Part shown: positions 1 to 64,000 of the stretch, one piece after another | Layout: each line of letters starts with the position of its first letter | Numbering within the stretch: the first letter of the stretch is position 1 | Assembly (NCBI GenBank): GCA_965240325.2 | Contig: OZ251243.1 | Span: 930,001 to 994,000 of the forward strand | Reading direction: 5' to 3' | Length of the DNA stretch: 64,000 nucleotides | Origin: Rebecca billardiae RCC1528 | Taxonomy: Eukaryota > Protista > Haptophyta | Translations under genes and position numbers: made by a program | The notes under the pieces: model-generated | Seen by the model: only the letters and a program-made list of their open reading frames with translations | The model's database searches: none | What the model was told of the DNA's origin: nothing

Positions 1-925
1 GCCGTCGACGGACGACGGCACGGGCAGCCAGCTCGAGCTCGTCGTCACGCGCGCCGACGGCGTCGAGGCGTCCTACCCGAGCGGCTTCAAGTACCGCGCG
101 CTGTGCCGCGCGGGCGAGCGCCTGCTGGGCCGGCTGTGCGAGCCGTGCCCGATCGGGACGTACCGGCTCGCCTCGTCGGAGGACGAGGAGTCGTGCCTCT
201 CGTGCAAGGACAACCGGCTGCTCGACCCGGTGATGATCACGCGCGAGCCCGGCGCCAAGTCCGCCGACGAGTGCGTGTGCCCGCAGGGCATGTACGAGCG
301 AGCGCTCGGCGGCGGCGTGCGCGGCTGCTTCGGGTGCAACTCGTCGACGTCATGCGAGACTGAGGGGACGACGGTGCAGAGCATCGAGGTGCGCTCGGGC
401 TTCTGGCGCGCGGGCCGCGAGACGACCGACATCCGGCGCTGCCCGCGCGGCTCGCGCGCGTGCGTCGGCGGCAACGAGGCCACCAACGAGGTGGAGGGCT
501 CGCTGTGCGCGCCGCACCGCACCGGCGCATACTGCGACGCTTGCGCAAAGCATTACTACGTCGGCGACGGCGGCGACTGCGTGCGCTGCCCCGTGCCCTC
601 GCCGAGCGCGCGGGTCGCCGGGGTCGCCGCGCCGCTCGCCAGCGTCTGCCTCCTCATCCTGCTCTGGCACACGCGCGCGTACAAGGCGCTCGGCGCCGCG
701 GGCGGCTCGGACGGCGTCTCGTCGGCCAAGAGGCTGCTCGGGGAGTTTATCACGCCCGGAGCGATCGCGTCTGCCAAGGTGGCCTTCCGCGCGACGCTGG
801 CGTTCCTGCAGCTCGTGCTGCTCGTCTCGCGCGTGTACTCGGTCACGCTGCCCGCCAACTTTGAGGCGGTGCTCGAGCGCTTCCGATTCCTCTCGCTGGA
901 CAAGCTGGTGTGTGCGTGCGTGTGC

Positions 926-964
<39 letters not shown>

Positions 965-1682
965 TGTGTGCGTGCGTGCGCGTGTGCGTGCGTGTGTGCG
1001 TGCGTGCGTGTGTGTGCGTGTGTGCGTGTGTGCGCGCGCGCGTTCTTGCGTGCGTGCGCGCGCGCATGCGTGCTGCTGTGTGCTCCCGTGGCAGGGCCTG
1101 ACGCTCACCGCCCGCCCGCCCACACCCGCCCGCCCGCGCTCCCGCGCCCCGCGCGCGTCCGTCCGCGTCCGCGCGTGCGCGCGCTCGCGCGTGCGCTCGC
1201 TCCCGGCGCGCGCGCGCAGTACGTGCGAGGGCTCTCGTGCTACACGATCTGGGAGGGCTTCCACACCAACCTGTACGCCCTGGCGCTCGCGCCGTTCGCG
1301 CTGGGCGCGCTCACGCTCGCGGCGTGGGCGCTGCACGTGGGCTGGGTGCAGGGGGTGCAGGGGGCGCAGGAGGCCGCGAGCGCGCTCGCCGCGCGCGTGC
1401 GCGCTCGGCGCACGGCCCCTGTCGGTCCGGATGATCCGGATGCTGCGCAGGCCGCCTCGTTCGAGGCTGGCTCGTTCGAGGCCGCCGCGCCGCCCGCGGG
1501 TTCGTTCGAGAGGCCGCAGGCACACGCCGCGACGGCGGGCGCGGCCAAGGGCGGCCTTCAGCAGCTGTGGCGGGGCGCGAACGCGCCGGGCGGCGCCGAC
1601 GCGCCGCAGAGCTCGCCGGTCGTCGCCTTCGACGACACTGACCCCGTGGCGACGCCCGCGCCGGCCGAGTCCACTGGCGGAG

Positions 1683-1715
<33 letters not shown>

Positions 1716-4700
1716 CGCCGTCGTCGCCGCCGCCGCGCGCCGGCGCTGGCACGTCGCCCCTCCTCAGGCCGCCCGTGCCGAGCTCGCCGCCGCCCGCACC
1801 GGGCGCCTCGCCCGCCGGCTCGGCGGGCGGCAGCGTCCCCTCCTCGCCCGCGCCGTCGATAGGCCTGCTCGCCGCGCGCGAGGGCGGCGCGGAGCCGCCG
1901 GCCGCCGCGACGCCGGACCAGCTGCTCTTCTCGCAGGCGGTGCTCCGGCCCTTCCTCCTCGCGGCGTACTTTGTCCTGCCCACCGCCTCGGCGACGGTCT
2001 ACTCCTACTTCAACGCAGAGGTGGTGGACCGCGAGGCGGAGACCCCCGTGCGCTTCCTGCGCGCCGACTACTCGGTCAACTTTGACGACCCGGCGCACCA
2101 GTGGCACAAGCCGTTCGCGTGGCTCTTCCTCGTGCTCTACTCGTTCGTGCTGCCCGCGGGCCTCGCGGCCGCGCTGCGCTGGGAGTGGACGAGCCAGCGC
2201 TCGCCCGTCCGGCTGCTCGGCGTCGGCTATCGCCGCGAGACGGTCTGGTGGGAGGCGGTGGAGGCGCTGAGGCAGGTGATCCTGGTCGGCGGCGTCGCGC
2301 TCGTCCGGCCCGCGCGCCTCGTGGACGCGGACGCGGAGGGCGCCATGCCCGGCGACGACGAGACGTACGCCGCCTTCCTCAAGCTGCTCGCAGGCATCTG
2401 CGTCCAGATGTTCTACATCGCGACGGTCGCGTGGGTGCGCCCGCTCGACTCGAACGGGAACAACGCGATCGTGCTCCTCTCACACGTGGCGATGGCCCTG
2501 GTGCTCTCCGGCGCGCTCGCCGTGCACCTCACGGCGATGCTCGAGCAGGAGCTCGGCGGCGAGGGGGAGGAGATCGGCGGCGCGATCGGCGACCGCGTCG
2601 CGCTGTACAAGCGCACGCTCGGAGACTTCCTCACCGTCGCGCTCGTCGGCGTGCTCTGCGCGGCGGGGCTCGTCGTGCCGATCGAGATCCGGCGCGAGCG
2701 CAACCTGCCCGTGCTGCGCGACCGCGCGGACAAGTCGAGGATCATGGCCGCGCCGCTGCCGCCGGCGATCCGCGACCGCGCGAATCACGTCTTCATCTCG
2801 CACGGTGCGCGCCTACCGCCCCCGCCGCGCGCCGCGCGCGGGGCGCGGCCGAGACGCGCGCGGCGCGCGCCTGCCGCGCCGGCGGGACGCGGGCGGTGGG
2901 GCGGTCGCGTCGTGCTGCCCGCCCGCCCGCCTGACGCTCTGGCGCGCGCGCGCGCGCGGCGCCGCTGCACGCCTCGCCCGCCGCCTCGCCCGCAGTCTGG
3001 TCATCCGGGCAGGACCAGTCGAAGACGCTCAAGAAGGAGCTCGAGATGCTGATGCCCGGCCTCAAGGTGTTCCTGGACGTAGACAACCTCTCCAACCTGC
3101 ACGAGCTGGAGACGCTGGTCGAGAGCTCAGCCGTGGTCGTCTTCTTCTTGTCGCAGGGCTTCTTCTCGTCGGGCAACGTGCTGCGCGAGGTGCGCGCGGC
3201 CGTCGAGTCCCGGCGGCACATCTGCGTGGTGTACGAGACGAGCGCGATGCACGGCGGCGTGCCGCTCGAGTTGCTGCGGATGCAGTGCGAGGGCTGCGGC
3301 GACCCGGTCGTCTCGGCCGCGACGCCGCTGCTGTTCGAGGATTGCGAGCGCGTCGAGCCGCGCGCGGCGGGCCGCCCCGTCGCCTGGTACAGGGAGCGCT
3401 CGTACCTCAACGCCTCGCTGCTCGCCCTCGCCGAGCGGCTGCGCTCCGCGGGCTCGCTCGAGCCCGAGCGGCCCGCGGGCGTGCCCGCGAGCGCGCGCAC
3501 GCTGCAGATTGGCTTCTCCGACGCAAAGTCGACGCGTCTCGCCGGGCAGATGCGCAGTGTGGTGGCCGAGATGCTGCGCGAGCAGCACCTGCTACAGCTG
3601 CGCCCCGAGTACACCAAGCGGCAGCTACGGCTGCTCGGGCGCAAGCCCGAGGACGGCGCGGCGGCGCGCGGCGACACGCCAGGCAACACGCCGCCTGCCT
3701 CGCCGCTTGCGCGCGGGCGCAGCGCTCTCGGCCCCCTCCAGAGCAGCGGCGCGCCCTCCTCGCCCTCGCCCGGCGCGCGCCTCAGCACGCTCACGTCCCG
3801 GGTCTCGCGCGCCGCGACCGCTCGCGCGGAGGAGCTCCCGGACGGCACGCGCCGCGTGCGCTTCGACCGCTCGGTCGCGGGGCTCTTCTCCGCGCCCCTC
3901 GGCCTGCGCGACGCGGAGTACGTGCCCGAGCCCTCGTTGTGGCGCTCTGCGGGCACGGCCGTGCGACTGCTCGGCGCGGGCGCCCGGCTGTCGGCCGATG
4001 CGGCGGAGGAGGGCGCGGACGCCGAGAAGGGCGCTGCCTATCTGCACGGCCACGCTCAGGGGCAGGGGCCGCCGCCGCCGCAGCTGCTGCTGCTCCAGTC
4101 CGACACTTTCGGCTACGGCTGCCTCCTCGGTGAGCGCGCGCGCGCGCGAGCGCGCCGCACGACGCGCGGCGCCGCGCCGACGCGCTCCCTCGCACGCGCG
4201 CGCGCGCGCACGCGCACCCGGCTCACGCGGGCGCGTGCGGCCGCCCTGTGCGCACCGGCGCGCGCCGCGCGCTGCGCCGCGCAGACTCGGGCGTGCAGCT
4301 GGGCTACTTGCTCGAGAAGCTCGACGAGGGCGGCGTGCGCGGCGCGACGCGCGCTCTCGAGCGCCTGCAGAAGCGCGCCGCCGCGGCCGAGCGGCCGGGC
4401 GGGCCGGCGGGCGGCGGGAGCGCGCCACGCTCGCCGCCCAAGCGGCGTGCGGCGGACTCGATTGCGGAGGACGAGGAGGATGCGGAGGGCGGCGGCGCGG
4501 CGGGCGGGCGGGCGGCGCGCACCAGCAAGCGCGCGGCTCGACTCTCCTCGCCGCGGGAGTCGGGCGACGACGGCGACGCCGACGACGACGGCGTCGACGA
4601 CGACGGCATCAGCGACGCTGTCCCCCTGGTGCGGCTCATGGGCGGCCTCTCGCGGCTGTCGGTGCGAGTGTACATCACGTCGGACAAGAAGGTGAGCGAG

Positions 4701-5649
4701 CGAGCGCCACCGCGCACCGCCGCGCCGCGTGCGCGCGGCGACAGAGCCACGTCAGCGGCGCGTGCCCGCGCACCGCCGGGCGCTCTCGTGTCGTACACCG
4801 CTCCACCTGCCCCTGCGCCTGCCGCCCTCCCTCCGCCGGCGCGCGCGCGCACGAACACGCGCGCGCGCCGCCGCTGCCTCCCGCCAGGCGCGCGACCTGC
4901 CCCTCGCCGAGCCGCTCGCCCTCGGTCGGATCGTGCGCCTGCTCGACGTCGACCTGCGCGCGCTCGAACGCAAGGACCCGCGCACGCTCGGCCGCTCGAG
5001 CGCGTGGGCGTTCGGGCCGGAGCAGCGGCTCCTCGTCACGTGGCCGCGCACGCAGGGACTGGTCGAGCACCTGGTGAAGGTGATCAAGGCGCCCTCCGCC
5101 GGCGGCGACGGCGTGGCCGGCCGCATGGTCACCGCCATACTGGGCGACACGGCCGAGCCGTCGTACGAGGAATTTCGGCATATCTACTGGAGCGCGCCGC
5201 CCGAGCTCCGGCGCGGCGCGGTCGGGCAGGCGATCTTCGGGCCGCTCGCCGTGCCGATCCGCTCGGGCGTGCACGAGGAGGTCTCGCTGCACGAGCTGGC
5301 GGAGGCGTGCCACAAGGCGCTGGACATCCACCACGCGCGCGAGCTCTACGCTGCGTACGGCGGCCGGCGCCCGCCTGGCTGGGGCGGGCGGAAGGAGGAG
5401 ACGACGATGATGCGCGCGATCCACATGATGCCCTCCAGCATCCACTCCGTGCGCTCGCGCGCCGTCTCCAGGCAGCAGAGCACGGCCGGTGGCAGCAGCC
5501 GTGCGAGCGGCCGCTCGTCGTCGCGCTCGCCCCCGAAGCGCGCGGGCTCGAAGCAGGCGGCGCGGCCCGCGCCGCCGCGCGGCCGCGCGGTCTCGTCCAC
5601 AGCGGTGCAGCCGCAGCGCAAGAGCCACGCCGGGACGATGGGGATGTAG
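1..5649 (+). CDS. 5'-partial multi-exon receptor-like membrane protein: IPT/TIG end + ephrin-receptor-like Cys-rich repeats + multi-TM region + cytosolic TIR domain (+ degenerate second TIR-like region). Exons <1-907, 1220-2804, 2996-4129, 4285-4691, 4888-5649
   Basis: Frame is open from base 2 (VVTRADG..SGFKY, CEPCPIGTY, ECVCPQG). Four GT..CAG introns (908-1219, 2805-2995, 4130-4284, 4692-4887) join four ORF-track frames in phase. Splicing intron 2 creates HVFISHVWSSGQDQ...KVFLDVDNL...VVFFLSQGFFSSGNVLRE (TIR). Confidence 0.8.
908..1075. repeat. (GTGC)n/(GT)n microsatellite within intron 1
   Basis: Directly visible tandem repeats after the splice donor at 908. Confidence 0.9.
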
Positions 5650-6224
5650 AGTTAGCGCACGACAGTCATTCAGGTCAGCGGTGCCGCCGCCGTATGACAA
5701 TGATTGATGGCGCGGTGGCACTTATTCGTGCGCGTGGCGGAGATTTGCTGTAGTTATTATTATTAGTGTCCAAACAAAGCAGCTGCTGGTCGTGGCAATG
5801 CGCGGCTCGGGCGTGCGGCGGTAGGCGCGCAGCCGAGCGGCTTGCTGAGACGAGTTGGGCATCCTCTGCTGGAGGTCGAGGCGATAGGTGTCTCGGGCGC
5901 GCAGCTGTTGTGCGCTGCCGAGTCCTACCTCGCGCGGATCGAGGAGCGAGGTGCGCGCCGATGATGCCCGCTGAATGCCCCCTTTTGGGGCTCCGACGAG
6001 GCGGCAAGAGCCAGAGCAGCTCGCCTTGCCGAACGAAGTGGAATGGCTCGGAGGCGCCCGAGAAGCCACTCTCACTCCAGGTGATGCAGCAGCCAGCCGT
6101 GTACCCGTAGAAGGTTCATGACGAATTCTGCGAGCTGGGTGCAACAGAGTGAGAGGCCACACGGCGAGCCCCGCCGTCACGCAGCTCGTACACACTCAGT
6201 TATTGTACCAATAACACCACTTAT

Positions 6225-7818
6225 TATGGCCCGCGGTGCAGGGCGGAGCGCGCAGCGTGGAGCCCGCACCAGCGGGCCCGAACCACGTTTCAAAAAGATC
6301 TTTGATCAAAGAAAAAAGGGACGGGCCACGGGGGACGATTTTAGGGCTGGAGGAGACCGAGTTTCGAATTTTGAGACTCCCTTACAGGTGCATCCTCGTC
6401 GAAAAAGGACGCGTCCGCCGTCTTGAATAGTGAACAGAGGAATCAACGAAACCCACGCCCAAGTGTGCGAGGCAGGGTAATTGTGGGTAGACTCTCCTTA
6501 ATGTAGTGTGACCATAGTAAAATAATATGGCCTCGCCGCTGCAAGATGCCAAGAACGACCGTTGACATAATCGTCCAACCAACTTCAATAGTGCGAGACA
6601 TTGAAAATACCCGCCGCAGCTATCCGTATAGTCGGAGCCGGAGGGGGCGCGGCGCGCGCGGCGTGTTAGCGGCCCGCGTTTGTACGCCGCGGCTGCGGCT
6701 GCCAGGAGCTCCGAGGAGGCGAGCCACGAGCGACCGACGGGTGAGGACGGCGATGGGCAGGTGCGCGCGGCGAGTGGCGCCTGGAGCGCGCGGCTGCGGC
6801 GGGTCCCGACTGCCGTCGACATCGCGTTCGTGCCCCCGCTCACTCCGCGCGCCCCCGCCGCCCCGTGTCGATGCCTGCGCGCGGCCGCGCGCCCGGTCGC
6901 CGCGGGGCGCCCCGGCCGCGCCGCGGCAGCCGCCCTGTATTCGGGCTCTCGCAAGCTCGGGGGCAGCGGCGCCTGATGCCGGACTGATCGATCTCTGAGT
7001 CTTCGACTTCACCACGCGCCGCCCTTGCCATGCCTTTCCGGGGAGCGCCGACGATCCGAGTCCATCGTCGACGGTCGACTCTTCGAGCGAGGGCTACGCC
7101 TCGGAACTGAACGGCGGTACTCTACGAGGAGGACGAGCTGCGCGGGCGACGGTGGTGCGTGACGTCCCCAGAGCTGGCTGTGCCTCTGCAACGCGTGCCG
7201 AGCCTGATCGAGGTGTGTCAGCCCGTGCACGCGCGGCGTGCGCGAACGATCCGTGACTGGTGCCCGCTCGCACATCCGACCTCGGCACCGTGCTCCCTCG
7301 GGCTGTCAGCTCCGCGTGGCCTGGCGTGCACGTAGAGTTGCGCTCATGCGTCGATCACGCCTCGCGCCCGCCTGTCGGCCGTCGCGCAGGCGCTGGTCGA
7401 ACCCTACTCGGACCAGTGCAAATCATCTACTATCCTGGCGCTGCCGGTGCGTTAGTGACCCGCGGGACACCGGACAGCGCCACAGCGGTCAGTCAGCAGC
7501 AGCGGCCCGAACGAATCCGCGGCCCCGCACCGTGCTCCCTGGCTGTCAGCTTCGCGTGGCCTGGCGTGCACGTGGAGTCGCGCTCATGCGTCGATCACGC
7601 CTCGTCGCATCCGCCTGTACACAATCGGCGCCGCGCCGGCGGCTGCGAAGTGCGATGGGCCCGCGCCCGGCGCGGCGGGCGGCGGCGCGCCGCTGGAGTC
7701 TAGTTGTACGGGCATGCAACTCCGGGTCTGTCAATAGACGACTGCGATGGAGGGTGCACCGCCACCGCGGGCGGTGAACTACGTTCGTTCTACGGAAAAG
7801 GACCGCGGAACGCGGTCA
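6225..7818 (+). mobile_element. Non-coding dispersed repeat, copy 1 (TATGG-led, putative non-autonomous DNA element)
   Basis: 6225-~6378 matches 46375-~46515 and ~6720-7818 matches ~46930-48045. Contains an internal ~90-bp direct repeat (~7285-7375 / ~7527-7618). Confidence 0.75.
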
Positions 7819-8014
7819 TTATTATTATTATTATAACATATATAATATATATATTATAATTATATCATTGGCGCCATATTATTCATCCGCCGCCGCCGCC
7901 GCCGCGCATGATATATTCCGCCGTTATTCGCGTCGGCACGACTCGGAGTTAAACTACCGCGGATCGTCGCGAGCTCGCTGCTAGCCAGCGCCATCACTGC
8001 GATGAGTGTGTCGG

Positions 8015-9262
8015 CTACAAGAGCTCCGTATACCCGCCGTCAACCGTGTGCGCGCGCGGGTTTGGCACAGGCTTGCTCAGCTCAAGCTTTGACGGCTCAA
8101 AGCATGCGCACAGGACACGGTACACGCGGTTCTTGCGCACAAGGTTCTTGCGCTCATTCGCCTTGCACCACTCTTTGGTCGTCACGTTTGAGCAGATGAG
8201 CGCCACGTGGAAGCACGTGAAGCAGCCGAGAACCTGTGCATCGCACGGCGCGGGCAGTGGGCGGCGGTCGCACAGGCGCCGCGGCAGCGCGCACGCACGC
8301 GCGTGAGGCAAGGCGGCCCAGGGCGTGCCAGAGGCCAGGGCCCGACCCGCCTTCTCCACATCCCACGGCCCTCGCACAGAGCGCGCGCCCAGCTGCGCAT
8401 CTCGCACGCGCGCACGCGCCCCCCCCACGCCCGCCCGCACCACGGAGACCAGCAGCGTGAAGAGCATCACCGCCGCGACGGCCATCGTCGCGATTCGGCT
8501 CGGTGAGAACCGCTCGCCCCATTCCCCGCCCGCAGTCACGACGATGCACGACGCGCCCATCAGCGCGGCGCAGAGGCTGATGCACGTGATGAAGGCGGTG
8601 AAGAAGCCGTAATTTCGCCGCCCGATGCAGTTGCCCACGAACTGACAGCCACCACGGCGCGCGCGGGCGCGCGGGGCACCGAGCGGGCGCCTGGTGAGCT
8701 CACAGCCTGCACGACATGAATGCGGCGCGCGCGAGGGCAGTCGCTGCGCACACGGGACGCGCGGCGCGAGCGCGCGCACCGGGCAGTGGTGATCCCAGTC
8801 ATTGACGCAGTTGTCGCAGTCCTTGCAGTGCGACGTGCCCGGCGGCCGGTAGATCTTGCATGTCCAGCACCACATCTCCGTGACGGAGACGCCATCCACC
8901 ACGCGGCGCCGCAGCGACTGGCCGTTCTCCTGCTGCCCGCCTGGCCTGCGCGGCTCGATGCCCGGGTCCGTGTACGAGGTGAGGAAGAGGAAGACGAGCG
9001 TCAGGCCGAAGAGCAAGCACAGCGTGACGAAGAGCGGCTTCACCTCCACGTACAGGTCCGCGCCCGCACCCCACATGAAGAGGGCCATCGGGATGCAGAT
9101 CAGACCGAGCGTGACGATTCGGAAGTTGTCGTCCTCCTTCGGGCCGGTCATTAGCCTGCCGCCACACATGAACCTGTTCTTCGACGGCCACAGCTTGTAC
9201 AGCGGCACGAGCGCGGGCTCCGGCGCTCGCCCGCCCCACTTGGAGGCGCCGTTGACGCCCAT
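8015..9262 (-). CDS. DHHC palmitoyltransferase (ZDHHC9/14/18, Erf2-like). Exons 9262-8780, 8641-8441, 8233-8015
   Basis: NRFMCGGRLMTGP, TDPGI, WCWTCKIYRPPGTSHCKDCDNCV..WDHHCP|FVGNCIGRRNY and NVTTKE motifs. Two in-frame GT-AG introns (8642-8779, 8234-8440). Confidence 0.92.
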   Translation of the reverse strand: MGVNGASKWGGRAPEPALVPLYKLWPSKNRFMCGGRLMTGPKEDDNFRIVTLGLICIPMALFMWGAGADLYVEVKPLFVTLCLLFGLTLVFLFLTSYTDPGIEPRRPGGQQENGQSLRRRVVDGVSVTEMWCWTCKIYRPPGTSHCKDCDNCVNDWDHHCPVRALAPRVPCAQRLPSRAPHSCRAGCELTRRPLGAPRARARRGGCQFVGNCIGRRNYGFFTAFITCISLCAALMGASCIVVTAGGEWGERFSPSRIATMAVAAVMLFTLLVSVVRAGVGGARARVRDAQLGARSVRGPWDVEKAGRALASGTPWAALPHARACALPRRLCDRRPLPAPCDAQVLGCFTCFHVALICSNVTTKEWCKANERKNLVRKNRVYRVLCACFEPSKLELSKPVPNPRAHTVDGGYTELL

Positions 9263-9378
9263 CGCATCAAAATGGGGCCCGCCCGCGCCGAGGAGTGCCG
9301 CGCACGCCTCCGGTGCTCCACGACCAAGCACGGTGTTTTTTCTGCGCTGATGGCCGGTGAAACCTCTCGCACGCTCGG

Positions 9379-10407
9379 ATGCCGTTCGTCACGCCGCAGA
9401 GCCGGGAGGAGATTGAGGCGGCCGTGGAGGCCTATGGCCCGGCGCCGGGCGGCGTCGCTCTTATGCGCCTCGAGGCCGCCGCCGCGGACGAGGCCATCGC
9501 CACCGGCGTGTACGTCACGTGGTGGAGCGCGCGCGCGCGCAAGGAGTGCGCTCGCGTCGCCGGCGCGTCGCGCTGCATGTGCGGCCACGCCCTGCACGAG
9601 CACCGCGAGCTCGACCGTCGGAATCCGCGCGCACCGCCGTGCGCGCAGTGCGGCTGCCGCGCGTACGACTTTGTGCCGCAGCGGCCCGAGGAGTGCGGCA
9701 TGTGGTGGCTGCCGCGGCGCCGAGAGTTCGACATCCGTACATGGCGCGCCCCGTGCCGGTGCAAGCACGGGCACGACGCGCACGACGCGCGCACCGGGCG
9801 CTGCGCGCGCTGCGCCTGCCGCGCCTTCGACGGCGACTACGCGTGCATCACGTGCGACGGCAGGCAGACGGACCACGAGACGCTCTTCGAGCTGGCTGAG
9901 GAGCGCGCGGCCGCGGGCAAGCCTACGGGCGAGGCCTTCCGACCGCTGGCGGAGTCGAGCTACCTGCAGGAGCGGGTGATCGGGCCCGGCGGCCGGGGCG
10001 GAGGGCGCGGCCGGGGCCGCGGCCGTGGGGCCACAGCCGCCGGCCGCGCTGGCGGCGGCGGGTACGCCGGCGCGGGCGGTGGAGGCGGGCGCACGCCTGA
10101 GCAGCGGCTGGAGGCGGGTGAGGTCAGCGCGCAGGAGTACCACAGGCTGATCGCGGCGGAGGCGGCGGGCGGCCCGTCTCAGCCGAGCGCGGCCGGCGAG
10201 CGCGGTGGCGGGGCACTGGCTCTCGCGCGGACGGTGCAGCCACCGCCGCAGCCACCGACTGTGCGCATGTGTGCGCTCGACCTGGGAGGTGGCACAACGG
10301 CTGCGGTGCTCACGAATGCGGGCGCGCCACTGCCGCAACCGGGGCGGACGGACTGGACGCGACCACGGCCGCGGGGTGCCCCGCAGCCGCGCAAGCCAGC
10401 CGAGTGA
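9379..10407 (+). CDS. FAM221A/B-like (DUF4475) Cys/His-rich protein
   Basis: SRCMCGHALHEH, PQRPEECGMWWLPRR.EFD..TWRAPCRCKHGH, CITCD...HETLFE...R...GKP motifs. Confidence 0.8.
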   Translation: MPFVTPQSREEIEAAVEAYGPAPGGVALMRLEAAAADEAIATGVYVTWWSARARKECARVAGASRCMCGHALHEHRELDRRNPRAPPCAQCGCRAYDFVPQRPEECGMWWLPRRREFDIRTWRAPCRCKHGHDAHDARTGRCARCACRAFDGDYACITCDGRQTDHETLFELAEERAAAGKPTGEAFRPLAESSYLQERVIGPGGRGGGRGRGRGRGATAAGRAGGGGYAGAGGGGGRTPEQRLEAGEVSAQEYHRLIAAEAAGGPSQPSAAGERGGGALALARTVQPPPQPPTVRMCALDLGGGTTAAVLTNAGAPLPQPGRTDWTRPRPRGAPQPRKPAE

Positions 10408-10536
10408 TACAGCCATACAGGCCGTGCTGGGGCCAACTGGACTCAAACGCACGTAGTGCTGGCCCTGGCCCAGGGCTACAGTCGCCGCGTTCCTCGGGAG
10501 CCGTATAGATTTCAGATTGATAGAAGTTGGATGGCC

Positions 10537-11652
10537 CAAGGGAGGTCCGGGGGCGCCGGGAGCTCCCAGCGAGCGGCCAGCGCGACGTCACTGCAAAGTT
10601 TTCCCTGAGCGCCGGCGGCGGCAGCGGCGAGGGCGAGTACTCCGCTGGCGGGGCGCGCACGGGGCACAGCGCTGCGGGCGCGGATGTGCCCGCAGAGCCG
10701 GCGCGCGCGGACGGGCTGTTGCGGGAGAGCACTCGGCGCCCTTCTGCGCCGCGCGTCTTGCGCCACGCCTCTTTCGCCTCGGCTCAGGGCAGCGCGCACA
10801 TGCGCGCCGCGTCAAGGCCAGCCTTGCCTGCGCCGCAGCCGACCGCGCGCGCGCCGTGCGCGGCGTGGTCGGGAAGGAACGGGCGCTGCCGCGGGGCGAG
10901 GTGGCGACACCATGCGCGCACGCCATGCCGCCCCGTGATGCCGCGAAAGGGCACGGCAGTAGATCTGCACAGCTGTTGACGAGTGCTGATCACTTGTCGT
11001 GCCAAGCCACGGACCTGAGCTCGAAGAAGATGATGAAAGAGCATCAGCGCGAGGAAAGCGTCGCATCCAGCACCTCTGCTTGACCACACGGTGATGAATA
11101 TCCATGTAAGAGTAGCCCGCGCGCCCGTCTGGCACTGTTCTGCGTCTCAATGATCGTCCCGGCAAGGGTCACGACCGCACGGCCGTGCACACCATTTGTG
11201 ACAAGTCAAAGAGGCATGCAAACGGACCGACGACACGCTCGTCAAGGCGTGGCGGGGCGGCATGGCGTGCGCGCATGGTGTCGCCACCTCGCCCCGCGGC
11301 AGCGCCCGTTCCTTCCCGACCACGCCGCGCACGGCGCGCGCGCGGTCGGCTGCGGCGCAGGCAAGGCTGGCCTTGACGCGGCGCGCATGTGCGCGCTGCC
11401 CTGAGCCGAGGCGAAAGAGGCGTGGCGCAAGACGCGCGGCGCAGGAGGGCGCCGAGTGCTCTCCCGCAACAGCCCGTCCGCGCGCGCCGGCTCTGCGGGC
11501 ACATCCGCGCCCGCAGCGCTGTGCCCCGTGCGCGCCCCGCCAGCGGAGTACTCGCCCTCGCCGCTGCCGCCGCCCGGCGCTCAGGGAAAACTTTGCAGTG
11601 ACGTCGCGCTGGCCGCTCGCTGGTCAGGAGCTCCCGGCCCGGACCTCCCTTG
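10537..11652. mobile_element. Foldback-type non-autonomous DNA transposon (~400-bp TIRs, CAAGGG...CCCTTG ends, 7-bp TSD GATGGCC), P/Galileo-like
   Basis: 10537-10935 is a near-perfect reverse complement of 11253-11652. GATGGCC lies at 10530-10536 and 11653-11659. Confidence 0.85.
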
Positions 11653-11788
11653 GATGGCCACAGCTCGTCAGGAACACCGGACTCTGGCGTCATCGTCCGG
11701 TTCGTCAACGCCGGCCGGTGTGCTGAGAAGCGCATCTTCACGGCGGAGCATCCGCCGCCCGCCGCCGCCGTTCTCGACTCGAAGCAGC

Positions 11789-12796
11789 ATGGCGGCAGCG
11801 CACGACGTGGCGATTGTGGGCGCGACGGGTGCAGTGGGTGTGGAGATGTACCACGTTCTCAAAGACCGCTCGTTCCCCGTCGGCAAGCTGCGGCTCTTCG
11901 CCTCCGAGCGCTCGGCCGGCAAGGTGGTCTCTACGCCGTTTGGAGAGATCACGATTGAGGAGTTCTCTGTCGCAGCGGTGCGCGAGACGGCGTTCGCGTT
12001 CCTCGCGGTCTCGGGCACGTTCGCGAAGGAGCACGGCCCCGCGCTCGCCGCCGACGGCGGGCCCATCGTCATCGACAACTCTTCGGCCTTCCGCATGGAC
12101 CCGGCAGTGCCGCTTGTCGTTCCGGAGATTAACGCGGATGCAGCGCGGGGCTCGCGGCTGATCGCCAACCCGAACTGCACGACGGCGATCGCAGCGATGG
12201 CGCTGTACCCGCTTCACGTCGCGTTCGGCCTGAAAAAGGTCATCGTCTCCTCGTACCAGGCCGCCAGCGGCGCGGGCGCCGAGGGCATGGACGAGCTGCA
12301 GGAGGGCTGCCGGAAATACCTCGCGGGCGAGGCCGTCGAGAACAAGGTGTTTGCGCACCCGCTACCGTTCAACGTGATCCCGCACATCGACGTGTTCCTC
12401 GAGAACGGGTACACCAAGGAGGAGATGAAGGTGACGCTCGAGACTCGCAAGATCTTCGGCGTCGACGACCTCGCCGTCAGCTGCACGGCAGTGCGTATCC
12501 CGACGCTCCGCGCGCACGCGGAGGCGATCACGATCGAGACCGAGCGGCCCGTGTCGCCGGACGAGGCGCGGCGGCTGCTCGCGAGCGCGCCGGGTGTCAA
12601 GGTCGTCGACAATCCCGCCGAGAAGGCATACCCCATGCCGCTCACCGCGACGAAGCAGCACGACATCGAGGTGGGCCGCGTGCGGCAGTCGATTATCTTT
12701 GGGCAGCACGGTCTCGACCTGTTTGTGTGCGGCGACCAGCTGCTGCGCGGCGCCGCGCTCAACGCCGTGCTGATCGCGGAGAAGCTGCTGCCGTGA
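11789..12796 (+). CDS. asd: Aspartate-semialdehyde dehydrogenase
   Basis: [37 protein letters not shown] (catalytic Cys), [30 protein letters not shown]. First ATG is 11789; the ORF-track extension upstream lies largely in the transposon. Confidence 0.96.
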
Positions 12797-13416
12797 GCAG
12801 ACCATGTGCACCGCCGGCCCGGGCGCGCGCCTGCGCCGATGTAGAGCCACCTACGTGATGGCGGCGCCAACTCGTCGTCTTGATTATTCGGCTGCGCGCG
12901 CTCACAACAGCCCGTTCAACAGGCTGACACACAGTACTGCGCTGCTGGCTGGCATCATGCGCGCATCATGCCGGGCTGACTCACTGAGTCTGAGTGCGGC
13001 AGGCGGAGTCGCCCAATGCTCCTGATAATGATGACGATGAGAAGACGATGACTCGGGCGGGCGAAACTAATTTATATTCGCGCGACTGAATAATAATAAG
13101 CAGTGCGCTAAGACTGCTGAGACCGCGTGCGCGGACTGCAGCCGGACGAGTGGAGATGCACTGATGTGGAGTGAGGTCCGTGTGGACAGCAGTGGTACTG
13201 GTAAGTATAATAAACGGTAGCAGTCGACGTTCCCGTGATGACGTCACCGTCGTCAGTACGGTACTCTCGGTAGCGGACGGGTCCGAGTTACCTGCAGGCT
13301 GGACACTAATAAGTGCTAGATACTCGCACGCGGAATACTACGCGGGCGTATACGGATAATCTCAGTCCGCGATTCACGGAAGCCTGCAGAGTGCAGTAAG
13401 CTACTGCGTAGTGACT

Positions 13417-14415
13417 CTATGCTGCGTGCGCGCACTCTGAGACTGCACAGACATCCATGGCTGCGTGCGTCTCTGGCGTGCGCTCCGGCAGCGGCGGCAT
13501 CGCCATGTCGGATGGGGCGTGGCTGTTCATGCTGTCGCTGCTGAAGCTGCTGCTGCGCCGCCGCATCAGGTTGCGCGGCAAGCTATGCAACGCCCGTGCG
13601 CGCCGCTGGCACTCGCGGTTGCAGAAGTGTGCCACGTGGCACTTGGCGCACGCGACGCAGCAGGCTGAGCCGCCGCCGCGCGCGTGCGGGCAGATGCCGT
13701 GCACCGTGCCAGCGTCGGCACTGGCCAGCCGGCGGCCCAGCCGCCAGTAGTAGTACGCCTGCCGGTAGTGCTGCACCGCCGTGCGCACGTCCCTCTCCAC
13801 GCCAGCGCCGTGCTGGTAGCACCACCCCAGGTTGAAGTGCGCACTCGCGTGACCCTGCTCAGCGGACGCGCGGTACATCTGCACCGCGGCCGCGATGTCC
13901 TGCGGCACGCCCTCGCCGGCCTCGAGGCACGCGCCCAGGATGAACTGCGAGTCGACGTGGCCCTGCTCGGCTGCCAACCGATGGAGCTCCACGCCCACCG
14001 CCACCTCCCTGCGCACTCCTGTGCCGCGCAAGTAGCACTCTGCCAGACAGCAGCGCGCGCCCGCGTGCCCCTGGCTCGCGGCCGCACGGTACAGCTTGGT
14101 GGCCTCGACCATGTCGCAGGGCACGCCACCCTCGCCATCCTCGTACCGCGTGGCCAGGTGGAACTGCGCCTCGGCGTTGCCCCGGACCGCGGCCCCGTGG
14201 AAGAGGCGCACGGCCTCGGTCGCGTCGCACGGCACGGCGTCGCCGCGCTCGTAGCACAAGCCAAGCCTTAGCATTGCGCTGGCGTGGCCCTGCTTGGCGG
14301 CCGCGCGGTAGAGGCGTACTGCCTCCTCCATGTCCTGCGCCACGCCCTCGCCATCCTCGTAGCACTCGCCCAGGCTGAATTGCGCGTCGCCCTCGCCCAG
14401 GGCCACGGCGCGCAT
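13417..14415 (-). CDS. Sel1-like repeat protein with C-terminal degenerate MYND-type zinc finger
   Basis: About six AQFxLGxCYxxGxGVxxDxxxAxxxYxxAAxQG repeats, then CAKCHVAHFCNRECQ. Confidence 0.8.
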   Translation of the reverse strand: MRAVALGEGDAQFSLGECYEDGEGVAQDMEEAVRLYRAAAKQGHASAMLRLGLCYERGDAVPCDATEAVRLFHGAAVRGNAEAQFHLATRYEDGEGGVPCDMVEATKLYRAAASQGHAGARCCLAECYLRGTGVRREVAVGVELHRLAAEQGHVDSQFILGACLEAGEGVPQDIAAAVQMYRASAEQGHASAHFNLGWCYQHGAGVERDVRTAVQHYRQAYYYWRLGRRLASADAGTVHGICPHARGGGSACCVACAKCHVAHFCNRECQRRARALHSLPRNLMRRRSSSFSSDSMNSHAPSDMAMPPLPERTPETHAAMDVCAVSECAHAA

Positions 14416-14699
14416 CGTCCCCCGCGCAGGCTTGAGGTTTATCGTGTGCCGTGCAGGCGGAATCACCAGGCTCGTCACGCGCCGTGCTGAAGGCTGAAGC
14501 AAGGTGGAAAGGGGCTTACCTTGAAGGCGGTCAGAAAGGAGGCATCAAGCTACGCTTTCAGCTTGGAAAGCTCGCGGCTTGGTCCGGGTGGCCTCTCCGC
14601 AGTCCGTTGGCCGTCCCGGTCGCCACTCTCACAACTCTAACTCGCCACCGGCTGCCCAGCGGCGGGCCGGGCGGGAGGCTTTGAATCGACGAGGACGAC

Positions 14700-15623
14700 A
14701 TGCTGCTCGACGCCGTGAAGCGCCTGCTGAAAAATCCCTCGCCTTCCGACGTCGAGCGCGTGCGAGTCCGCGCCACTTCGTACCTACGGCTGGCCGAGCT
14801 CAAGGCGGGCGCCCTCAGCTCGGACGCGGCCATCTGCCTCGTCCCGGTCTGCATCAGCCTTGCAGGCGCGACGGAGCGCTGCGAGCTCGTCGATGCCGAG
14901 GCGCAGGCGCGTGCGGGGGGTGTCAAGCCCACGGTGTTCGCGCGTTCGCGGGCGACGATCGCACGCATTATCGGCGTGCGCCTCCAAATCACCACGCCGG
15001 AGCTCGTGGCCTCGTCGGGGGTGAGCAGCGACCTCGCCGCCGCCGTCGACGAGCTCGTTGAAGCGTTCGCCAAGCGCGAGCGTCTTGCAGCGTCGCGCCT
15101 CTGCCAGGAGGCACTGCTGGGCGGCGCGCTGGTGGCGGTCGGTGCCAAGCGGCGCGCGCGGATCGACAAGAAGCGGGTCGAACACGCCACGTCCGTGCCC
15201 GTCGCGACACTTGTCGCCGTCTCCCAGGCAATGCGTGAGGCCTGCCCGGCGCTGGTGGGTCTGGAGAGCTCGCGTGCTGGCACGAGCAGTGGCGGTGGGC
15301 GGAAGCGGAGGGATCAGCTGAGCCATCACGAGCTCGATGCGGAAGCCGCAGATGCGATTCCTGACATGCACACCTCTGGCCTTGCCGCCCGGCGACGCGA
15401 ATACGAGGAGTGGCGTGCGCGCGTGCTCGATCAAAGCCACAAGCCGCTGAAGGAGAAGCAGAGTGCGGCTGCGCTTCCGGAGGCAGCAGGCAGCAGCGAT
15501 GGGCAACGGCCCGCCTGTGACGTGGCCACAGGGCCAGCTCCTGGCGAGAAGCCCAAGCTTAAGCAGACAACGCTCTCCTTTGCATCCGCACCGCGCGCTG
15601 CAGCCGCAAGCACGTTGACGTGA
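14700..15623 (+). CDS. ORC6: Origin recognition complex subunit 6
   Basis: TFIIB-like helical pattern (ICLVPVCISLA...IARIIGV..ITTPELV) and the conserved C-terminal EYEEWRARVL motif. Confidence 0.72.
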   Translation: MLLDAVKRLLKNPSPSDVERVRVRATSYLRLAELKAGALSSDAAICLVPVCISLAGATERCELVDAEAQARAGGVKPTVFARSRATIARIIGVRLQITTPELVASSGVSSDLAAAVDELVEAFAKRERLAASRLCQEALLGGALVAVGAKRRARIDKKRVEHATSVPVATLVAVSQAMREACPALVGLESSRAGTSSGGGRKRRDQLSHHELDAEAADAIPDMHTSGLAARRREYEEWRARVLDQSHKPLKEKQSAAALPEAAGSSDGQRPACDVATGPAPGEKPKLKQTTLSFASAPRAAAASTLT

Positions 15624-16791
15624 TCGCCGGCCGACCGAGTGTCCGAGTGGCTGTCCCGTGTCCGCGCGGAAGCGGTCCGTACGTTCATCAGACATTCTGA
15701 CAGAGTGGCGGACGACCACTGTAGTAGCCTGCTAGACTGGCTGTCTTTTAGTTCTACGACGTTACTACAAGCCTATGTATGATGCGCATGTACGTATACG
15801 GAGTATATAGACTATATATAGCGTCTTATAGCTAGATTACGGAGCCGGGCCTGACCGGCCTGACCCGTGACCGCTTGAAGCGCGGGCGCCGCCGTGCCCG
15901 GTGGCGGTGCCGGCCGTGGCGGTCTAACCGCGCCGCGGTGGCGGCGGTGCCCGGCCCCGGTGGCCGGTCGCGGGCCGGTGACCCGGTCGGTCCGGCCCGG
16001 TGGCCAGTTGCAGCCTGACTGACAGTGACTCCTGAGCCGCCGGGGCCCCGGCGGGCCGCGCCCGGCCCGGGTACCGGGGTAACGGCCCGAACCGGGTTGG
16101 CCGGTTCGGGTCCGACGAGTCGACGGGCCCACGAGTCCCGGAGGCACGAGACCGTGCCAGTCGGCCACTGGCCCTTTGGGCCACTGCTGAACCGAGTTGC
16201 CAACAGCCCAACTCCGGAACTCTCCGCGATTCGTCTTCGACAGTTCGACTTCCGAGAGTTCCGTGCCCATGAACTCTCTGAAGCCTGTCTGATTCAGTGA
16301 AACTTGAAGTTGAAAGAGTCTAGCCAACGCGGGCCCTGGCCGTGTCTCACTCAGTAGTCAGTGAGTCTGCCGTGCGGCCGGTCACGGTGCCCGGACTCGC
16401 GGGGCGCGGCCCCGGGCGCCCGCGCCGGCCGGCGGGCGTGAAGTCACTAAAAGTCGTGAACTCTCACGCCGTCCGGGACGGACTCGGCTCGTCGGGACGA
16501 GTTACAAGTTAGTACGTTTCACTGCGTGATACATCGGCGGCCGTCAGGCGTCAGTCCTCGGGGAATGGAAAGGCGACAGGCTGCATCACCGATGACGGGC
16601 CGCGGCCCCAGGCCCGGCGTATCCGCCGCCCGCACCGCGCCGTGACAGTGACACGACGGGCACCGGCGTGGCGACCTGAGCGATGGTCGGCGCTTCGGGC
16701 AGACGCAGCCAGCCGCATGAACCGTGCGATCGACTAGATAGACGAGCCCGGCTCATCTGCCGCTGAGTGCGCCCTGGCGGAGAGAGCTCCT

Positions 16792-17211
16792 TCAGTTCTG
16801 CGCCTTGGCATTCCGCCACGCGGCGATCGCGTCGCGACGCTCCTTGCCCGTCATGCCTGCCGTGGACGGGGGGCCTGCCGGTGCGTTCGAGTCGCGCAGG
16901 GCACCTGCGCCGCCATTGCCGAAGATGCCGCTCTCCTTGCTCTGGTCGAGGATGGTGTCGCCCTGGCGCGAGCCCGCCGCAACGTCGTCATCGCGGACGA
17001 GGTGCTTGGGGTGGTGCACGGGGCGCTGTGCGCCTGGGCCCGAGCCGTAGCCGCCGCCCAGGTCGACGGATGCGTCGTGAATGCTGCGACCGTGGTCGCC
17101 ACGCGGTGCCGTCCTGGTAGAATCGCCAGACAGGCCTGGGAAGACTGGCTGCTTGTACTCCCGCGTTGCGGGCGCCGGCGCGCTCCCGAAGATGTTCTCG
17201 TGGCTCGACAT
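16792..17211 (-). CDS. Small disordered hypothetical protein (139 aa) with two xxIFG motifs
   Basis: ATG in gcgacgATG context and natural composition. ENIFG and SGIFG are loosely reminiscent of Jupiter/HN1-type repeats. Confidence 0.5.
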   Translation of the reverse strand: MSSHENIFGSAPAPATREYKQPVFPGLSGDSTRTAPRGDHGRSIHDASVDLGGGYGSGPGAQRPVHHPKHLVRDDDVAAGSRQGDTILDQSKESGIFGNGGAGALRDSNAPAGPPSTAGMTGKERRDAIAAWRNAKAQN

Positions 17212-17634
17212 CGTCGCGTCGCGTTTTTGAAAGCTGGTTTCGTCGCCTTCACTCGTCAACCGGCCGTTTTAGTTTTACCCGTCCGGCGGCCACGGAAGTC
17301 GACTTCCAGGAACAAGCCTACCCGGTACCGTACGAACATACAGACAGTCTACAGCACAGTGACACTACCAAAGTACAGTAACAGTACAGTTTACTAAGAA
17401 TAAGAGACGCACACAGCTCAGGCAGGCGAGATTAGTACATACTGCTATACATTCTACCACTGAGGGCCGTACAGCATGCTGGCACCGCATTGTTCAATTG
17501 CTCGTCGCGGGCCTGGCGGCATGCCACACGCACTCGCCACTCGCGGTCCGGGACACTGGCTGCCGCCGCGCCCGCTGGCAAGTCCAACCAAGTGGCAGCC
17601 GAGCGCCGCGCGGCAGTCGCGGGCAATGCCCGAG

Positions 17635-19176
17635 TTACTTGGACTTGCGCGCCTTCTTGGCGGCGGGGCCCGCCTTCGGGCTGGGCTCGAAGTACTTGTC
17701 CACGCGGCCGGCCGCGCCCTTGGACGGCTTCGCCGGGCTCTTGCCCGCGTCGCCCTCTGCGGGCCACGCCTTCGCGAACGCCGCCACGTCGAACTTGCGC
17801 TTGCACCCGTTGTAGTTCATGTACCGGATCTTGCCGAAGACGGCGCGCTCCGCCCAGCCCATGTCGTGCACGCCCATGATGGACCAGCCGACGCCGACGA
17901 AGCCGTTCGGGTCGTTGCCGTCGAGCGCGAGCTTGTCGTTGAGGTGCTGCGCGATGCCGAGCGCCTCGGCCGGCGAGTCGGTCCACTCGAGGATCTTCTT
18001 CGCCCAGTACATCCGCATGAACCCGTGCATCTTGCCCGTGCGCGAGAGCTGGCGCTGCGCCGCGTTCCAGATATCCTCGTGGGTCTGCGCGCCCTCGAGC
18101 TCCTCAAGACTGTACCGCCACTCGCGCGCGTCGGAGGCGTGCTTCTCGAGCGACTCGCGCGCCCAGCCTGCGGCGCCGGCGAGGGAGTCGTAGTTCGGGT
18201 TGTAGTAGCAGTAGTTGTCCGAGAGCTCGCGGCGCACCACCGACTCCTCGATGTATGACTTGACAGATTCGTTGTGCGCGCGCGCCGCTCGCACGACGAG
18301 CGCCGCGCGCTGCGGCGCGAGCTGCCCAAAGTTGAGGTAGGGCGAGAGGTCGGAGGTGGCGTGCACGTTGGGGTCGTTGCGCTTGGCGGCGAAGAGCTTG
18401 AGCCGCTCCTTCAGGAACGTCGCGAGCGCCGCGTGCGCCGCGCGCTCGCCCGGCACGATCCAGTCCACGGGCCGCACGCTCTCGTCGACACTGAGCCGCG
18501 CGCGCTCCGTGTCCCAACAGAGCGGCGCGGGCGCCGCGCCGCTCGGCGCGTGCGGGTGGCGCTCGAGGGCGGGGAACTCGGTGAGGAAGGTGGGCAGCGC
18601 GCGCTCGATCTTCGGACGTAGCGTGCGCGCGCCCACCTCCTGCTTCTCCGACGCCACCCAGCACGGCACGACGTTGTGCGCGTCGACCTCGATCACACCG
18701 ACCGACGCCGGCAGCGCGTCCACCACCGCCGACTGCGCGGCGCGCGGCGCGCGCAGCGGCGAGAAGTCGCAGACGAGCGTGCCGATGCCGTGCGCGCGGA
18801 CAAACTCGGGCACCTCCGTGCTCGCGCCGCCACGCAGCAGGTGGAATGGGATGTCGAGCTCGCGCAGCGCGCTCTCCACGTCTGCAAGGCCACCGAGCAG
18901 GAACTCAGCATGGCGCCGCGTCAAACCGCCCGCGTCGTCGGGGAGGCAGAAGCAGACGTGGAGTGGGGCCTTGGCGGAGAGCGCAAGCTGCTGCGCGTGG
19001 ATCAGCGCCCAGTTGTCGTGCGCTCGCTGATCGCGCGCCATCCAGTACGCAACCGAGCCGCCGTCGCTGCCGCCCGTGCGCGCACGCACAGTGCGCGCGC
19101 GCTTCTGGTTCCAGTGCGAGTTGATGCCGTCGGCGCGGGCGTAGGCCGGAACGGCGGCAGCGGCTGCGGCGGACAT
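17635..19176 (-). CDS. phr: Class II CPD photolyase
   Basis: YWMARDQRAHDNWAL, VDAHNVVPCW, EVGARTLRPKI, SDLSPYLNFGQ, RRELSDNYC, GKMHGFMRMYWAKKILEW, DGNDPNGFVG, FGKIRYMN. Basic NLS-like C-terminus PAAKKARKSK. Confidence 0.96.
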   Translation of the reverse strand: MSAAAAAAVPAYARADGINSHWNQKRARTVRARTGGSDGGSVAYWMARDQRAHDNWALIHAQQLALSAKAPLHVCFCLPDDAGGLTRRHAEFLLGGLADVESALRELDIPFHLLRGGASTEVPEFVRAHGIGTLVCDFSPLRAPRAAQSAVVDALPASVGVIEVDAHNVVPCWVASEKQEVGARTLRPKIERALPTFLTEFPALERHPHAPSGAAPAPLCWDTERARLSVDESVRPVDWIVPGERAAHAALATFLKERLKLFAAKRNDPNVHATSDLSPYLNFGQLAPQRAALVVRAARAHNESVKSYIEESVVRRELSDNYCYYNPNYDSLAGAAGWARESLEKHASDAREWRYSLEELEGAQTHEDIWNAAQRQLSRTGKMHGFMRMYWAKKILEWTDSPAEALGIAQHLNDKLALDGNDPNGFVGVGWSIMGVHDMGWAERAVFGKIRYMNYNGCKRKFDVAAFAKAWPAEGDAGKSPAKPSKGAAGRVDKYFEPSPKAGPAAKKARKSK

Positions 19177-19425
19177 GGTGGGTGCCGTGCGCACGAGCGC
19201 GGGCACCGGCCGAGCCGCGGCTGCGGCGACGAGGGCGACAAGTATCGTCGTCGATGGCCCTCCCGCGTCGAAGGCGCGCGAAGGCGGGTTCGCTGCGGGC
19301 CCGGAATGCAGGGGGCCGGTCGACGTTTGACAAACGGGACGGGTCGACGCGGCGGGAAAACTCAAAAATGAAAACCCGGAGGGGCCCTTTGAACGTTGCT
19401 TGTGCCAACGGTTTAGCCTTGGGCC

Positions 19426-20710
19426 ATGGCGGACGCACTTGCGGCGCGCCTGGCGGAGAACGACGACCTGGATCGGCGGAGCGAGGCGGTGGTGAGGGAG
19501 GCCGAGACGACCATCCGCAACCAGCAGCAGAAGCTCAGCGCGCTTGACGAACCCACTCCGGCCGAGGCCTCGGACACGCCGGAGGACCAGTTCGAGAGCC
19601 CCGCGCGCGAGTCTGGCGATGACATGGCTCAGCGCGCGCCGTCGGATGTGACCGAGTCCGTCGGAGATGGCCGTGACGACTCGCACGATGCCAAGCCAGT
19701 AGCACCGGCGCCCGCCGCTCCGGCGGTGGCGGCGACGGCGGCAAGGGCGACCGCGCCGCCGGCACACACGGCCAGCGGAGTCGCGCCGCCACGCGCGGGC
19801 GCGCAGCCCGGTGCGAGCAAGCCGGCCCGGCGGCCGCGCGCTCGCGACGCACCCGTGCCGGGCGCGGACCGTGCCGGCGCGAACCGCGCGCATGGATCAT
19901 CCGAGGCCGTCGACGCGCCGCCGCTCGAGGAGGACGTGCCCGAGGCGACCGGCATGGGCGCGGAGGCCGCGGCTCGGTACTCCAAGGCCCGCGCGCAGGT
20001 GCTCAGCGAAGAGCTGGAGCGCGTGCGCGTGGCGCTCGCCAAGGCGGTGCGTGCTGCCCGCGCGCACCCGCGCGGGCGCGCTCGCCCCTCGATCCGTGGG
20101 CTCGCGCGTGCCCCCGCGCGCGACGCCGGGCACTGAGCCCCACGCTCGCACCCACCGCGCCGGACGCGCGCAGGCGTCGGAGGGCAAGGCGTGGGAGCTG
20201 CGTGCGTCGGAGGCGACGTCCGCGCGCGCCAAGCTCGAGCGCGCGGCCAAGGACAGCGCCGCGCGCGCCGAGCGCGAGGCGCGTGCCGCGGCTGAGCAGC
20301 GCGAGCGCGCCGACGCGCTCGAGCAGCAGCTTGGCGCGCATCGGCGTGACGCGGAGGGCACGCATCGCGACACGAAGCAGCGGCTAGCTGACGCCAAGGC
20401 GAAGGACGTGCGGCTGAACCGCGCGCTCGAGGAGCTCGAGCGCACCAAGGCGGCGCTCGCGCAGGCGCAGCAGGACGCGCGCGCGGCGGGCGGCGGCGGC
20501 GGCGCGCACGCGGAGCGGCAGCAGCTCAGCGCGGAGAACGGCCGGCTGCGCAAGCAAAAGGCCGAGCTGCTGCTCGCCTTCAAGAAGCAGGCGAAACTGA
20601 TCGACGTGCTCAAGCGGCAGAAGCTGCATGTCGAGGCGGCGCGCACGCTGCAGTTCACCGAGGAGGAGTTCAGCAAGACGCTGCGGCTGGGCGAGAATGG
20701 CGGCAGCTGA
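19426..20710 (+). CDS. TEX9: TEX9-like coiled-coil protein. Exons 19426-20046, 20174-20710
   Basis: DVRLNRALEE, KQKAELLLAFKKQAKLIDVLKRQKLHVEAARTLQFTEEEF. Phase-0 intron 20047-20173 joins the two ORF frames. Confidence 0.85.
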
Positions 20711-21088
20711 GTCTGCTCGCACCTCACCGTGGTGGATGCTGATCAGCAGGGGGACCGGTCGGCTGTGCCGGCGCCTTATTCGAGTACTACAGCGCCGGGC
20801 CGCTCGGTCGACACGCTGTCACGCGGACTCGCCACTCGGTCCGCGTTACGCGTCGGTCGGTCATGTCGGTGCCGGTGGTCAGGGTGGTCCAGTCGTGGTC
20901 GTCCCAGCCGGTGCCACTAAATAATATATATTATTTTAAGAGAATATATATTAATGCGCGCACGAATTAATGCAGTACGTAGCGCTGGTCGTCTGACGTA
21001 GTGACTCAGTGAGAGTGAGAATCGCCGTGCGGCGCGTGCCGCAACGTGATGCTTCAGTCTTCAACTCTTATCATTATATATATAATAT

Positions 21089-22708
21089 TCACAGCCGATT
21101 GCGCGGAGGTGGGTCACAGCCGGCCGTGAGCCTGCGCTCGAGGGCGGAGCAGCCGGCCTGAGCGCCCAGCGCCGCTGCGGATGCAGCGAGGAGGGGCCAC
21201 GTGAGCGCAGCGGGAGCCAGCGACGCATCCGACAGCGCGCTGCCGAGCGCCGGGAGCGCGTCGTCGCCACCGGCGCTCGCCGCCGTACCCGCCGCGCCCG
21301 CGAGGAAGAGCCACTCGAGCGCGCGCGCGGCCGAGCGCGTGCGCCGCACGGCCCGCAGCAGGGCGTGGCACTGCGAGCACTGCGCCGTGTGCGAGTGCAG
21401 CCGCTCAAGCAGCGCCTCGCGCGGCCACGGCGGCTGCGCGCTCGGGCTCCGCAGCGCCGGGTCCGTCAGCGCCGACCAGGCCGTCCCTCGGCCGAAAGTG
21501 AATGCGTCGAGCCAGCGGCGGTGCGCGATCACGCCTGCGTCCGCCGACGTGGCGAGCACCTGCCGGCGCGCCCAGTCGGGCGCGAGGAGCGCCGCCTCCT
21601 CGACGTGGGCCGAGCCCTCCGCGCGAGCGCCCGCGTGCGCGAGCGCGCGCCCCTGCGCGTGCAGGAACACGTTGTCGTCCTCGAGCACCGCGTGGTTCAG
21701 CAGGTGGCCGAAGGGCGCGGGGAGGCCGAAGCCAGCGCCGACCAGGAAGCGAACCGGCGCGCTCGGGATCTTGGCCACCTCGAAGATGATGCGCACCATG
21801 AGGCGGCAGCGGCCGGGCGCGATGGGCACGGCCCACACCACGTTCCAGTCGCGATACGACCCAGGCCGCGCCGTGCACGACACGACGAGCGACGGCGCGC
21901 GGAACTCGACGAAGCCGGGCGCAGACGTGACGCGTGATAGCCGGAAGCCGGCGGCGGCGGGCGGCGCCTCGAGCCGCATCGGCACGGGGCGCGCGGCTTC
22001 ACGCGAAGAGATGGTGCCGTGGTGCGTGTACGGCAGGTGTGACGGGTCAAGCACGTTCTCGAGGAGCACCGTCGCGTCCATCGGCAGGTCACGGAAGTAG
22101 TCGATGCTGCGGCAGCCGTCGAGCGCGCCCTCGCGCACGCGCACTCGCTCGAGCGCGTCTCGGTCGGCGCGCGCGTCTGAGCCGAGGAGCGGCGCGGCCC
22201 AGACCCAGACGATGCCGTCCGCGGCGGCGACCTCAAGCGCTGTCGCGCACGCGCGTGCGCGCACGCGCTCGTCCCGCCCTGCCTCGGCCTGCGGCACGCG
22301 CGCGCACGCGCCGTCGCGCCCAAATGCCCAGCCATGGTACGGGCACTCGAGCCGACCCGCCTCGTCGACCCGCCCCTCTGAGAGGGGCGCGAGGCGGTGC
22401 GGGCAGCGGTCGAGCGCCGCGCCCCACGAACCGGCGTGCGGGTCCCACCACAGCACGATCGGCGCGCCGAGCAGGCTGAGCGCGACCGGCTGGCGCCGGT
22501 CGGTCACTGCCTCGAACGCCACCGGCCACCACGCGCGCGCGTACAGCCCCTCGTGATCGGCGGCCGTCCAAGCTGAAGCGTCGTCGGCCGCGCGCATGTG
22601 AGACGAGCGCGCGTGGAGCGTGGCGCGCGCGCCGCGAGCGAGTGGCGCGTGCGCGTACGCCGCGGCTCCCCAGGCACACGCGAGCACGAGGATCGCAGCC
22701 ATTGCCAT
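21089..22708 (-). CDS. Plastid-targeted Rieske non-heme iron oxygenase, PAO/PTC52/Tic55 family
   Basis: Signal peptide + transit-like N-terminus, DRCPHRLAPLSEG, LECPYHGW (Rieske), ENVLDPSHLPYTHH (mononuclear Fe), VLEDDN, HTAQCSQC. Confidence 0.9.
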   Translation of the reverse strand: MAMAAILVLACAWGAAAYAHAPLARGARATLHARSSHMRAADDASAWTAADHEGLYARAWWPVAFEAVTDRRQPVALSLLGAPIVLWWDPHAGSWGAALDRCPHRLAPLSEGRVDEAGRLECPYHGWAFGRDGACARVPQAEAGRDERVRARACATALEVAAADGIVWVWAAPLLGSDARADRDALERVRVREGALDGCRSIDYFRDLPMDATVLLENVLDPSHLPYTHHGTISSREAARPVPMRLEAPPAAAGFRLSRVTSAPGFVEFRAPSLVVSCTARPGSYRDWNVVWAVPIAPGRCRLMVRIIFEVAKIPSAPVRFLVGAGFGLPAPFGHLLNHAVLEDDNVFLHAQGRALAHAGARAEGSAHVEEAALLAPDWARRQVLATSADAGVIAHRRWLDAFTFGRGTAWSALTDPALRSPSAQPPWPREALLERLHSHTAQCSQCHALLRAVRRTRSAARALEWLFLAGAAGTAASAGGDDALPALGSALSDASLAPAALTWPLLAASAAALGAQAGCSALERRLTAGCDPPPRNRL

Positions 22709-23266
22709 CGGGCCCTTTGATTTTCTACTGCTTTGAATTTTAAGTTGGTGGCAGCGTTGGCGGGTCTACCGGATGCACAGTATGACGTCTACCGTACGGA
22801 CAAGGTCCGCGCGGACGGTCCTGAAATGGCTTATCACGCGATGACTAGTGTGGAGGTGTCGATGGCACCGAGGCCGCGCAGAGCGGCGACTGGCCACTGG
22901 CGAGCCCAGAGGCAGACGACGTCGTCCGCCGCGGCCGCGCGCCCAGCCGCGGGCCGCGACTGACGCTGACTCGGCAGTCGGCCACTCGCGCCGGAGCTAG
23001 GGGCGCCAGCCATCGGAGCGCGCGGCCGGAGGACACCTTCGCAACGGCCGTCAGCGCGCAGACGTCCGCACGCCGAGCGGCTGCTTCCAAAGCCGCGCTG
23101 CCGCGCGGGGCTGTGTCTGCTGCGGTGCGGTAGTGCGCGCGCCGCCGCCCGGCTCGAGGTGCGGGCGGGCGCGCACGCGCTGCTGCTCACAGCGCCGAGT
23201 GCGCGTGAGCGGGGGCGTGGCGGGAGAGCTGGCGGAGCCGCTCGGCCGCGCCGCGCCACGCGCCGC

Positions 23267-24508
23267 CTAGTGGCCCGACGGCTTGGCGAGCGGCTGCCCG
23301 ATGTCTGCGAGCAGCTCCTTGAACCACGGGGCGGACGTGTCGAAGCGCTTGCCGCCCTTGATGCGATCGAACTCGCACGCGCGCAGCTCGCCGCCGCGCT
23401 CCTCATCATGCCCGATCACGCCGACGGTGCGCTCGCCCGCGCACTTGACGGCGAAGACGCAGCACTCCTTGATCAGCTCGCGGTCCGCGTAGTTCGCCGG
23501 CGCCGCGCGCGCGTAGTACCCGCTCTTCTGCACGAGCGTCTTGTCCGCGCCGATCAGCTTCGAGAAGTGCTCGCCGAACCATTTGCCCACGTTCACCGCG
23601 TCGAGCTTGTAGTGACCAAACGCGTCCTTGGGGACCTCGGTGCCCTTCGCCTCGAGCTCGCGCACGACGTCGCGCACGCCCGCGCCCTCGGAGATAAAGA
23701 TGTTCACGCAGTCGTACTTGTCCATGATCACCTTGAGCCGCTTCGCCTCCTCCTCGACGTTGATCTCGCACTCGGGGATGTAGACGGCGTGCACGCCCAG
23801 CCGATGCTTGTCGACGAACAGGTCGGGGAGCGTGGGGTTGCGCGTGACGTAGTCCATGTACTCGCGCGCGGTCGCGGCGGTGAGCCAGCCGCAGTCGCGG
23901 CCCATCACCTCGTGCACGATGAACATGCGCGGGTTCGCCGTCGACTCGGCGACCACGTTGGCGAAGAACTTGCCGCCGTGCTCGGCGGCGGTGAGCGCGC
24001 CGAGCGACTGCTTGATCGGCACGACGTCGTTGTCGATGGTCTTGGGCAGGCCGATGACGTAGAGCGGGTAGTCGTTCTGGCGGAGGAACTCCGCCAGCGC
24101 CGCCGCCGCCACGTTCGTGTCGTCGCCGCCGATCGTGTGCAGCACGTCCACGCCGTCCTTGACCAGCTGGTCGGCCGCGACCTTCTGCGGGTCCTCGCCC
24201 TCCTTGACGAGGCCGCGCTTCACGCAGTCCTTGACGTTGGTGAGCTTGACGCGCGAGTTGCCGATCGGCGAGCCGCCGTGCAGCTGCAGCGTCGCGCACT
24301 CCTCGCGGATCTTCCGCCCCACCTCGATCGAATCGCCGAGCAGGAGGCCCTTGTATCCGCCGCGGTAGCAGATGATGCGCGTGTCGGGGAAGACGCGGGT
24401 GTACTCCTCGATGAGGAAGCCGACGGCGGACGAGAGGCACGGCGCGATGCCGCCGGCCGTGAGCATCGCCACGCACTTGGGCGGGGTGCCCTTCTTCTCC
24501 TCGGCCAT
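23267..24508 (-). CDS. pfp: Pyrophosphate-dependent phosphofructokinase (Propionibacterium-type, ~410 aa)
   Basis: LTAGGIAPCLS, GGSPIGNSRVK, IGGDDT (second Asp indicates PPi specificity), PKTIDND, EVMGR, QKSGYYAR. Confidence 0.92.
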   Translation of the reverse strand: MAEEKKGTPPKCVAMLTAGGIAPCLSSAVGFLIEEYTRVFPDTRIICYRGGYKGLLLGDSIEVGRKIREECATLQLHGGSPIGNSRVKLTNVKDCVKRGLVKEGEDPQKVAADQLVKDGVDVLHTIGGDDTNVAAAALAEFLRQNDYPLYVIGLPKTIDNDVVPIKQSLGALTAAEHGGKFFANVVAESTANPRMFIVHEVMGRDCGWLTAATAREYMDYVTRNPTLPDLFVDKHRLGVHAVYIPECEINVEEEAKRLKVIMDKYDCVNIFISEGAGVRDVVRELEAKGTEVPKDAFGHYKLDAVNVGKWFGEHFSKLIGADKTLVQKSGYYARAAPANYADRELIKECCVFAVKCAGERTVGVIGHDEERGGELRACEFDRIKGGKRFDTSAPWFKELLADIGQPLAKPSGH

Positions 24509-24716
24509 TTTTGCGCGCGCGCGAGCGGGTGACGGCGGTCCAAGGCGGAGGCACGCGGCGGCGTCCTGTACGCGGCTGAAGCGGCACCGTGCGCGCACTG
24601 GCGTGGCGGGGCAAATGTCCGGCGAGCTCGCGATTGGCTGGCGGCGCGACGGCTAGTGTATTGACACAAAAGCGCGACGAGCTATTTACCCGTCGACGCC
24701 AAGACGAGTGGGACCG

Positions 24717-27700
24717 ATGGCAGTGCGCGGCTCTCGCGCGCTGCTCGCGGGCTTCGGCCGCGCGCTCAGCCGCGGCACCGCGTCGTCGTCGCGCGGCGCG
24801 AGCACGCCACGTGCGCGCGCGGCGATCGTCGCCTCCACCGATGCCGCGAGCATCGCCCCGCCGCCGCCGGCCCCGAGCCGCGCCGCGTCCGCGCCGGCGC
24901 ACGAGCGCGCGCCGCGGCTGCCGCGGCACACGCGCAGCACCGTGAGCATGGACCGGCTGCGCGCCGTCTCCCTGCCGGAGGAGGTGCTCGCGCTCTGCTC
25001 GTGGGGCGAATCGAGCGCGTCCGCCACCGACCTGTGCGCCGCGTGGCTGCTCGTCGGCCGCGTGTCCGCGGGCTGGCCGCCTAAGCAGGCTCATTCCTTC
25101 TTTGCGCAGCATGGCGACGCCGTCACGCGCCTCGGCACGCGGCTCGCCGCGCACGTGCACGCGCTCTCGTCGGGGGAGCTGGTGCAGCTGATGCACTCGA
25201 GCTCCGCGCGCACGCCCGTCGCGGCGTGCGCCCAGCAGGCCGCGCGCACACCGGCCGAGGCGGCCGGCACCGAGCTACTGGAGCGAGCGCGCGCCCTCCG
25301 CCTTTCGCCGTCCGAGCTGAGCGCCGCGGCGAGCGCGGGCGCGCGCGCCGGGCTCGACGAGGCGCGGGCGGTGGTGAACGAGTGCGCCAACTCGGCGGCC
25401 GCGTGGCCGCACGACGCGCTCGCGCGCGCCTCGCACGCCCAGCTCGTCGCGGGCGCGTGGGCGTGCATGCGCGAACGGGCGCGTGTGGACCCGCGCGGCG
25501 CGAGGCGGCGCGCGCGCGCCGTCGGGACGGGCGCGGGCGCGGCGCAGGCCGAGGCTCCCGGCGTGTCGCACGCGCTGTTCGGCGCGCTCACCGAGCGCCT
25601 CGCGCACGCCGAGCTCGACGAGCTCGCGCCCTCCGACCTCGCCCTCGCCGTGTGGGCGCTCACGCGCTACGCGGCAGCGGAGGCCGGCGGGGAGACTGGC
25701 GGAGCATTCGCGGACGGGGCCGCCGCCAGCCGCGACGGCGGCGCGGCCGGCGGGGGCCACGGCGCGGGCGGCGCGCCGGCGGCAGCGATCGCGGTGGCCA
25801 GCGCGCTCCGAGCCGTGGGCGAGCGCATCGCCGAGCAGAGCGCGCCGCCGGGCGCGGCGGGCGCGGCGGGCGCGCCGCCCGTTCTGAGCGCCCTGAGGGC
25901 GGAGGAGCTAGCTGCGTTTGCGTGGGCTTACGGGGAGCTGAGCTGGGCGCAGGCGGCGCGCGCGGGGCAGCAGGGGCCCGCGGGCGGCGCGGGGCCGGGC
26001 GCCGAGGACGAGGCGGAGGCGTGCGCCGTGTCCCGGGCGTGCGCGCGCGCGCTCGCAGCCGTCGCGCGCGCGGCGCAGGAGCGGGTGTGCTTTGGCGACG
26101 CCGCCCGCCGCGCGGCGCGCGAGCCTGCCGGCGCGTCAGCCGCGTCAGGCGGGGCGGGCGGCGCGTCGCAGCTCTTCGGCTCGCGGCAGAGCGCCACCGT
26201 CGCCTCGGTGCTCGCGCGCACGCTGCGCGCGCACGTGGCGCTCGACGCGCCGCCCGCGCCGCCCGCGCCGCCAAGCGCGCACGCGCCGCCGGGCGTGCGC
26301 GCGCTCGCGCCCGGCGCCGCCGACGCGCGCGCGGACGAGTCGCGCTCGGCGCTCGCGCCAGACGACGATGCGCGGGTCGACTTTGAGCGCGCGGCGCACG
26401 ACTTCTTCGGCGCGCTGTGCGCCGAGCTGGGCCACGCGCCGACGGCGCCGGCGCGCCCGCCGCCACAGCGGACGGACGCAGCGCCGCGCGCCGGCGCCGC
26501 CCTCCCGCCCGACGGCAGCTTGCCGGGCGCTTGGCCGCCGCCGCGCGTCGACATCGTGCACCTGGCGCACGCGCTCAGCGAGCACGCGCGGCTCCGACCG
26601 CTCTCGGCAGTCGCCTGCTTCGCGCCCGCGCGCGCGCGCGAGGAGGAGGGCCGCGCGCGCGCGCTGTGCGCGCTCGCGCGCGCCGCGCTCGCCCGCGACG
26701 TCCGCTACCTCGGCGCCGAGGAGCTAGCCCGGCTCGCGAGCGCGCTCGCTGTCGCGGACGTGCGCCCGACGGCTGACGCTCCGCGCGCGCCGCTCGCGCC
26801 TGGCTCGGCGGTGGGCGCGCGGTGCTGGCGCAGCCTGGAGCGCTGGTACCGCAAGCTCGCGGCCGAGGCGGCGCGGCGCGCCACCTCGCTGCCGCCGGCG
26901 CACGTGTCCACCCTGGCGCGCGCCGTCGCGCTCACTCTCGACCCGGCCGACCCGAGCGCGGGCGCGCGAGCCGCGGATGGAGGTGGCGGCGGCGGCGGCG
27001 GGCGCGGCGGGCGCGCGGCGGGCGACGCGGCCGGCGGCGCCAGCGGGGCGGACGACGGCGTCGCCGCGGGCGGCGTCGGCCGAGCCGGCGCGCGCGCGTC
27101 GCCGACCCAGCGCTCGCTTGCGCAGCTCGCCGCGGCCGCGTGCGCGCCCGGCCCCGACGGCGTCGCCCCGGCGGCGTCCTTTGCTCAAATCGCTCGCGTC
27201 GGCTGGTCTCTCAGCGTGGCGCGCGCGCTCGCGCTCGTGGGCGATGCGACGCTCGCCGAGCTCATCGGCTGCGCCAACGCGCTCTACGCGCGCGAGCGCG
27301 AGCAGCTCGAGCGAGCGGCCGAGGCGCTCGGCGCGCCGGGCGCGCGCGATGAGCCCCGCGATGGCACGCGCGCGCGCGCGGCCGTGCCCTGGCCGGGCGC
27401 CGAGCCCGCCGCCGCCGCCGCGGCGGTGGCGGCGCTGCACGGCGCGGACGCCGAGCCGAGCTCGCGCGAGGCGCACGCCCTCGTGCAGTGGCACCAGCTG
27501 TGCAACTGCGTGCGGTACGAGCTGGACGACGGCGGCGCGGCGCACGGCGCGATCCGGCCCGAGCTGCGCGCGCTGAGCGCGCGCGCCGCGGCCGCGTGGG
27601 CGCCGGGCGTGCTGCACGAGTCGTCGAGGCTGCACGCGGACGTGGCCGCCACGCTGCAGCGGCAGCTCGGCCTCGAGGCGGCGGTGGAGGCGCTGCTGCC

Positions 27701-28010
27701 CGAGCTCGCGTACCGCGTCGACCTGCTGCTCGCTCCCTCCGCCGGCGCGCCCCCGCTCGTGATCGAGGTGCATGGCCCGGCGCACTACTCACGCGCGCCC
27801 GGCAGCGCGGCTCGCTCCTCGGCGATGCGCGCGCGCCACCTGCGCGCCGCGGGCTATGCGCTCGTGGAGGTGCCCTACGCCGAGTGGGACGCGCTCTCCG
27901 GCCGGCACGCAAAGGGCTCGTACCTCGCGCGCAGGATCGCGCCGCACTACGCGCGCGCGGGCGGCCGGCTCGCACCGCGCACCATCATGAACCCGTCCGG
28001 GCTTTTCTGA
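24717..28010 (+). CDS. Helical-repeat RAP-domain protein (FASTK/OPR-like organellar RNA-binding)
   Basis: C-terminal YRVDLLL..PLVIEVHGPAHY...MRARHLRAAGYALVEVPYAEW. ELAAFAWAY/DLALAVWAL helical repeats and an Arg/Ser/Ala-rich N-terminus. Confidence 0.8.
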   Translation: MAVRGSRALLAGFGRALSRGTASSSRGASTPRARAAIVASTDAASIAPPPPAPSRAASAPAHERAPRLPRHTRSTVSMDRLRAVSLPEEVLALCSWGESSASATDLCAAWLLVGRVSAGWPPKQAHSFFAQHGDAVTRLGTRLAAHVHALSSGELVQLMHSSSARTPVAACAQQAARTPAEAAGTELLERARALRLSPSELSAAASAGARAGLDEARAVVNECANSAAAWPHDALARASHAQLVAGAWACMRERARVDPRGARRRARAVGTGAGAAQAEAPGVSHALFGALTERLAHAELDELAPSDLALAVWALTRYAAAEAGGETGGAFADGAAASRDGGAAGGGHGAGGAPAAAIAVASALRAVGERIAEQSAPPGAAGAAGAPPVLSALRAEELAAFAWAYGELSWAQAARAGQQGPAGGAGPGAEDEAEACAVSRACARALAAVARAAQERVCFGDAARRAAREPAGASAASGGAGGASQLFGSRQSATVASVLARTLRAHVALDAPPAPPAPPSAHAPPGVRALAPGAADARADESRSALAPDDDARVDFERAAHDFFGALCAELGHAPTAPARPPPQRTDAAPRAGAALPPDGSLPGAWPPPRVDIVHLAHALSEHARLRPLSAVACFAPARAREEEGRARALCALARAALARDVRYLGAEELARLASALAVADVRPTADAPRAPLAPGSAVGARCWRSLERWYRKLAAEAARRATSLPPAHVSTLARAVALTLDPADPSAGARAADGGGGGGGGRGGRAAGDAAGGASGADDGVAAGGVGRAGARASPTQRSLAQLAAAACAPGPDGVAPAASFAQIARVGWSLSVARALALVGDATLAELIGCANALYAREREQLERAAEALGAPGARDEPRDGTRARAAVPWPGAEPAAAAAAVAALHGADAEPSSREAHALVQWHQLCNCVRYELDDGGAAHGAIRPELRALSARAAAAWAPGVLHESSRLHADVAATLQRQLGLEAAVEALLPELAYRVDLLLAPSAGAPPLVIEVHGPAHYSRAPGSAARSSAMRARHLRAAGYALVEVPYAEWDALSGRHAKGSYLARRIAPHYARAGGRLAPRTIMNPSGLF

Positions 28011-28263
28011 TGACTGCCTGTTCGATCCCCAGTCAATGTCATAAGTACGATGATGATGATCAAACTGTCTAGCGTCTTGAAGTAGTAATAGTATATATTT
28101 CGTCTGCTGATGGCACGGATATCTGCGAGGACGCTTATTGTGACGACTTGACACTTGTCGTCTGACGACCGCCGTCACCTCAATCTCTTATCTCATCGTC
28201 GAAGCGGTGAACATGCATCAGCACCATGAATGAGACGTCACGGTTGCATCGGGGCGCCCGGCA

Positions 28264-28769
28264 CTACCTGCTTGTCCTGCCGCGCCTCGCCCGCTTCTGA
28301 TCGCGCTCGGCAGCGAGCCGTGCCGTCTTCTCCTTGCGCACGCACGCCTTGAAGCTGTTGGCGCGCACGGGGTCGAGCTCGCCCGGCTCCAGCTCGTCGG
28401 CGGCGTACACTGTGGTGTAGCACTGCTCGCTCTGGCAGCGCAGTACGCAGTTCGGCTTGAGGTCGGCGTCCCATTCGGAGCACGGGCCCTCCTCGCACTG
28501 CTGCCGCTCAATCTTGGTCACGCGGTCACCGGCTTTCTGTGGTGCACAGGCGATCGCACGGCCGCCGGTGAGCAGGCGCGGAGCACGGGCTGGGCGCGGC
28601 GCGCAGGCCATCGCGCAGCCTGAGCACGGTGGCGACGAGCAGTGGCGTGTGGGCGCAGGCGATATGATCGGCGCACCTTGGCCCGCTTCTTTGCCTGTGC
28701 TGCAGGGATGCTCGCCCCCATGAGGAGCGCCACGAGGCAAGCGGCCGCGCACCACTTGCGGGCCGCCAT
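28264..28769 (-). CDS. Secreted small Cys-rich protein, DUF4787-like. Exons 28769-28677, 28536-28264
   Basis: Signal peptide MAARKWCAAACLVALL; intron 28537-28676; NCVLRCQSEQCY..VY...ELEPGELD...SFKACV. Confidence 0.75.
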
Positions 28770-28872
28770 CGCAGTGTCTGAGCACAGTGCACCGGCTGCT
28801 GCGTCGTGCGTGCGAGCGCAAGCAACGGGCGGTGGACTCGCAGAGTGGAAAAGTGGAAAACGCTCGTCCAGC

Positions 28873-30267
28873 ATGGCGCCTCGCGCGAGGTGGCGTGCGG
28901 CCACCATGGTCCTGCTGGCCATGCTCGTTGAGCTCGACGGGCGCGCCGCCGGGGCGGACGACCCCGACGTGCTCACGCCCGAGATGTGCCGCATCCAGTC
29001 CATCGGCTCGCAGAACAAGTCCAACTTCCCGACCGCGTGCCTCCCCGCGGACTCGAAGCGGGCGGAGTGCTCGCGCGGCGACCTCTCGTACCTCGTCGAG
29101 CTCGAGCCGAGCCTGATGCCCATCTGCCAGCCCGGCGCGCGCGTGCACACGCGCGACCTGAGCGGCTCCACCCGCCCGCGCGCGAGCATCCTCGAGCTGC
29201 TCGCGCTGCTCCCGAACGCGACCGTGATGATGGTGGGCGACTCGACGATGCGGCAGCTGTTCGACGCGGTCGTCTGCGACCTGCTGCGCGAGCGGCTCTT
29301 CACGTGCGTGAAGGGCCCGCGCTGGCGGTGCAGGCGCGTGTGGCGCAACCTCCACGGCGCCGCGCTCGCCTTCGTCCGCGCCAAGCACCCGCACGACCCC
29401 TCCAGCTGGACGGACTTCCACCTGACGTACCTGCACGGCTTCCCGCCCTCCGAGGAGGAGCTGTGGAAATGGCTCGACCTGGGCGCGGTGGACGTGCTGC
29501 TGTTCAACTTTGGGATCCACTACCTGCTCGAGCCGCCGAAGAACCGGCGCGCGACGAGCAACGTGAGCGCGTACGTCGGGCACATGAGCGAGATGCTGCG
29601 GCGCGTGTCGCGCGTGCATGCGCGACACCCGGCGCTCCGGCCGGTCTTTCTGCAGTCAGTTGCGCAGCACTTTGGTTGCAAATCGGACTACTTCAACTCG
29701 GATTCGCCGAAGGACACGCCGCACCGGTGCACGGGCGATTGGGACTCGCGCGACAAGACGAGGTACGTGCTCAACGCCCAGGCCATCGCCACAGCGGCGG
29801 GTGGCGGCAGCGGCGGCGGCGGCGGCGCTCCACGATTGAGAGCAGGCGGCAGAGGCGCGGCGAGCCGCGGCGAGCGCCCGGCGGAGTGCGCCTGCTACGA
29901 GTTCGAGGCGCCGGCCGAGGGCGACGCGCTAGTCAGGTCGATGCGCGCGCAGCTGCACGGCCAAATCGGCGACGAGCTCCAGCTCCAGCTCGGCTGGCGC
30001 AACGCGCTCGCGATGGACCTGCTCGGCCGCAAGTTTGCGCGAGAGCGTATCGGCGTGCTGCGCTGGTTCGAGATCACGGCGCCGCGCTCGCAGTACCACC
30101 GGATGAGCTGCTGCACGTCGATCAAGTCGACATGCGACTGCACGCACTACTGCTACAACGAGGTCATGTATCACGAGGGCTTCGCCGAGTGGGCGCGCGT
30201 GCTCAGCAGACTCGATTCCGCCGGGCTCCAGGCCGACGCTGGGAATCCGGAGCGGCTGGGAACGTGA
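28873..30267 (+). CDS. SGNH/PC-esterase (TBL-like) acyltransferase/esterase
   Basis: MMVGDSTMRQLF, LLFNFGIHY and DCTHYC motifs; N-terminal hydrophobic segment. Confidence 0.8.
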   Translation: MAPRARWRAATMVLLAMLVELDGRAAGADDPDVLTPEMCRIQSIGSQNKSNFPTACLPADSKRAECSRGDLSYLVELEPSLMPICQPGARVHTRDLSGSTRPRASILELLALLPNATVMMVGDSTMRQLFDAVVCDLLRERLFTCVKGPRWRCRRVWRNLHGAALAFVRAKHPHDPSSWTDFHLTYLHGFPPSEEELWKWLDLGAVDVLLFNFGIHYLLEPPKNRRATSNVSAYVGHMSEMLRRVSRVHARHPALRPVFLQSVAQHFGCKSDYFNSDSPKDTPHRCTGDWDSRDKTRYVLNAQAIATAAGGGSGGGGGAPRLRAGGRGAASRGERPAECACYEFEAPAEGDALVRSMRAQLHGQIGDELQLQLGWRNALAMDLLGRKFARERIGVLRWFEITAPRSQYHRMSCCTSIKSTCDCTHYCYNEVMYHEGFAEWARVLSRLDSAGLQADAGNPERLGT

Positions 30268-30978
30268 TAAGTGATTGATGCCTGATGGAGGCATCGGCGG
30301 GGGGTACTAACATGTAAAGTAACCGTGCACGGTCCGCGGCGGTCGTCCTAGGCCTCCTAGGGCTAGGACCTAGCGACTCTACCATCAGTCTGAGACGGGC
30401 CAGCATCTGTCAAATCACCAAAGAGTAAAGGCCAAAGGGCTTATGCCTTATCGATCCCTCATCCCGGCCTGGCGCCGCTTCGGCGCTTGGCGCTTATTCG
30501 GACCGCCGGGCCGGCGACTCGGGCCGACTGGATTCGGAGCTAGTCGGGACGACGACGATACTGTCGATATATAGCGCGCCGTCGGACTGCTAGCACGTAT
30601 ACTCTGCTGCTGTATTAGTCTGACTAGTGACTCATCAATCATCACTATATCTAGTAGACGTATACAGGGTCCCCAACAAATGTTCGGACACTGCGATTTT
30701 TGCTGACTACTACTCAGCTGCTGACGATGAGATGGGCCACTTTGGGCCAGGGGCTCACAGTGAGTATATTATATCTATATAATATATCTATATCTATATA
30801 TATCTGCCGTCGCCGCCGCGTGCCCCAGGCCGAGGCGGTGCTCCATCCCGGCCCCGCTCCCGTAGGGGGGCAGGGCTGCGGGTGGCGCACTGTCTGACCT
30901 GGACGGAAGGCGCGGACGCATTCTATGTGTCTGTTGCACTCTGAGCCTGACGCTTGTCCGATGCTGCCACGTCGTTAA

Positions 30979-31645
<667 letters not shown>

Positions 31646-32735
31646 TTTGTGGGATTTCGTTCCACGGAGAACATAGTAGTGCGAGCGGCAGCCAGCGCTC
31701 GGGCCGAGTGCGCGGCATGAAGGGCAGCTCGACGTCGACACTCGACAGGACGCGCGGAGTGAGTCGGATCGTCGACAGAGCAAGACCGAGGAACAGCACG
31801 CGGACGACGGAGGGCGCACAGCGCCGCCGACGCCCCAGCCAACCCGAGCCCGACAAGCAGGGGTGGGCGGGTGAGGAGCTTCAAGCTCAGCACGAGATGC
31901 AGGCCTGAGTGAGGCACTGGCAGGGCCAGCTGCCGATCGAGCAGATCCGACCGAGATCGCGCGTCGAACGATGCCGGTCAGGCACAGCGGCGGATCTCGA
32001 GCAACGGGCACATTGAGCCAGGGGCACATCCGCAGGCTGGTGGCGGCAGCCATGAGCCGGAAGAAGACGAGCCGTCTTAGCCGCAGCTCGACGCCTGATT
32101 AATTTGAGCGTCAAGCTCACCCAATGGCAAAATAATCGAGTACCGTATGATGCCGAAACTCGTCCAACCGAGAGCAGCGCGGCGTGGCACAACCCAACGG
32201 GCAGCAGTCCAGGGTCGTCGTCGTGCGTGCGTGCGCAGAGCAGGTTCAAATGTTTCGAGTGGCACTGGAGGATAAGGGCGCTGTGCATGGCAATAAGAGC
32301 GCGTCGGCGGCCACTCTTATTGTGCTCTGGCCGCCAAGCTTGTCATAGGCTGCCAGCATGCCTGCATGCCAGCATGGCAGATTGGTGCCAGTGCGGCGTG
32401 GCAATGCGCTCTCCGCGTCCTCCTAGACAATCCATTATTGTAACCAGCACCGCGCCAATAACACCACATATATTACAGGCGCAACAAGTCACTCTGTTCA
32501 CTAAGACTATACAATATAATAACTCGTCAGCGAGGTCCCACGACCCTTCTGGCCATCACAACAGGTCGTGTGGCCAGCGGCGGCTGCGGTGACAACAACG
32601 CGCGAGGTTCCACCCTTCTGGCCATCACAACAGGTCGCGTGGCCAGCGGCGACTGCGGTGACCGCGAAGGCGCAGCCTGCGTGACACCACCGCCAGAAAC
32701 TTCGGCTGCGCCGCCGGTGCGCTTCCGCTGTCGCT

Positions 32736-34072
32736 TTAGGCGCCGGGCCCGGTGCTCAATACGCTGTCGACGCTCGAGACGCGCTCCAGTCTCCGTTTGC
32801 TTGCCATGCTGTACTCGACCATGCCGGCCAGCTTGTGCTCAGCGCACCGGCTGGCGCGCGCGTTGCCCGGCATGCCGAATGAGGGCCCCTTGGTACAGCC
32901 TGCGTGATCACACTCTGCCTTCTTCTTCAAGCGGACCATGCCAGCCAGCTTGTGCTCCGCGCACCAGCTGGCGCGCGGAGCGCCCGGCATGCCAAGCAAA
33001 GGCCACTTGGTGCAGCCGGCGTGATCACACTTGGGGTTCCTCACATCGACCATGCCAGCCAGCTTGTGCTCAGCGCACCGGCTGGTGCACGCGTCACCCG
33101 GCATGCCGAACGAAGGCCACTTGGTGCAGCCTGCGTGATCACACTTTGGCTTGTTCAAGCGAACCATGCCAGCCAGCTTGTGCTCAGCGCACCGGCTGAC
33201 GCGCGCTTCGCCCGGTATGCCGAATGAGGGCCGCGTGGTGCAGCCGGCGTGCTCACACTTGCGGCTTATCACGTTGACCATGCCGGCCAGCTTGTGCTCG
33301 GCGCACCGGCTGGCGCGCGCGTCACCCGGCATGCCGAACGAAGGCCCCTTGGTGCAGCCTGCGTGATCACACTTGCGGTTCACCACGTCGACCATGCCAT
33401 CCAGCTTGTGCGTAGCGCACCGGCTGGCGCGCGCGTCGCCCGGCATGCCAAACGAAGGCTGCTTGGTGCAGCCGGCGTGATCACACTTGCGGATCATCAC
33501 GTTGACCATGCCATCCAGCTTGTGCTCGGCGCACCGGCTGGCGCGCGCGTCACCCGGCATGCCGAACGAAGGCCCCTTGGTGCAGCCTGCGTGATCACAC
33601 TTGCGCTTCACCACGTCGACCATGCCATTCAGCTTGTGCGTAGCGCACCGGCTGGCGCGCGCGTCGCCCGGTATGCCGAATGAGGGCCGCGTGGTGCAGC
33701 CGGCGTGATCACACTTGCGGTTCCTCACGTCGACCATGCCATTCAGCTTGTGCGTAGCGCACCGGCTGGCACGCGCGTCGCCCGGCATGCCAAGCGAAGG
33801 CCACTTGGAGCAGCCGGAGTGATCACACTCGGGGTTCCTCACATCGACCATGCCAGCCAGCTTGTGCTCGGCGCACCGGCTGGCGCGCGCGTCGCCCGGC
33901 ATGCCGAATGAGGGCCGCGTGGTGCAGCCGGCGTGATCACACTTGCGGTTCACCACGTCGACCATGCCATCCAGCTTGTGCGTAGCGCACCGGCTGGCGC
34001 GCGCGTCGCCCGGCATGCCAAACGAAGGCTGCTTGGTGCAGCCTGCGTGATCACACTCGGGCCTGTTCCCAT
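32736..34072 (-). CDS. EsV-1-7-type Cys/His repeat protein, 11 x 38-aa repeats (possible 1-nt frameshift just after ATG 34072; first in-frame ATG 34016)
   Basis: Tandem CDHAGCTxxPSFGMPGDARASRCAxHKLxGMVxxxxxx units (114-bp period) match the EsV-1-7 motif pattern C-x4-C...C-x2-H..GMV. Confidence 0.85.
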
Positions 34073-34335
34073 GCCGGCTAGCTGGTGCTGCGGCTCGGCC
34101 CGCTGCCCCACTCGTCTCGTCTCGTCTCCCGGCTGCCCCGGCCGAGAGGCCGACCGTAGTGCGCTGGCAGAGCCAAAGTAAGTTCAAAGACGTGGTATTT
34201 TGTTATGGACTCGCCGAGACGCCGACTTGACAGAAAGGCTGCGCCCGAGCACGCCGGCTCGCGAGCATCGCCCACGGCCGCGGGATTGCATCGTTGCGTC
34301 CGGCGGCTCGGCGGGCGACGGCAGACTCAAGCCGC

Positions 34336-35985
34336 ATGAGCGAGTTCATCCGCGTCGCGACGGAGTCGGACCTGAAGGCGGCCGGCAACCGGCTCCTTGT
34401 CCAGGCGGAAGGGCGCTACCTCGTAGGCGCCCGGCGCGCATGTTGAGCGTGCGCGCACCTCAGCGCACGGGCGCGCTGCGCTGACACGCGCTCCCTGTGC
34501 ACCACCCGTCGTGCGCGGGCGCAGGCGCTCGTCCGGCACGGCGAGGATGTCTTCGCGATTGACGCGACGTGCTACCACATGGGCGGCCCGCTGCTCCACG
34601 CAGACATCGAGGATCTCGCCGAGTTTGGCCCGACAATCATCTGCCCCTGGCACCGGTATCAGATCTCGCTGCGGACGGGCGACGGACTGTACCAGAACAT
34701 GCAGCGGCAGACGTGCTCGAAAGGGTTGCGCCAGCGCGTGCACGAGGTCCAGCTGCGCGGCGGGTACATTGCCGTCCGCCTCTCCGCCGGCGCAGGCGCA
34801 GAGAAGGCCGAAAGCGACACCTACGCGTTCAAGCCTCCGCCACCGTCTGGCGGCGGGGCGCAGCAGCCGCCGCCAGGGCGCTCGGGGGACGTGCTGCGCG
34901 CGGGTGCGGCGGGAAAGCGCAGCTGCGGCGGCGCGCTGCCAGCGGGCGGGCCGGGCGGCGCGCCTTTGCCGCCCTCCGTCGCCACCGACGTCGCGCGCTC
35001 CATGGCGGGCGCGGACGGGCGCGCGCCGTGGGCGAGGGCTGGCGGCCCGCCGCTGCCGCCGCGTCTGCCGCCCAGCGCCGCCCGCCCCGGCGACGCGGGT
35101 AGCGCGCCGTCGGCGTCGTCGGCCGGTGCGGCGAGCGTTGGCCCGAGCGTAGGCGGCATGGTGGGCGGCGTCTTCCAGCAGCTCGGCCAGCAGCTCTTCG
35201 GCCAGTGCCAGCCGCAGCAGACAGGAGACGCGCGCTCAGACTGGGTGCGCGTCACAGTGGCGCGCTCGCGGCCCGTCGGCCGCCGCACCGTGCAGCTGAC
35301 GATCAGGGGCGCGCTCCCAGGCACCGACGCGAGCGTGTGGCGACGTGGCTCGCACGTGATGGTGATGCTCCCGCCGCACGCCGCCGTGCCAGACTCAGGC
35401 GCCGTCGAGCGCCCGTACACGCCCTACGTCCTTCCGGGCAGCAGCGGCGCGTTCGAGCTCGTCGTCAAGGCGTATGACGGCGGCGCCGTCTCGCCGCACC
35501 TGGCGGGGCTCGGGCCGGGGGCGCCGGTGCTGGTCAGGGGCCCGCTGGGCGGCGTGGCGCCGAGCGCGTGGGACGGCGCCGCCGCCTTCGGGCTGCTCGC
35601 CGGCGGGACGGGCATCACGCCGATGCTACAGCTGATCTACGGCCTGATCCACGAAGCCGGGCCGGCCGGACAGATTCCTCCGGTGCGCCTTCTGTGCTTC
35701 CACCGGGCCGAGGCGGACGTGCTCCTCAGGGCTGAGCTCGACGAGCTCGCGGCGCGGCACGCGGCACTCGAGGTGTACTACTCGCTCTCCGACCCGCCAG
35801 CCGGCTGGAAGCACGGCGTTGGCCACCCGAGCGCCGAGGGGCTGCGGACACGCCTGCCGGCGCCGACCGACGCGGGCGGGCGTGTGCGCATCTTCATCTG
35901 CGGGCCGCCGGCCTTCAACGACGCGGTGCTCGGGCTCTGCGGCGACCTGGGGTACGCCGAGCGGCAGGTACACGTCTACCAGTAG
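34336..35985 (+). CDS. Fusion of RFESD-like Rieske [2Fe-2S] domain and cytochrome-b5-reductase-like FAD/NAD(P)H domain. Exons 34336-34422, 34525-35985
   Basis: Spliced AIDATCYHMGGPL...IICPWH; RPYTP, VVKAY, GGTGITPM, CGPPAFN; intron 34423-34524. Confidence 0.85.
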
Positions 35986-36289
35986 CGAGCGTGTGCGCAC
36001 CAGCACGGCGTGCTGCGTGACTAACTGATCGTCAGCGCACGCCAATGCTGATGCTGACGATCGGATGCTGCCATTGCTGGGTCGCGTGAGTAGTAACAGT
36101 CGATCATATATCGTCGTCTCATTAGAATCTGTTGTCAAAGGAATCGCCAATCTACAGTGATTTCCAATTTCCAATCCAACATTTTACTCGCAGTCACACA
36201 GTGGCGGCGCGACCGCTGCGGCGGCGCTCGCACAAAATCCTCCAAAATCAACCTGAACCTCATCCTAAAATACAGCAGGACAGCATGGC

Positions 36290-39200
36290 TGGCGGCGGCA
36301 TCTGGAAGCATTCTAGATGCTTCCGAAACTCGTGAACGAAACATGAGCCGATCACACAAAACACGCTGAGCTCACCACCGCAAACAAGAGCCGAAGCCGT
36401 CGACCGACCTCGCGACCGTCAAGCCTCGAGACGCGTTCCCTGACATGCTAGCACGGTGCTGGGAGAACTTGGGCAAGGATGGAGACGACGAGAACAGCGG
36501 CAAGGACGTGAACGGCCATCAGCCCGCCCCAGTTGCTCCCCTCATTGGGTTGAAGCCAGGCGTGGCCGAGCGCGCGGCAATGCCGCGCGGCTCATCGGCG
36601 GTTGCGCGCAAGCGCACGCCAGACTACCTCGCGGCTGCCCTGAGGGGCATGCAGGCTGAGAAGAACCGGCAAGGCGAGAAGCTCACGCTTCTCCGCAAGC
36701 CCATCTCCAGCGCCTCCGGGCCTGGCAACATCGCTGACCTGAACTCAGGCAGCATCGTGTCGTATGCGCGCAATGCTGCATCGCACGCAAGGCCTCGAGC
36801 CGACATCAAGGATCACCTTGAGGAGGAGGTTCGCGCACAGCGCGGTGAGGAGGAGCGTTGCCGCTCGCATCCCCCGCCATCGCGCCACTCCATCCGCACG
36901 CACGTCGTTGCGCAGGGGATCTCAACAACTACCGCCCGGGACTCTGCGCCCGCGAGCGCGGTTCAAGAGCGCGCGGCTGAGAGCCCGCAGCTCAAGGAGT
37001 GCCTTGCGGCCTCCGAGTCATCGAACGAGGTCACCGAGCGTTCCGGGGCAGATGTAGCGCTCGACGCTGCTGCCGCTGATGCCGCTCCGACCGTCGAGGC
37101 CCTCGAGCCTGCCGACGCTGCTCCGCGTGCTGGCCACCTGGCCGCCGCCTGTGACAGCGCAGGTCGTGCCACCGCCGCAGTCAGTCTGCAGCCTCGCGCG
37201 CATGACACTGTGTCTGAGTCTGACCGATCGAACGAGGACATTAGCACCGATGAGTGCGACGCAAACGACCTGTATGGTCTGGCAGAGCAAACTATGCTCC
37301 AAGATGCTACGACACGTGACTCTGTCACAGCGAGCTCAAGCATCAAGTCAGCGGCCGCATTTATTATTGATGCGCCTGACCCAAACAAATACGTTTACTG
37401 GCGGCGGCATCTGGAAGCATTCTAGATGCTTCCGAAACTCGTGAACGAAACATGAGCCGATCACACAAAACACGCTGAGCTCACCACCGCAAACAAGAGC
37501 CGAAGCCGTCGACCGACCTCGCGACCGTCAAGCCTCGAGACGCGTTCCCTGACATGCTAGCACGGTGCTGGGAGGACTTGGGCAAGGATGGAGACGACGA
37601 GAACAGCGGCAAGGACGTGAACGGCCATCAGCCCGCCCCAGTTGCTCCCCTCATTGGGTTGAAGCCAGGCGTGGCCGAGCGCGCGGCAATGCCGCGCGGC
37701 TCATCGGCGGTTGCGCGCAAGCGCACGCCAGACTACCTCGCGGCTGCCCTGAGGGGCATGCAGGCTGAGAAGAACCGGCAAGGCGAGAAGCTCACGCTTC
37801 TCCGCAAGCCCATCTCCAGCGCCTCCGGGCCTGGCAACATCGCTGACCTGAACTCAGGCAGCATCGTGTCGTATGCGCGCAATGCTGCATCGCACGCAAG
37901 GCCTCGAGCCGACATCAAGGATCACCTTGAGGAGGAGGTTCGCGCACAGCGCGGTGAGGAGGAGCGTTGCCGCTCGCATCCCCCGCCATCGCGCCACTCC
38001 ATCCGCACGCACGTCGTTGCGCAGGGGATCTCAACAACTACCGCCCGGGACTCTGCGCCCGCGAGCGCGGTTCAAGAGCGCGCGGCTGAGAGCCCGCAGC
38101 TCAAGGAGTGCCTTGCGGCCTCCGAGTCATCGAACGAGGTCACCGAGCGTTCCGGGGCAGATGTAGCGCTCGACGCTGCTGCCGCTGATGCCGCTCCGAC
38201 CGTCGAGGCCCTCGAGCCTGCCGACGCTGCTCCGCGTGCTGGCCATCTGGCCGCCGCCTGTGACAGCGCAGGTCGTGCCACCGCCGCAGTCAGTCTGCAG
38301 CCTCGCGCGCATGACACTGTGTCTGAGTCTGACCGATCGAACGAGGACATTAGCACCGATGAGTGCGACGCAAACGACCTGTATGGTCTGGCAGAGCAAA
38401 CTATGCTCCAAGATGCTACGACACGTGACTCTGTCACAGCGAGCTCAAGCATCAAGTCAGCGGCCGCATTTATTATTGATGCGCCTGACCCAAACAAATA
38501 CGTTTACTGGCGGCGGCATCTGGAAGCATTCTAGATGCTTCCGAAACTCGTGAACGAAACATGAGCCGATCACACAAAACACGCTGAGCTCACCACCGCA
38601 AACAAGAGCCGAAGCCGTCGACCGACCTCGCGACCGTCAAGCCTCGAGACGCGTTCCCTGACATGCTAGCACGGTGCTGGGAGGACTTGGGCAAGGATGG
38701 AGACGACGAGAACAGCGGCAAGGACGTGAACGGCCATCAGCCCGCCCCAGTTGCTCCCCTCATTGGGTTGAAGCCAGGCGTGGCCGAGCGCGCGGCAATG
38801 CCGCGCGGCTCATCGGCGGTTGCGCGCAAGCGCACGCCAGACTACCTCGCGGCTGCCCTGAGGGGCATGCAGGCTGAGAAGAACCGGCAAGGCGAGAAGC
38901 TCACGCTTCTCCGCAAGCCCATCTCCAGCGCCTCCGGGCCTGGCAACATCGCTGACCTGAACTCAGGCAGCATCGTGTCGTATGCGCGCAATGCTGCATC
39001 GCACGCAAGGCCTCGAGCCGACATCAAGGATCACCTTGAGGAGGAGGTTCGCGCACAGCGCGGTGAGGAGGAGCGTTGCCGCTCGCATCCCCCGCCATCG
39101 CGCCACTCCATCCGCACGCACGTCGTTGCGCAGGGGATCTCAACAACTACCGCCCGGGACTCTGCGCCCGCGAGCGCGGTTCAAGAGCGCGCGGCTGAGA

Positions 39201-39616
39201 GCCCGCAGCTCAAGGAGTGCCTTGCGGCCTCCGAGTCATCGAACGAGGTCACCGAGCGTTCCGGGGCAGATGTAGCGCTCGACGCTGCTGCCGCTGATGC
39301 CGCTCCGACCGTCGAGGCCCTCGAGCCTGCCGACGCTGCTCCGCGTGCTGGCCATCTGGCCGCCGCCTGTGACAGCGCAGGTCGTGCCACCGCCGCAGTC
39401 AGTCTGCAGCCTCGCGCGCATGACACTGTGTCTGAGTCTGACCGATCGAACGAGGACATTAGCACCGATGAGTGCGACGCAAACGACCTGTATGGTCTGG
39501 CAGAGCAAACTATGCTCCAAGATGCTACGACACGTGACTCTGTCACAGCGAGCTCAAGCATCAAGTCAGCGGCCGCATTTATTATTGATGCGCCTGACCC
39601 AAACAAATACGTTTAC
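36290..39616 (+). repeat. Three tandem 1109-bp units (3' half of LTR + 5' gag)
   Basis: Units 36290-37398, 37399-38507 and 38508-39616; ORFs recur with a period of 1109. Confidence 0.95.
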
Positions 39617-41236
39617 CCCAAAATTACCAGCCTCACGATGGCTTCCGAAGCCGAGCTGCTCGCCACGAGCGACACAAGCAGCCGCGAGATGACCGCCGCA
39701 GAGACGGCAGAGTCCTCGTCTGGCACGTATCGACTCGCGTCGAACGTAGGAAGCGCATGCGATGCAGGGGGGGCATCATACACCTGCTTGACGGCAAAGC
39801 CGCAGCAAAACCAAGTTGGCGAGCGCGACGCGCGTGCGCATGCATCAGCTGCGTCAGCCATCACAACGCCACACTCTTGCAAGGAAGAGTATTCCGCCGA
39901 AGCTGCCGCGGATGCACATGCATCACCGCTGGACAGAACGAGCGTGAAGAAGCCCAAAGAAGGCACCACAGCCTCGACGAGGGTCACTCCTCGCTCGAAG
40001 GTAGAGCGCGAATCGCCACAGAGCGCGCGCGACACATCGACCAATGCACTTGAGTCGAAGAAACGTGACTGGATAGTCATCGAAGGAGGAGTCACAGACT
40101 CTAATCCAACCAAGAAGGAACGTGTGTTCATGGCACGCGAATCCTCGGCAGGAGTGGATACACCCGCCACACACAAGCTGACACAGTCGGCTCTGAAATC
40201 CAAGCGCGCGGTACACAGCGCGATACGGGATGCACTCGCAGAAGTGAGCACCTACTACAAGGGCAAATCCTCAGATGTCACACCGGACATAATGGAGCCC
40301 AAGGATAGCAAGCTATCCGGCTTTCAACTCATTGCCAAAGACAAATGGGTGAAAGACGCAGCCAAAATCGATCCATACAAGGCTGACAACGCTGACGCCA
40401 ACAAGATCGGATCGGTCTACGATCGATCTGCGGCAGCGATATTCAAGCAGCTGAAGGACTCTATCGAGCCTCAGTTATTCGCCTATCTGGAATCGAAGCT
40501 GCACATCAGCGATCCGACCAAGAACTACTTGGATCTGGCGCTGCTGCTACAGATATTTGAGCGCGAGCTCAAGATCACAACTATGTCCGAACTCAGGGAT
40601 GAATTCCTGAAGTTATACCCGACAAAGGTGTCGCCCATTGGCGCATCGGACATTATCAAGAAATCCGTCGAGCAAGTCCGCTCATCTCGATATGGGAATC
40701 TGGACGATGCTACGATGTTGGTCTTCAAGCTGTATAACAGCATGCACGACCATCCCCAAGTCTACGAGTCAGTTATCTCGCACTTCGGAGCGCTCACGCC
40801 CGAGCAATGTGTGGATAACACTGACCAGATATTGGCCCAGATGGAAGATGCCTACAAACGGCACGGCTCAATGAAGCTACTCCATCAGAACAATACCAAG
40901 GGGAGAGAGACCGAAAACTATTCCAAGATACGCCAAAATGCTGATTATCAGCAAGGCACGCGGCGACGCGGTGACTTTGAGGGCGCCGAAGTCTTCGCCG
41001 CTCAGGCCCAAAAGGCTCCAGCCAATGGCGAGAGCGGGCCGAATAACTCGGACACCGGCAAACGGTGCACTCACTGTGGTCTCAAGAACCATACTGCCCA
41101 GCAGTGTTGGAGGCTCCACCCAGAGCTACGCCCCAAGGCCAACAATTACAACAAAGGCAAAAACAAGGGAGCCAACAAGTTTCCCAAGGAGCGTATCCAT
41201 TTCCTGGATATTCCTGCTCCGGATGCCTATGATTAA
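38663..41236 (+). CDS. gag: Gag-like protein with CCHC zinc knuckle
   Basis: CTHCGLKNHTAQQC (CX2CX4HX4C) near the C-terminus; lower GC; inside LTRs. Confidence 0.85.
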   Translation: MLARCWEDLGKDGDDENSGKDVNGHQPAPVAPLIGLKPGVAERAAMPRGSSAVARKRTPDYLAAALRGMQAEKNRQGEKLTLLRKPISSASGPGNIADLNSGSIVSYARNAASHARPRADIKDHLEEEVRAQRGEEERCRSHPPPSRHSIRTHVVAQGISTTTARDSAPASAVQERAAESPQLKECLAASESSNEVTERSGADVALDAAAADAAPTVEALEPADAAPRAGHLAAACDSAGRATAAVSLQPRAHDTVSESDRSNEDISTDECDANDLYGLAEQTMLQDATTRDSVTASSSIKSAAAFIIDAPDPNKYVYPKITSLTMASEAELLATSDTSSREMTAAETAESSSGTYRLASNVGSACDAGGASYTCLTAKPQQNQVGERDARAHASAASAITTPHSCKEEYSAEAAADAHASPLDRTSVKKPKEGTTASTRVTPRSKVERESPQSARDTSTNALESKKRDWIVIEGGVTDSNPTKKERVFMARESSAGVDTPATHKLTQSALKSKRAVHSAIRDALAEVSTYYKGKSSDVTPDIMEPKDSKLSGFQLIAKDKWVKDAAKIDPYKADNADANKIGSVYDRSAAAIFKQLKDSIEPQLFAYLESKLHISDPTKNYLDLALLLQIFERELKITTMSELRDEFLKLYPTKVSPIGASDIIKKSVEQVRSSRYGNLDDATMLVFKLYNSMHDHPQVYESVISHFGALTPEQCVDNTDQILAQMEDAYKRHGSMKLLHQNNTKGRETENYSKIRQNADYQQGTRRRGDFEGAEVFAAQAQKAPANGESGPNNSDTGKRCTHCGLKNHTAQQCWRLHPELRPKANNYNKGKNKGANKFPKERIHFLDIPAPDAYD

Positions 41237-42075
41237 CTATCAAGGCAGGGCATAGCCCAATAACAAGGTCCAAGATCAAGGCCAAAGAGTGAACACATGG
41301 TGCAAATAAGCCCAGGACTGACTCGGGTTACCCATAACCGTCACACGGAAGTCCCAGCACATGACCCGTATCCTGGCATTGGCAACCATTACTGACTCCA
41401 ATTCACTCATGCACACAGATGCACAAACAATACCAAGCCCAAAATCACTCATAATCCAAGCTTAGTCCTCACAGACGAGCGCATATTGGATTGAGAGGGG
41501 GTGTCAAAGGAATCGCCAATCTACAGTGATTTCCAATTTCCAATCCAACATTTTACTCGCAGTCACACAGTGGCGGCGCGACCGCTGCGGCGGCGCTCGC
41601 ACAAAATCCTCCAAAATCAACCTGAACCTCATCCTAAAATACAGCAGGACAGCATGGCTGGCGGCGGCATCTGGAAGCATTCTAGATGCTTCCGAAACTC
41701 GTGAACGAAACATGAGCCGATCACACAAAACACGCTGAGCTCACCACCGCAAACAAGAGCCGAAGCCGTCGACCGACCTCGCGACCGTCAAGCCTCGAGA
41801 CGCGTTCCCTGACATCTGTCAATTACTGCTGAATTAGACTCTATATCATCATAGCTATCATATCCGCGCCGCATCACGCGCGGATCCTGATCGCACGACC
41901 GTGACGACGCATTTGGCCATCATCGTCAAGTTCTATTATTTAAAATATATTTCCCATCTGATCAATATATATATATATATGGATATATATATATATATAT
42001 ATTGATCGGGTAGTGTCGAAGTCGAGCGCAGCTGAGCGTCGCCAGCGGACGCCTCTAGACATACTGCTAAGTATA

Positions 42076-43710
42076 CTATCTGCTGCGTCGTAATCGCGCG
42101 CGGCGGTGCGCCACCATGCCTCCGCCGTATGTCGGCCCGAGCTTAGTGGCGTCAGCTATGTAGCGCAAGCCCTCCGCCGGCGTCCAGAAGTGCTTCGGCG
42201 AGTTGGTCGTGCGCGGTCGCGTGGGCACGTGCGGGAGGCCCAGCGTGCGGTTCTTGCGCAGCGAGAGCTCGACCAGCAGCAGCTCGAACGCGCGGCCGCG
42301 CTCGCCATAGTCAAACGCGCGCCGCCAGCGCAGCAGCTCGGCGCCCATCCGCTCCACCTGCTCAGGCGTGACGGCGCGCACGACCTCGGCGAGCCGCGCG
42401 CCCTCGCGCTCGGGCAGCTTGAGCGTGAAGCGGTGGAAGTTGACCAGGTGCTCGAACGCGAACGAGATCGGGTCGGACAGCACCACGGGGATGCAGCCGG
42501 CGAGGACCGCGTCGAAGAAGCGCTTGGTCCACGGCGTGTTGCCGCGCGGGATGATGCAAAAGATGGAGCGGCGCAGCTCGGAGGCGTACGTGCTCGCCTT
42601 CTCGGCGAAGACGAAGTCGGCCTCGTGCTGCAGCCGCGCGCGCAGGTCACGCCGCAGCACGTTCGGCTTGAAGCGGCGGTGCCCCTCGGCATCCTTGAGG
42701 GCCGCGTCCATGCCGCCTCGGAAGAAGCCGAGAATCGATTTCGAGCCCGGCTGTGCGCTGGCCACGTCCGGCACGTTGGTCACCCAGCCGGGGACGACGA
42801 TGTCGTGGCCGTAGCGGAAGTAGTCGGCCTCGCGGTCGCCCTCGGCCACGATGAAGATCGCCTCCTTCAGCCGCGGCACCGCCGCCCACCCCGGCGGGTC
42901 CGGCAGCATCGATGCGCCGATGCCGCTCATGAAGAAGAACACGTGCCGGTCTGGCCTCTGCCGCCACGCCTCGTGCGTCTCGAGCTCGGCGGTGAGGCGG
43001 CGGAAGGCGCGGCCGAGCGCGGAGAGCTTGCCGTGCGCCGCGTAGTTCAGGTAGCACTTCGCGAGGAACGGCACGATCAGGAAGTCTGCCGCCGCCGGGT
43101 CGTCGGTCGCGTACTCGGAGGCTCGAATCTTCTCAATCAGGTGGTAGTCGCCCGCCCACTGAAACCGCGTGCACTTCGGGTACTGGCGCACGAGCTCGGA
43201 GGCGTCGGCGAAGTGCAGCGTGTACGTGTACAGCTTGAGGCCCCGGTCCACCGTCGCGATCACCTCGTCCAGGGACGGCTCGTCGTCGTGACCGGCGGGC
43301 TCTGGCAGCAGCTCGCCCGCAACGCTCAGCACCGGAGTGCCGCGATCTGCTGCGAGTGCGCGCTCCGGAAGGGGCGCTCGCCCGATGCGGGAGACGTCGC
43401 GGCTTCCACGCTGTCGTGTGGAGTCCAAGGCAGCCTGCTCGGCCGCACGATCCCTCGGCGCTGCGCCGGGTACGACGCCGCGGGCCTCGCGCGCGTCAGT
43501 TCCGACTCCCAAAGCCACGGTTCGATTGCCGCCCCCGCGTCGCCTGCCCATGGCAGCATCCTCGTGCAGCACGACTTCGTAGTGCTGCACTCGACCAGGC
43601 GCGTCATGGCTGAACGGTCGCACGGGCCCGCCGGTCCCAAGCGCAGCCAGAAAGCCGGCCGCCAGGCCGAGGCCGGCGGCCATGCACAGGCGCGCCCTGC
43701 TCGGCGCCAT
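42076..43710 (-). CDS. Exostosin-family glycosyltransferase (GT47)
   Basis: N-terminal TM anchor, TDDPAAADFLIVPF, DIVVP, FFRG, SIFCIIPRG, FFDAVLAGCIPVVLSD. Confidence 0.9.
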   Translation of the reverse strand: MAPSRARLCMAAGLGLAAGFLAALGTGGPVRPFSHDAPGRVQHYEVVLHEDAAMGRRRGGGNRTVALGVGTDAREARGVVPGAAPRDRAAEQAALDSTRQRGSRDVSRIGRAPLPERALAADRGTPVLSVAGELLPEPAGHDDEPSLDEVIATVDRGLKLYTYTLHFADASELVRQYPKCTRFQWAGDYHLIEKIRASEYATDDPAAADFLIVPFLAKCYLNYAAHGKLSALGRAFRRLTAELETHEAWRQRPDRHVFFFMSGIGASMLPDPPGWAAVPRLKEAIFIVAEGDREADYFRYGHDIVVPGWVTNVPDVASAQPGSKSILGFFRGGMDAALKDAEGHRRFKPNVLRRDLRARLQHEADFVFAEKASTYASELRRSIFCIIPRGNTPWTKRFFDAVLAGCIPVVLSDPISFAFEHLVNFHRFTLKLPEREGARLAEVVRAVTPEQVERMGAELLRWRRAFDYGERGRAFELLLVELSLRKNRTLGLPHVPTRPRTTNSPKHFWTPAEGLRYIADATKLGPTYGGGMVAHRRARLRRSR

Positions 43711-43771
43711 CGCCCGCCGTGATCGCGCCGGGCCGGCGGGCCGTGGGACCGGAATCAACAAGACAGGAGCG

Positions 43772-45751
43772 ATGGTGTGTGATCACACCGGCTGCACCAC
43801 GCGGCCTTCGTTCGGCATGCCGGGCGACGCGCGCGCCAGCCGGTGCGCTGAGCACAAGCTGGCTGGCATGGTCAATGTGAAGAGCCGCAAGTGTGATCAC
43901 TCCGGCTGCACCACGCAGCCCTCATTCGGCATGCCGGGCGACGCGCGCGCCAGCCGGTGCGCTGAGCACAAGCTGGCCGGCATGGTCGATGTGAGGAGCT
44001 CCAATTGTGATCACGCCGGCTGCACCAAGTGGCCTTCGCTTGGCATGCCGGGCGACGCGCGCGCCAGCCGGTGCGCGGAGCACAAGCTGGCTGGCATGGT
44101 CCGCTTGAAGAAGAAGGCAGAGTGTGGTCACGCCGGCTGCACGACGGGGCCTTCATTCGGCATGCCGGGCGATGCGCGCGGCAGCCGGTGCGCTGCGCAC
44201 AAGCTGGCCGGCATGGTCGACTTGAGGAGCCTCAAGTGTGATCACGCCGGCTGCACCAAGTGGCCTTCGTTTGGCAAGCCGGGCGACGCGCGCGCCAGCC
44301 GGTGCGCTACGCACAAGCTGGATGGCATGGTCGACGTGGCGAACCGCAAGTGTGATCACGCCGGCTGCACCAAGCAGCCTTCGTTCGGCATGCCGGGCGA
44401 CGCGCGCGCCAGCCGATGCGCCGAGCACAAGCTGGCTGGAATGGTCGGCTTGTACAAGCCCAAGTGTGATCACGCAGGCTGCACCAAGGGGCCTTCGTTT
44501 GGCATGCCGTACGACGCGCGCGCCAGCCGGTGCGCTGAGCACAAGCTGGCTGGCATGGTCGATATGGTGAACCGCAAGTGTGATCACTCCGGCTGCACCA
44601 CGCGGCCCTCGTTCGGCATGCCAGGCGACGCGCGCGCCAGCCGGTGCGCCGAGCACAAGCTGGCTGGCATGGTCAACGTGATAAGCTCCAAGTGTGATCA
44701 CTCCGGCTGCACCAAGCACCCTTCGTTCGGAATGCCGGGCGACACGCATGCCAGCCGGTGCGCTACGCACAAGCTGGCCGGCATGGTCGGCTTGAGGAAG
44801 CCCGAGTGTGATCACGCAGGCTGCACCAAGTGGCCTTCGTTTGGCATGCCGGGCGACGCGCGCGCCAGTCGGTGCGCCGAGCACGAGCTGGCTGGTATGG
44901 TCCGCTTGAGCAAGCCCAAGTGTGATCACGCCGGCTGCACCAAGTGGCCTTCGTTTGGCAAGCCGGGCGACGCGCGCGCCAGCCGGTGCGCTACGCACAA
45001 GCTGGATGGCATGGTCGACGTGGCGAACCGCAAGTGTGAGCACGCCGGCTGCACCAAGCAGCCTTCGTTCGGCATGCCGGGCGACGCGCGCGCCAGCCGA
45101 TGCGCCGAGCACAAGCTGGCTGGAATGGTCGGCTTGTACAAGCCCAAGTGTGATCACGCAGGCTGCACCAAGCAGCCTTTGTTCGGCATGCCGGGCGACG
45201 CGCGCGCCAGCCGGTGCGCCGAGCACAAGCTGGCTGGCATGGTCCGCTTGAACACGCCCGATTGTGATCACGCAGGCTGCACCACGCGGCCCTCATTCGG
45301 CATGCCGGGCGACTCGCGCGCCAGCTGGTGCGCTGCGCACAAGCTGGCTGGCATGGTCAATGTGAGGACATCCAAGTGTCATCATGCCGGCTGCACCGCG
45401 CGGCCTTCGTTCCGCATGCCGGGCGACTTGTGTGCCAGCCGGTGCGCCGAGCACAAGCAGGCCTGCATGATTCATGTTCGGCCTGGTGCGCACAAGCGTG
45501 GGCTGGAGCAAGCCATGGGCGACGAGGTGCAAACGAGCACCGCCAAGCGACAGGGCAAGCGCACCAGGAGCACAGCCGCAGCGTCGGACGCCACAGCGCA
45601 GCCGCAGTCGCAGCTGGCGCCGCTGGTCACAGCGCGCGCCGTGCTCTGGCGCTCGAATGGCAAGGTCTACGGTGATGTGCATCCGCAAGCAAGAGCTTCC
45701 AGCGCAGACGGGCCGATAAGACCCGTCGTCATGGCGAGGAGGGTCTACTGA
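43772..45751 (+). CDS. EsV-1-7-type Cys/His repeat protein, 15 x 38-aa repeats plus basic C-terminal tail
   Basis: MV followed by 15 tandem CDHAGC...HKLAGMV units; tail contains KRQGKRTR. Confidence 0.88.
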   Translation: MVCDHTGCTTRPSFGMPGDARASRCAEHKLAGMVNVKSRKCDHSGCTTQPSFGMPGDARASRCAEHKLAGMVDVRSSNCDHAGCTKWPSLGMPGDARASRCAEHKLAGMVRLKKKAECGHAGCTTGPSFGMPGDARGSRCAAHKLAGMVDLRSLKCDHAGCTKWPSFGKPGDARASRCATHKLDGMVDVANRKCDHAGCTKQPSFGMPGDARASRCAEHKLAGMVGLYKPKCDHAGCTKGPSFGMPYDARASRCAEHKLAGMVDMVNRKCDHSGCTTRPSFGMPGDARASRCAEHKLAGMVNVISSKCDHSGCTKHPSFGMPGDTHASRCATHKLAGMVGLRKPECDHAGCTKWPSFGMPGDARASRCAEHELAGMVRLSKPKCDHAGCTKWPSFGKPGDARASRCATHKLDGMVDVANRKCEHAGCTKQPSFGMPGDARASRCAEHKLAGMVGLYKPKCDHAGCTKQPLFGMPGDARASRCAEHKLAGMVRLNTPDCDHAGCTTRPSFGMPGDSRASWCAAHKLAGMVNVRTSKCHHAGCTARPSFRMPGDLCASRCAEHKQACMIHVRPGAHKRGLEQAMGDEVQTSTAKRQGKRTRSTAAASDATAQPQSQLAPLVTARAVLWRSNGKVYGDVHPQARASSADGPIRPVVMARRVY

Positions 45752-45881
45752 TCAGCTGATGAGGGACTGAGGGAGGCCGACAGTCTGAGACGCTGAGTCT
45801 GACTCATCACGTTCGTGACGACCGTGACGATATATATATAGCGCGCGTCAATTACTACGCGTCAAAAACCCCAGCATTACA

Positions 45882-46374
45882 TATGGCCCGCTGTGCATCA
45901 GGGCGGAGCGCTTAGCCCCGTTAGGCCTTAGCGTGGAGCGGCAGCCCCGCTGTGGGCCGCTGGGGGCCCTCATTACGTTGCTGTATCAAAAAGATCTTTT
46001 GATCAAATAAGAAAAGGGGCGGACGACGGGGGACCGGATTCTGAGGGCTGTTGGAGGGTGAGTTTCTGCTTAATTTTTCGAGGCGGGGTACATTGATGCT
46101 GTCTATTCCCACCAGACGCTCGAGGGGTACATTGCTGTCTATTGCCACCAGACGCTCGAGGGGTACATCAGACTAACATCAGTTGCTGTCTATTGCCACA
46201 AGACGCGATTGACGAAATAGGCGCGCCCGGGCCATTCCGTCTATGTCGATGGACGGACGTGGGATCAGATACCCCGGGGGTGAAACACGTGATGAGTAAT
46301 TCTGCCCTTCTTGTATGCTGGAGTACGTACGAGATTGCCGAGCGAGGTTTGATTGGTTCGAGTCAAAAACTTGG
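45882..46374 (+). repeat. Degenerate, insertion-riddled left end of the TATGG-led repeat, followed by three ~36-bp tandem repeats
   Basis: TATGGCCCGC...CAGGGCGGAGCGC...AGCGTGGAGC...CAAAAAGATCTTT as at 6225/46375. GGGGTACAT...GCTGTCTATT(C/G)CCAC(C/A)AGACGC x3 at ~46084-46206. Confidence 0.7.
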
Positions 46375-48045
46375 TATGGCCCGCGGTGCAGGGCGGAGCG
46401 CGCAGCGTGGAGCCCGCTCCGTGGGCCCTAACCACGTTTCAAAAAGATCTTTGATCAAGAAAAGACGGGGGACGATTTTCATGGCTGGAGGAGACCGAGT
46501 TTTGAATTTTGAGACCCTCTCTAACACGCATCACGGCCGAAATGGACGCGCCCACAACAAGTTCATAGTAAAGCGTGGAGTGACGCCCGTCCAAAAAACT
46601 TCACGCCCTTTAGGATCCCTAACGTAACGAACCGTTACAAGCGATTTTTTCGGCCAATGAGATTGCAGCAAGGTCCAAGGAGCGATGACGTATCTAGATA
46701 CTAGATAGAGATTGCCGCGAACCGATGTGGCCATGTACGTCCCTTGAATCAGTTGAATCAACTATTCAATCGCGCCGTGTCTGTATCAGGAGCCAACATG
46801 GCAAGGGTCAGTAACCGATGCGCCAACTTCGGCGTATCCGGTATCTCAATACTATCTGACACGAGTCTGGAGCCGGACGGCTGCCCAGCAAAGCCAAACC
46901 TTGGTTGCTGCGCACTCTCCGCGAGAGGGTCGCGAGCCGCACGAGCGACCGACGGGTGAGTACGGCGATGGGCAGGTGCGCGCGGCGAGTTGCGCCTGGA
47001 GCGCGCGGCTGTGGCGGGTCCCGACTGGCGACTGCCGTCGACATCGCGTTCGTGCCCCCGCTCACTCCGCGCGCCCCCGCCGCCCCGTGTCGATGCCTGC
47101 GCGCGGCCGCGCGCGTCGCCCGCGGCCGCGCCGCGGCAGCCGCCCTGTATTCGGGCTCTCGCAAGCTCGGGGGCAGCGGCGCCTGATGCCGGACTGATCG
47201 ATCTCTGAGTCTTCGACTTCACCACGCGCCGCCCTTGCCATGCCTTTCCGGGGAGCGCCGACGATCCGAGTCCATCGTCGACGGTCGACTCTGAGCGAGG
47301 GCTACGCCTCGGAACTGAACGGTACTCTACGAGGAGGACGAGCTGCGCGGGCGACGGTGGTGCGTGCCGTCCCCAGAGCTGGCTGTGCCTCTGCAACGCG
47401 TGCCGAGCCTGATCGAGGTGTGTCAGCCCGTGCACGCGCGGCGTGCGCGAACGACCTGTGACTGCGGTGCCCTCGAACCTCGGCACTGCGTGCTCCCTCG
47501 GGCTGTCAGCTCCGCGTGGCCTGGCGTGCACGTAGAGTTGAGCTCATGCGTCGATCACGCCTCGCGCCCGCCTGTCGGCCGTCGCGCAGGCGCTGGTCGA
47601 ACCCTACTCGGACCAGTGCAAATCATCTAACTATCCTGGCGCTGCCGGTGCGCGTAGCCGTAGTGACCCGGGACAGCGGTCAGTCAGCAGCAGCGGCCCG
47701 AACGAATCCGCGGCCCCGCACCGTGCTCCCTGGCTGTCAGCTTCGCGTGGCCTGGCGTGCACGTGGAGTCGCGCTCATGCGTCGATCACGCCTCGTCGCA
47801 TCCGCCTGTACACAATCGGCGCCGCGCCGGCGGCTGCGAAGTGCGATGGGCCCGCCCGCAGCGCGGCCGGGGCGGCGGCGCGCCGCTGGTGGAGACAGGA
47901 GAGTCTAGTTGTACGGGCATGCAACTCCGGGTCTGTCAATAGACGACTGCGACGGAGGGTGCACCGCCACCGCGGGCCCTGAACTACGTGCGTTCTACGG
48001 AAAAGGACCGCGGAACCAAAGGAATCAAGGAGGGAAACGCGGTCA
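46375..48045 (+). mobile_element. TATGG-led dispersed repeat, copy 2 (may extend to TATGG at 48230-48234)
   Basis: High similarity to 6225-7818 except a ~400-bp internal segment. Confidence 0.75.
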
Positions 48046-48668
48046 TAACTCAATAAGAAGGATCCCAGCAAAACCGTAGTTAATTGGAGCTACGGGAGCT
48101 ACGACCTAATCGAGATCGCCGTAAACGCTATTATCTCGCGTGGTTCTGATTTTTGCCGAAGCAGTTAGCAGAGATAACCGTAATCGATCGCTATTTATCT
48201 CGATCCATTCGATCTTACGCGCCAATCCTTATGGTGGTTTTAAATTCCCCTTTATAACGGGCTCCGGGTGATCAGGCTGGCGGCCGAAGCCTCCAGCCCT
48301 ACCCTGGCCAGCCCCCAACCAACCACCACCCTCACCCAACCTCAAACCACTGACCGAGACACCTAGTGTCTTGACACCACTCCACTGTGGACAGCCCGCC
48401 TCCAGAGGGGGCGGGGGTATGCCATTGCCAACAGCATACGAGCCCAACACTGTGGGGTGGTCCCAGGTACAAGCAGTGCACGGCCTTGCAATTTAAGATC
48501 ATCGAGTTTGAGCCGAGTCGGCAGAAGGGGCACCCCCTAGGGTGCCCCAGTGTGGGCTGTGTCACAGTGTGGGCAGAGGGCCAGCCACTAGCCGATGCCT
48601 GCGCGGGGAAGGGGACTGAGGGGACTGTCATCGAGCCCAGTAGCTGGGCAGGGTGGTACTCAAACTAT

Positions 48669-49504
48669 TAGGGTGTGGGGGCAACACGGCAAAGTCCGCG
48701 CTAACGTTAGGACGATCTCTATTTGTCCGCTGCGGTGAATATGAAAACGTAAGCGGAATAAGCCTACCATTACCAAGGAAAGCGTGGATGAGGGTGGGGG
48801 CACGGTCGCTTTTGTTACGTTAGAGATTTGAATCTCGGTGATTCAAAACGCGGCGAGGGTGCCCAGAAGAACCATCGCCACCGCGTGCGAGGGCCAGCGC
48901 TCGCTCAGCCACCTTGGCGCTTTCATTGACGTGCAGGGGTGCGGACCGCGGTAGCTCCAGTCTCAAAGTCGTTCGCAGCGCTACGCACGGCACCCTGCTC
49001 GCGCGACCCGCCAACCGCGCGCTCTCCAAGGAGTGCACCAGCGCGGCGAGCGCACGGCGCGCACGCAACGCTTGCCGGGCACACCGGCACGCACGCAAGA
49101 GCGCACGACGTAGGCCACGTCGGCTTCTGGTCGCACGAAGGCGCCGCGAACACGAAGACTTCTTCTCGCGGCGACGAACGCGCGAGAACGCGCGCGCGCG
49201 CACTCGCGAGCTGCGCGCGCGCGCCTCCGTGCGGCGCTGCGCCAGCGAGCCGAGCTGTCCTCGTGCGCCCTTTGCGGCGCCGCGGCGCGAATCAAAGGTC
49301 GCGGCGACGCGATCTCCCACTTAGGGGAGCTAACGTTGCGGCGAGCCCTTACAGAGCCAGATTCCCCCCTCTCAGTAAGCGCGACCTGGGCCCTCTGGAG
49401 CGAGGCCCACGTTAGAGCTCAAATAGGGCCGGATCCCGCCTATCTAAAATTTCTCTAACTACCTAACGTTAGCGCGGACTTTGCCGTGTTGCCCCCACAC
49501 CCTA
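48669..49504. mobile_element. MITE with perfect 43-bp terminal inverted repeats (outer TA may be the TSD)
   Basis: TAGGGTGTGGGGGCAACACGGCAAAGTCCGCGCTAACGTTAGG at 48669-48711 is the exact reverse complement of 49462-49504. Confidence 0.9.
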
Positions 49505-49719
49505 TTTGAAGCGGTTGCTCACTGAGTCTGAAGACTCGACGTGGCAGGCGTGCCAAGGTGCTGGCGCCGCAGAATCAGATGGCGCGACGTGCCGCGTGCG
49601 AAAGAGCAGGTGTAGGTGCTGGCGCCGCAGATGGCGCGGTGCGGACGCTCTCCCCGAGCTGCGATAATAACCAGCTGCTTTCAGGCCAGGTGCAGCAGTG
49701 CATCCAGGACCGCAGCCGC

Positions 49720-49920
49720 GTCAGGACGGCGAGCGCACGGGCTGCGCGGGCACTGAACTCGGCGCGAACCGCAGTGAAGATGATCAACACAGCGAAGAAG
49801 CAGGTGGTGTAATACTAATCGAGGCGCTCCGCGCTGGACCTAGTGGGCCTGAACATGATGCTGCGCATCTTCTTGGGCCTGCATGATGCTGCGCATCTTC
49901 TTGGGCCTGCCCGACGCGCA
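49720..49920 (+). pseudogene. Possible hAT transposase C-terminal dimerisation-domain relic
   Basis: Broken frames give GER...AVKMINTAK...LNMMLRIFLGLP, resembling ERxFSxMKxIKTxxRNRL...LNxLMRI; includes a 28-bp tandem duplication. Confidence 0.3.
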
Positions 49921-50300
49921 CCCCACGCAGGCCAGGATTGGCCATCTCCTGGGGCTGGAATCCAGCTCGAGACGAAAGTAAACATCGCGCTAGCTATATA
50001 TCGGAGCTCGCGCTCTGCGTCACTATAATCCCACAGTGGCCAGTGGGCCCACCTAATTATTCCGCACGGCCCACGCGGATGTCAAGAGCGCGTCGGAGCG
50101 GCGCCGGGGACCGCGACCTCGTCGCTGCCGCCGTCGCACAAATTCGCGCGCACGTCGGCCGTGGGCACGTCGGCACGCGATGGCGCTGCCTCAGACCGAC
50201 TGCTCTTATCGAATATCGTCGTGGGTTGAGCTTTATAATTATATAGACTGATCGAGATCGAGTCGATTCTGACAGAAATCGAGATCGAGAGAGTGAGATC

Positions 50301-50303
<3 letters not shown>

Positions 50304-50382
<79 letters not shown>
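50304..50382. repeat. (GA)n microsatellite
   Basis: Directly visible. Confidence 0.97.
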
Positions 50383-50385
<3 letters not shown>

Positions 50386-50523
50386 AGAGGCACCGACTGT
50401 AGCGACTGCTGCCTGAACAGAGTGAGTGAGCAGTGAATAAGACTCTGATACAGCAGTCTGCTCGTCTGCTTCTTGACGCGTAACACACCGATATGTCCAC
50501 GTATCCTAGCCCACAGAGAGCCC

Positions 50524-51591
50524 TTATTCCAAGAGCGTCACGCCGACCATGATCGCCACTCCAGCGGCCATCGCGAGCAGCTCGCGCACGGTCTGCGCGA
50601 GGCTTGTGTCGTCCAGCAGGCTCGGGATCACGTCGACTGTCGCTACGTAGATAAAGCCGCCGGCGGTGAAGCAGTTGAGCCGGTCCTTCATCACGGGCAT
50701 GTCACCGGCGGCGAGGCCGACCAGCGTGCCCAACAGCGCGCCGATCGCCGTCACCAGCTGCATGCGCAGCGCGCGCAGCCGCGGCATGCCTGCGCGCAGC
50801 AGCATCGCCACGTCGCCCACCTCGTGCGGCACCTCGTGCACGAGCACGGCGAGCGTGGTGGCCAGGCTGCCAGTCGCCGTGCCGAAGGCGGTGCCGATGG
50901 CGAGCCCATCGGTGAAGTTGTGCGCGAAGTCGGCCACCAGGTTCAGGTAGCCGCCCACGTGCAGGCCCTCTGGGCAGTCGCTGTGCGAGGGCTTGTGCGC
51001 CCCTTTTGCAGCTGGCTGCGCCGCGCTGCCGCCCTTCTGGCCCTTGGCGGCCTTCTTGGCCTCGGTGGGCGCGTGGCTGTGCGCGTGGCCGTGCGCGTGG
51101 CTGTGGCCGATGCGCTGGTGACGCACGAACTTCTCGATGCAGAAGAAGACCATGATCCCCGCGATGATGGCCAGCCCGTTGGCCAGGTCGGCAAGGCTGT
51201 GCGCATGTGAGCCGCCGCCGGGTGCGCCGTGCGTGAGGTGGTGGTCCTCGTGGTGGTGGTCATGGTGGTGGTCGTCGTGGTGGTCGTGGTGGTGATCGTG
51301 CTCGTCGTGCCCGTGGTGCGCGTGGTGCTCGTGCGCGTGCTCATGCTCGTGCCCATGCGCGCTCATGGCGTGCGGCAGGATGTGAAGGCAGACGTCGCCG
51401 AGCATGGCACCGGCCGCAAAGACTACGAGCACGTTCTGATGGCGGCGCCAGCTGGCCTCGAGCGGGCACAGCGTCACGGCGAGGAGGGGGAGGATGCTGA
51501 TCAGGCCCGTCGCAAGGAACGCGCTCGTCCACGGCCGGCTTGAAAGCAGCGAGGCCTCGGGTGACGCGCATGACTCGGCGGCCGTCGCCAT
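50524..51591 (-). CDS. ZIP-family zinc transporter (ZIP7/KE4, LIV-1-like) with His-rich loops
   Basis: FAAGAMLGDVCLHILPH, poly-His loops, GYLNLVADFAHNFTDGLAIG, HEVPHEVGD, FTAGGFIYVA. Confidence 0.95.
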   Translation of the reverse strand: MATAAESCASPEASLLSSRPWTSAFLATGLISILPLLAVTLCPLEASWRRHQNVLVVFAAGAMLGDVCLHILPHAMSAHGHEHEHAHEHHAHHGHDEHDHHHDHHDDHHHDHHHEDHHLTHGAPGGGSHAHSLADLANGLAIIAGIMVFFCIEKFVRHQRIGHSHAHGHAHSHAPTEAKKAAKGQKGGSAAQPAAKGAHKPSHSDCPEGLHVGGYLNLVADFAHNFTDGLAIGTAFGTATGSLATTLAVLVHEVPHEVGDVAMLLRAGMPRLRALRMQLVTAIGALLGTLVGLAAGDMPVMKDRLNCFTAGGFIYVATVDVIPSLLDDTSLAQTVRELLAMAAGVAIMVGVTLLE

Positions 51592-51662
51592 CGTTTCTCA
51601 GCCCGCGTCCGGCCGCCCGCCCGCCTGCGCGGCTGGGCCGCAGCCGCGCACTCGCGGTGTTG

Positions 51663-52358
51663 ATGGCCGGCGGCGGTCCCATCTACCTCGCGAGCCGGCG
51701 ACTCTGCGCCGTGGCCCTGCCGTGCTCGGTCTTCGCGGCGCTCGGGTGCTCGGTGGGACAGGTGCGCTTGACGCAGCACCGTGGGGGTGGGAGCGCGCTG
51801 TCCATGGCCCACTCCTCGGTCCGCCGCGTGACGACGACCACCGACGACGATGCCGTGACGGCGCGCATCGTGAAGCGTATCGCCGAGAGCGAGCTCACCG
51901 CATCGGCGGCCGACGTGAAGGTGGAGCAGATCCGCTCGTACTACTGGTGGGATGGTGCCGTACAGAACGATGCCGAGACGCGCGTGTCCTTCGAGACCAC
52001 CGCGCCCTTCGAGACCGCGCGAGACGTCGTCGCGGCCTCGCACAGCTATGACACGCCGATGATCATCGCTCCAGCCGGGGGCGAGACGGAGCACTGGCGC
52101 GGCGAGATCGCTGACGCGACGGAAGAGATGGCGGCAGATCTTGCCAGCTCTCGCCTCGTCGCGTGCGCCCAGCTCGCGCCCGCGGCCGACGCCAGCCCGG
52201 CCGTGCTTTCGGTGAAAACGGTGCGGGGCGCGATCCCTTTTGTTGAGAAGCGCGTCAAGAGCTTCGACACCAAGCTGCACGTGGCATGGGAGCCGATCGT
52301 GGGCAACCAGGCGTATCTTGATTGGCTGGTGGAGGAGACGAAGGTGCCCGAGAAGTGA
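51663..52358 (+). CDS. cutA: Tandem CutA1-like domain protein with N-terminal targeting-like extension
   Basis: IRSYYWWDG..E, HSYDTP in half 1; LASSRLVACAQ, VKT, GNQAYLDWL in half 2. Confidence 0.75.
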   Translation: MAGGGPIYLASRRLCAVALPCSVFAALGCSVGQVRLTQHRGGGSALSMAHSSVRRVTTTTDDDAVTARIVKRIAESELTASAADVKVEQIRSYYWWDGAVQNDAETRVSFETTAPFETARDVVAASHSYDTPMIIAPAGGETEHWRGEIADATEEMAADLASSRLVACAQLAPAADASPAVLSVKTVRGAIPFVEKRVKSFDTKLHVAWEPIVGNQAYLDWLVEETKVPEK

Positions 52359-52949
52359 GAGCCACTGGTCGAGCCGCGGCTGGGAAGAGGCCGGACGAGG
52401 ACGGAAGGGCGGGAAGGCGCCTCGTCATGCTCCTGCAGCGGCAGTTTCACTGAGCAGTGAGCAAGAACTCTGAGTCTCACGGAGGCTCTGGCTCCGGCCG
52501 CGGGCGCGGCGAGTCAGAGACACTCGGCGTAGTCATCAGCATCACATCAGTCGTAGTAGCATCAGTGATCAGCCGATGCAGCAGAGTCCGCCCTGTTCCG
52601 ACTCCCCCGAGGCCGATTGGCCGATTGATGACTTACTTCCGACGAGATGAAATGTCGCGCATCATATCCGCTCGGACTGTCACCTCCCAATAGGTTCAGA
52701 CTCTATTTTTACTGCTATGTAATTATCCGTCCCTTACTCAGATTTCAGCACAGTCCGGGAGCGTTCCGGACACCGCTGTAACTGTATACATATGCGAAAA
52801 GGATATCCGGACTGGGTATCTAGTTATAGAAAATAGAGGCTTCTGAACCTATTGGAGGTGTGGCTGATGATCCATCTGGCCGTAATATATATTGTTGAGC
52901 TGACGAGGCCAGGGGCGCGCATCTCAGCAGATGGCGTCGCCGGCGGTGA

Positions 52950-53788
52950 CAGGCGGCGGACCCCGCCGGCCCGGAGGCGGAGGAGCCCGAGGGGGAGGGT
53001 TCGGACGATGCCATCCCGCCACCCCAGCCACCAACCGCGGCCGCGCCGTCGGACGGGCCCGAGGTGCAACAGGCCAGGCCGGCGCTCGGGGAGTCCAACT
53101 ACCGCCTGGTCCTGCCCCCCGGCGCCGCGGCAGCCGGCAAGCGCGCGGCGACCGAGCCGTCCACGCCGGCGGAGGAGGATGGGCCCTCCTCCGCTGGCGG
53201 GAGCGACGCCAAGCCGGCCAAGCAGGCTCGCACCGCGTCCCTCGGCGACCCCCCCCGTGACCTGGCTGCCGCCGCGCCGCAGTCGCTGGCGTAGAGCCGC
53301 GCGCGGCGCTGGCGCGCCAGACGCGCCCGGTTGGGCAGCGCAGGCACCCTCAGCGGCCAGGACGACGACTTCCTCAACGGCAAGGGCGACGACTTCCTCT
53401 GCGGCCAGGGCGACGACTTCCTCAACGGCAAGGACGACGACTTCCTCAACGGCAAGGGCGACTACTCCCTCAACTCGGCAAGGCCACTAGGCCGCGCACA
53501 CCGGCCCGGGCGACCACATCCACTACCTGCACTACGGCATCAACTTGAACAGCCTCGGACGACGACGACACGGGCAACTACATGATGACCAAGGCCGACG
53601 ACGACTGCAAAACAGCGGCATCCCCGGGCGCCTACTACCTCAGTGACCGTGTGATCAGCATCGGTTACGACGACTCCCTCACCCGCGGCCAACGCGCTCC
53701 GACATCCTCCATTAACTCCATTCAGTACTTCGACAGACGAATCAGGAGAGCTGCGCCCTCGTGCCTGTGTCTTTAAATCATAGAATTA
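52950..53788. mobile_element. 839-bp insertion in the E2 5' LTR containing a 24-bp x5 minisatellite
   Basis: Absent from the 3' LTR (GGTGA|GTCAGGG). G(A/G)CGACGACTTCCTCAACGGCAAG units at ~53361-53481. Confidence 0.65.
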
Positions 53789-54070
53789 GTCAGGGCCGGT
53801 GCTGCAGCAGGCAGACCGGCGGCGCAGCTGCTGCAGAGCAGCAGTGCGGATGAACTGGCACAGTCTGGGGCACGCATCTCAGCAGATGGCGTTGCCGCTG
53901 GGGTGTCAGGGCTGGCGCCGCATCAGGCGGGCCGGCGGCAGCAGCTGCTGCGGAGCAGTGGCTGGCAGCGCGCGCGTCCAGGACGCGCGCGGCAGCAGTG
54001 AGCAGACGCGCGAGCGCGGAGCAGCGCGGGCGCAGCGGCGCGGGAGCGCGGAGCAGCGCGGGGCGCGCGG

Positions 54071-54298
54071 AACAGCGCGGAGCAGCGCGGAGCAGCGCGG
54101 AGCAGCGCGGAGCAGCGCGGAGCAGCGCGGAGCAGCGCGGAGCGCGCGGAGCAGCGCGGAGCAGCGCGGAGCAGCGCGGAGCAGCGCGGAGCAGCGCGGA
54201 GCAGCGCGGAGCAGCGCGGAGCAGCGCGGAGCAGCGCGGAGCAGCGCGGAGCAGCGCGGAGCAGCGCGGAGCAGCGCGGAGCAGCGCGGAGCAGCGCG
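54071..54298. repeat. (GCAGCGCGGA)n 10-bp satellite in the E2 5' LTR
   Basis: Directly visible; a shorter array lies in the 3' LTR. Confidence 0.95.
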
Positions 54299-57200
54299 GG
54301 CGTCATGCTGGTACACTGGATTTGTCCAAGGAAAGCAGGTGAGCAGCACCGGACATGGACGAGAAGCAGTGGTACAAAGTTGAGCGGCAACAGGACGGAC
54401 GGTGCGATCGCCGATTGGCTGATCGCGGCAAAATCTGGGTAAGTCGGCACGGCGATGATACTACCGCCCCGAGCCCAGGAGCGATCGGAGCTCGATCGCT
54501 GTTTTGGCCCGGCGCAAGAGCGCCGGAAATAAGGGCCAGGTTCAGAGGCTTGAGAGCTGATGAGATCGCGAGGCATGTGATCCTCGCGGTGGCGTCCGTC
54601 CTGTCGTGCGCGGTGAGCTTTTAGCAGGGCTCGAGACGCTCGGAGCTTGCGGTAATCCCAATATGCGCGCAGCAACCCCAGGGAGGGAGTTGTCCGCACT
54701 GTCCTTTCTCATCGATTGGGCTGATGGGCACGAGCGGCCGCGGTTGCAGGATGGGCGGAACGAGGAACTCTGGCGTCGCATGGAATGCAGCAGAGGTTCC
54801 TGGCCGAGAGCGCGGGCAAACTGGCGACGCTCTCGATGGGGCATGGCGCTACGATGCCAGGGATCATCGGCATCATCTCCGCGCATGGCCCGGACGCGGA
54901 ACTTCGCGTCGATTGGGAGGAACAGTACCTGTCGGTGATGAGCCCGACACGACAGCCTCCCGGAAGCTCACGATTGGATCTGAGCGGATGCAGCTGGTGC
55001 AGGAGAACTACTGCGTGCAGCGGCGGATGACTGAGCAGCGCTACTGGCACGATCGGCGCGAGCACGCACCCCGAGCGCCGGGTGGCTGCACGGCAGCTGA
55101 CGGCGGCGACGGCGGGCTCGGCGATCTACTCGGAGGGGCTGGCTCATCAACCTGTCCGGTGGTCTAGGGCACCGGATGGCGGCTGGCAGCTGGACTGGGT
55201 TTTGCGGTCCGGCTGGCACGGCTGGCACGACCGGACTGGACACAGGTCCGGCGGTTGGCACACCCGGATCTATCGGAATCGTCCGGGTGGAATCTGGCGA
55301 CACGAGCGCCGTTACGGCGGCGGGCAGTGCTTGGCACTGGTCCTACGCCGGCAGCTGACGCGAGGCGCAGCTGGCAGTGCCACCGAGATGGCGGCGCTGG
55401 CGCGACTGTTGAGTCGCGGGAATCGCGCGCGCGCGAGGCGCGAGCGCGGGATCATGACGGGGCGGCGCAGCGGTGCCGAGACTACGTCTGCAGCTGACGC
55501 GAGGCGCAGCTGGCAGTGCCGCCGAGACGGCGGCGCTGGCGCGATCTTTGAGTCGCGGTATCCGCGCGCGCGCAAGGCGCGAGTGCGGGGTGACGGCGGG
55601 GCAGTGCATGGCACTCGGCCCACGCCGGGAGGTTCAGCTCGATTCCATGCTGCGGGCCGAGATCATTCGGCGGCAGGTGGGGACCCGACGCTGAGGCGTC
55701 GGAAGCACACGCACGGCGCAGGACGCCGGTGCGGCGTGTGTGCGCGCAGCAGCGCGCGGCAGTGGCTCGGCGGCGCTGGGCGCACCGAACCAGGTGGTCG
55801 TACGCCCGGTGGTGGCGGCGGCACCCACACGTCCACGCACGAAGCTCATCGCCTGGCTCAGGCGGCGGTGGCGACGGCGGGGATCGTGGCGGCGGCCAAG
55901 ACGGCGGAGAGATACCGACTGGCTGCGAGGGCGGAGGAGGCAGCGGCGGCGGCGATCAGCGCGCGCCGCGCGCGGAGCAGCTCCGTGGCTTCAACGTACT
56001 CTGGTACGTATGTCGTGTAGACGACGGACGTCTCTTCACTTGCGTGACGTACGCATCGACGAGACCGACCTGGTCGAGGGGGGGCACTCGTCGCTGGGCG
56101 CACCTGACGGTGGCGCGTACGTGGGTGATGGTGACGGCGCCGCGGTAAGCGGCGGACATCGTCCGGTCGGCGGTGACGCCGACGGTGAGGACGAGGACGG
56201 CGACGGCGGCGAGCAGCCAGCCGACGCCGGGAATGACGACGCGACAGAGTTCGACGTCGGGTACGACGACGACGCAGATGCGTCAACGTCGGGGCGCGGG
56301 CGCAGCAGCGTGGACGCGGGACAGCGCGGGTGCAGCAGCGCGGGCGCACAGCCGTCGACGCCGACGCCGCAGGGCGGGCGTGGCGGGACAGGCGCGTCGA
56401 TGACGCAGCCGGGTCGGCAGGGTCAGATACCGCCGGCGGAATCACGGCGCGGGGCCGCAGCAGATGCTGGCGGGCCGCCGCGCGGCGCAGGACGATGACG
56501 GCGACGGCGGCGAGCCGCCGGCCGACGCCGGTGACGACGACGCGACGGAGTTCGACGTCAGGAACGACGGCGACGCAGATGCGTCGGCGTCGGCGCGCGA
56601 GCGCGGCAGCGCGGACGCGGAACAGCGCGCGGGCGCGGCAGCGCGGGCGCGGAACAGCGCGCGGGCGCAGCAGCGCGGGCGCGGAACAGCGCGCGAGCGC
56701 AGCAGCGCGGGCGCGGAGCGCGCAGGCGCGGCAGCGCAGGTGCGGAACAGCGCACGGGCGCGGCAGCGCAGGCGCGGAACAGCGCGCGGGCGCAGCAGCG
56801 CGTGCGCACAGCCGTCGACGCCGACGCCGCAGGGCGGGCGTGGCGGAGCAGGCGCGTCAGCGACACAGCCTGGGTCGGCAGGGTCGGATCCCGCCGACGG
56901 AATCCCGGCGCGGGGCCGCAGCAGATGCTGGCGGGCCGCCGCGTAGCACAGGTGCGCGGGCGCAGCAGCGCGGGCGCGGGTCAGCGCGGGCGCAGCAGCG
57001 CGGGCGCACGGGCGCACAGCCGCCGATGCCGCAGGCCGGCGATCGGGGCGGTGCGGGCGCGCCATGGGCGCAGTCGCACTGGTGGTATGAGATACCACCG
57101 GCGCAACTTTGGCGCGGGACCGCCGCGCAGATGCGGGCGGGTTGCCGCGGGTCGCAGAGGCGATCGATGGCGGGCTCGAGCGATTCGGCACGAACGCGAG

Positions 57201-57949
57201 CACGCGGATACGGCTGCCAGAGGCAGCGGCGCGCGCGAGGCTGACCGACGCGGACAAGGCGTTGGTCCAGCGCGCGGAGATTGACGAGCTCGACGACTTG
57301 CTCACTTTGGGTGACTCTGTTTGGTCTAACAACCCAGGGGAATCCGGGTGGAGGTCGACGGGTGGCTGCATCATTGTCTTCTACAATGGATCGCCGGTGT
57401 CGTGGCACAGCAGCGGGCTGCAGGTTATGGCCCAGCTGAGCTCGACGGAGGCGGAGTACGTGGCGTGAGGTCAATGTACCACGCCGACATCATGACGAAG
57501 GCGACGGACGACGCTGCTACGTTTGAGTGGCACGTCGACGCCATCATGGTGTGCGACACCCGACGCGCGCGCGATGAGCGGCGCTACTCGCTCGCGGCTA
57601 TGGCTGTCGAGGGGGGGTGTTGAGCTGACGAGGCCAGGGGCGCGCATCTCAGCAGATGGCGTCGCCGGCGGTGAGTCAGGGCCGGTGCTGCAGCAGGCAG
57701 ACCGGCGGCGCAGCTGCTGCAGAGCAGCAGTGCGGATGAACTGGCACAGTCTGGGGCACGCATCTCAGCAGATGGCGTTGCCGCTGGGGTGTCAGGGCTG
57801 GCGCCGCATCAGGCGGGCCGGCGGCAGCAGCTGCTGCGGAGCAGTGGCTGGCAGCGCGCGCGTCCAGGACGCGCGCGGCAGCAGACGCGCGAGCGCGGAG
57901 CAGCGCGGGCGCAGCGGCGCGGGAGCGCGGCGCAGCGCGGGGCGCGCGG

Positions 57950-58147
57950 AACAGCGCGGAGCAGCGCGGAGCAGCGCGGAGCAGCGCGGAGCAGCGCGGA
58001 GCAGCGCGGAGCGCGCGGAGCAGCGCGGAGCAGCGCGGAGCAGCGCGGAGCAGCGCGGAGCAGCGCGGAGCAGCGCGGAGCAGCGCGGAGCAGCGCGGAG
58101 CAGCGCGGAGCAGCGCGGAGCAGCGCGGAGCAGCGCGGAGCAGCGCG
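57950..58147. repeat. (GCAGCGCGGA)n 10-bp satellite in the E2 3' LTR
   Basis: Directly visible. Confidence 0.95.
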
Positions 58148-58721
58148 GGCGTCATGCTGGTACACTGGATTTGTCCAAGGAAAGCAGGTGAGCAGCACCG
58201 GACATGGACGAGAAGCAGTGGTACAAAGTTGAGCGGCAACAGGACGGACGGTGCGATCGCCGATTGGCTGATCGCGGCAAAATCTGGGTAAGTCGGCACG
58301 GCGATGATACTACCGCCCCGAGCCCAGGAGCGATCGGAGCTCGATCGCTGTTTTGGCCCGGCGCAAGAGCGCCGGAAATAAGGGCCAGGTTCAGAGGCTT
58401 GAGAGCTGATGAGATCGCGAGGCATGTGATCCTCGCGGTGGCGTCCGTCCTGTCGTGCGCGGTGAGCTTTTAGCAGGGCTCGAGACGCTCGGAGCTTGCG
58501 GTAATCCCAATATATATCGTCTAGACAAGGGACCGCCTGGGGTGGTCGAGGACTACGGCTATATTGTACGGATCATCACGGAGGCGGCGATCCTCATCCG
58601 GCCGCAGATTGCAGTGTCAAGTCACTCAAGATGTATAAGTATAACGCTCCGCAGTGACCGGGCTGGGGGGGGGGACCGAAGCCGGAGCCGGCGGTCGTCT
58701 TTGATGATGATATGCCTTATT

Positions 58722-61700
58722 TGTTGTATATTAATCCCGAATTTCCTACGTGCACGATTTCTTTTTCTTCTCCGGGCGGTTGGCTCCAACCGTCCGGATG
58801 GTCGAAGTATCCGGCACTGCCTGCAGAGCTGCAGGCGAAAGCTGCGCTGCCAGTTACGTATGGCGGCCGTTTGCCCCCCACCGCTTTTTGCATCCGTTTC
58901 TGAGGACGCACCGCCCGCTCGTCCGCACGGACGGCGCTGCTGACGACGTCCGCAGGGACACTGTGATAAGCCCCTGCGTGACCGGGGAACTGGTAAGGCG
59001 GAATAAACATCATGAGCTCAGACGTGTGAAACCACGGACCGCCGGGCATGGCCCATCCAGCCGGTCGCAGCGCCGCGGGTGGCGCGACGAACGCGCGGGC
59101 AATTATGCTCGCGTGCTGCGCGCTCTGCATCGAGCAGCCGAGTGAAAGCGCGCTGACGAACCAGATACCCACGCACGGCGTGGTGTACGACTTCGGTGAC
59201 TACCAGAAGGACATCCGTTACGCAACCTCGAATGTCCTCCGCCTGCAGGGCGGCTGCGCGCGCGGTACGAACCGCGCGAGCATTGACGTGCCCGCGTGTG
59301 GCACTTGCGGTGACGACACCGCGGCGGGGGCCTGGATGGTCCTCGTGATCGACAACGTCGAGCACGAGCTCGATGATGATGGGAATGGAGACGATCCATA
59401 CCCTTCACGGCATCCGCTGAAGCCGATGCTGCGAGCGCCCCGACCATCCTCACGAGAGGACAGCTGGACGGGGCGCGAGGTGCTGCTCGACGACGGGCAG
59501 CAGCAGGTGATACACTCAAAGGACGTGTACATCATTGATGAGCGGTCGCTGGTCGAGGGGAGGCACACTCCATTCGCGGCCAGCGATGACAATGCCGAGC
59601 CCGAGACTGAGCTGGGAGACGCCGCTGACGGCGAGCTCACCGGCGAGGGCGACGAGCATTTTGAGATTGAGGACGGCGCGGCCGATGACGGCGGCGCTGC
59701 TGCTCATGACGACGGTGGCGCGGCAAGCGAAGCTGCGCGATCGAGCGCCGACGGCGATGACGCCGGAGGCGATGACGACGCACGAGCTGGTGAGTCCGCG
59801 GCGCCCGAGCTGCCGCGCGACTACGACCCGATGCGACGAGACCGAGCGAGGCGGAGCAGACCCGCCGCGCAGACGGTGCAGGCTGTGACCGAGGCAGCGT
59901 TCCAGGCCGCGGGCGAGGAACCTACCGAGGAGAACAGCTTCGAGGCATTCGCTGCGACGACAATCGCGCGGATGAATGGTGTGCCGATCACCATCCCCAC
60001 GACGTGGGACGAGGCGATGAAATCGCCCGAGGCCAAGCTCTGGATGCAGGCCTGCCATGACCACCTCGACGCGCACGGCGTGAGACACACGTTCTTCGAG
60101 GTGATTGTTCCGGACACCACGCGCACGATTCCTGTCAAGTGGGTGTTCGACGTGAAGACGCTTCCCGATGGCGAAGTGATCAAGTTCAAGGCGCGGCTGG
60201 TAACCCAGGGGTTCCGCCAGCGCGAGGGCATCGACTTCAATGAGGTGTTCGCCCCGACGATACGACCAGAACAGCTGCGGCTGATGCTCGCGGTCGCGCT
60301 CAAGGCCAAAGGCGTCTCGATGACGGACGCGGCGAGCGCCAAGATCGTGGAGATGCGACCCGCCGACGTGCGGCACGCATACCTGAACAGCGACCTGCCG
60401 GAGGGCGAGGAGGTGATGACACCGCTCCCGCCTGGCTACACCCCGAAGAGCTCGACGCCGCTCGGCTCGAAGGTGGTCGCGAAGTTTGTGAAGGCGCTCC
60501 CAGGCATGCGCCAGGCCGGGCGCGTGTGGTACCTACACTTGCGTAAGTGTTTGCTCGAACATGGGTTCGAGCCGTGCCCGAGCGCGCCGTGCATCTACTC
60601 GAAGGCAGTCGATGGCGGCTACGTGTTCGTCGGTCACTTTGTCGACGATCTGCTGATGATGAACATCTCGAAGGACAAGAACGCGTTGGACGCGCTGATG
60701 ACGGCGTTGCTGACGCACTACGAGATGCAGGGCGCGGACTGCCTGAGCAAGTTCCTTGGCGCCGAATTTGAGACCACGGTGGACGGACTTTTTACCCACC
60801 TGAACCAGTACATCGGTGATGTGTGCGAGCGCTTCCACCTGAGTGGAGAGCGCCACCCACCGACCCCCGAGTGCAGCGAGACGCGCGAGATCCCCCGCCC
60901 GCTGCAAGCCCTCCTGCTGCGCGCTGACCGCCAGCACTACCAGGAGATGACCGGTGCCCTCATGTACTGCATGACGACGTGTCGCCCCGATATCGCACAC
61001 GCCGTGAACATGCTGGCACGCCGGATGTCCAATCCCCGGCTCTACGACTTGACCGCCGCGAAGCGCACGCTCCGATACTTGCTCGGCACGCGTCGGCGCG
61101 GCATCCTCTTCCGGCACGCGACGCACGCACAACACCCTGATTTGGTGGCGTACGCGGACTCGGACTGGGCGAACGATCGTGAAGAACGACGTTCTACGAC
61201 GGGATACCTTGTTATGTACAACGGGGTCCCGATCTCGTGGCACAGCGGACTGCAGAGCGTGGTCGCGTTGTCTACGTGCGAGGCGGAGTACATCGCGCTG
61301 AGCGAGTGCTGCCGCGAGGTGATCTACCTGCGCGACCTGGTGACGTTTTTGAACGAGCCGGTCGTGGAGCCCACGACGGTGATCTACGAGGATAACCAGG
61401 GCACGATCGATTTGACGAACAACCCGGTGCACCACAAGCGCACCAAGCACATTGACGTGAAGTACCATTTCACGCGGCGCGCGCAAGCCGACGGCGCCGT
61501 GCTGATCCAGAAGGTGCCGACCGACGACAACCGGTCCGACATCATGACCAAGGCTACCGCGACGAGTACTTTTCTCAAGCACGTCGTGGCGATACTGCAT
61601 GCTGTTCCACCACCTCCGCCGCCTTCGGCATGATGTCGAGGGGGGGTGTTGTATTAATCCCGAATTTCCTACGTGCACGATTTCTTTTTCTTCTCCGGGC

Positions 61701-61938
61701 GGTTGGCTCCAACCGTCCGGATGGTCGTCGAAGTATCCGGCACTGCCTGCAGAGCTGCAGGCGAAAGCTGCGCTGCCAGTTACGTATGGCGGCCGTTTGC
61801 CCCCCACCGCTTTTTGCATCCGTTTCTGAGGACGCACCGCCCGCTCGTCCGCACGGACGGCGCTGCTGACGACGTCCGCAGGGACACTGTGATAAGCCCC
61901 TGCGTGACCGGGGAACTGGTAAGGCGGAATAAACATCA
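58722..61938 (+). mobile_element. Internally deleted Ty1/Copia LTR retrotransposon E3 (RT-RNase H retained)
   Basis: LTRs 58722-59012 and 61647-61938 (TG...CA, two small indels), TSD TTATT, PPT GAGGGGGGG before 61647. Confidence 0.93.
59048..61633 (+). CDS. pol: Copia-type reverse transcriptase + RNase H ORF (no recognisable gag, protease or integrase core)
   Basis: KWVF, KARLVTQGFRQREGIDF, DVRHAYLN, GMRQAGRVW, HFVDDLL, RPDIAHAV, YADSDWA, STCEAEY, IYEDNQG, HKRTKHIDVKYH, DIMTKA. Confidence 0.92.
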   Translation: MAHPAGRSAAGGATNARAIMLACCALCIEQPSESALTNQIPTHGVVYDFGDYQKDIRYATSNVLRLQGGCARGTNRASIDVPACGTCGDDTAAGAWMVLVIDNVEHELDDDGNGDDPYPSRHPLKPMLRAPRPSSREDSWTGREVLLDDGQQQVIHSKDVYIIDERSLVEGRHTPFAASDDNAEPETELGDAADGELTGEGDEHFEIEDGAADDGGAAAHDDGGAASEAARSSADGDDAGGDDDARAGESAAPELPRDYDPMRRDRARRSRPAAQTVQAVTEAAFQAAGEEPTEENSFEAFAATTIARMNGVPITIPTTWDEAMKSPEAKLWMQACHDHLDAHGVRHTFFEVIVPDTTRTIPVKWVFDVKTLPDGEVIKFKARLVTQGFRQREGIDFNEVFAPTIRPEQLRLMLAVALKAKGVSMTDAASAKIVEMRPADVRHAYLNSDLPEGEEVMTPLPPGYTPKSSTPLGSKVVAKFVKALPGMRQAGRVWYLHLRKCLLEHGFEPCPSAPCIYSKAVDGGYVFVGHFVDDLLMMNISKDKNALDALMTALLTHYEMQGADCLSKFLGAEFETTVDGLFTHLNQYIGDVCERFHLSGERHPPTPECSETREIPRPLQALLLRADRQHYQEMTGALMYCMTTCRPDIAHAVNMLARRMSNPRLYDLTAAKRTLRYLLGTRRRGILFRHATHAQHPDLVAYADSDWANDREERRSTTGYLVMYNGVPISWHSGLQSVVALSTCEAEYIALSECCREVIYLRDLVTFLNEPVVEPTTVIYEDNQGTIDLTNNPVHHKRTKHIDVKYHFTRRAQADGAVLIQKVPTDDNRSDIMTKATATSTFLKHVVAILHAVPPPPPPSA

Positions 61939-62262
61939 TTATTTATTATTGCCGCATGGCCACCATCATCATCATATATATCTGCTGCTAGCTGATCTAT
62001 ACGCATCATCAATTCATCACTACTCTCCAAGTCCAACTCGGTTCCGTTAAGTCCGTACGCCCTGACTCCACGCGACGTGTGCGTCGTCGTCAGGCTTCAT
62101 CGGCGCAGGTCGGCGGCGCGGTCCTGCGCCGATCTTGGCTGGTTAACTTCATAACTTTCCGTCGTTCGTCGTCATCAGCAAGGAGCAGCAGCAGCAGCAG
62201 CAGCATCGACATAGTAGTAGTCTGAGGCTGGAAGTCGTCGACTCGCCACTGACGAGTCGGGG

Positions 62263-63768
62263 TCACTGAGATGATGACGATTGACGTTGCTGATGATGAG
62301 CCTCATCGTCGCCGTCGTCATTCAACCTGTGGAACGGGCGAGGGGCATCCAACGCGGGCCCATCCTCGTTACCGGCGCCGTCGTCGTCGGAACCGCCTGC
62401 TGCCATAGCTGATGCCACACGTGCGTCACGCGCGCGTGTTGACAGCATCCCACCAGCTATCAGCGCCACCAGCGTGATGCTCGTGCAGCCGAGCATGGCC
62501 GCGCCCAGCAACCACGCCGGTGCCTCGCGCCTTGACGGGCTCGCCCCCCGCTCCTCGCCCCCGTCGGCTGCCGCCGCGTTGCCGTGCGCCTTGCCGTACG
62601 CTTCGTAGCCAAGCCCGAGAAGTGCGAGGGACACGGACACTGCGAGGGTTCCGAGCGCGAGCAAGACGCCCACCGCCACGCCCGGCCTCCGCGGGTGGCG
62701 CAGCTGGCAGAGGGTGGTGCACTGGGTGGTCACGAGCCCGCGCCCGGTGGCGAGCACGAGCACGGGCGCGACGAGCGAGAGCCAGCCCGAGCGCACGTGC
62801 GCGCACGGGAGCGTCAGCGCAAGCAGTGCGGCGCACGAGGCCCAAGCCAGCCACACGCCGACGGCAAGCGTCCGCGCGGAGCCCACGGCAGTGGCGAGGC
62901 GCGTGCTCGCGTGCGCGCCCGCCGTGAAGAGCGCCGCGCACGCGACGAACGCGCCGACGAACTGGCGCGTGCTCAGGCCGAACGGCCCCTGCAGCAGCGG
63001 CGCGGACGTCGTCTCCCAGAGCACACGCGCGCAGAATGACGAAACGTCGATCGCGCACAGGCGGCGGTACGGGCCGTCACGCAGCGCCTCGGCCGCGCCC
63101 GCGAGTGTGTCGGCGCACATGGCGCGCGCGGTGGGCGCGGCGCGCGTGGGTGACGGCGGTGGGAGCGCGATGAGCCCGCATGCGAGTGCGAGGCCGGAGC
63201 CACCAAGGGCCGCCATCAGCGCGAACGCAGCGCGCCAATGCACACACTCCGACAGCGCCGCGCCCGCGACAGGGCCGACGACTGCTGAGAACGCGCGCGC
63301 GGTCACCAGCGCGCCTGCGGCGTGGCGTAGCGCGGGGCCGTCGTGCACCCTCAGGACCGGGACGAGCGCCTGCGAGACGACGACGATGGAGCCTCCGGCG
63401 AAGCCCTGCGCGAGGCGCAGGCCGAGCAGCACGCGCATCGACGGTGCAGCGATCAGCAGTGCACTCGTCGACGCGTAGCTCAGCAGCGCGGCGCGCAGCG
63501 TGAGCGCATGTCCGAGCGCGTCAGACAAGGCGCCCGCAATCAGCATCGCCGGGGCGACCCCGCACAGGTACACCGAGTTGATAAGCTCCGCCTCCCGCAG
63601 CCCGACGCCGAGCGCCGCACACGCCACGGGTAAGATGGGTACGAGCATCTCATATGTGATCGGGCCGCATAGCGCGATGCAGCAGAGCGCGAAGAGCACC
63701 GCGCGGCTCGGCTCGGCCGGTGTGGTGGCGTTTGCCGCGGCCGCGCGCATCGGCGACGGCCGCGTCAT
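62263..63768 (-). CDS. MFS drug:H+ antiporter (DHA1, Bcr/CflA-like)
   Basis: About 12 hydrophobic segments, GALSDALG (motif A variant), LRLAQG, VGPVAG...HWRAAF. Confidence 0.82.
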   Translation of the reverse strand: MTRPSPMRAAAANATTPAEPSRAVLFALCCIALCGPITYEMLVPILPVACAALGVGLREAELINSVYLCGVAPAMLIAGALSDALGHALTLRAALLSYASTSALLIAAPSMRVLLGLRLAQGFAGGSIVVVSQALVPVLRVHDGPALRHAAGALVTARAFSAVVGPVAGAALSECVHWRAAFALMAALGGSGLALACGLIALPPPSPTRAAPTARAMCADTLAGAAEALRDGPYRRLCAIDVSSFCARVLWETTSAPLLQGPFGLSTRQFVGAFVACAALFTAGAHASTRLATAVGSARTLAVGVWLAWASCAALLALTLPCAHVRSGWLSLVAPVLVLATGRGLVTTQCTTLCQLRHPRRPGVAVGVLLALGTLAVSVSLALLGLGYEAYGKAHGNAAAADGGEERGASPSRREAPAWLLGAAMLGCTSITLVALIAGGMLSTRARDARVASAMAAGGSDDDGAGNEDGPALDAPRPFHRLNDDGDDEAHHQQRQSSSSQ

Positions 63769-64000
63769 TCCATCATCCCGGCAAGCAGACGCGGTACTGC
63801 ATGGCTCGGCGGCAGATCGCCCGAGATTTGTGAGTTGACGACCAGTAATGGCAGTAAAAAAACAATCACGAAACCTTGTGGATCGCGAACAATGGCGGCC
63901 GCGGATCGGCGCGCTGAGAGAGCCGCGTCCCTCGTGCTGGTCATGGGCTGGTGCTTCCAGCCGGGCATCGCGCCATTGACTCCGCCCGCGCACAGGGACG

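Follow-up and report, generated by a model that had tools for sequence, protein, structure and literature searches.

Two genes encoding tandem arrays of EsV-1-7 repeats, here called gene 1 and gene 2, lie on opposite strands of the window, the whole 64,000-nucleotide stretch of DNA analysed in this study (Table 1). Repeat dissection gave a period of 38 aa for both, interrupted in each gene by a single 39-aa unit that carries an extra linker residue, and TRF delimited 114-bp arrays at 32815-34057 in gene 1 (10.9 copies, 85% matches) and at 43777-45469 in gene 2 (14.8 copies, 84% matches). Read in order, the residue dyads at repeat positions 8-9 are KQ, TR, KW, TR, KG, KQ, KG, TR, KW, KW and KG in gene 1 and TR, TQ, KW, TG, KW, KQ, KG, TR, KH, KW, KW, KQ, KQ, TR and AR in gene 2; these strings, the positions of the arrays, their 11 and 15 repeats and the linker examples listed in a first-pass annotation of the same DNA were all reproduced exactly. 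The encoded arrays are strongly basic, with net charges of +27 and +38 and pI values of 9.2-9.4.

Table 1 Features of the two repeat genes in the window.
Feature	Position	Strand	Basis
Gene 1, 11 EsV-1-7 repeats and a 20-aa tail	32736..34187	minus	ORF, translation, Pfam PF19114
Gene 1 array, 10 units of 38 aa and 1 unit of 39 aa	32799..34055	minus	repeat dissection, TRF
Gene 2, 659 aa, 15 EsV-1-7 repeats and an 86-aa tail	43772..45751	plus	ORF, Pfam PF19114
Gene 2 repeat array, 15 units	43778..45490	plus	repeat dissection, TRF
256-bp block, about 2.25 repeats, copy 1	44233..44488	plus	exact-run search
256-bp block, copy 2	44917..45172	plus	exact-run search; one mismatch to copy 1

The ATG of gene 2 directly precedes repeat 1; an alternative in-frame ATG lies upstream at 43682, where a start would overlap a divergent GT47 ORF. 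Exact-protein look-up with both possible starts returned no match, and Pfam recognised no domain in the tail of gene 2. For gene 1, an ATG frame check found no in-frame ATG upstream of repeat 1, and enumeration yielded 134 formally possible GT-AG introns at the 5' end, an outcome uninformative about where the gene starts. The first-pass annotation had described gene 1 as intronless with its start at ATG 34072: the array stands, but this ATG is read in a different frame from the repeat ORF, and, with no in-frame ATG ahead of repeat 1, 'intronless' is not shown.

Ordinary cellular genes (DHHC, ASD, photolyase, PaO-type Rieske, RAP and GT47) are present in the window and rule out a viral insertion at this locus, while the unrelated flanks of the two genes rule out a simple segmental duplication. 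The gene neighbouring the array was found solely on two ~2.1-kb Logan contigs, which we rejected as evidence of transcription because a retained intron-like segment and a break at the first repeat identify them as genomic DNA.

Family membership and predicted module

Both proteins belong to the EsV-1-7 family: against Pfam EsV_1_7_cys (PF19114; gathering score 25 bits), gene 1 scores 514.8 bits (E 1.4e-158, 11 stretches) and gene 2 scores 678.2 bits (E 1.2e-209, 15 stretches). A further Pfam match, to Meis_PKNOX_N at 41.5 bits, is a summed-repeat artefact in which not one stretch passes alone. The pattern C-x4-C-x16-C-x2-H occurs in 26/26 units, with C1, C6, C23 and H26 invariant and all 104/104 metal-ligand residues thus intact; the codon of C6 varies synonymously. 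Given the invariance of these Cys and His residues, each 38-aa unit is probably a small module that binds zinc through Cys/Cys/Cys/His ligands. Periods of 38 and 37 aa also dominate among 120 homologues.

The AF2 repeat model is non-helical, nearly all coil with short strands, and a 4-repeat model (pTM 0.41) gives no confident prediction of inter-repeat geometry. A sequence search of the PDB found no match, and the 4-repeat model had no significant fold match in PDB Foldseek, AFDB Swiss-Prot or VIA wide; its top AFDB match, non-significant, is the N-terminus of Arabidopsis WRKY19. EsV-1-7 repeats have a CxxxGC knuckle in common with the WRKY19-type zinc finger (PF24906), which gives weak co-matches on EsV-1-7 arrays (49 bits in the family protein P0014, 11.5 bits in the window), but the window repeats score below the threshold of that family and any relationship is distant at most.

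Repeat variation and selection

Differences among the 26 repeats cluster at codons 8-9, 25, 29 and 33-38, the linkers being the most variable part of the repeat. The concentration at 8-9 and 33-38 proposed in the first-pass annotation is confirmed statistically; codons 25 and 29 had been seen there just as (E/T) and (A/D/N) alternatives. In pairwise comparisons, the scaffold has a pN/pS of 0.33, codons 33-38 one of 1.43 and codons 8-9 one of about 17. When substitution events were counted on a tree of repeats, the variable codons had 76.5 N : 11.5 S and the scaffold had 48 N : 49 S (Fisher p = 7e-8). Purifying selection acts on the scaffold (omega about 0.3; p = 9e-9 against neutrality), and pN/pS and the tree counts agree with the earlier picture of a constrained scaffold bearing variable positions that are not so constrained. 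Codons 8-9 show a significant nonsynonymous excess (20 N : 0 S, p about 0.012); the linker is statistically indistinguishable from neutral (omega about 1.3, not significantly >1). All variable codons together give omega 1.73 (p = 0.058).

Within the dyad, position 8 carries an old dimorphism of two types, K and T, which goes together with synonymous markers and also occurs in viral relatives. Homoplasy at codon 9 may stem partly from recombination among repeats and not from repeated selection. An earlier caveat, that codon-9 variation could in part reflect CpG deamination, proved weak: the window has a CpG observed/expected of 1.26, and the CGG codon is retained at position 22 in 22/26 repeats versus 7/26 at position 9 (p = 6e-5), which together rule out deamination as the main cause. 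A short-query protein search for same-species paralogue fragments found none, the best identity being 58%.

Gene 2 contains a near-exact duplicated block (Table 1), and its repeats g2_5/g2_6 differ from g2_11/g2_12 by 0 and 1 nt; the block pair arose recently, by duplication within the gene or by gene conversion. Repeat comparison and the exact-run search likewise uphold the view that a small set of residues is reused in differing orders through module shuffling. Unequal crossing-over and gene conversion, within and between paralogs, would change the arrays by reshuffling a small stock of module variants, as in tandem C2H2 zinc-finger genes.

Relatives of the arrays

A profile search of public data recovered 9,468 clusters of EsV-1-7 proteins at 50% identity. 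When the five most variable positions were taken from each of 152 foreign arrays, position 9 appeared among them most frequently (41%), followed in order by 11, 7, 36 and 35; for 36 homogeneous arrays the ranking was 11, 9, 36, 35 and 25; of the dyad, position 9 alone is hypervariable family-wide. Transcripts of array-only cellular homologues are known from other protists (MMETSP transcript P0043) and from brown algae.

Most relatives are more than arrays. Among 262 sampled family proteins, 214 (82%) continue after the array with a conserved C-terminal zinc ribbon and a further domain, whose motifs RPD, ExDExQH and RxNPD are near-invariant, and at 64/77 giant-virus loci in IMG/VR the array and the nuclease-like domain occupy one ORF. 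The fused domain has no sequence match in Pfam or the PDB. Its AF2 model (pLDDT 86.9, pTM 0.77) retrieved almost exclusively PD-(D/E)xK nucleases among the Foldseek top 50 (best E 2.5e-3), and VIA-align superposed it on the DUF559-like endonuclease 3hrl (Z 7.8, 92/94 residues aligned), the catalytic domain of the homing endonuclease I-Bth0305I (Z 7.7, 96/98) and Vsr (Z 5.8), middling fold matches that all remain at Z <8; RAP/FASTK modules, which act on RNA, are also among its structural neighbours. The fused domain is accordingly predicted, from this model, to adopt a Vsr/DUF559-like (PD-(D/E)xK) endonuclease fold. Enzymes of the I-Bth0305I type are built in the same order, with a DNA-binding region at the N-terminus and a Vsr-like nuclease at the C-terminus (PMC3239194).

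Searched in every frame of the window, an HMM of the fused domain matched nothing except the repeats, and gene 1 and gene 2 appear to be nuclease-less relatives of the giant-virus array-endonuclease proteins. Their nearest database relative, P0009 (55% identity), has the same PGDxxASRCAxHKLxGM scaffold and carries the nuclease domain; it adjoins an RNR small-subunit gene on a contig of 66% GC.

Discussion

EsV-1-7 is one of the largest gene families of brown algae, where it includes the developmental regulator IMM, and is widespread in giant viruses. The literature assigns EsV-1-7 proteins no function, and none of them has been shown directly to bind DNA; neither position-specific hypervariability nor nuclease fusion is described for the family in the searchable literature. 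Hypervariable positions shared across lineages, together with the viral nuclease-like fusion, lead to a concrete hypothesis of modular DNA targeting. Since in most relatives a Vsr/PD-(D/E)xK-like nuclease domain follows the array, the array would target DNA, and EsV-1-7 repeats probably read DNA by virtue of this association; because neither gene 1 nor gene 2 has a nuclease domain, the argument reaches them through their relatives. We are evenly divided on whether the window arrays are modular DNA binders, nuclease-less relatives of the giant-virus array-endonucleases built from reshuffled modules. If so, they would bind DNA as strings of modules, the conserved basic scaffold providing general affinity and a few surface positions (mainly 9, then 25/29 and 35-36) setting the preference of each module. 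No regular DNA-tracking geometry can be proposed, as the 4-repeat model lacks both a fold match and a confident pTM.

Variable modules of this kind could also tune contacts with partners other than DNA. That the arrays are LIM- or B-box-like zinc modules for protein or another ligand, with the variable positions adjusted to protein partners, seems to us unlikely: LIM, AN1 and WRKY19-type zinc modules make up most of the weak, non-significant structural neighbours found for the 4-repeat model, EsV-1-7 proteins figure in published work as developmental regulators with no assigned biochemistry, and variable linkers are compatible with beads on a string, but the prevalence of the nuclease-like fusion among sampled relatives points to a DNA ligand, as does the strong positive charge of the arrays. 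Binding of RNA in place of DNA is a poor candidate, and the least probable of the readings considered here. The modules are basic units of CCCH type and RAP/FASTK modules occur near the fused domain in structure space, yet the best matches of that domain are DNA endonucleases (DUF559-like, I-Bth0305I, Vsr and restriction enzymes) and Pfam reveals no similarity of the repeats to known RNA-binding CCCH fingers.

A different kind of explanation would have the genes be non-functional or drifting remnants of virus-derived array-nuclease genes, in which relaxed constraint and minisatellite-like turnover produced the pattern and the arrays have no recognition role in the host. The absent in-frame start codon of gene 1, the missing nuclease domain and a linker omega of about 1 all fit such remnants, and open frames are easily kept in window DNA of 65% GC, as a 372-aa antisense ORF inside gene 2 illustrates. 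Against this stand the purifying selection on the scaffold among repeats, the full set of metal ligands, frames that are open across 1.4-2.0 kb in both genes and the transcription of array-only cellular homologues in other protists and brown algae, so that we judge decay distinctly improbable.

Reading the arrays as modular DNA binders invites comparison with established recognition systems. Within the EsV-1-7 family proper (PF19114; Ectocarpus IMM, EsV-1 ORF 7 and the brown-algal expansions), gene 1 and gene 2 have the same C-x4-C-x16-C-x2-H repeat and 37-38-aa period, the same array-only layout without other Pfam domains, a like occurrence in clustered, expanded families and giant-virus relatives; they differ in the length of their arrays (11 and 15 units versus a typical 5-9) and in their host, a GC-rich alga with plastid-type genes and not a brown alga. 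Tandem C2H2 arrays of the KRAB-ZFP/PRDM9 type likewise encode small zinc modules in minisatellite-like arrays that are reshuffled by unequal recombination and show a nonsynonymous excess at few positions, an excess that here is significant for codons 8-9 and not for the linker. In contrast to them, the modules described here have CCCH ligands and 38 aa, no zf-C2H2 Pfam match, no predicted beta-beta-alpha fold and no effector domain, and the linker is their most variable part instead of a conserved one.

The first-pass label 'TALE-like' survives as an analogy only. TALE proteins, like PUF and PPR proteins, string together near-identical repeats of ~35 aa with a small set of variable residues at fixed positions, but Pfam and fold searches revealed no sequence or fold similarity to any of the three, TAL repeats had no Pfam match at E <= 0.01 in the window genes, and the AF2 module is zinc-type and non-helical, unlike the two-helix TALE repeat of 33-35 aa. 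TALE variation is essentially limited to one di-residue within a constant inter-repeat geometry; here codons 25, 29 and 33-38 vary as well, the model (pTM 0.41) does not predict packing into a solenoid, and the variability of the linker is opposite to the situation in both TALE and C2H2 arrays. With the EDxHD/Vsr-like (I-Bth0305I) and DUF559-type endonucleases, most array relatives have in common the layout of an N-terminal targeting region and a C-terminal nuclease fold; the targeting region of the relatives is, however, a zinc-repeat array and not NUMOD/HTH, the viral domain is a predicted nuclease, and the window genes have none.

More broadly, EsV-1-7 arrays might constitute an unrecognised natural modular DNA-recognition system, by which viruses aim nucleases and from which algae domesticated nuclease-less binders, a proposal that we advance tentatively and consider rather unlikely. 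Each 38-aa module would then read a short DNA element via position 9 (11 in relatives) and positions 35-36; giant viruses would use the arrays to aim Vsr-like homing-type nucleases, and the algal versions, gene 1 and gene 2 included, would form large, fast-shuffling families of DNA binders without a nuclease. If true, this would amount to a new protein-DNA recognition scaffold, and it would point to selfish nucleases of viruses as the source of algal developmental regulators. The window arrays are among the most homogeneous sampled (core identity 81% versus a median of 49%), and the two genes offer useful test material in that their modules are nearly identical except at the candidate specificity residues.

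Two homogeneous EsV-1-7 arrays on an algal chromosome

Nearly the whole of each array's open frame consists of one repeated unit, matching EsV_1_7_cys (PF19114) with E values of 1.4e-158 (gene 1) and 1.2e-209 (gene 2) and recurring with a 114-bp period at 84–85% matches (Tandem Repeats Finder) in both arrays. The locus is an additional member of the known EsV-1-7 family, whose domain the published literature, as far as searchable, regards as possibly a novel zinc finger, its function unknown. C1, C6, C23 and H26 are present in all 26 units (C-x4-C-x16-C-x2-H); H3 is likewise invariant in these units but not across the family. Among 75 arrays scored for internal homogeneity, the two rank at the top, with a core identity of 81% against a median of 49%, and no further EsV-1-7 units were found within the 64-kb window. 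The proteins are basic (net +27 and +38, pI 9.2–9.4). A Pfam match to Meis_PKNOX_N ('TALE/MEIS homeobox'), which exceeds the gathering cut-off when each protein is scored in full (41.5 and 30.4 bits), was rejected as an artefact of summed weak repeat matches, as no single stretch passes. Antisense ORFs of up to 372 amino acids within the arrays (for example, 44153–45271, minus strand, among other antisense frames) are what GC-rich repeats free of stop codons would be expected to contain, and they do not count as evidence of genes.

Features of the array locus
Feature	Positions	Strand	Content
Gene 1 open frame	32736–34187	-	11 EsV_1_7_cys stretches (ORF list, Pfam)
Gene 1 partner	34336–35985	+	Rieske/FAD/NAD cytochrome-b5-reductase-like; first exon and ~100-nt intron before long ORF
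LTR-like element	36289–41957		Between the two array genes
Gene 2 partner	42076–43761	-	GT47 exostosin-type glycosyltransferase
Gene 2 open frame	43682–45751	+	15 EsV_1_7_cys stretches (ORF list, Pfam)

In gene 2 an ATG at 43772 immediately precedes repeat 1; a second in-frame ATG lies at the start of the open frame (43682), but a start there would make gene 2 overlap the divergent GT47 ORF. Ahead of repeat 1, the gene 1 frame lacks any ATG, and the ATG at 34072, taken as its start in the first-pass annotation, is in the wrong frame. Introns exist in this genome, as in the neighbouring reductase gene, which matches its Pfam model from profile position 44 onward only and has its upstream exon and intron readable in the sequence. 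Given the missing ATG and the presence of introns, the description of gene 1 as intronless is unproven; enumeration yields 134 formal GT-AG solutions for a 5′ exon, and gene 1 may be a 5′-truncated copy.

Relatives carry a nuclease-like domain

When the non-repeat segments of 262 family proteins were clustered, a single C-terminal cluster dominated; its alignment contains a zinc ribbon, after which the motifs D, RPD, ExDExQH, E, R and RxNPD are nearly invariant. The domain has no Pfam match and, the ribbon excepted, no sequence match in the PDB. In an AF2 model of the domain (pLDDT 86.9, pTM 0.77), the top 50 Foldseek matches are almost all PD-(D/E)xK nucleases (R2 RLE, McrC, Bax1, Hjc and restriction enzymes), with E from 2.5e-3 upward. 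The best VIA-align matches span entire small domains: the DUF559-like endonuclease 3hrl (Z 7.8, 92/94 residues, rmsd 2.6), the I-Bth0305I catalytic domain (Z 7.7, 96/98 residues) and Vsr (Z 5.8), values that are middling on the tool's own calibration. The modelled domain is probably, though not certainly, a Vsr/DUF559-like PD-(D/E)xK nuclease fold. I-Bth0305I-type homing endonucleases share the layout of the array fusions, with an N-terminal DNA-binding region and a C-terminal Vsr-like nuclease (PMC3239194).

The domain HMM matches 214 of the 262 proteins, and in IMG/VR the domain shares an ORF with at least three EsV-1-7 units at 64 of 77 loci. By the same HMM, the named cellular homologues (Nannochloropsis, Coccomyxa, Botryococcus, Mesotaenium, Chrysoparadoxa and one MMETSP transcript) do not have it. 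Both window genes also lack it: searched against all frames of the window, the HMM matches nothing except the repeats. P0009, the closest relative in the databases, carries both the nuclease and the subfamily scaffold of the window arrays. It lies on a compact, densely coding 15.2-kb contig (L080, JGI 3300034050; 66% GC) beside an RNR small-subunit gene and two EsV-1-7 genes that consist of arrays only, with 4 and 5 repeats; the contig resembles a giant virus of high GC content or a viral insert. Most EsV-1-7 arrays carry this conserved zinc-ribbon plus Vsr/DUF559-like domain; it lacks a Pfam model and would deserve its own family definition.

Variable positions and their selection

A dissection of the repeats reproduced exactly the strings of dyads (codons 8–9 of the repeat) and the linker examples (codons 33–38) of the first-pass annotation, which had read them as fixed hypervariable positions. 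The scaffold is constrained and the dyad and linker are not, as the scaffold omega and the variable-codon counts indicate (Fisher p = 7e-8, scaffold versus variable codons); positions 25 and 29, given at first pass only as the alternatives (E/T) and (A/D/N), vary as well. For the variable codons pooled, omega is 1.73, not significantly above 1 (p = 0.058). The signal of positive selection is nominal, confined to the dyad and subject to the caveat that recombination between repeats can produce homoplasy.

Substitution by repeat region; omega is derived from change counts on the repeat tree
Region	Pairwise pN/pS	N : S on tree	Omega
Scaffold, 30 codons	0.33	48 : 49	0.3 (p = 9e-9 below neutral)
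Linker, codons 33–38	1.43	56.5 : 11.5	1.3
Codons 8–9	about 17	20 : 0	undefined (p about 0.012)

Part of this variability could have been mutational, as the earlier caveat of CpG deamination at codon 9 proposed. The window has a CpG observed/expected ratio of 1.26 and the arrays one of about 1.05, which gives no hint of CpG decay. Codon 22 retains CGG in 22 of 26 units, whereas codon 9 has it in 7 of 26 (p = 6e-5), and GGG, which five units carry at codon 9, arises by transversion. The pattern at codon 9 cannot be put down to mutation bias.

A profile built from four repeats matched 9,468 protein clusters (50% identity, E ≤ 1e-3), 2,204 of them at E ≤ 1e-30, with homologues at 30–57% identity to gene 2 from metagenomes, giant-virus MAGs and scattered algae. 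In 41% of 152 foreign arrays position 9 ranked within the five most variable, more often than any other position; next came 11, 7, 36 and 35. Among the 36 foreign arrays of highest homogeneity the order was 11, 9, 36, 35, 25, 24 and 33. The window's variable positions (9, 25, 29 and 33–38) thus match those that vary within arrays family-wide. R/Q/I/H recur at position 9, and KH, KS, VS, VN, KN, RN and IS at 35–36. The i, i+2, i+4 spacing suggests that positions 7, 9 and 11 lie on one face of an extended segment.

Arrays shuffled from a small stock of modules

The variable-site table resolves the units into mosaics of a few linked blocks (codons 8–11, 24–29 and 33–38). At codons 10–11, TR units mostly have CCC and TCA as synonymous markers, so TR and K-x (dyads starting with K) are old unit types rather than repeated inventions; their alternation recurs in P0008, a nuclease-bearing relative. 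Within gene 2 a 256-bp block (44233–44488) is repeated at 44917–45172 with one mismatch, repeats 1 and 6 of gene 1 differ by 1 nt, and the two 39-aa units, repeat 10 of gene 1 and repeat 3 of gene 2, differ by 5 nt. The sequences flanking the two genes are unrelated. Unequal crossing-over and conversion, acting on a limited stock of module variants, explain why a small residue set is reused in changing order, as correctly noted at first pass. In this the arrays behave more like tandem C2H2 zinc-finger genes than like TALEs.

Repeat structure and candidate function

An AF2 model of four repeats from an 80-row alignment (pLDDT 82, pTM 0.41) is nearly all coil with short strands; single units are modelled confidently, their mutual arrangement is not. 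It has no significant match in the PDB (Foldseek, VIA-align) or AFDB Swiss-Prot, the best, non-significant AFDB match being the N-terminal WRKY19-type finger region of Arabidopsis WRKY19; Zf_WRKY19 co-hits in Pfam are weak, and the repeats have no PDB match by sequence. The repeat is neither a TALE, PUF or PPR solenoid nor a C2H2 finger.

Of the TALE-like programmable binder first proposed, the arrays and their variation stand and nucleic-acid binding is plausible by association with the nuclease-fused relatives, but the TALE analogy and a code remain conjectural. The reading favoured here is that the two genes, which lack the nuclease, encode array-only EsV-1-7 proteins: candidate DNA binders built as strings of basic zinc modules, each perhaps tuned at a few surface positions. 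They offer clean test material for the open question of EsV-1-7 function.

Genomic surroundings

The window is ordinary algal chromosome, with DHHC, aspartate-semialdehyde dehydrogenase, Sel1, photolyase, PaO-type Rieske oxygenase and RAP genes, and the two array genes each face a cellular neighbour head-to-head across a very short interval. The LTR-like element contains three perfect tandem copies of a 1109-bp unit (36289, 37398 and 38507), and the same ORF begins in every one of them; the last copy continues into an 857-aa gag-like ORF (38663–41236) with a CCHC knuckle and no Pfam match. A copy of the first 300 nt, 66% identical, occupies 41658–41957. Long, pure (AT)n and (AC)n microsatellites of 68, 77, 56 and 23 units (30979–31644) lower GC to ~50% immediately downstream of gene 1. 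Two Logan contigs (L001/L002; ERR14847151, ERR14847148) match 34029–36160 with one SNP; as they retain the intron and end inside the first EsV-1-7 repeat, they are short-read genomic assemblies that failed to resolve the arrays, and they derive from this strain or one very close to it.

Follow-up and report, generated by a model that had tools for sequence, protein, structure and literature searches.

Palindromes in place of the tRNA primer site in algal Copia elements suggest that DNA copying starts without a host tRNA

Textbook LTR elements and retroviruses start DNA synthesis from a host tRNA or, in the case of Tf1, from their own 5' end. What starts it in elements that have a palindrome where the tRNA primer site should be? 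This question is raised by three elements, E1, E2 and E3, in a 64,000-nucleotide stretch of the GC-rich genome of the haptophyte alga Rebecca billardiae RCC1528 (contig OZ251243.1, positions 930,001 to 994,000; hereafter the window). In each, an 8-bp palindrome of the form TG-NNNN-CA occupies the position of the tRNA primer site, at +1 after the 5' LTR. A sequence-only reading had reported these palindromes, and its coordinates and sequences proved exact. Their presence instead of a tRNA site suggests that these elements may begin DNA copying by some other means than a host tRNA.

Three Copia elements and their relatives

The features of E1, in window coordinates, are as follows.
36128 to 36132 and 41815 to 41819, forward strand: left and right target-site duplications (TSDs), TCTGT
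36133 to 36445, forward strand: 5' LTR, 313 bp, TGTCA...TGACA, 100% identical to the 3' LTR
36446 to 36453, forward strand: palindrome TGCTAGCA, at +1 after the 5' LTR
36289 to 39615, forward strand: tandem triplication of a 1109-bp unit
38663 to 41236, forward strand: ORF of 857 aa with a Gag-like C-terminal part
41493 to 41501, forward strand: polypurine tract GAGAGGGGG
41502 to 41814, forward strand: 3' LTR, with TG..CA ends

Those of E2 are:
52888 to 52892 and 58513 to 58517: TSD, TATAT
52893 to 54663, forward strand: 5' LTR, TGTTGAG...CCCAATA, broken by about 838 bp at about 52950 to 53787
54664 to 54671, forward strand: palindrome TGCGCGCA, at +1 after the 5' LTR
57609 to 57617, forward strand: polypurine tract GAGGGGGGG, in a GTCGAGGGGGGGTGTTG context common to E2, E3 and family FamB
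57618 to 58512, forward strand: 3' LTR, 86-89% identical to FamB LTR ends

Those of E3 are:
58717 to 58721 and 61939 to 61943: TSD, TTATT
58722 to 59012, forward strand: 5' LTR, 291 bp, TGTTG...CATCA
59013 to 59020, forward strand: palindrome TGAGCTCA, at +1 after the 5' LTR
59048 to 61633, forward strand: ORF of 861 aa, with a Copia reverse transcriptase (RVT_2; residues 349-603) and an RNase H-like tail
61638 to 61646, forward strand: polypurine tract GAGGGGGGG
61647 to 61938, forward strand: 3' LTR; both LTRs have TG..CA ends

All three elements are Copia, with features of Ty1/Copia: an RVT_2-type RT in E3, and 5-bp TSDs (TCTGT, TATAT and TTATT) and polypurine tracts in all three. The E3 ORF matches PF07727 (E = 6.8e-42); Gag, protease and integrase domains were not detected in it, and its motifs KARLVTQGF, FVDD and RPDI do not discriminate as to the GalEa clade. 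E2 was assigned to Copia because it has the LTR ends and polypurine tract of FamB, and E1 because its Gag is 50% identical to that of the RVT_2-bearing, autonomous Copia families FamD and FamE. E2 is a non-autonomous derivative of FamB, itself an autonomous Copia family, whose LTRs, like those of E2, end TG..TA (a TA repeat leaves the LTR end of E2 ambiguous by 2 nt). FamB has the same layout as the three elements, with a fourth palindrome, TGCATGCA, adjoining its LTR-homologous end; a protein word search with the N-terminus of its Gag found no relatives. The description of E1, E2 and E3 as three distinct families needs one correction: they are not wholly independent, as E2 derives from FamB and all are Copia. 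We judge the elements to be recently active because LTR pairs are identical and many copies are 99-100% identical with intact ORFs.

The E1 ORF has a CX2CX4HX4C zinc knuckle in its Gag-like part and lacks PR, IN and RT, making E1 a Gag-only element. Its 1109-bp unit comprises the last 157 nt of the LTR, the palindrome and 944 nt of ORF, and TGCTAGCA recurs in the tandem copies at 37555-37562 and 38664-38671. The tandem junction was absent from the contigs of run X1, which gave only the normal continuation when overlaid, so that the triplication is best called putative. We discounted a 'tRNA-Pyl' that ARAGORN called within the E1 LTR, attributing the call to a hairpin.

The palindrome also provides the TG of the ATG that starts gag in E1, E2, FamB, FamE and the environmental element L210, whose LTR end is fixed by L217. 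In E1, A36445 and TGCTAGCA form the ATG of the Gag-only ORF, and in E2, A54663 and TGCGCGCA form one that opens a frame of 92 codons. The ATG formed by the E3 palindrome opens a frame of only 5 codons.

Conservation of the palindromes

Palindromy was kept in other family members across the genome. About 30 E1 junctions carry TGCTAGCA, with one exception (L049), and the 61 E2/FamB junctions carry either TGCGCGCA (23, E2) or TGCATGCA (38, FamB and FamC). A further 53 junctions, of E3 and FamE, carry TGAGCTCA, with the LTR ends of FamE (like those of the control family FamG, below) set by analogy from the ATG, the ORF start and the constant distance to RT rather than from their own 3' LTRs. The chance of such a word had been put at 1/256 per element, which is too low: in the window 0.9% of 8-mers that start with TG are palindromic, mostly TGCGCGCA. 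The joint chance of palindromes at three junctions is nevertheless negligible.

The central four bases are CGCG in E2 and CATG in FamB, a double change, and single-step, non-palindromic forms between TGCGCGCA and TGCATGCA were found in 0 of 61 copies; a reversed-pattern control gave 0. This agrees with the earlier suggestion that palindromy is kept by change that looks compensatory. The double change consists of two transitions, and a fixed partner with U-G at its centre could tolerate both by wobble. In an alignment of the E3 family (180 columns), the LTR end and the 8-mer are invariant, while the two positions directly 3' of the 8-mer (59021-59022) are the most variable columns, the pattern that the edge of a primer or of a strand transfer would be expected to leave.

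Could the words be a DNA site for a dimeric protein, or simply a product of coding or chance in the first three codons of gag? They do look like paired half-sites of the bZIP type (TGA..TCA or TGC..GCA), and their TG is part of an ATG. However, the +1 register is exact in every family, even in E3 with its 5-codon frame, coding does not demand palindromy, and the background is 0.9% per TG. We regard this explanation as very improbable.

TGAGCTCA also occurs in two environmental relatives, and lineages that carry it can be as little as 35% identical in RT. (Of 80 loci returned when metagenomes were scanned for the shared polypurine-tract word, only 5 were Copia.) That one word is common to such divergent lineages would be well explained by a conserved partner in trans, which counts against the reading that we favour below, in which the palindrome is served by the element's own RNA.

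Comparison with host tRNAs

A canonical tRNA 3'-end site starts with TGG and is complementary to the tRNA over at least 8-12 nt, including the CCA. The palindromes have no such complementarity: in a comparison with 77 tRNAs, nuclear and organellar, pairing with a 3' end went no further than the first 2 nt in every palindrome class, as the sequence-only reading had anticipated. Its caveat that the E1 motif is one mismatch from a Met-tRNA site was rejected, because the site expected for the host initiator tRNA (iMet) is TGGTATCGGCGG. By comparison, the control family FamG, in the same genome, has a TGG-type site with canonical complementarity to tRNA-Ala. This site is the exact complement of the tRNA-Ala(AGC) 3' end in 7 of 25 FamG copies, with one additional mosaic copy, and we interpret these tRNA-copied alleles as the footprint of primer copying.

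Complementarity to tRNA fragments, which the earlier reading had missed, is a different matter. TGAGCTCA, the commonest of the four words, pairs 8/8 (7 Watson-Crick pairs and one G:U) with positions 28-35 of iMet, in the anticodon arm, and is one transition from the full complement of this region, TGAGCCCA. Only 2 of the 16 possible TGNNNNCA palindromes pair as well with any tRNA. The palindrome might therefore be a shortened half-tRNA site. A host tRNA cleaved within its anticodon loop would then supply its 5' half as primer: for TGAGCTCA this would be iMet ending ...UGGGCUCA-3', and for the TGC..GCA words small RNAs or halves of other tRNAs, with palindromy a by-product of the symmetry of the anticodon stem-loop. 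Use of 1/2 tRNA-Met is reported for algal Copia elements of the Osser type (PMC6317226), and the nearest outgroup elements, from Chlorella vulgaris (L271) and a metagenome (L272), carry the classical half-tRNA-iMet site, ..CA followed by GGTTATGGGCC. The conservation of TGAGCTCA over divergent lineages and hosts also fits such a primer.

Several observations argue against it. The other three palindromes, TGCTAGCA, TGCGCGCA and TGCATGCA, have no 8/8 partner, even with G:U allowed, anywhere in 37 nuclear tRNAs (a set without Leu, Ser, His, Ala-UGC and others), and no one partner is able to pair with all three of these TGC..GCA words. E2 and its helper FamB would require different primers. All 53 matches to ATCA followed by TGAGCTCA retain the palindromic T, and the C at position 6 that would make pairing with iMet perfect occurs in 0 of 53 element junctions, compared with tRNA-copied alleles in 8 of 25 FamG copies. 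Five matches do have this C, but none of them falls at a known element position, and a control gave about as many (three). Beyond the 8-mer, in the tails of E3, FamE and L210, the iMet 5' half paired no better than in a random GC-rich null (-20 kcal/mol), and the half-tRNA-iMet motif GGTTATG(G/A)GCC was absent at all junctions. As TGAGCTCA pairs 8/8 with the very region used by related Copia elements, the half-tRNA primer is a real alternative for this word alone, but we consider it unlikely. The palindromic site probably evolved from the half-tRNA-iMet site of such relatives, judging by the single transition that separates them.

Possible use of the palindrome, and known systems

The 3' end of a primer must anneal directly beside U5, because annealing there defines the LTR end. 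A site that is its own reverse complement could be primed by an RNA with the same word at its 3' end. The simplest such primer would be a second copy of the element RNA, which might be the dimer partner or else a processed R-U5 leader, with a cut immediately 3' of the palindrome; the cut, which would leave a 3'-OH after the palindrome, is a hypothetical step. Self-duplexes of the palindromes have computed energies of -11 to -14 kcal/mol. Tandem copies in E1 aside, the word is single per element (checked for E1 and E3) and is therefore without a partner in cis. We see roughly an even chance that TG-NNNN-CA is a working minus-strand primer-binding site, overlapping the gag AUG, that was selected for complementarity to itself rather than to a tRNA and is served by the element's own RNA. 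As the palindrome holds the TG of the gag AUG, RNA-RNA pairing at this point might also act as a switch by which an RNA leaves translation for packaging and reverse transcription.

The full scheme, which we put forward tentatively, would be a new start of reverse transcription: an RNA cut at the palindrome at the U5 edge primes on its dimer partner, one word is at once the primer site, the link between dimer partners and the start codon of gag, no host tRNA takes part, and the site arose by a single transition from a half-tRNA-iMet site. Of the proposals made earlier, tRNA-independent priming or dimerisation through the element's own RNA fits the data best, with both processes themselves inferred from sequence.

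Alternatively, the palindrome may be only a signal for dimerisation, packaging or translation control over the gag AUG, with the minus strand primed by something that needs little or no pairing at +1. Palindromes of 6 nt that are rich in GC are the usual form of a retroviral dimer initiation site (DIS), the predicted fold of E1 displays GCUAGC in a 9-nt hairpin loop, and the AUG overlap recurs in E1, E2, FamB, FamE and L210. Yet such loops were not seen in the folds of E2, E3 and FamB, and close to its likely RNA start E1 already has another hairpin, distinct from this one, whose loop is palindromic. Moreover, the annealing of a primer 3' end sets the LTR boundary, and the palindrome follows U5 with nothing in between. 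A signal of this kind alone seems rather improbable. Self-priming in cis, with a primer cut from the first bases of the transcript after these have folded back onto the post-U5 site, is the sole proven tRNA-independent mechanism in LTR elements (the Tf1/Sushi type), and some plant Copia elements have been proposed to use it (TAR; PMC6317226). It is hardly credible here: no LTR holds its own 8-mer or 6-nt core (GCGCGC matches in the E2 LTR sit in GC repeats), and the site contains nothing complementary to CUGGCGGCGGC, the likely E1 RNA start.

The closest precedent, correctly named in the sequence-only reading, is the "conserved hairpin site" (CHS) known from fungal GalEa Copia elements, which have no tRNA primer site (2017, PMC5445492). 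This has been an unexplained exception since 2017, and the alga provides a second, simpler and richer case. In both, Copia elements without a tRNA site carry a short, strictly conserved palindrome at the LTR/internal junction, its variants change in matched pairs, and it has no complement in U5. The fungal word, in contrast, has 9 nt (CTGATCAGT or CTAATTAGT), is palindromic only with the last A of the LTR included, and pairs with a second complementary word (CHSeq2) 12-41 nt downstream to form a hairpin with an A/A mismatch. Here the 8-nt TG-NNNN-CA begins after the final A of the LTR, joins with this A to make the gag ATG and is single per element; we found no CHSeq2-like word or shared hairpin after it (the palindrome is unique in E1 and E3, and folds are inconsistent). 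The host here is an alga. Several recently active families with four palindromes, a helper pair (FamB and E2) with different words and a tRNA-primed control (FamG) make the priming question testable in this alga. Annotation tools that demand a tRNA-type primer site will miss or misclassify such LTR elements.

Half-tRNA-iMet priming (copia/Ty5/Osser, hemivirus type) shares with our elements the Copia lineage, a site that abuts the LTR and, for TGAGCTCA, overlap with the iMet anticodon-arm region. It differs in that the site here lacks GGTTA, has only 8 nt and in all copies departs from the tRNA complement by one base, and in that three variants have no tRNA match. Tf1/Sushi priming is likewise tRNA-independent, and the primer would in both cases derive from the element's own RNA after a cut. 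However, the Tf1 site pairs in cis with the first 11 nt of the transcript; the LTRs here hold no such complement, and pairing would therefore need to occur in trans, via the palindrome, making the proposed scheme a trans form of Tf1-type self-priming. Finally, a retroviral DIS (such as the GCGCGC or GUGCAC loop of HIV-1) is also a 6-nt GC-rich palindrome with flanks that can link two genomic RNAs, with an interplay with the gag AUG. The retroviral palindrome lies in a hairpin loop and is additional to an 18-nt tRNA site, whereas in the algal elements it stands in the primer-site position itself, with no separate primer site.

Three Copia elements and their palindromes

The analysed window is 930001-994000 of contig 26 in a 72-Mb genome assembly (~68% GC), whose plastid and mitochondrial contigs mark the host as a photosynthetic eukaryote. 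The sequence-only reading had placed an 8-bp palindrome directly after the 5′ LTR of three elements, E1, E2 and E3, and the LTRs, TSDs and polypurine tracts (PPTs) bear this out:

36133-36445 and 41502-41814: E1 LTRs, 313 bp, TGTCA...TGACA ends, 100% identical to each other; TSD TCTGT at both flanks; PPT GAGAGGGGG directly before the 3′ LTR
36446-36453: E1 palindrome TGCTAGCA, after the 5′ LTR
52893-54663 and 57618-58512: E2 LTRs; TSD TATAT; PPT GAGGGGGGG
54664-54671: E2 palindrome TGCGCGCA, after the 5′ LTR
58722-59012 and 61647-61938: E3 LTRs; TSD TTATT; PPT GAGGGGGGG
59013-59020: E3 palindrome TGAGCTCA, after the 5′ LTR

The chance of about 1/256 per element proposed with that reading did not hold, as 0.9% of the TG-started 8-mers in the window are palindromic (mostly TGCGCGCA), which gives about 1% per site; the joint chance is still negligible.

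Judged by their sequences, all three are Copia elements: E1 a Gag-only element, E2 a non-autonomous derivative and E3 an RT-only element. E1 encodes 857 aa, the last third of which forms a zinc-knuckle Gag, 50% identical to the Gag of two autonomous Copia families of the same genome, FamD and FamE. E2 contains no recognisable protein. Its LTR terminus is ..CCCAATA (that is, TG..TA), and a ~838-bp interruption of its 5′ LTR (52950-53787) is not present in the 3′ LTR. The LTR ends and PPT context of E2 match those of FamB, an autonomous Copia family with roughly 35 RT hits, mostly within open frames of 1248-1258 aa, whose RT is 49% identical to that of E3. The E3 ORF (59048-61633) encodes 861 aa that combine a Copia RT (RVT_2) with an RNase H-like tail, and includes no Gag, protease or integrase. 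E1, E2 and E3 are all young: the two LTRs of a pair are identical, and copies by the dozen share 99-100% identity.

Elements of the E3 type carry an intact ~867-aa ORF for RT and RNase H and lack Gag, protease and integrase; many copies are near-identical, and a 1159-aa version is also present. A multiplying RT-only LTR element is unusual. The window holds further repeats: a 114-bp satellite in two arrays of opposite orientation (32810-34135 and 43651-45549) that flank the E1 insertion region; an AT-richer block (30906-31650) in which microsatellite-like repeats of 8-12 bp form long imperfect palindromes; a 1.1-kb direct repeat (6719-7811 and 46932-48016, 40 kb apart, 93% identical overall with blocks up to 100%); and an inverted 400-bp repeat (10536-10935 and 11253-11653).

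Conservation of the palindrome among family copies

Palindromy was retained in family copies. Among 30 fetched E1 loci, TGCTAGCA stood at every junction read, barring one degraded copy (L049). The pattern CCAATA/TGCRYGCA (the slash marks the LTR end) matched 61 junctions, 23 with TGCGCGCA (E2) and 38 with TGCATGCA, which belong to FamB and its relative FamC, while the single-step non-palindromic forms TGCACGCA and TGCGTGCA occurred at 0 of the 61 and the reversed-pattern control gave 0. At the FamB junction the ATG is in frame with the entire Gag-Pol. For ATCA/TGAGCYCA, the variable base was T in 53 matches and C in five, and these five lie outside the listed element positions, at about the control level of three. 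The 53 T-form junctions include E3-type copies and ~20 copies of FamE, most of the latter ~5.2 kb upstream of their own RT, which is only 35% identical to that of E3. The 2258-aa FamE ORF begins at the palindrome ATG, at the predicted LTR end.

The word of E3 and FamE recurs in two environmental relatives. L129 (protein 61% identical) reads ..GGTTGTCA/TGAGCTCAAAC. In L210/L217 (54-63% identical) the LTR end is fixed by two differing contexts, after which TGAGCTCA opens the gag frame. Within the E3 family alignment the 8-mer and the final 16 LTR bases are invariant, and none of the 180 columns varies more than the two directly 3′ of the 8-mer (four and three states).

In one degraded E3-family copy (L125, G000 C5:3007088-3007339) the 8-mer is replaced by 19 nt, TTGATCATGAGCTCGATCA, in which GAGCTC sits between the inverted arms TTGATC/GATCAA; the putative primer site thus shows an unusual local rearrangement. 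TGAGCTCA, the word of E3 and FamE, is also found inside the E1 LTR (36367-36374 and 41736-41743), 79 nt before the LTR end; it may be left over from a former LTR boundary or be there by chance.

Transfer RNAs as candidate primers

The sites had been read as lacking the TGG that pairs with a tRNA CCA end, and the search agreed. The nuclear set comprised 37 tRNAs (from Rfam, a model built from first matches, and ARAGORN; Leu, Ser, His and Ala-UGC not among them); across 77 nuclear and organellar tRNAs, no palindrome class paired with a 3′ end over more than two consecutive bases. With G:U allowed, TGCTAGCA, TGCGCGCA and TGCATGCA had no 8/8 partner anywhere in these 37 tRNAs. TGAGCTCA pairs 8/8 with the anticodon arm of initiator tRNA (iMet), UGGGCUCA, through seven Watson-Crick pairs and one G:U, and just two of the 16 possible TGNNNNCA palindromes pair as well. 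This match carries weight: the classical half-tRNA-iMet site, ..CA/GGTTATGGGCC, is present in outgroup Copia elements from Chlorella vulgaris (L271) and from a metagenome (L272), and Osser-type algal Copia elements are likewise reported to use it (PMC6317226).

A half-tRNA of iMet is nevertheless unlikely to be the present primer. None of the 53 element junctions has C at position 6, the base that would match the tRNA perfectly, and past the 8-mer the iMet 5′ half pairs no better than GC-rich tails drawn at random (-20 kcal/mol; null -20.5 +/- 3.6). A tRNA-perfect allele is the footprint that plus-strand copying of the primer should leave behind, and a control Copia family of the same genome, FamG, which has a conventional tRNA-Ala(AGC) primer site, does display tRNA-copied alleles. 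Its ORF starts at ACA/TGG..., at a predicted LTR end. Of 25 FamG copies, 17 have TGGCGGAGCCGCCGG, seven TGGTGGAGCCGCGGG and one a mosaic; TGGTGGAGCCGCGGG complements the tRNA-Ala(AGC) 3′ end exactly, CCA included, and TGGCGGAGCCGCCGG, the genomic allele, has two mismatches. Footprints are thus detectable in this genome where a tRNA truly primes. At two loci (G000 C13:1696195/1696296 and C39:308797/308877) the two FamG alleles stand 80-100 bp apart, apparently as traces left by primer copying and by aberrant transfer.

The element's own RNA as candidate primer

As the annealing position of the primer 3′ end defines the LTR end, the palindrome would be the primer site. We favour, at about even confidence, a reading in which the element's own RNA serves it. 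A self-complementary site would be inherited stably only where the primer terminates in the identical word, a condition that the element's own RNA would satisfy. Such a primer would explain the family-specific words, the matched-pair changes, the difference between the E2 word and that of its helper FamB, and the lack of tRNA-corrected alleles. Each element holds its word once, so any pairing would be between molecules, and the computed self-duplexes have energies of -11 to -14 kcal/mol. That the palindrome is instead purely a dimerisation or translation signal, with a different primer, seems to us quite unlikely. Under own-RNA priming, its overlap with the gag AUG could form a switch between translation and dimerisation or priming. 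Since TGAGCTCA is one transition from the iMet complement TGAGCCCA, derivation of the palindrome from a half-tRNA site is plausible.

Cis self-priming of the Tf1 type was unsupported, the element's own word or core being absent from every LTR. In E1, a head-to-tail triplication (36289-39615) repeats a unit of 1109 bp in which the terminal 157 nt of the LTR are followed by the palindrome and by 944 nt of ORF. The arrangement looks like the product of a jump of strong-stop DNA from the 5′ end of the RNA to a site inside the element, with 1-nt microhomology; contigs of the public run X1 show only the normal continuation at this junction. The unit begins 20-28 nt 3′ of TAAAATA, and 36289 is a plausible RNA start, whose first bases have no complementarity to the site. 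ARAGORN called a 'tRNA-Pyl (cta)' in both E1 LTRs (36278-36355 and 41647-41724), probably falsely, on the basis of a perfect hairpin with a palindromic loop, GGAAGCA-UUCUAGA-UGCUUCC, just 3′ of the likely RNA start; this is possibly a dimerisation hairpin. No second word like that of the fungal Conserved Hairpin Site (CHS) and no shared hairpin was found.

Full-text literature searches gave a single precedent for a palindrome replacing the primer site, the CHS of fungal GalEa Copia elements, which occupies the primer-site position (PMC5445492). Compared with the CHS, the site described here is of different length, has no second word, belongs to an alga rather than to fungi, and lies in another register, beginning after the last A of the LTR and so building an ATG.
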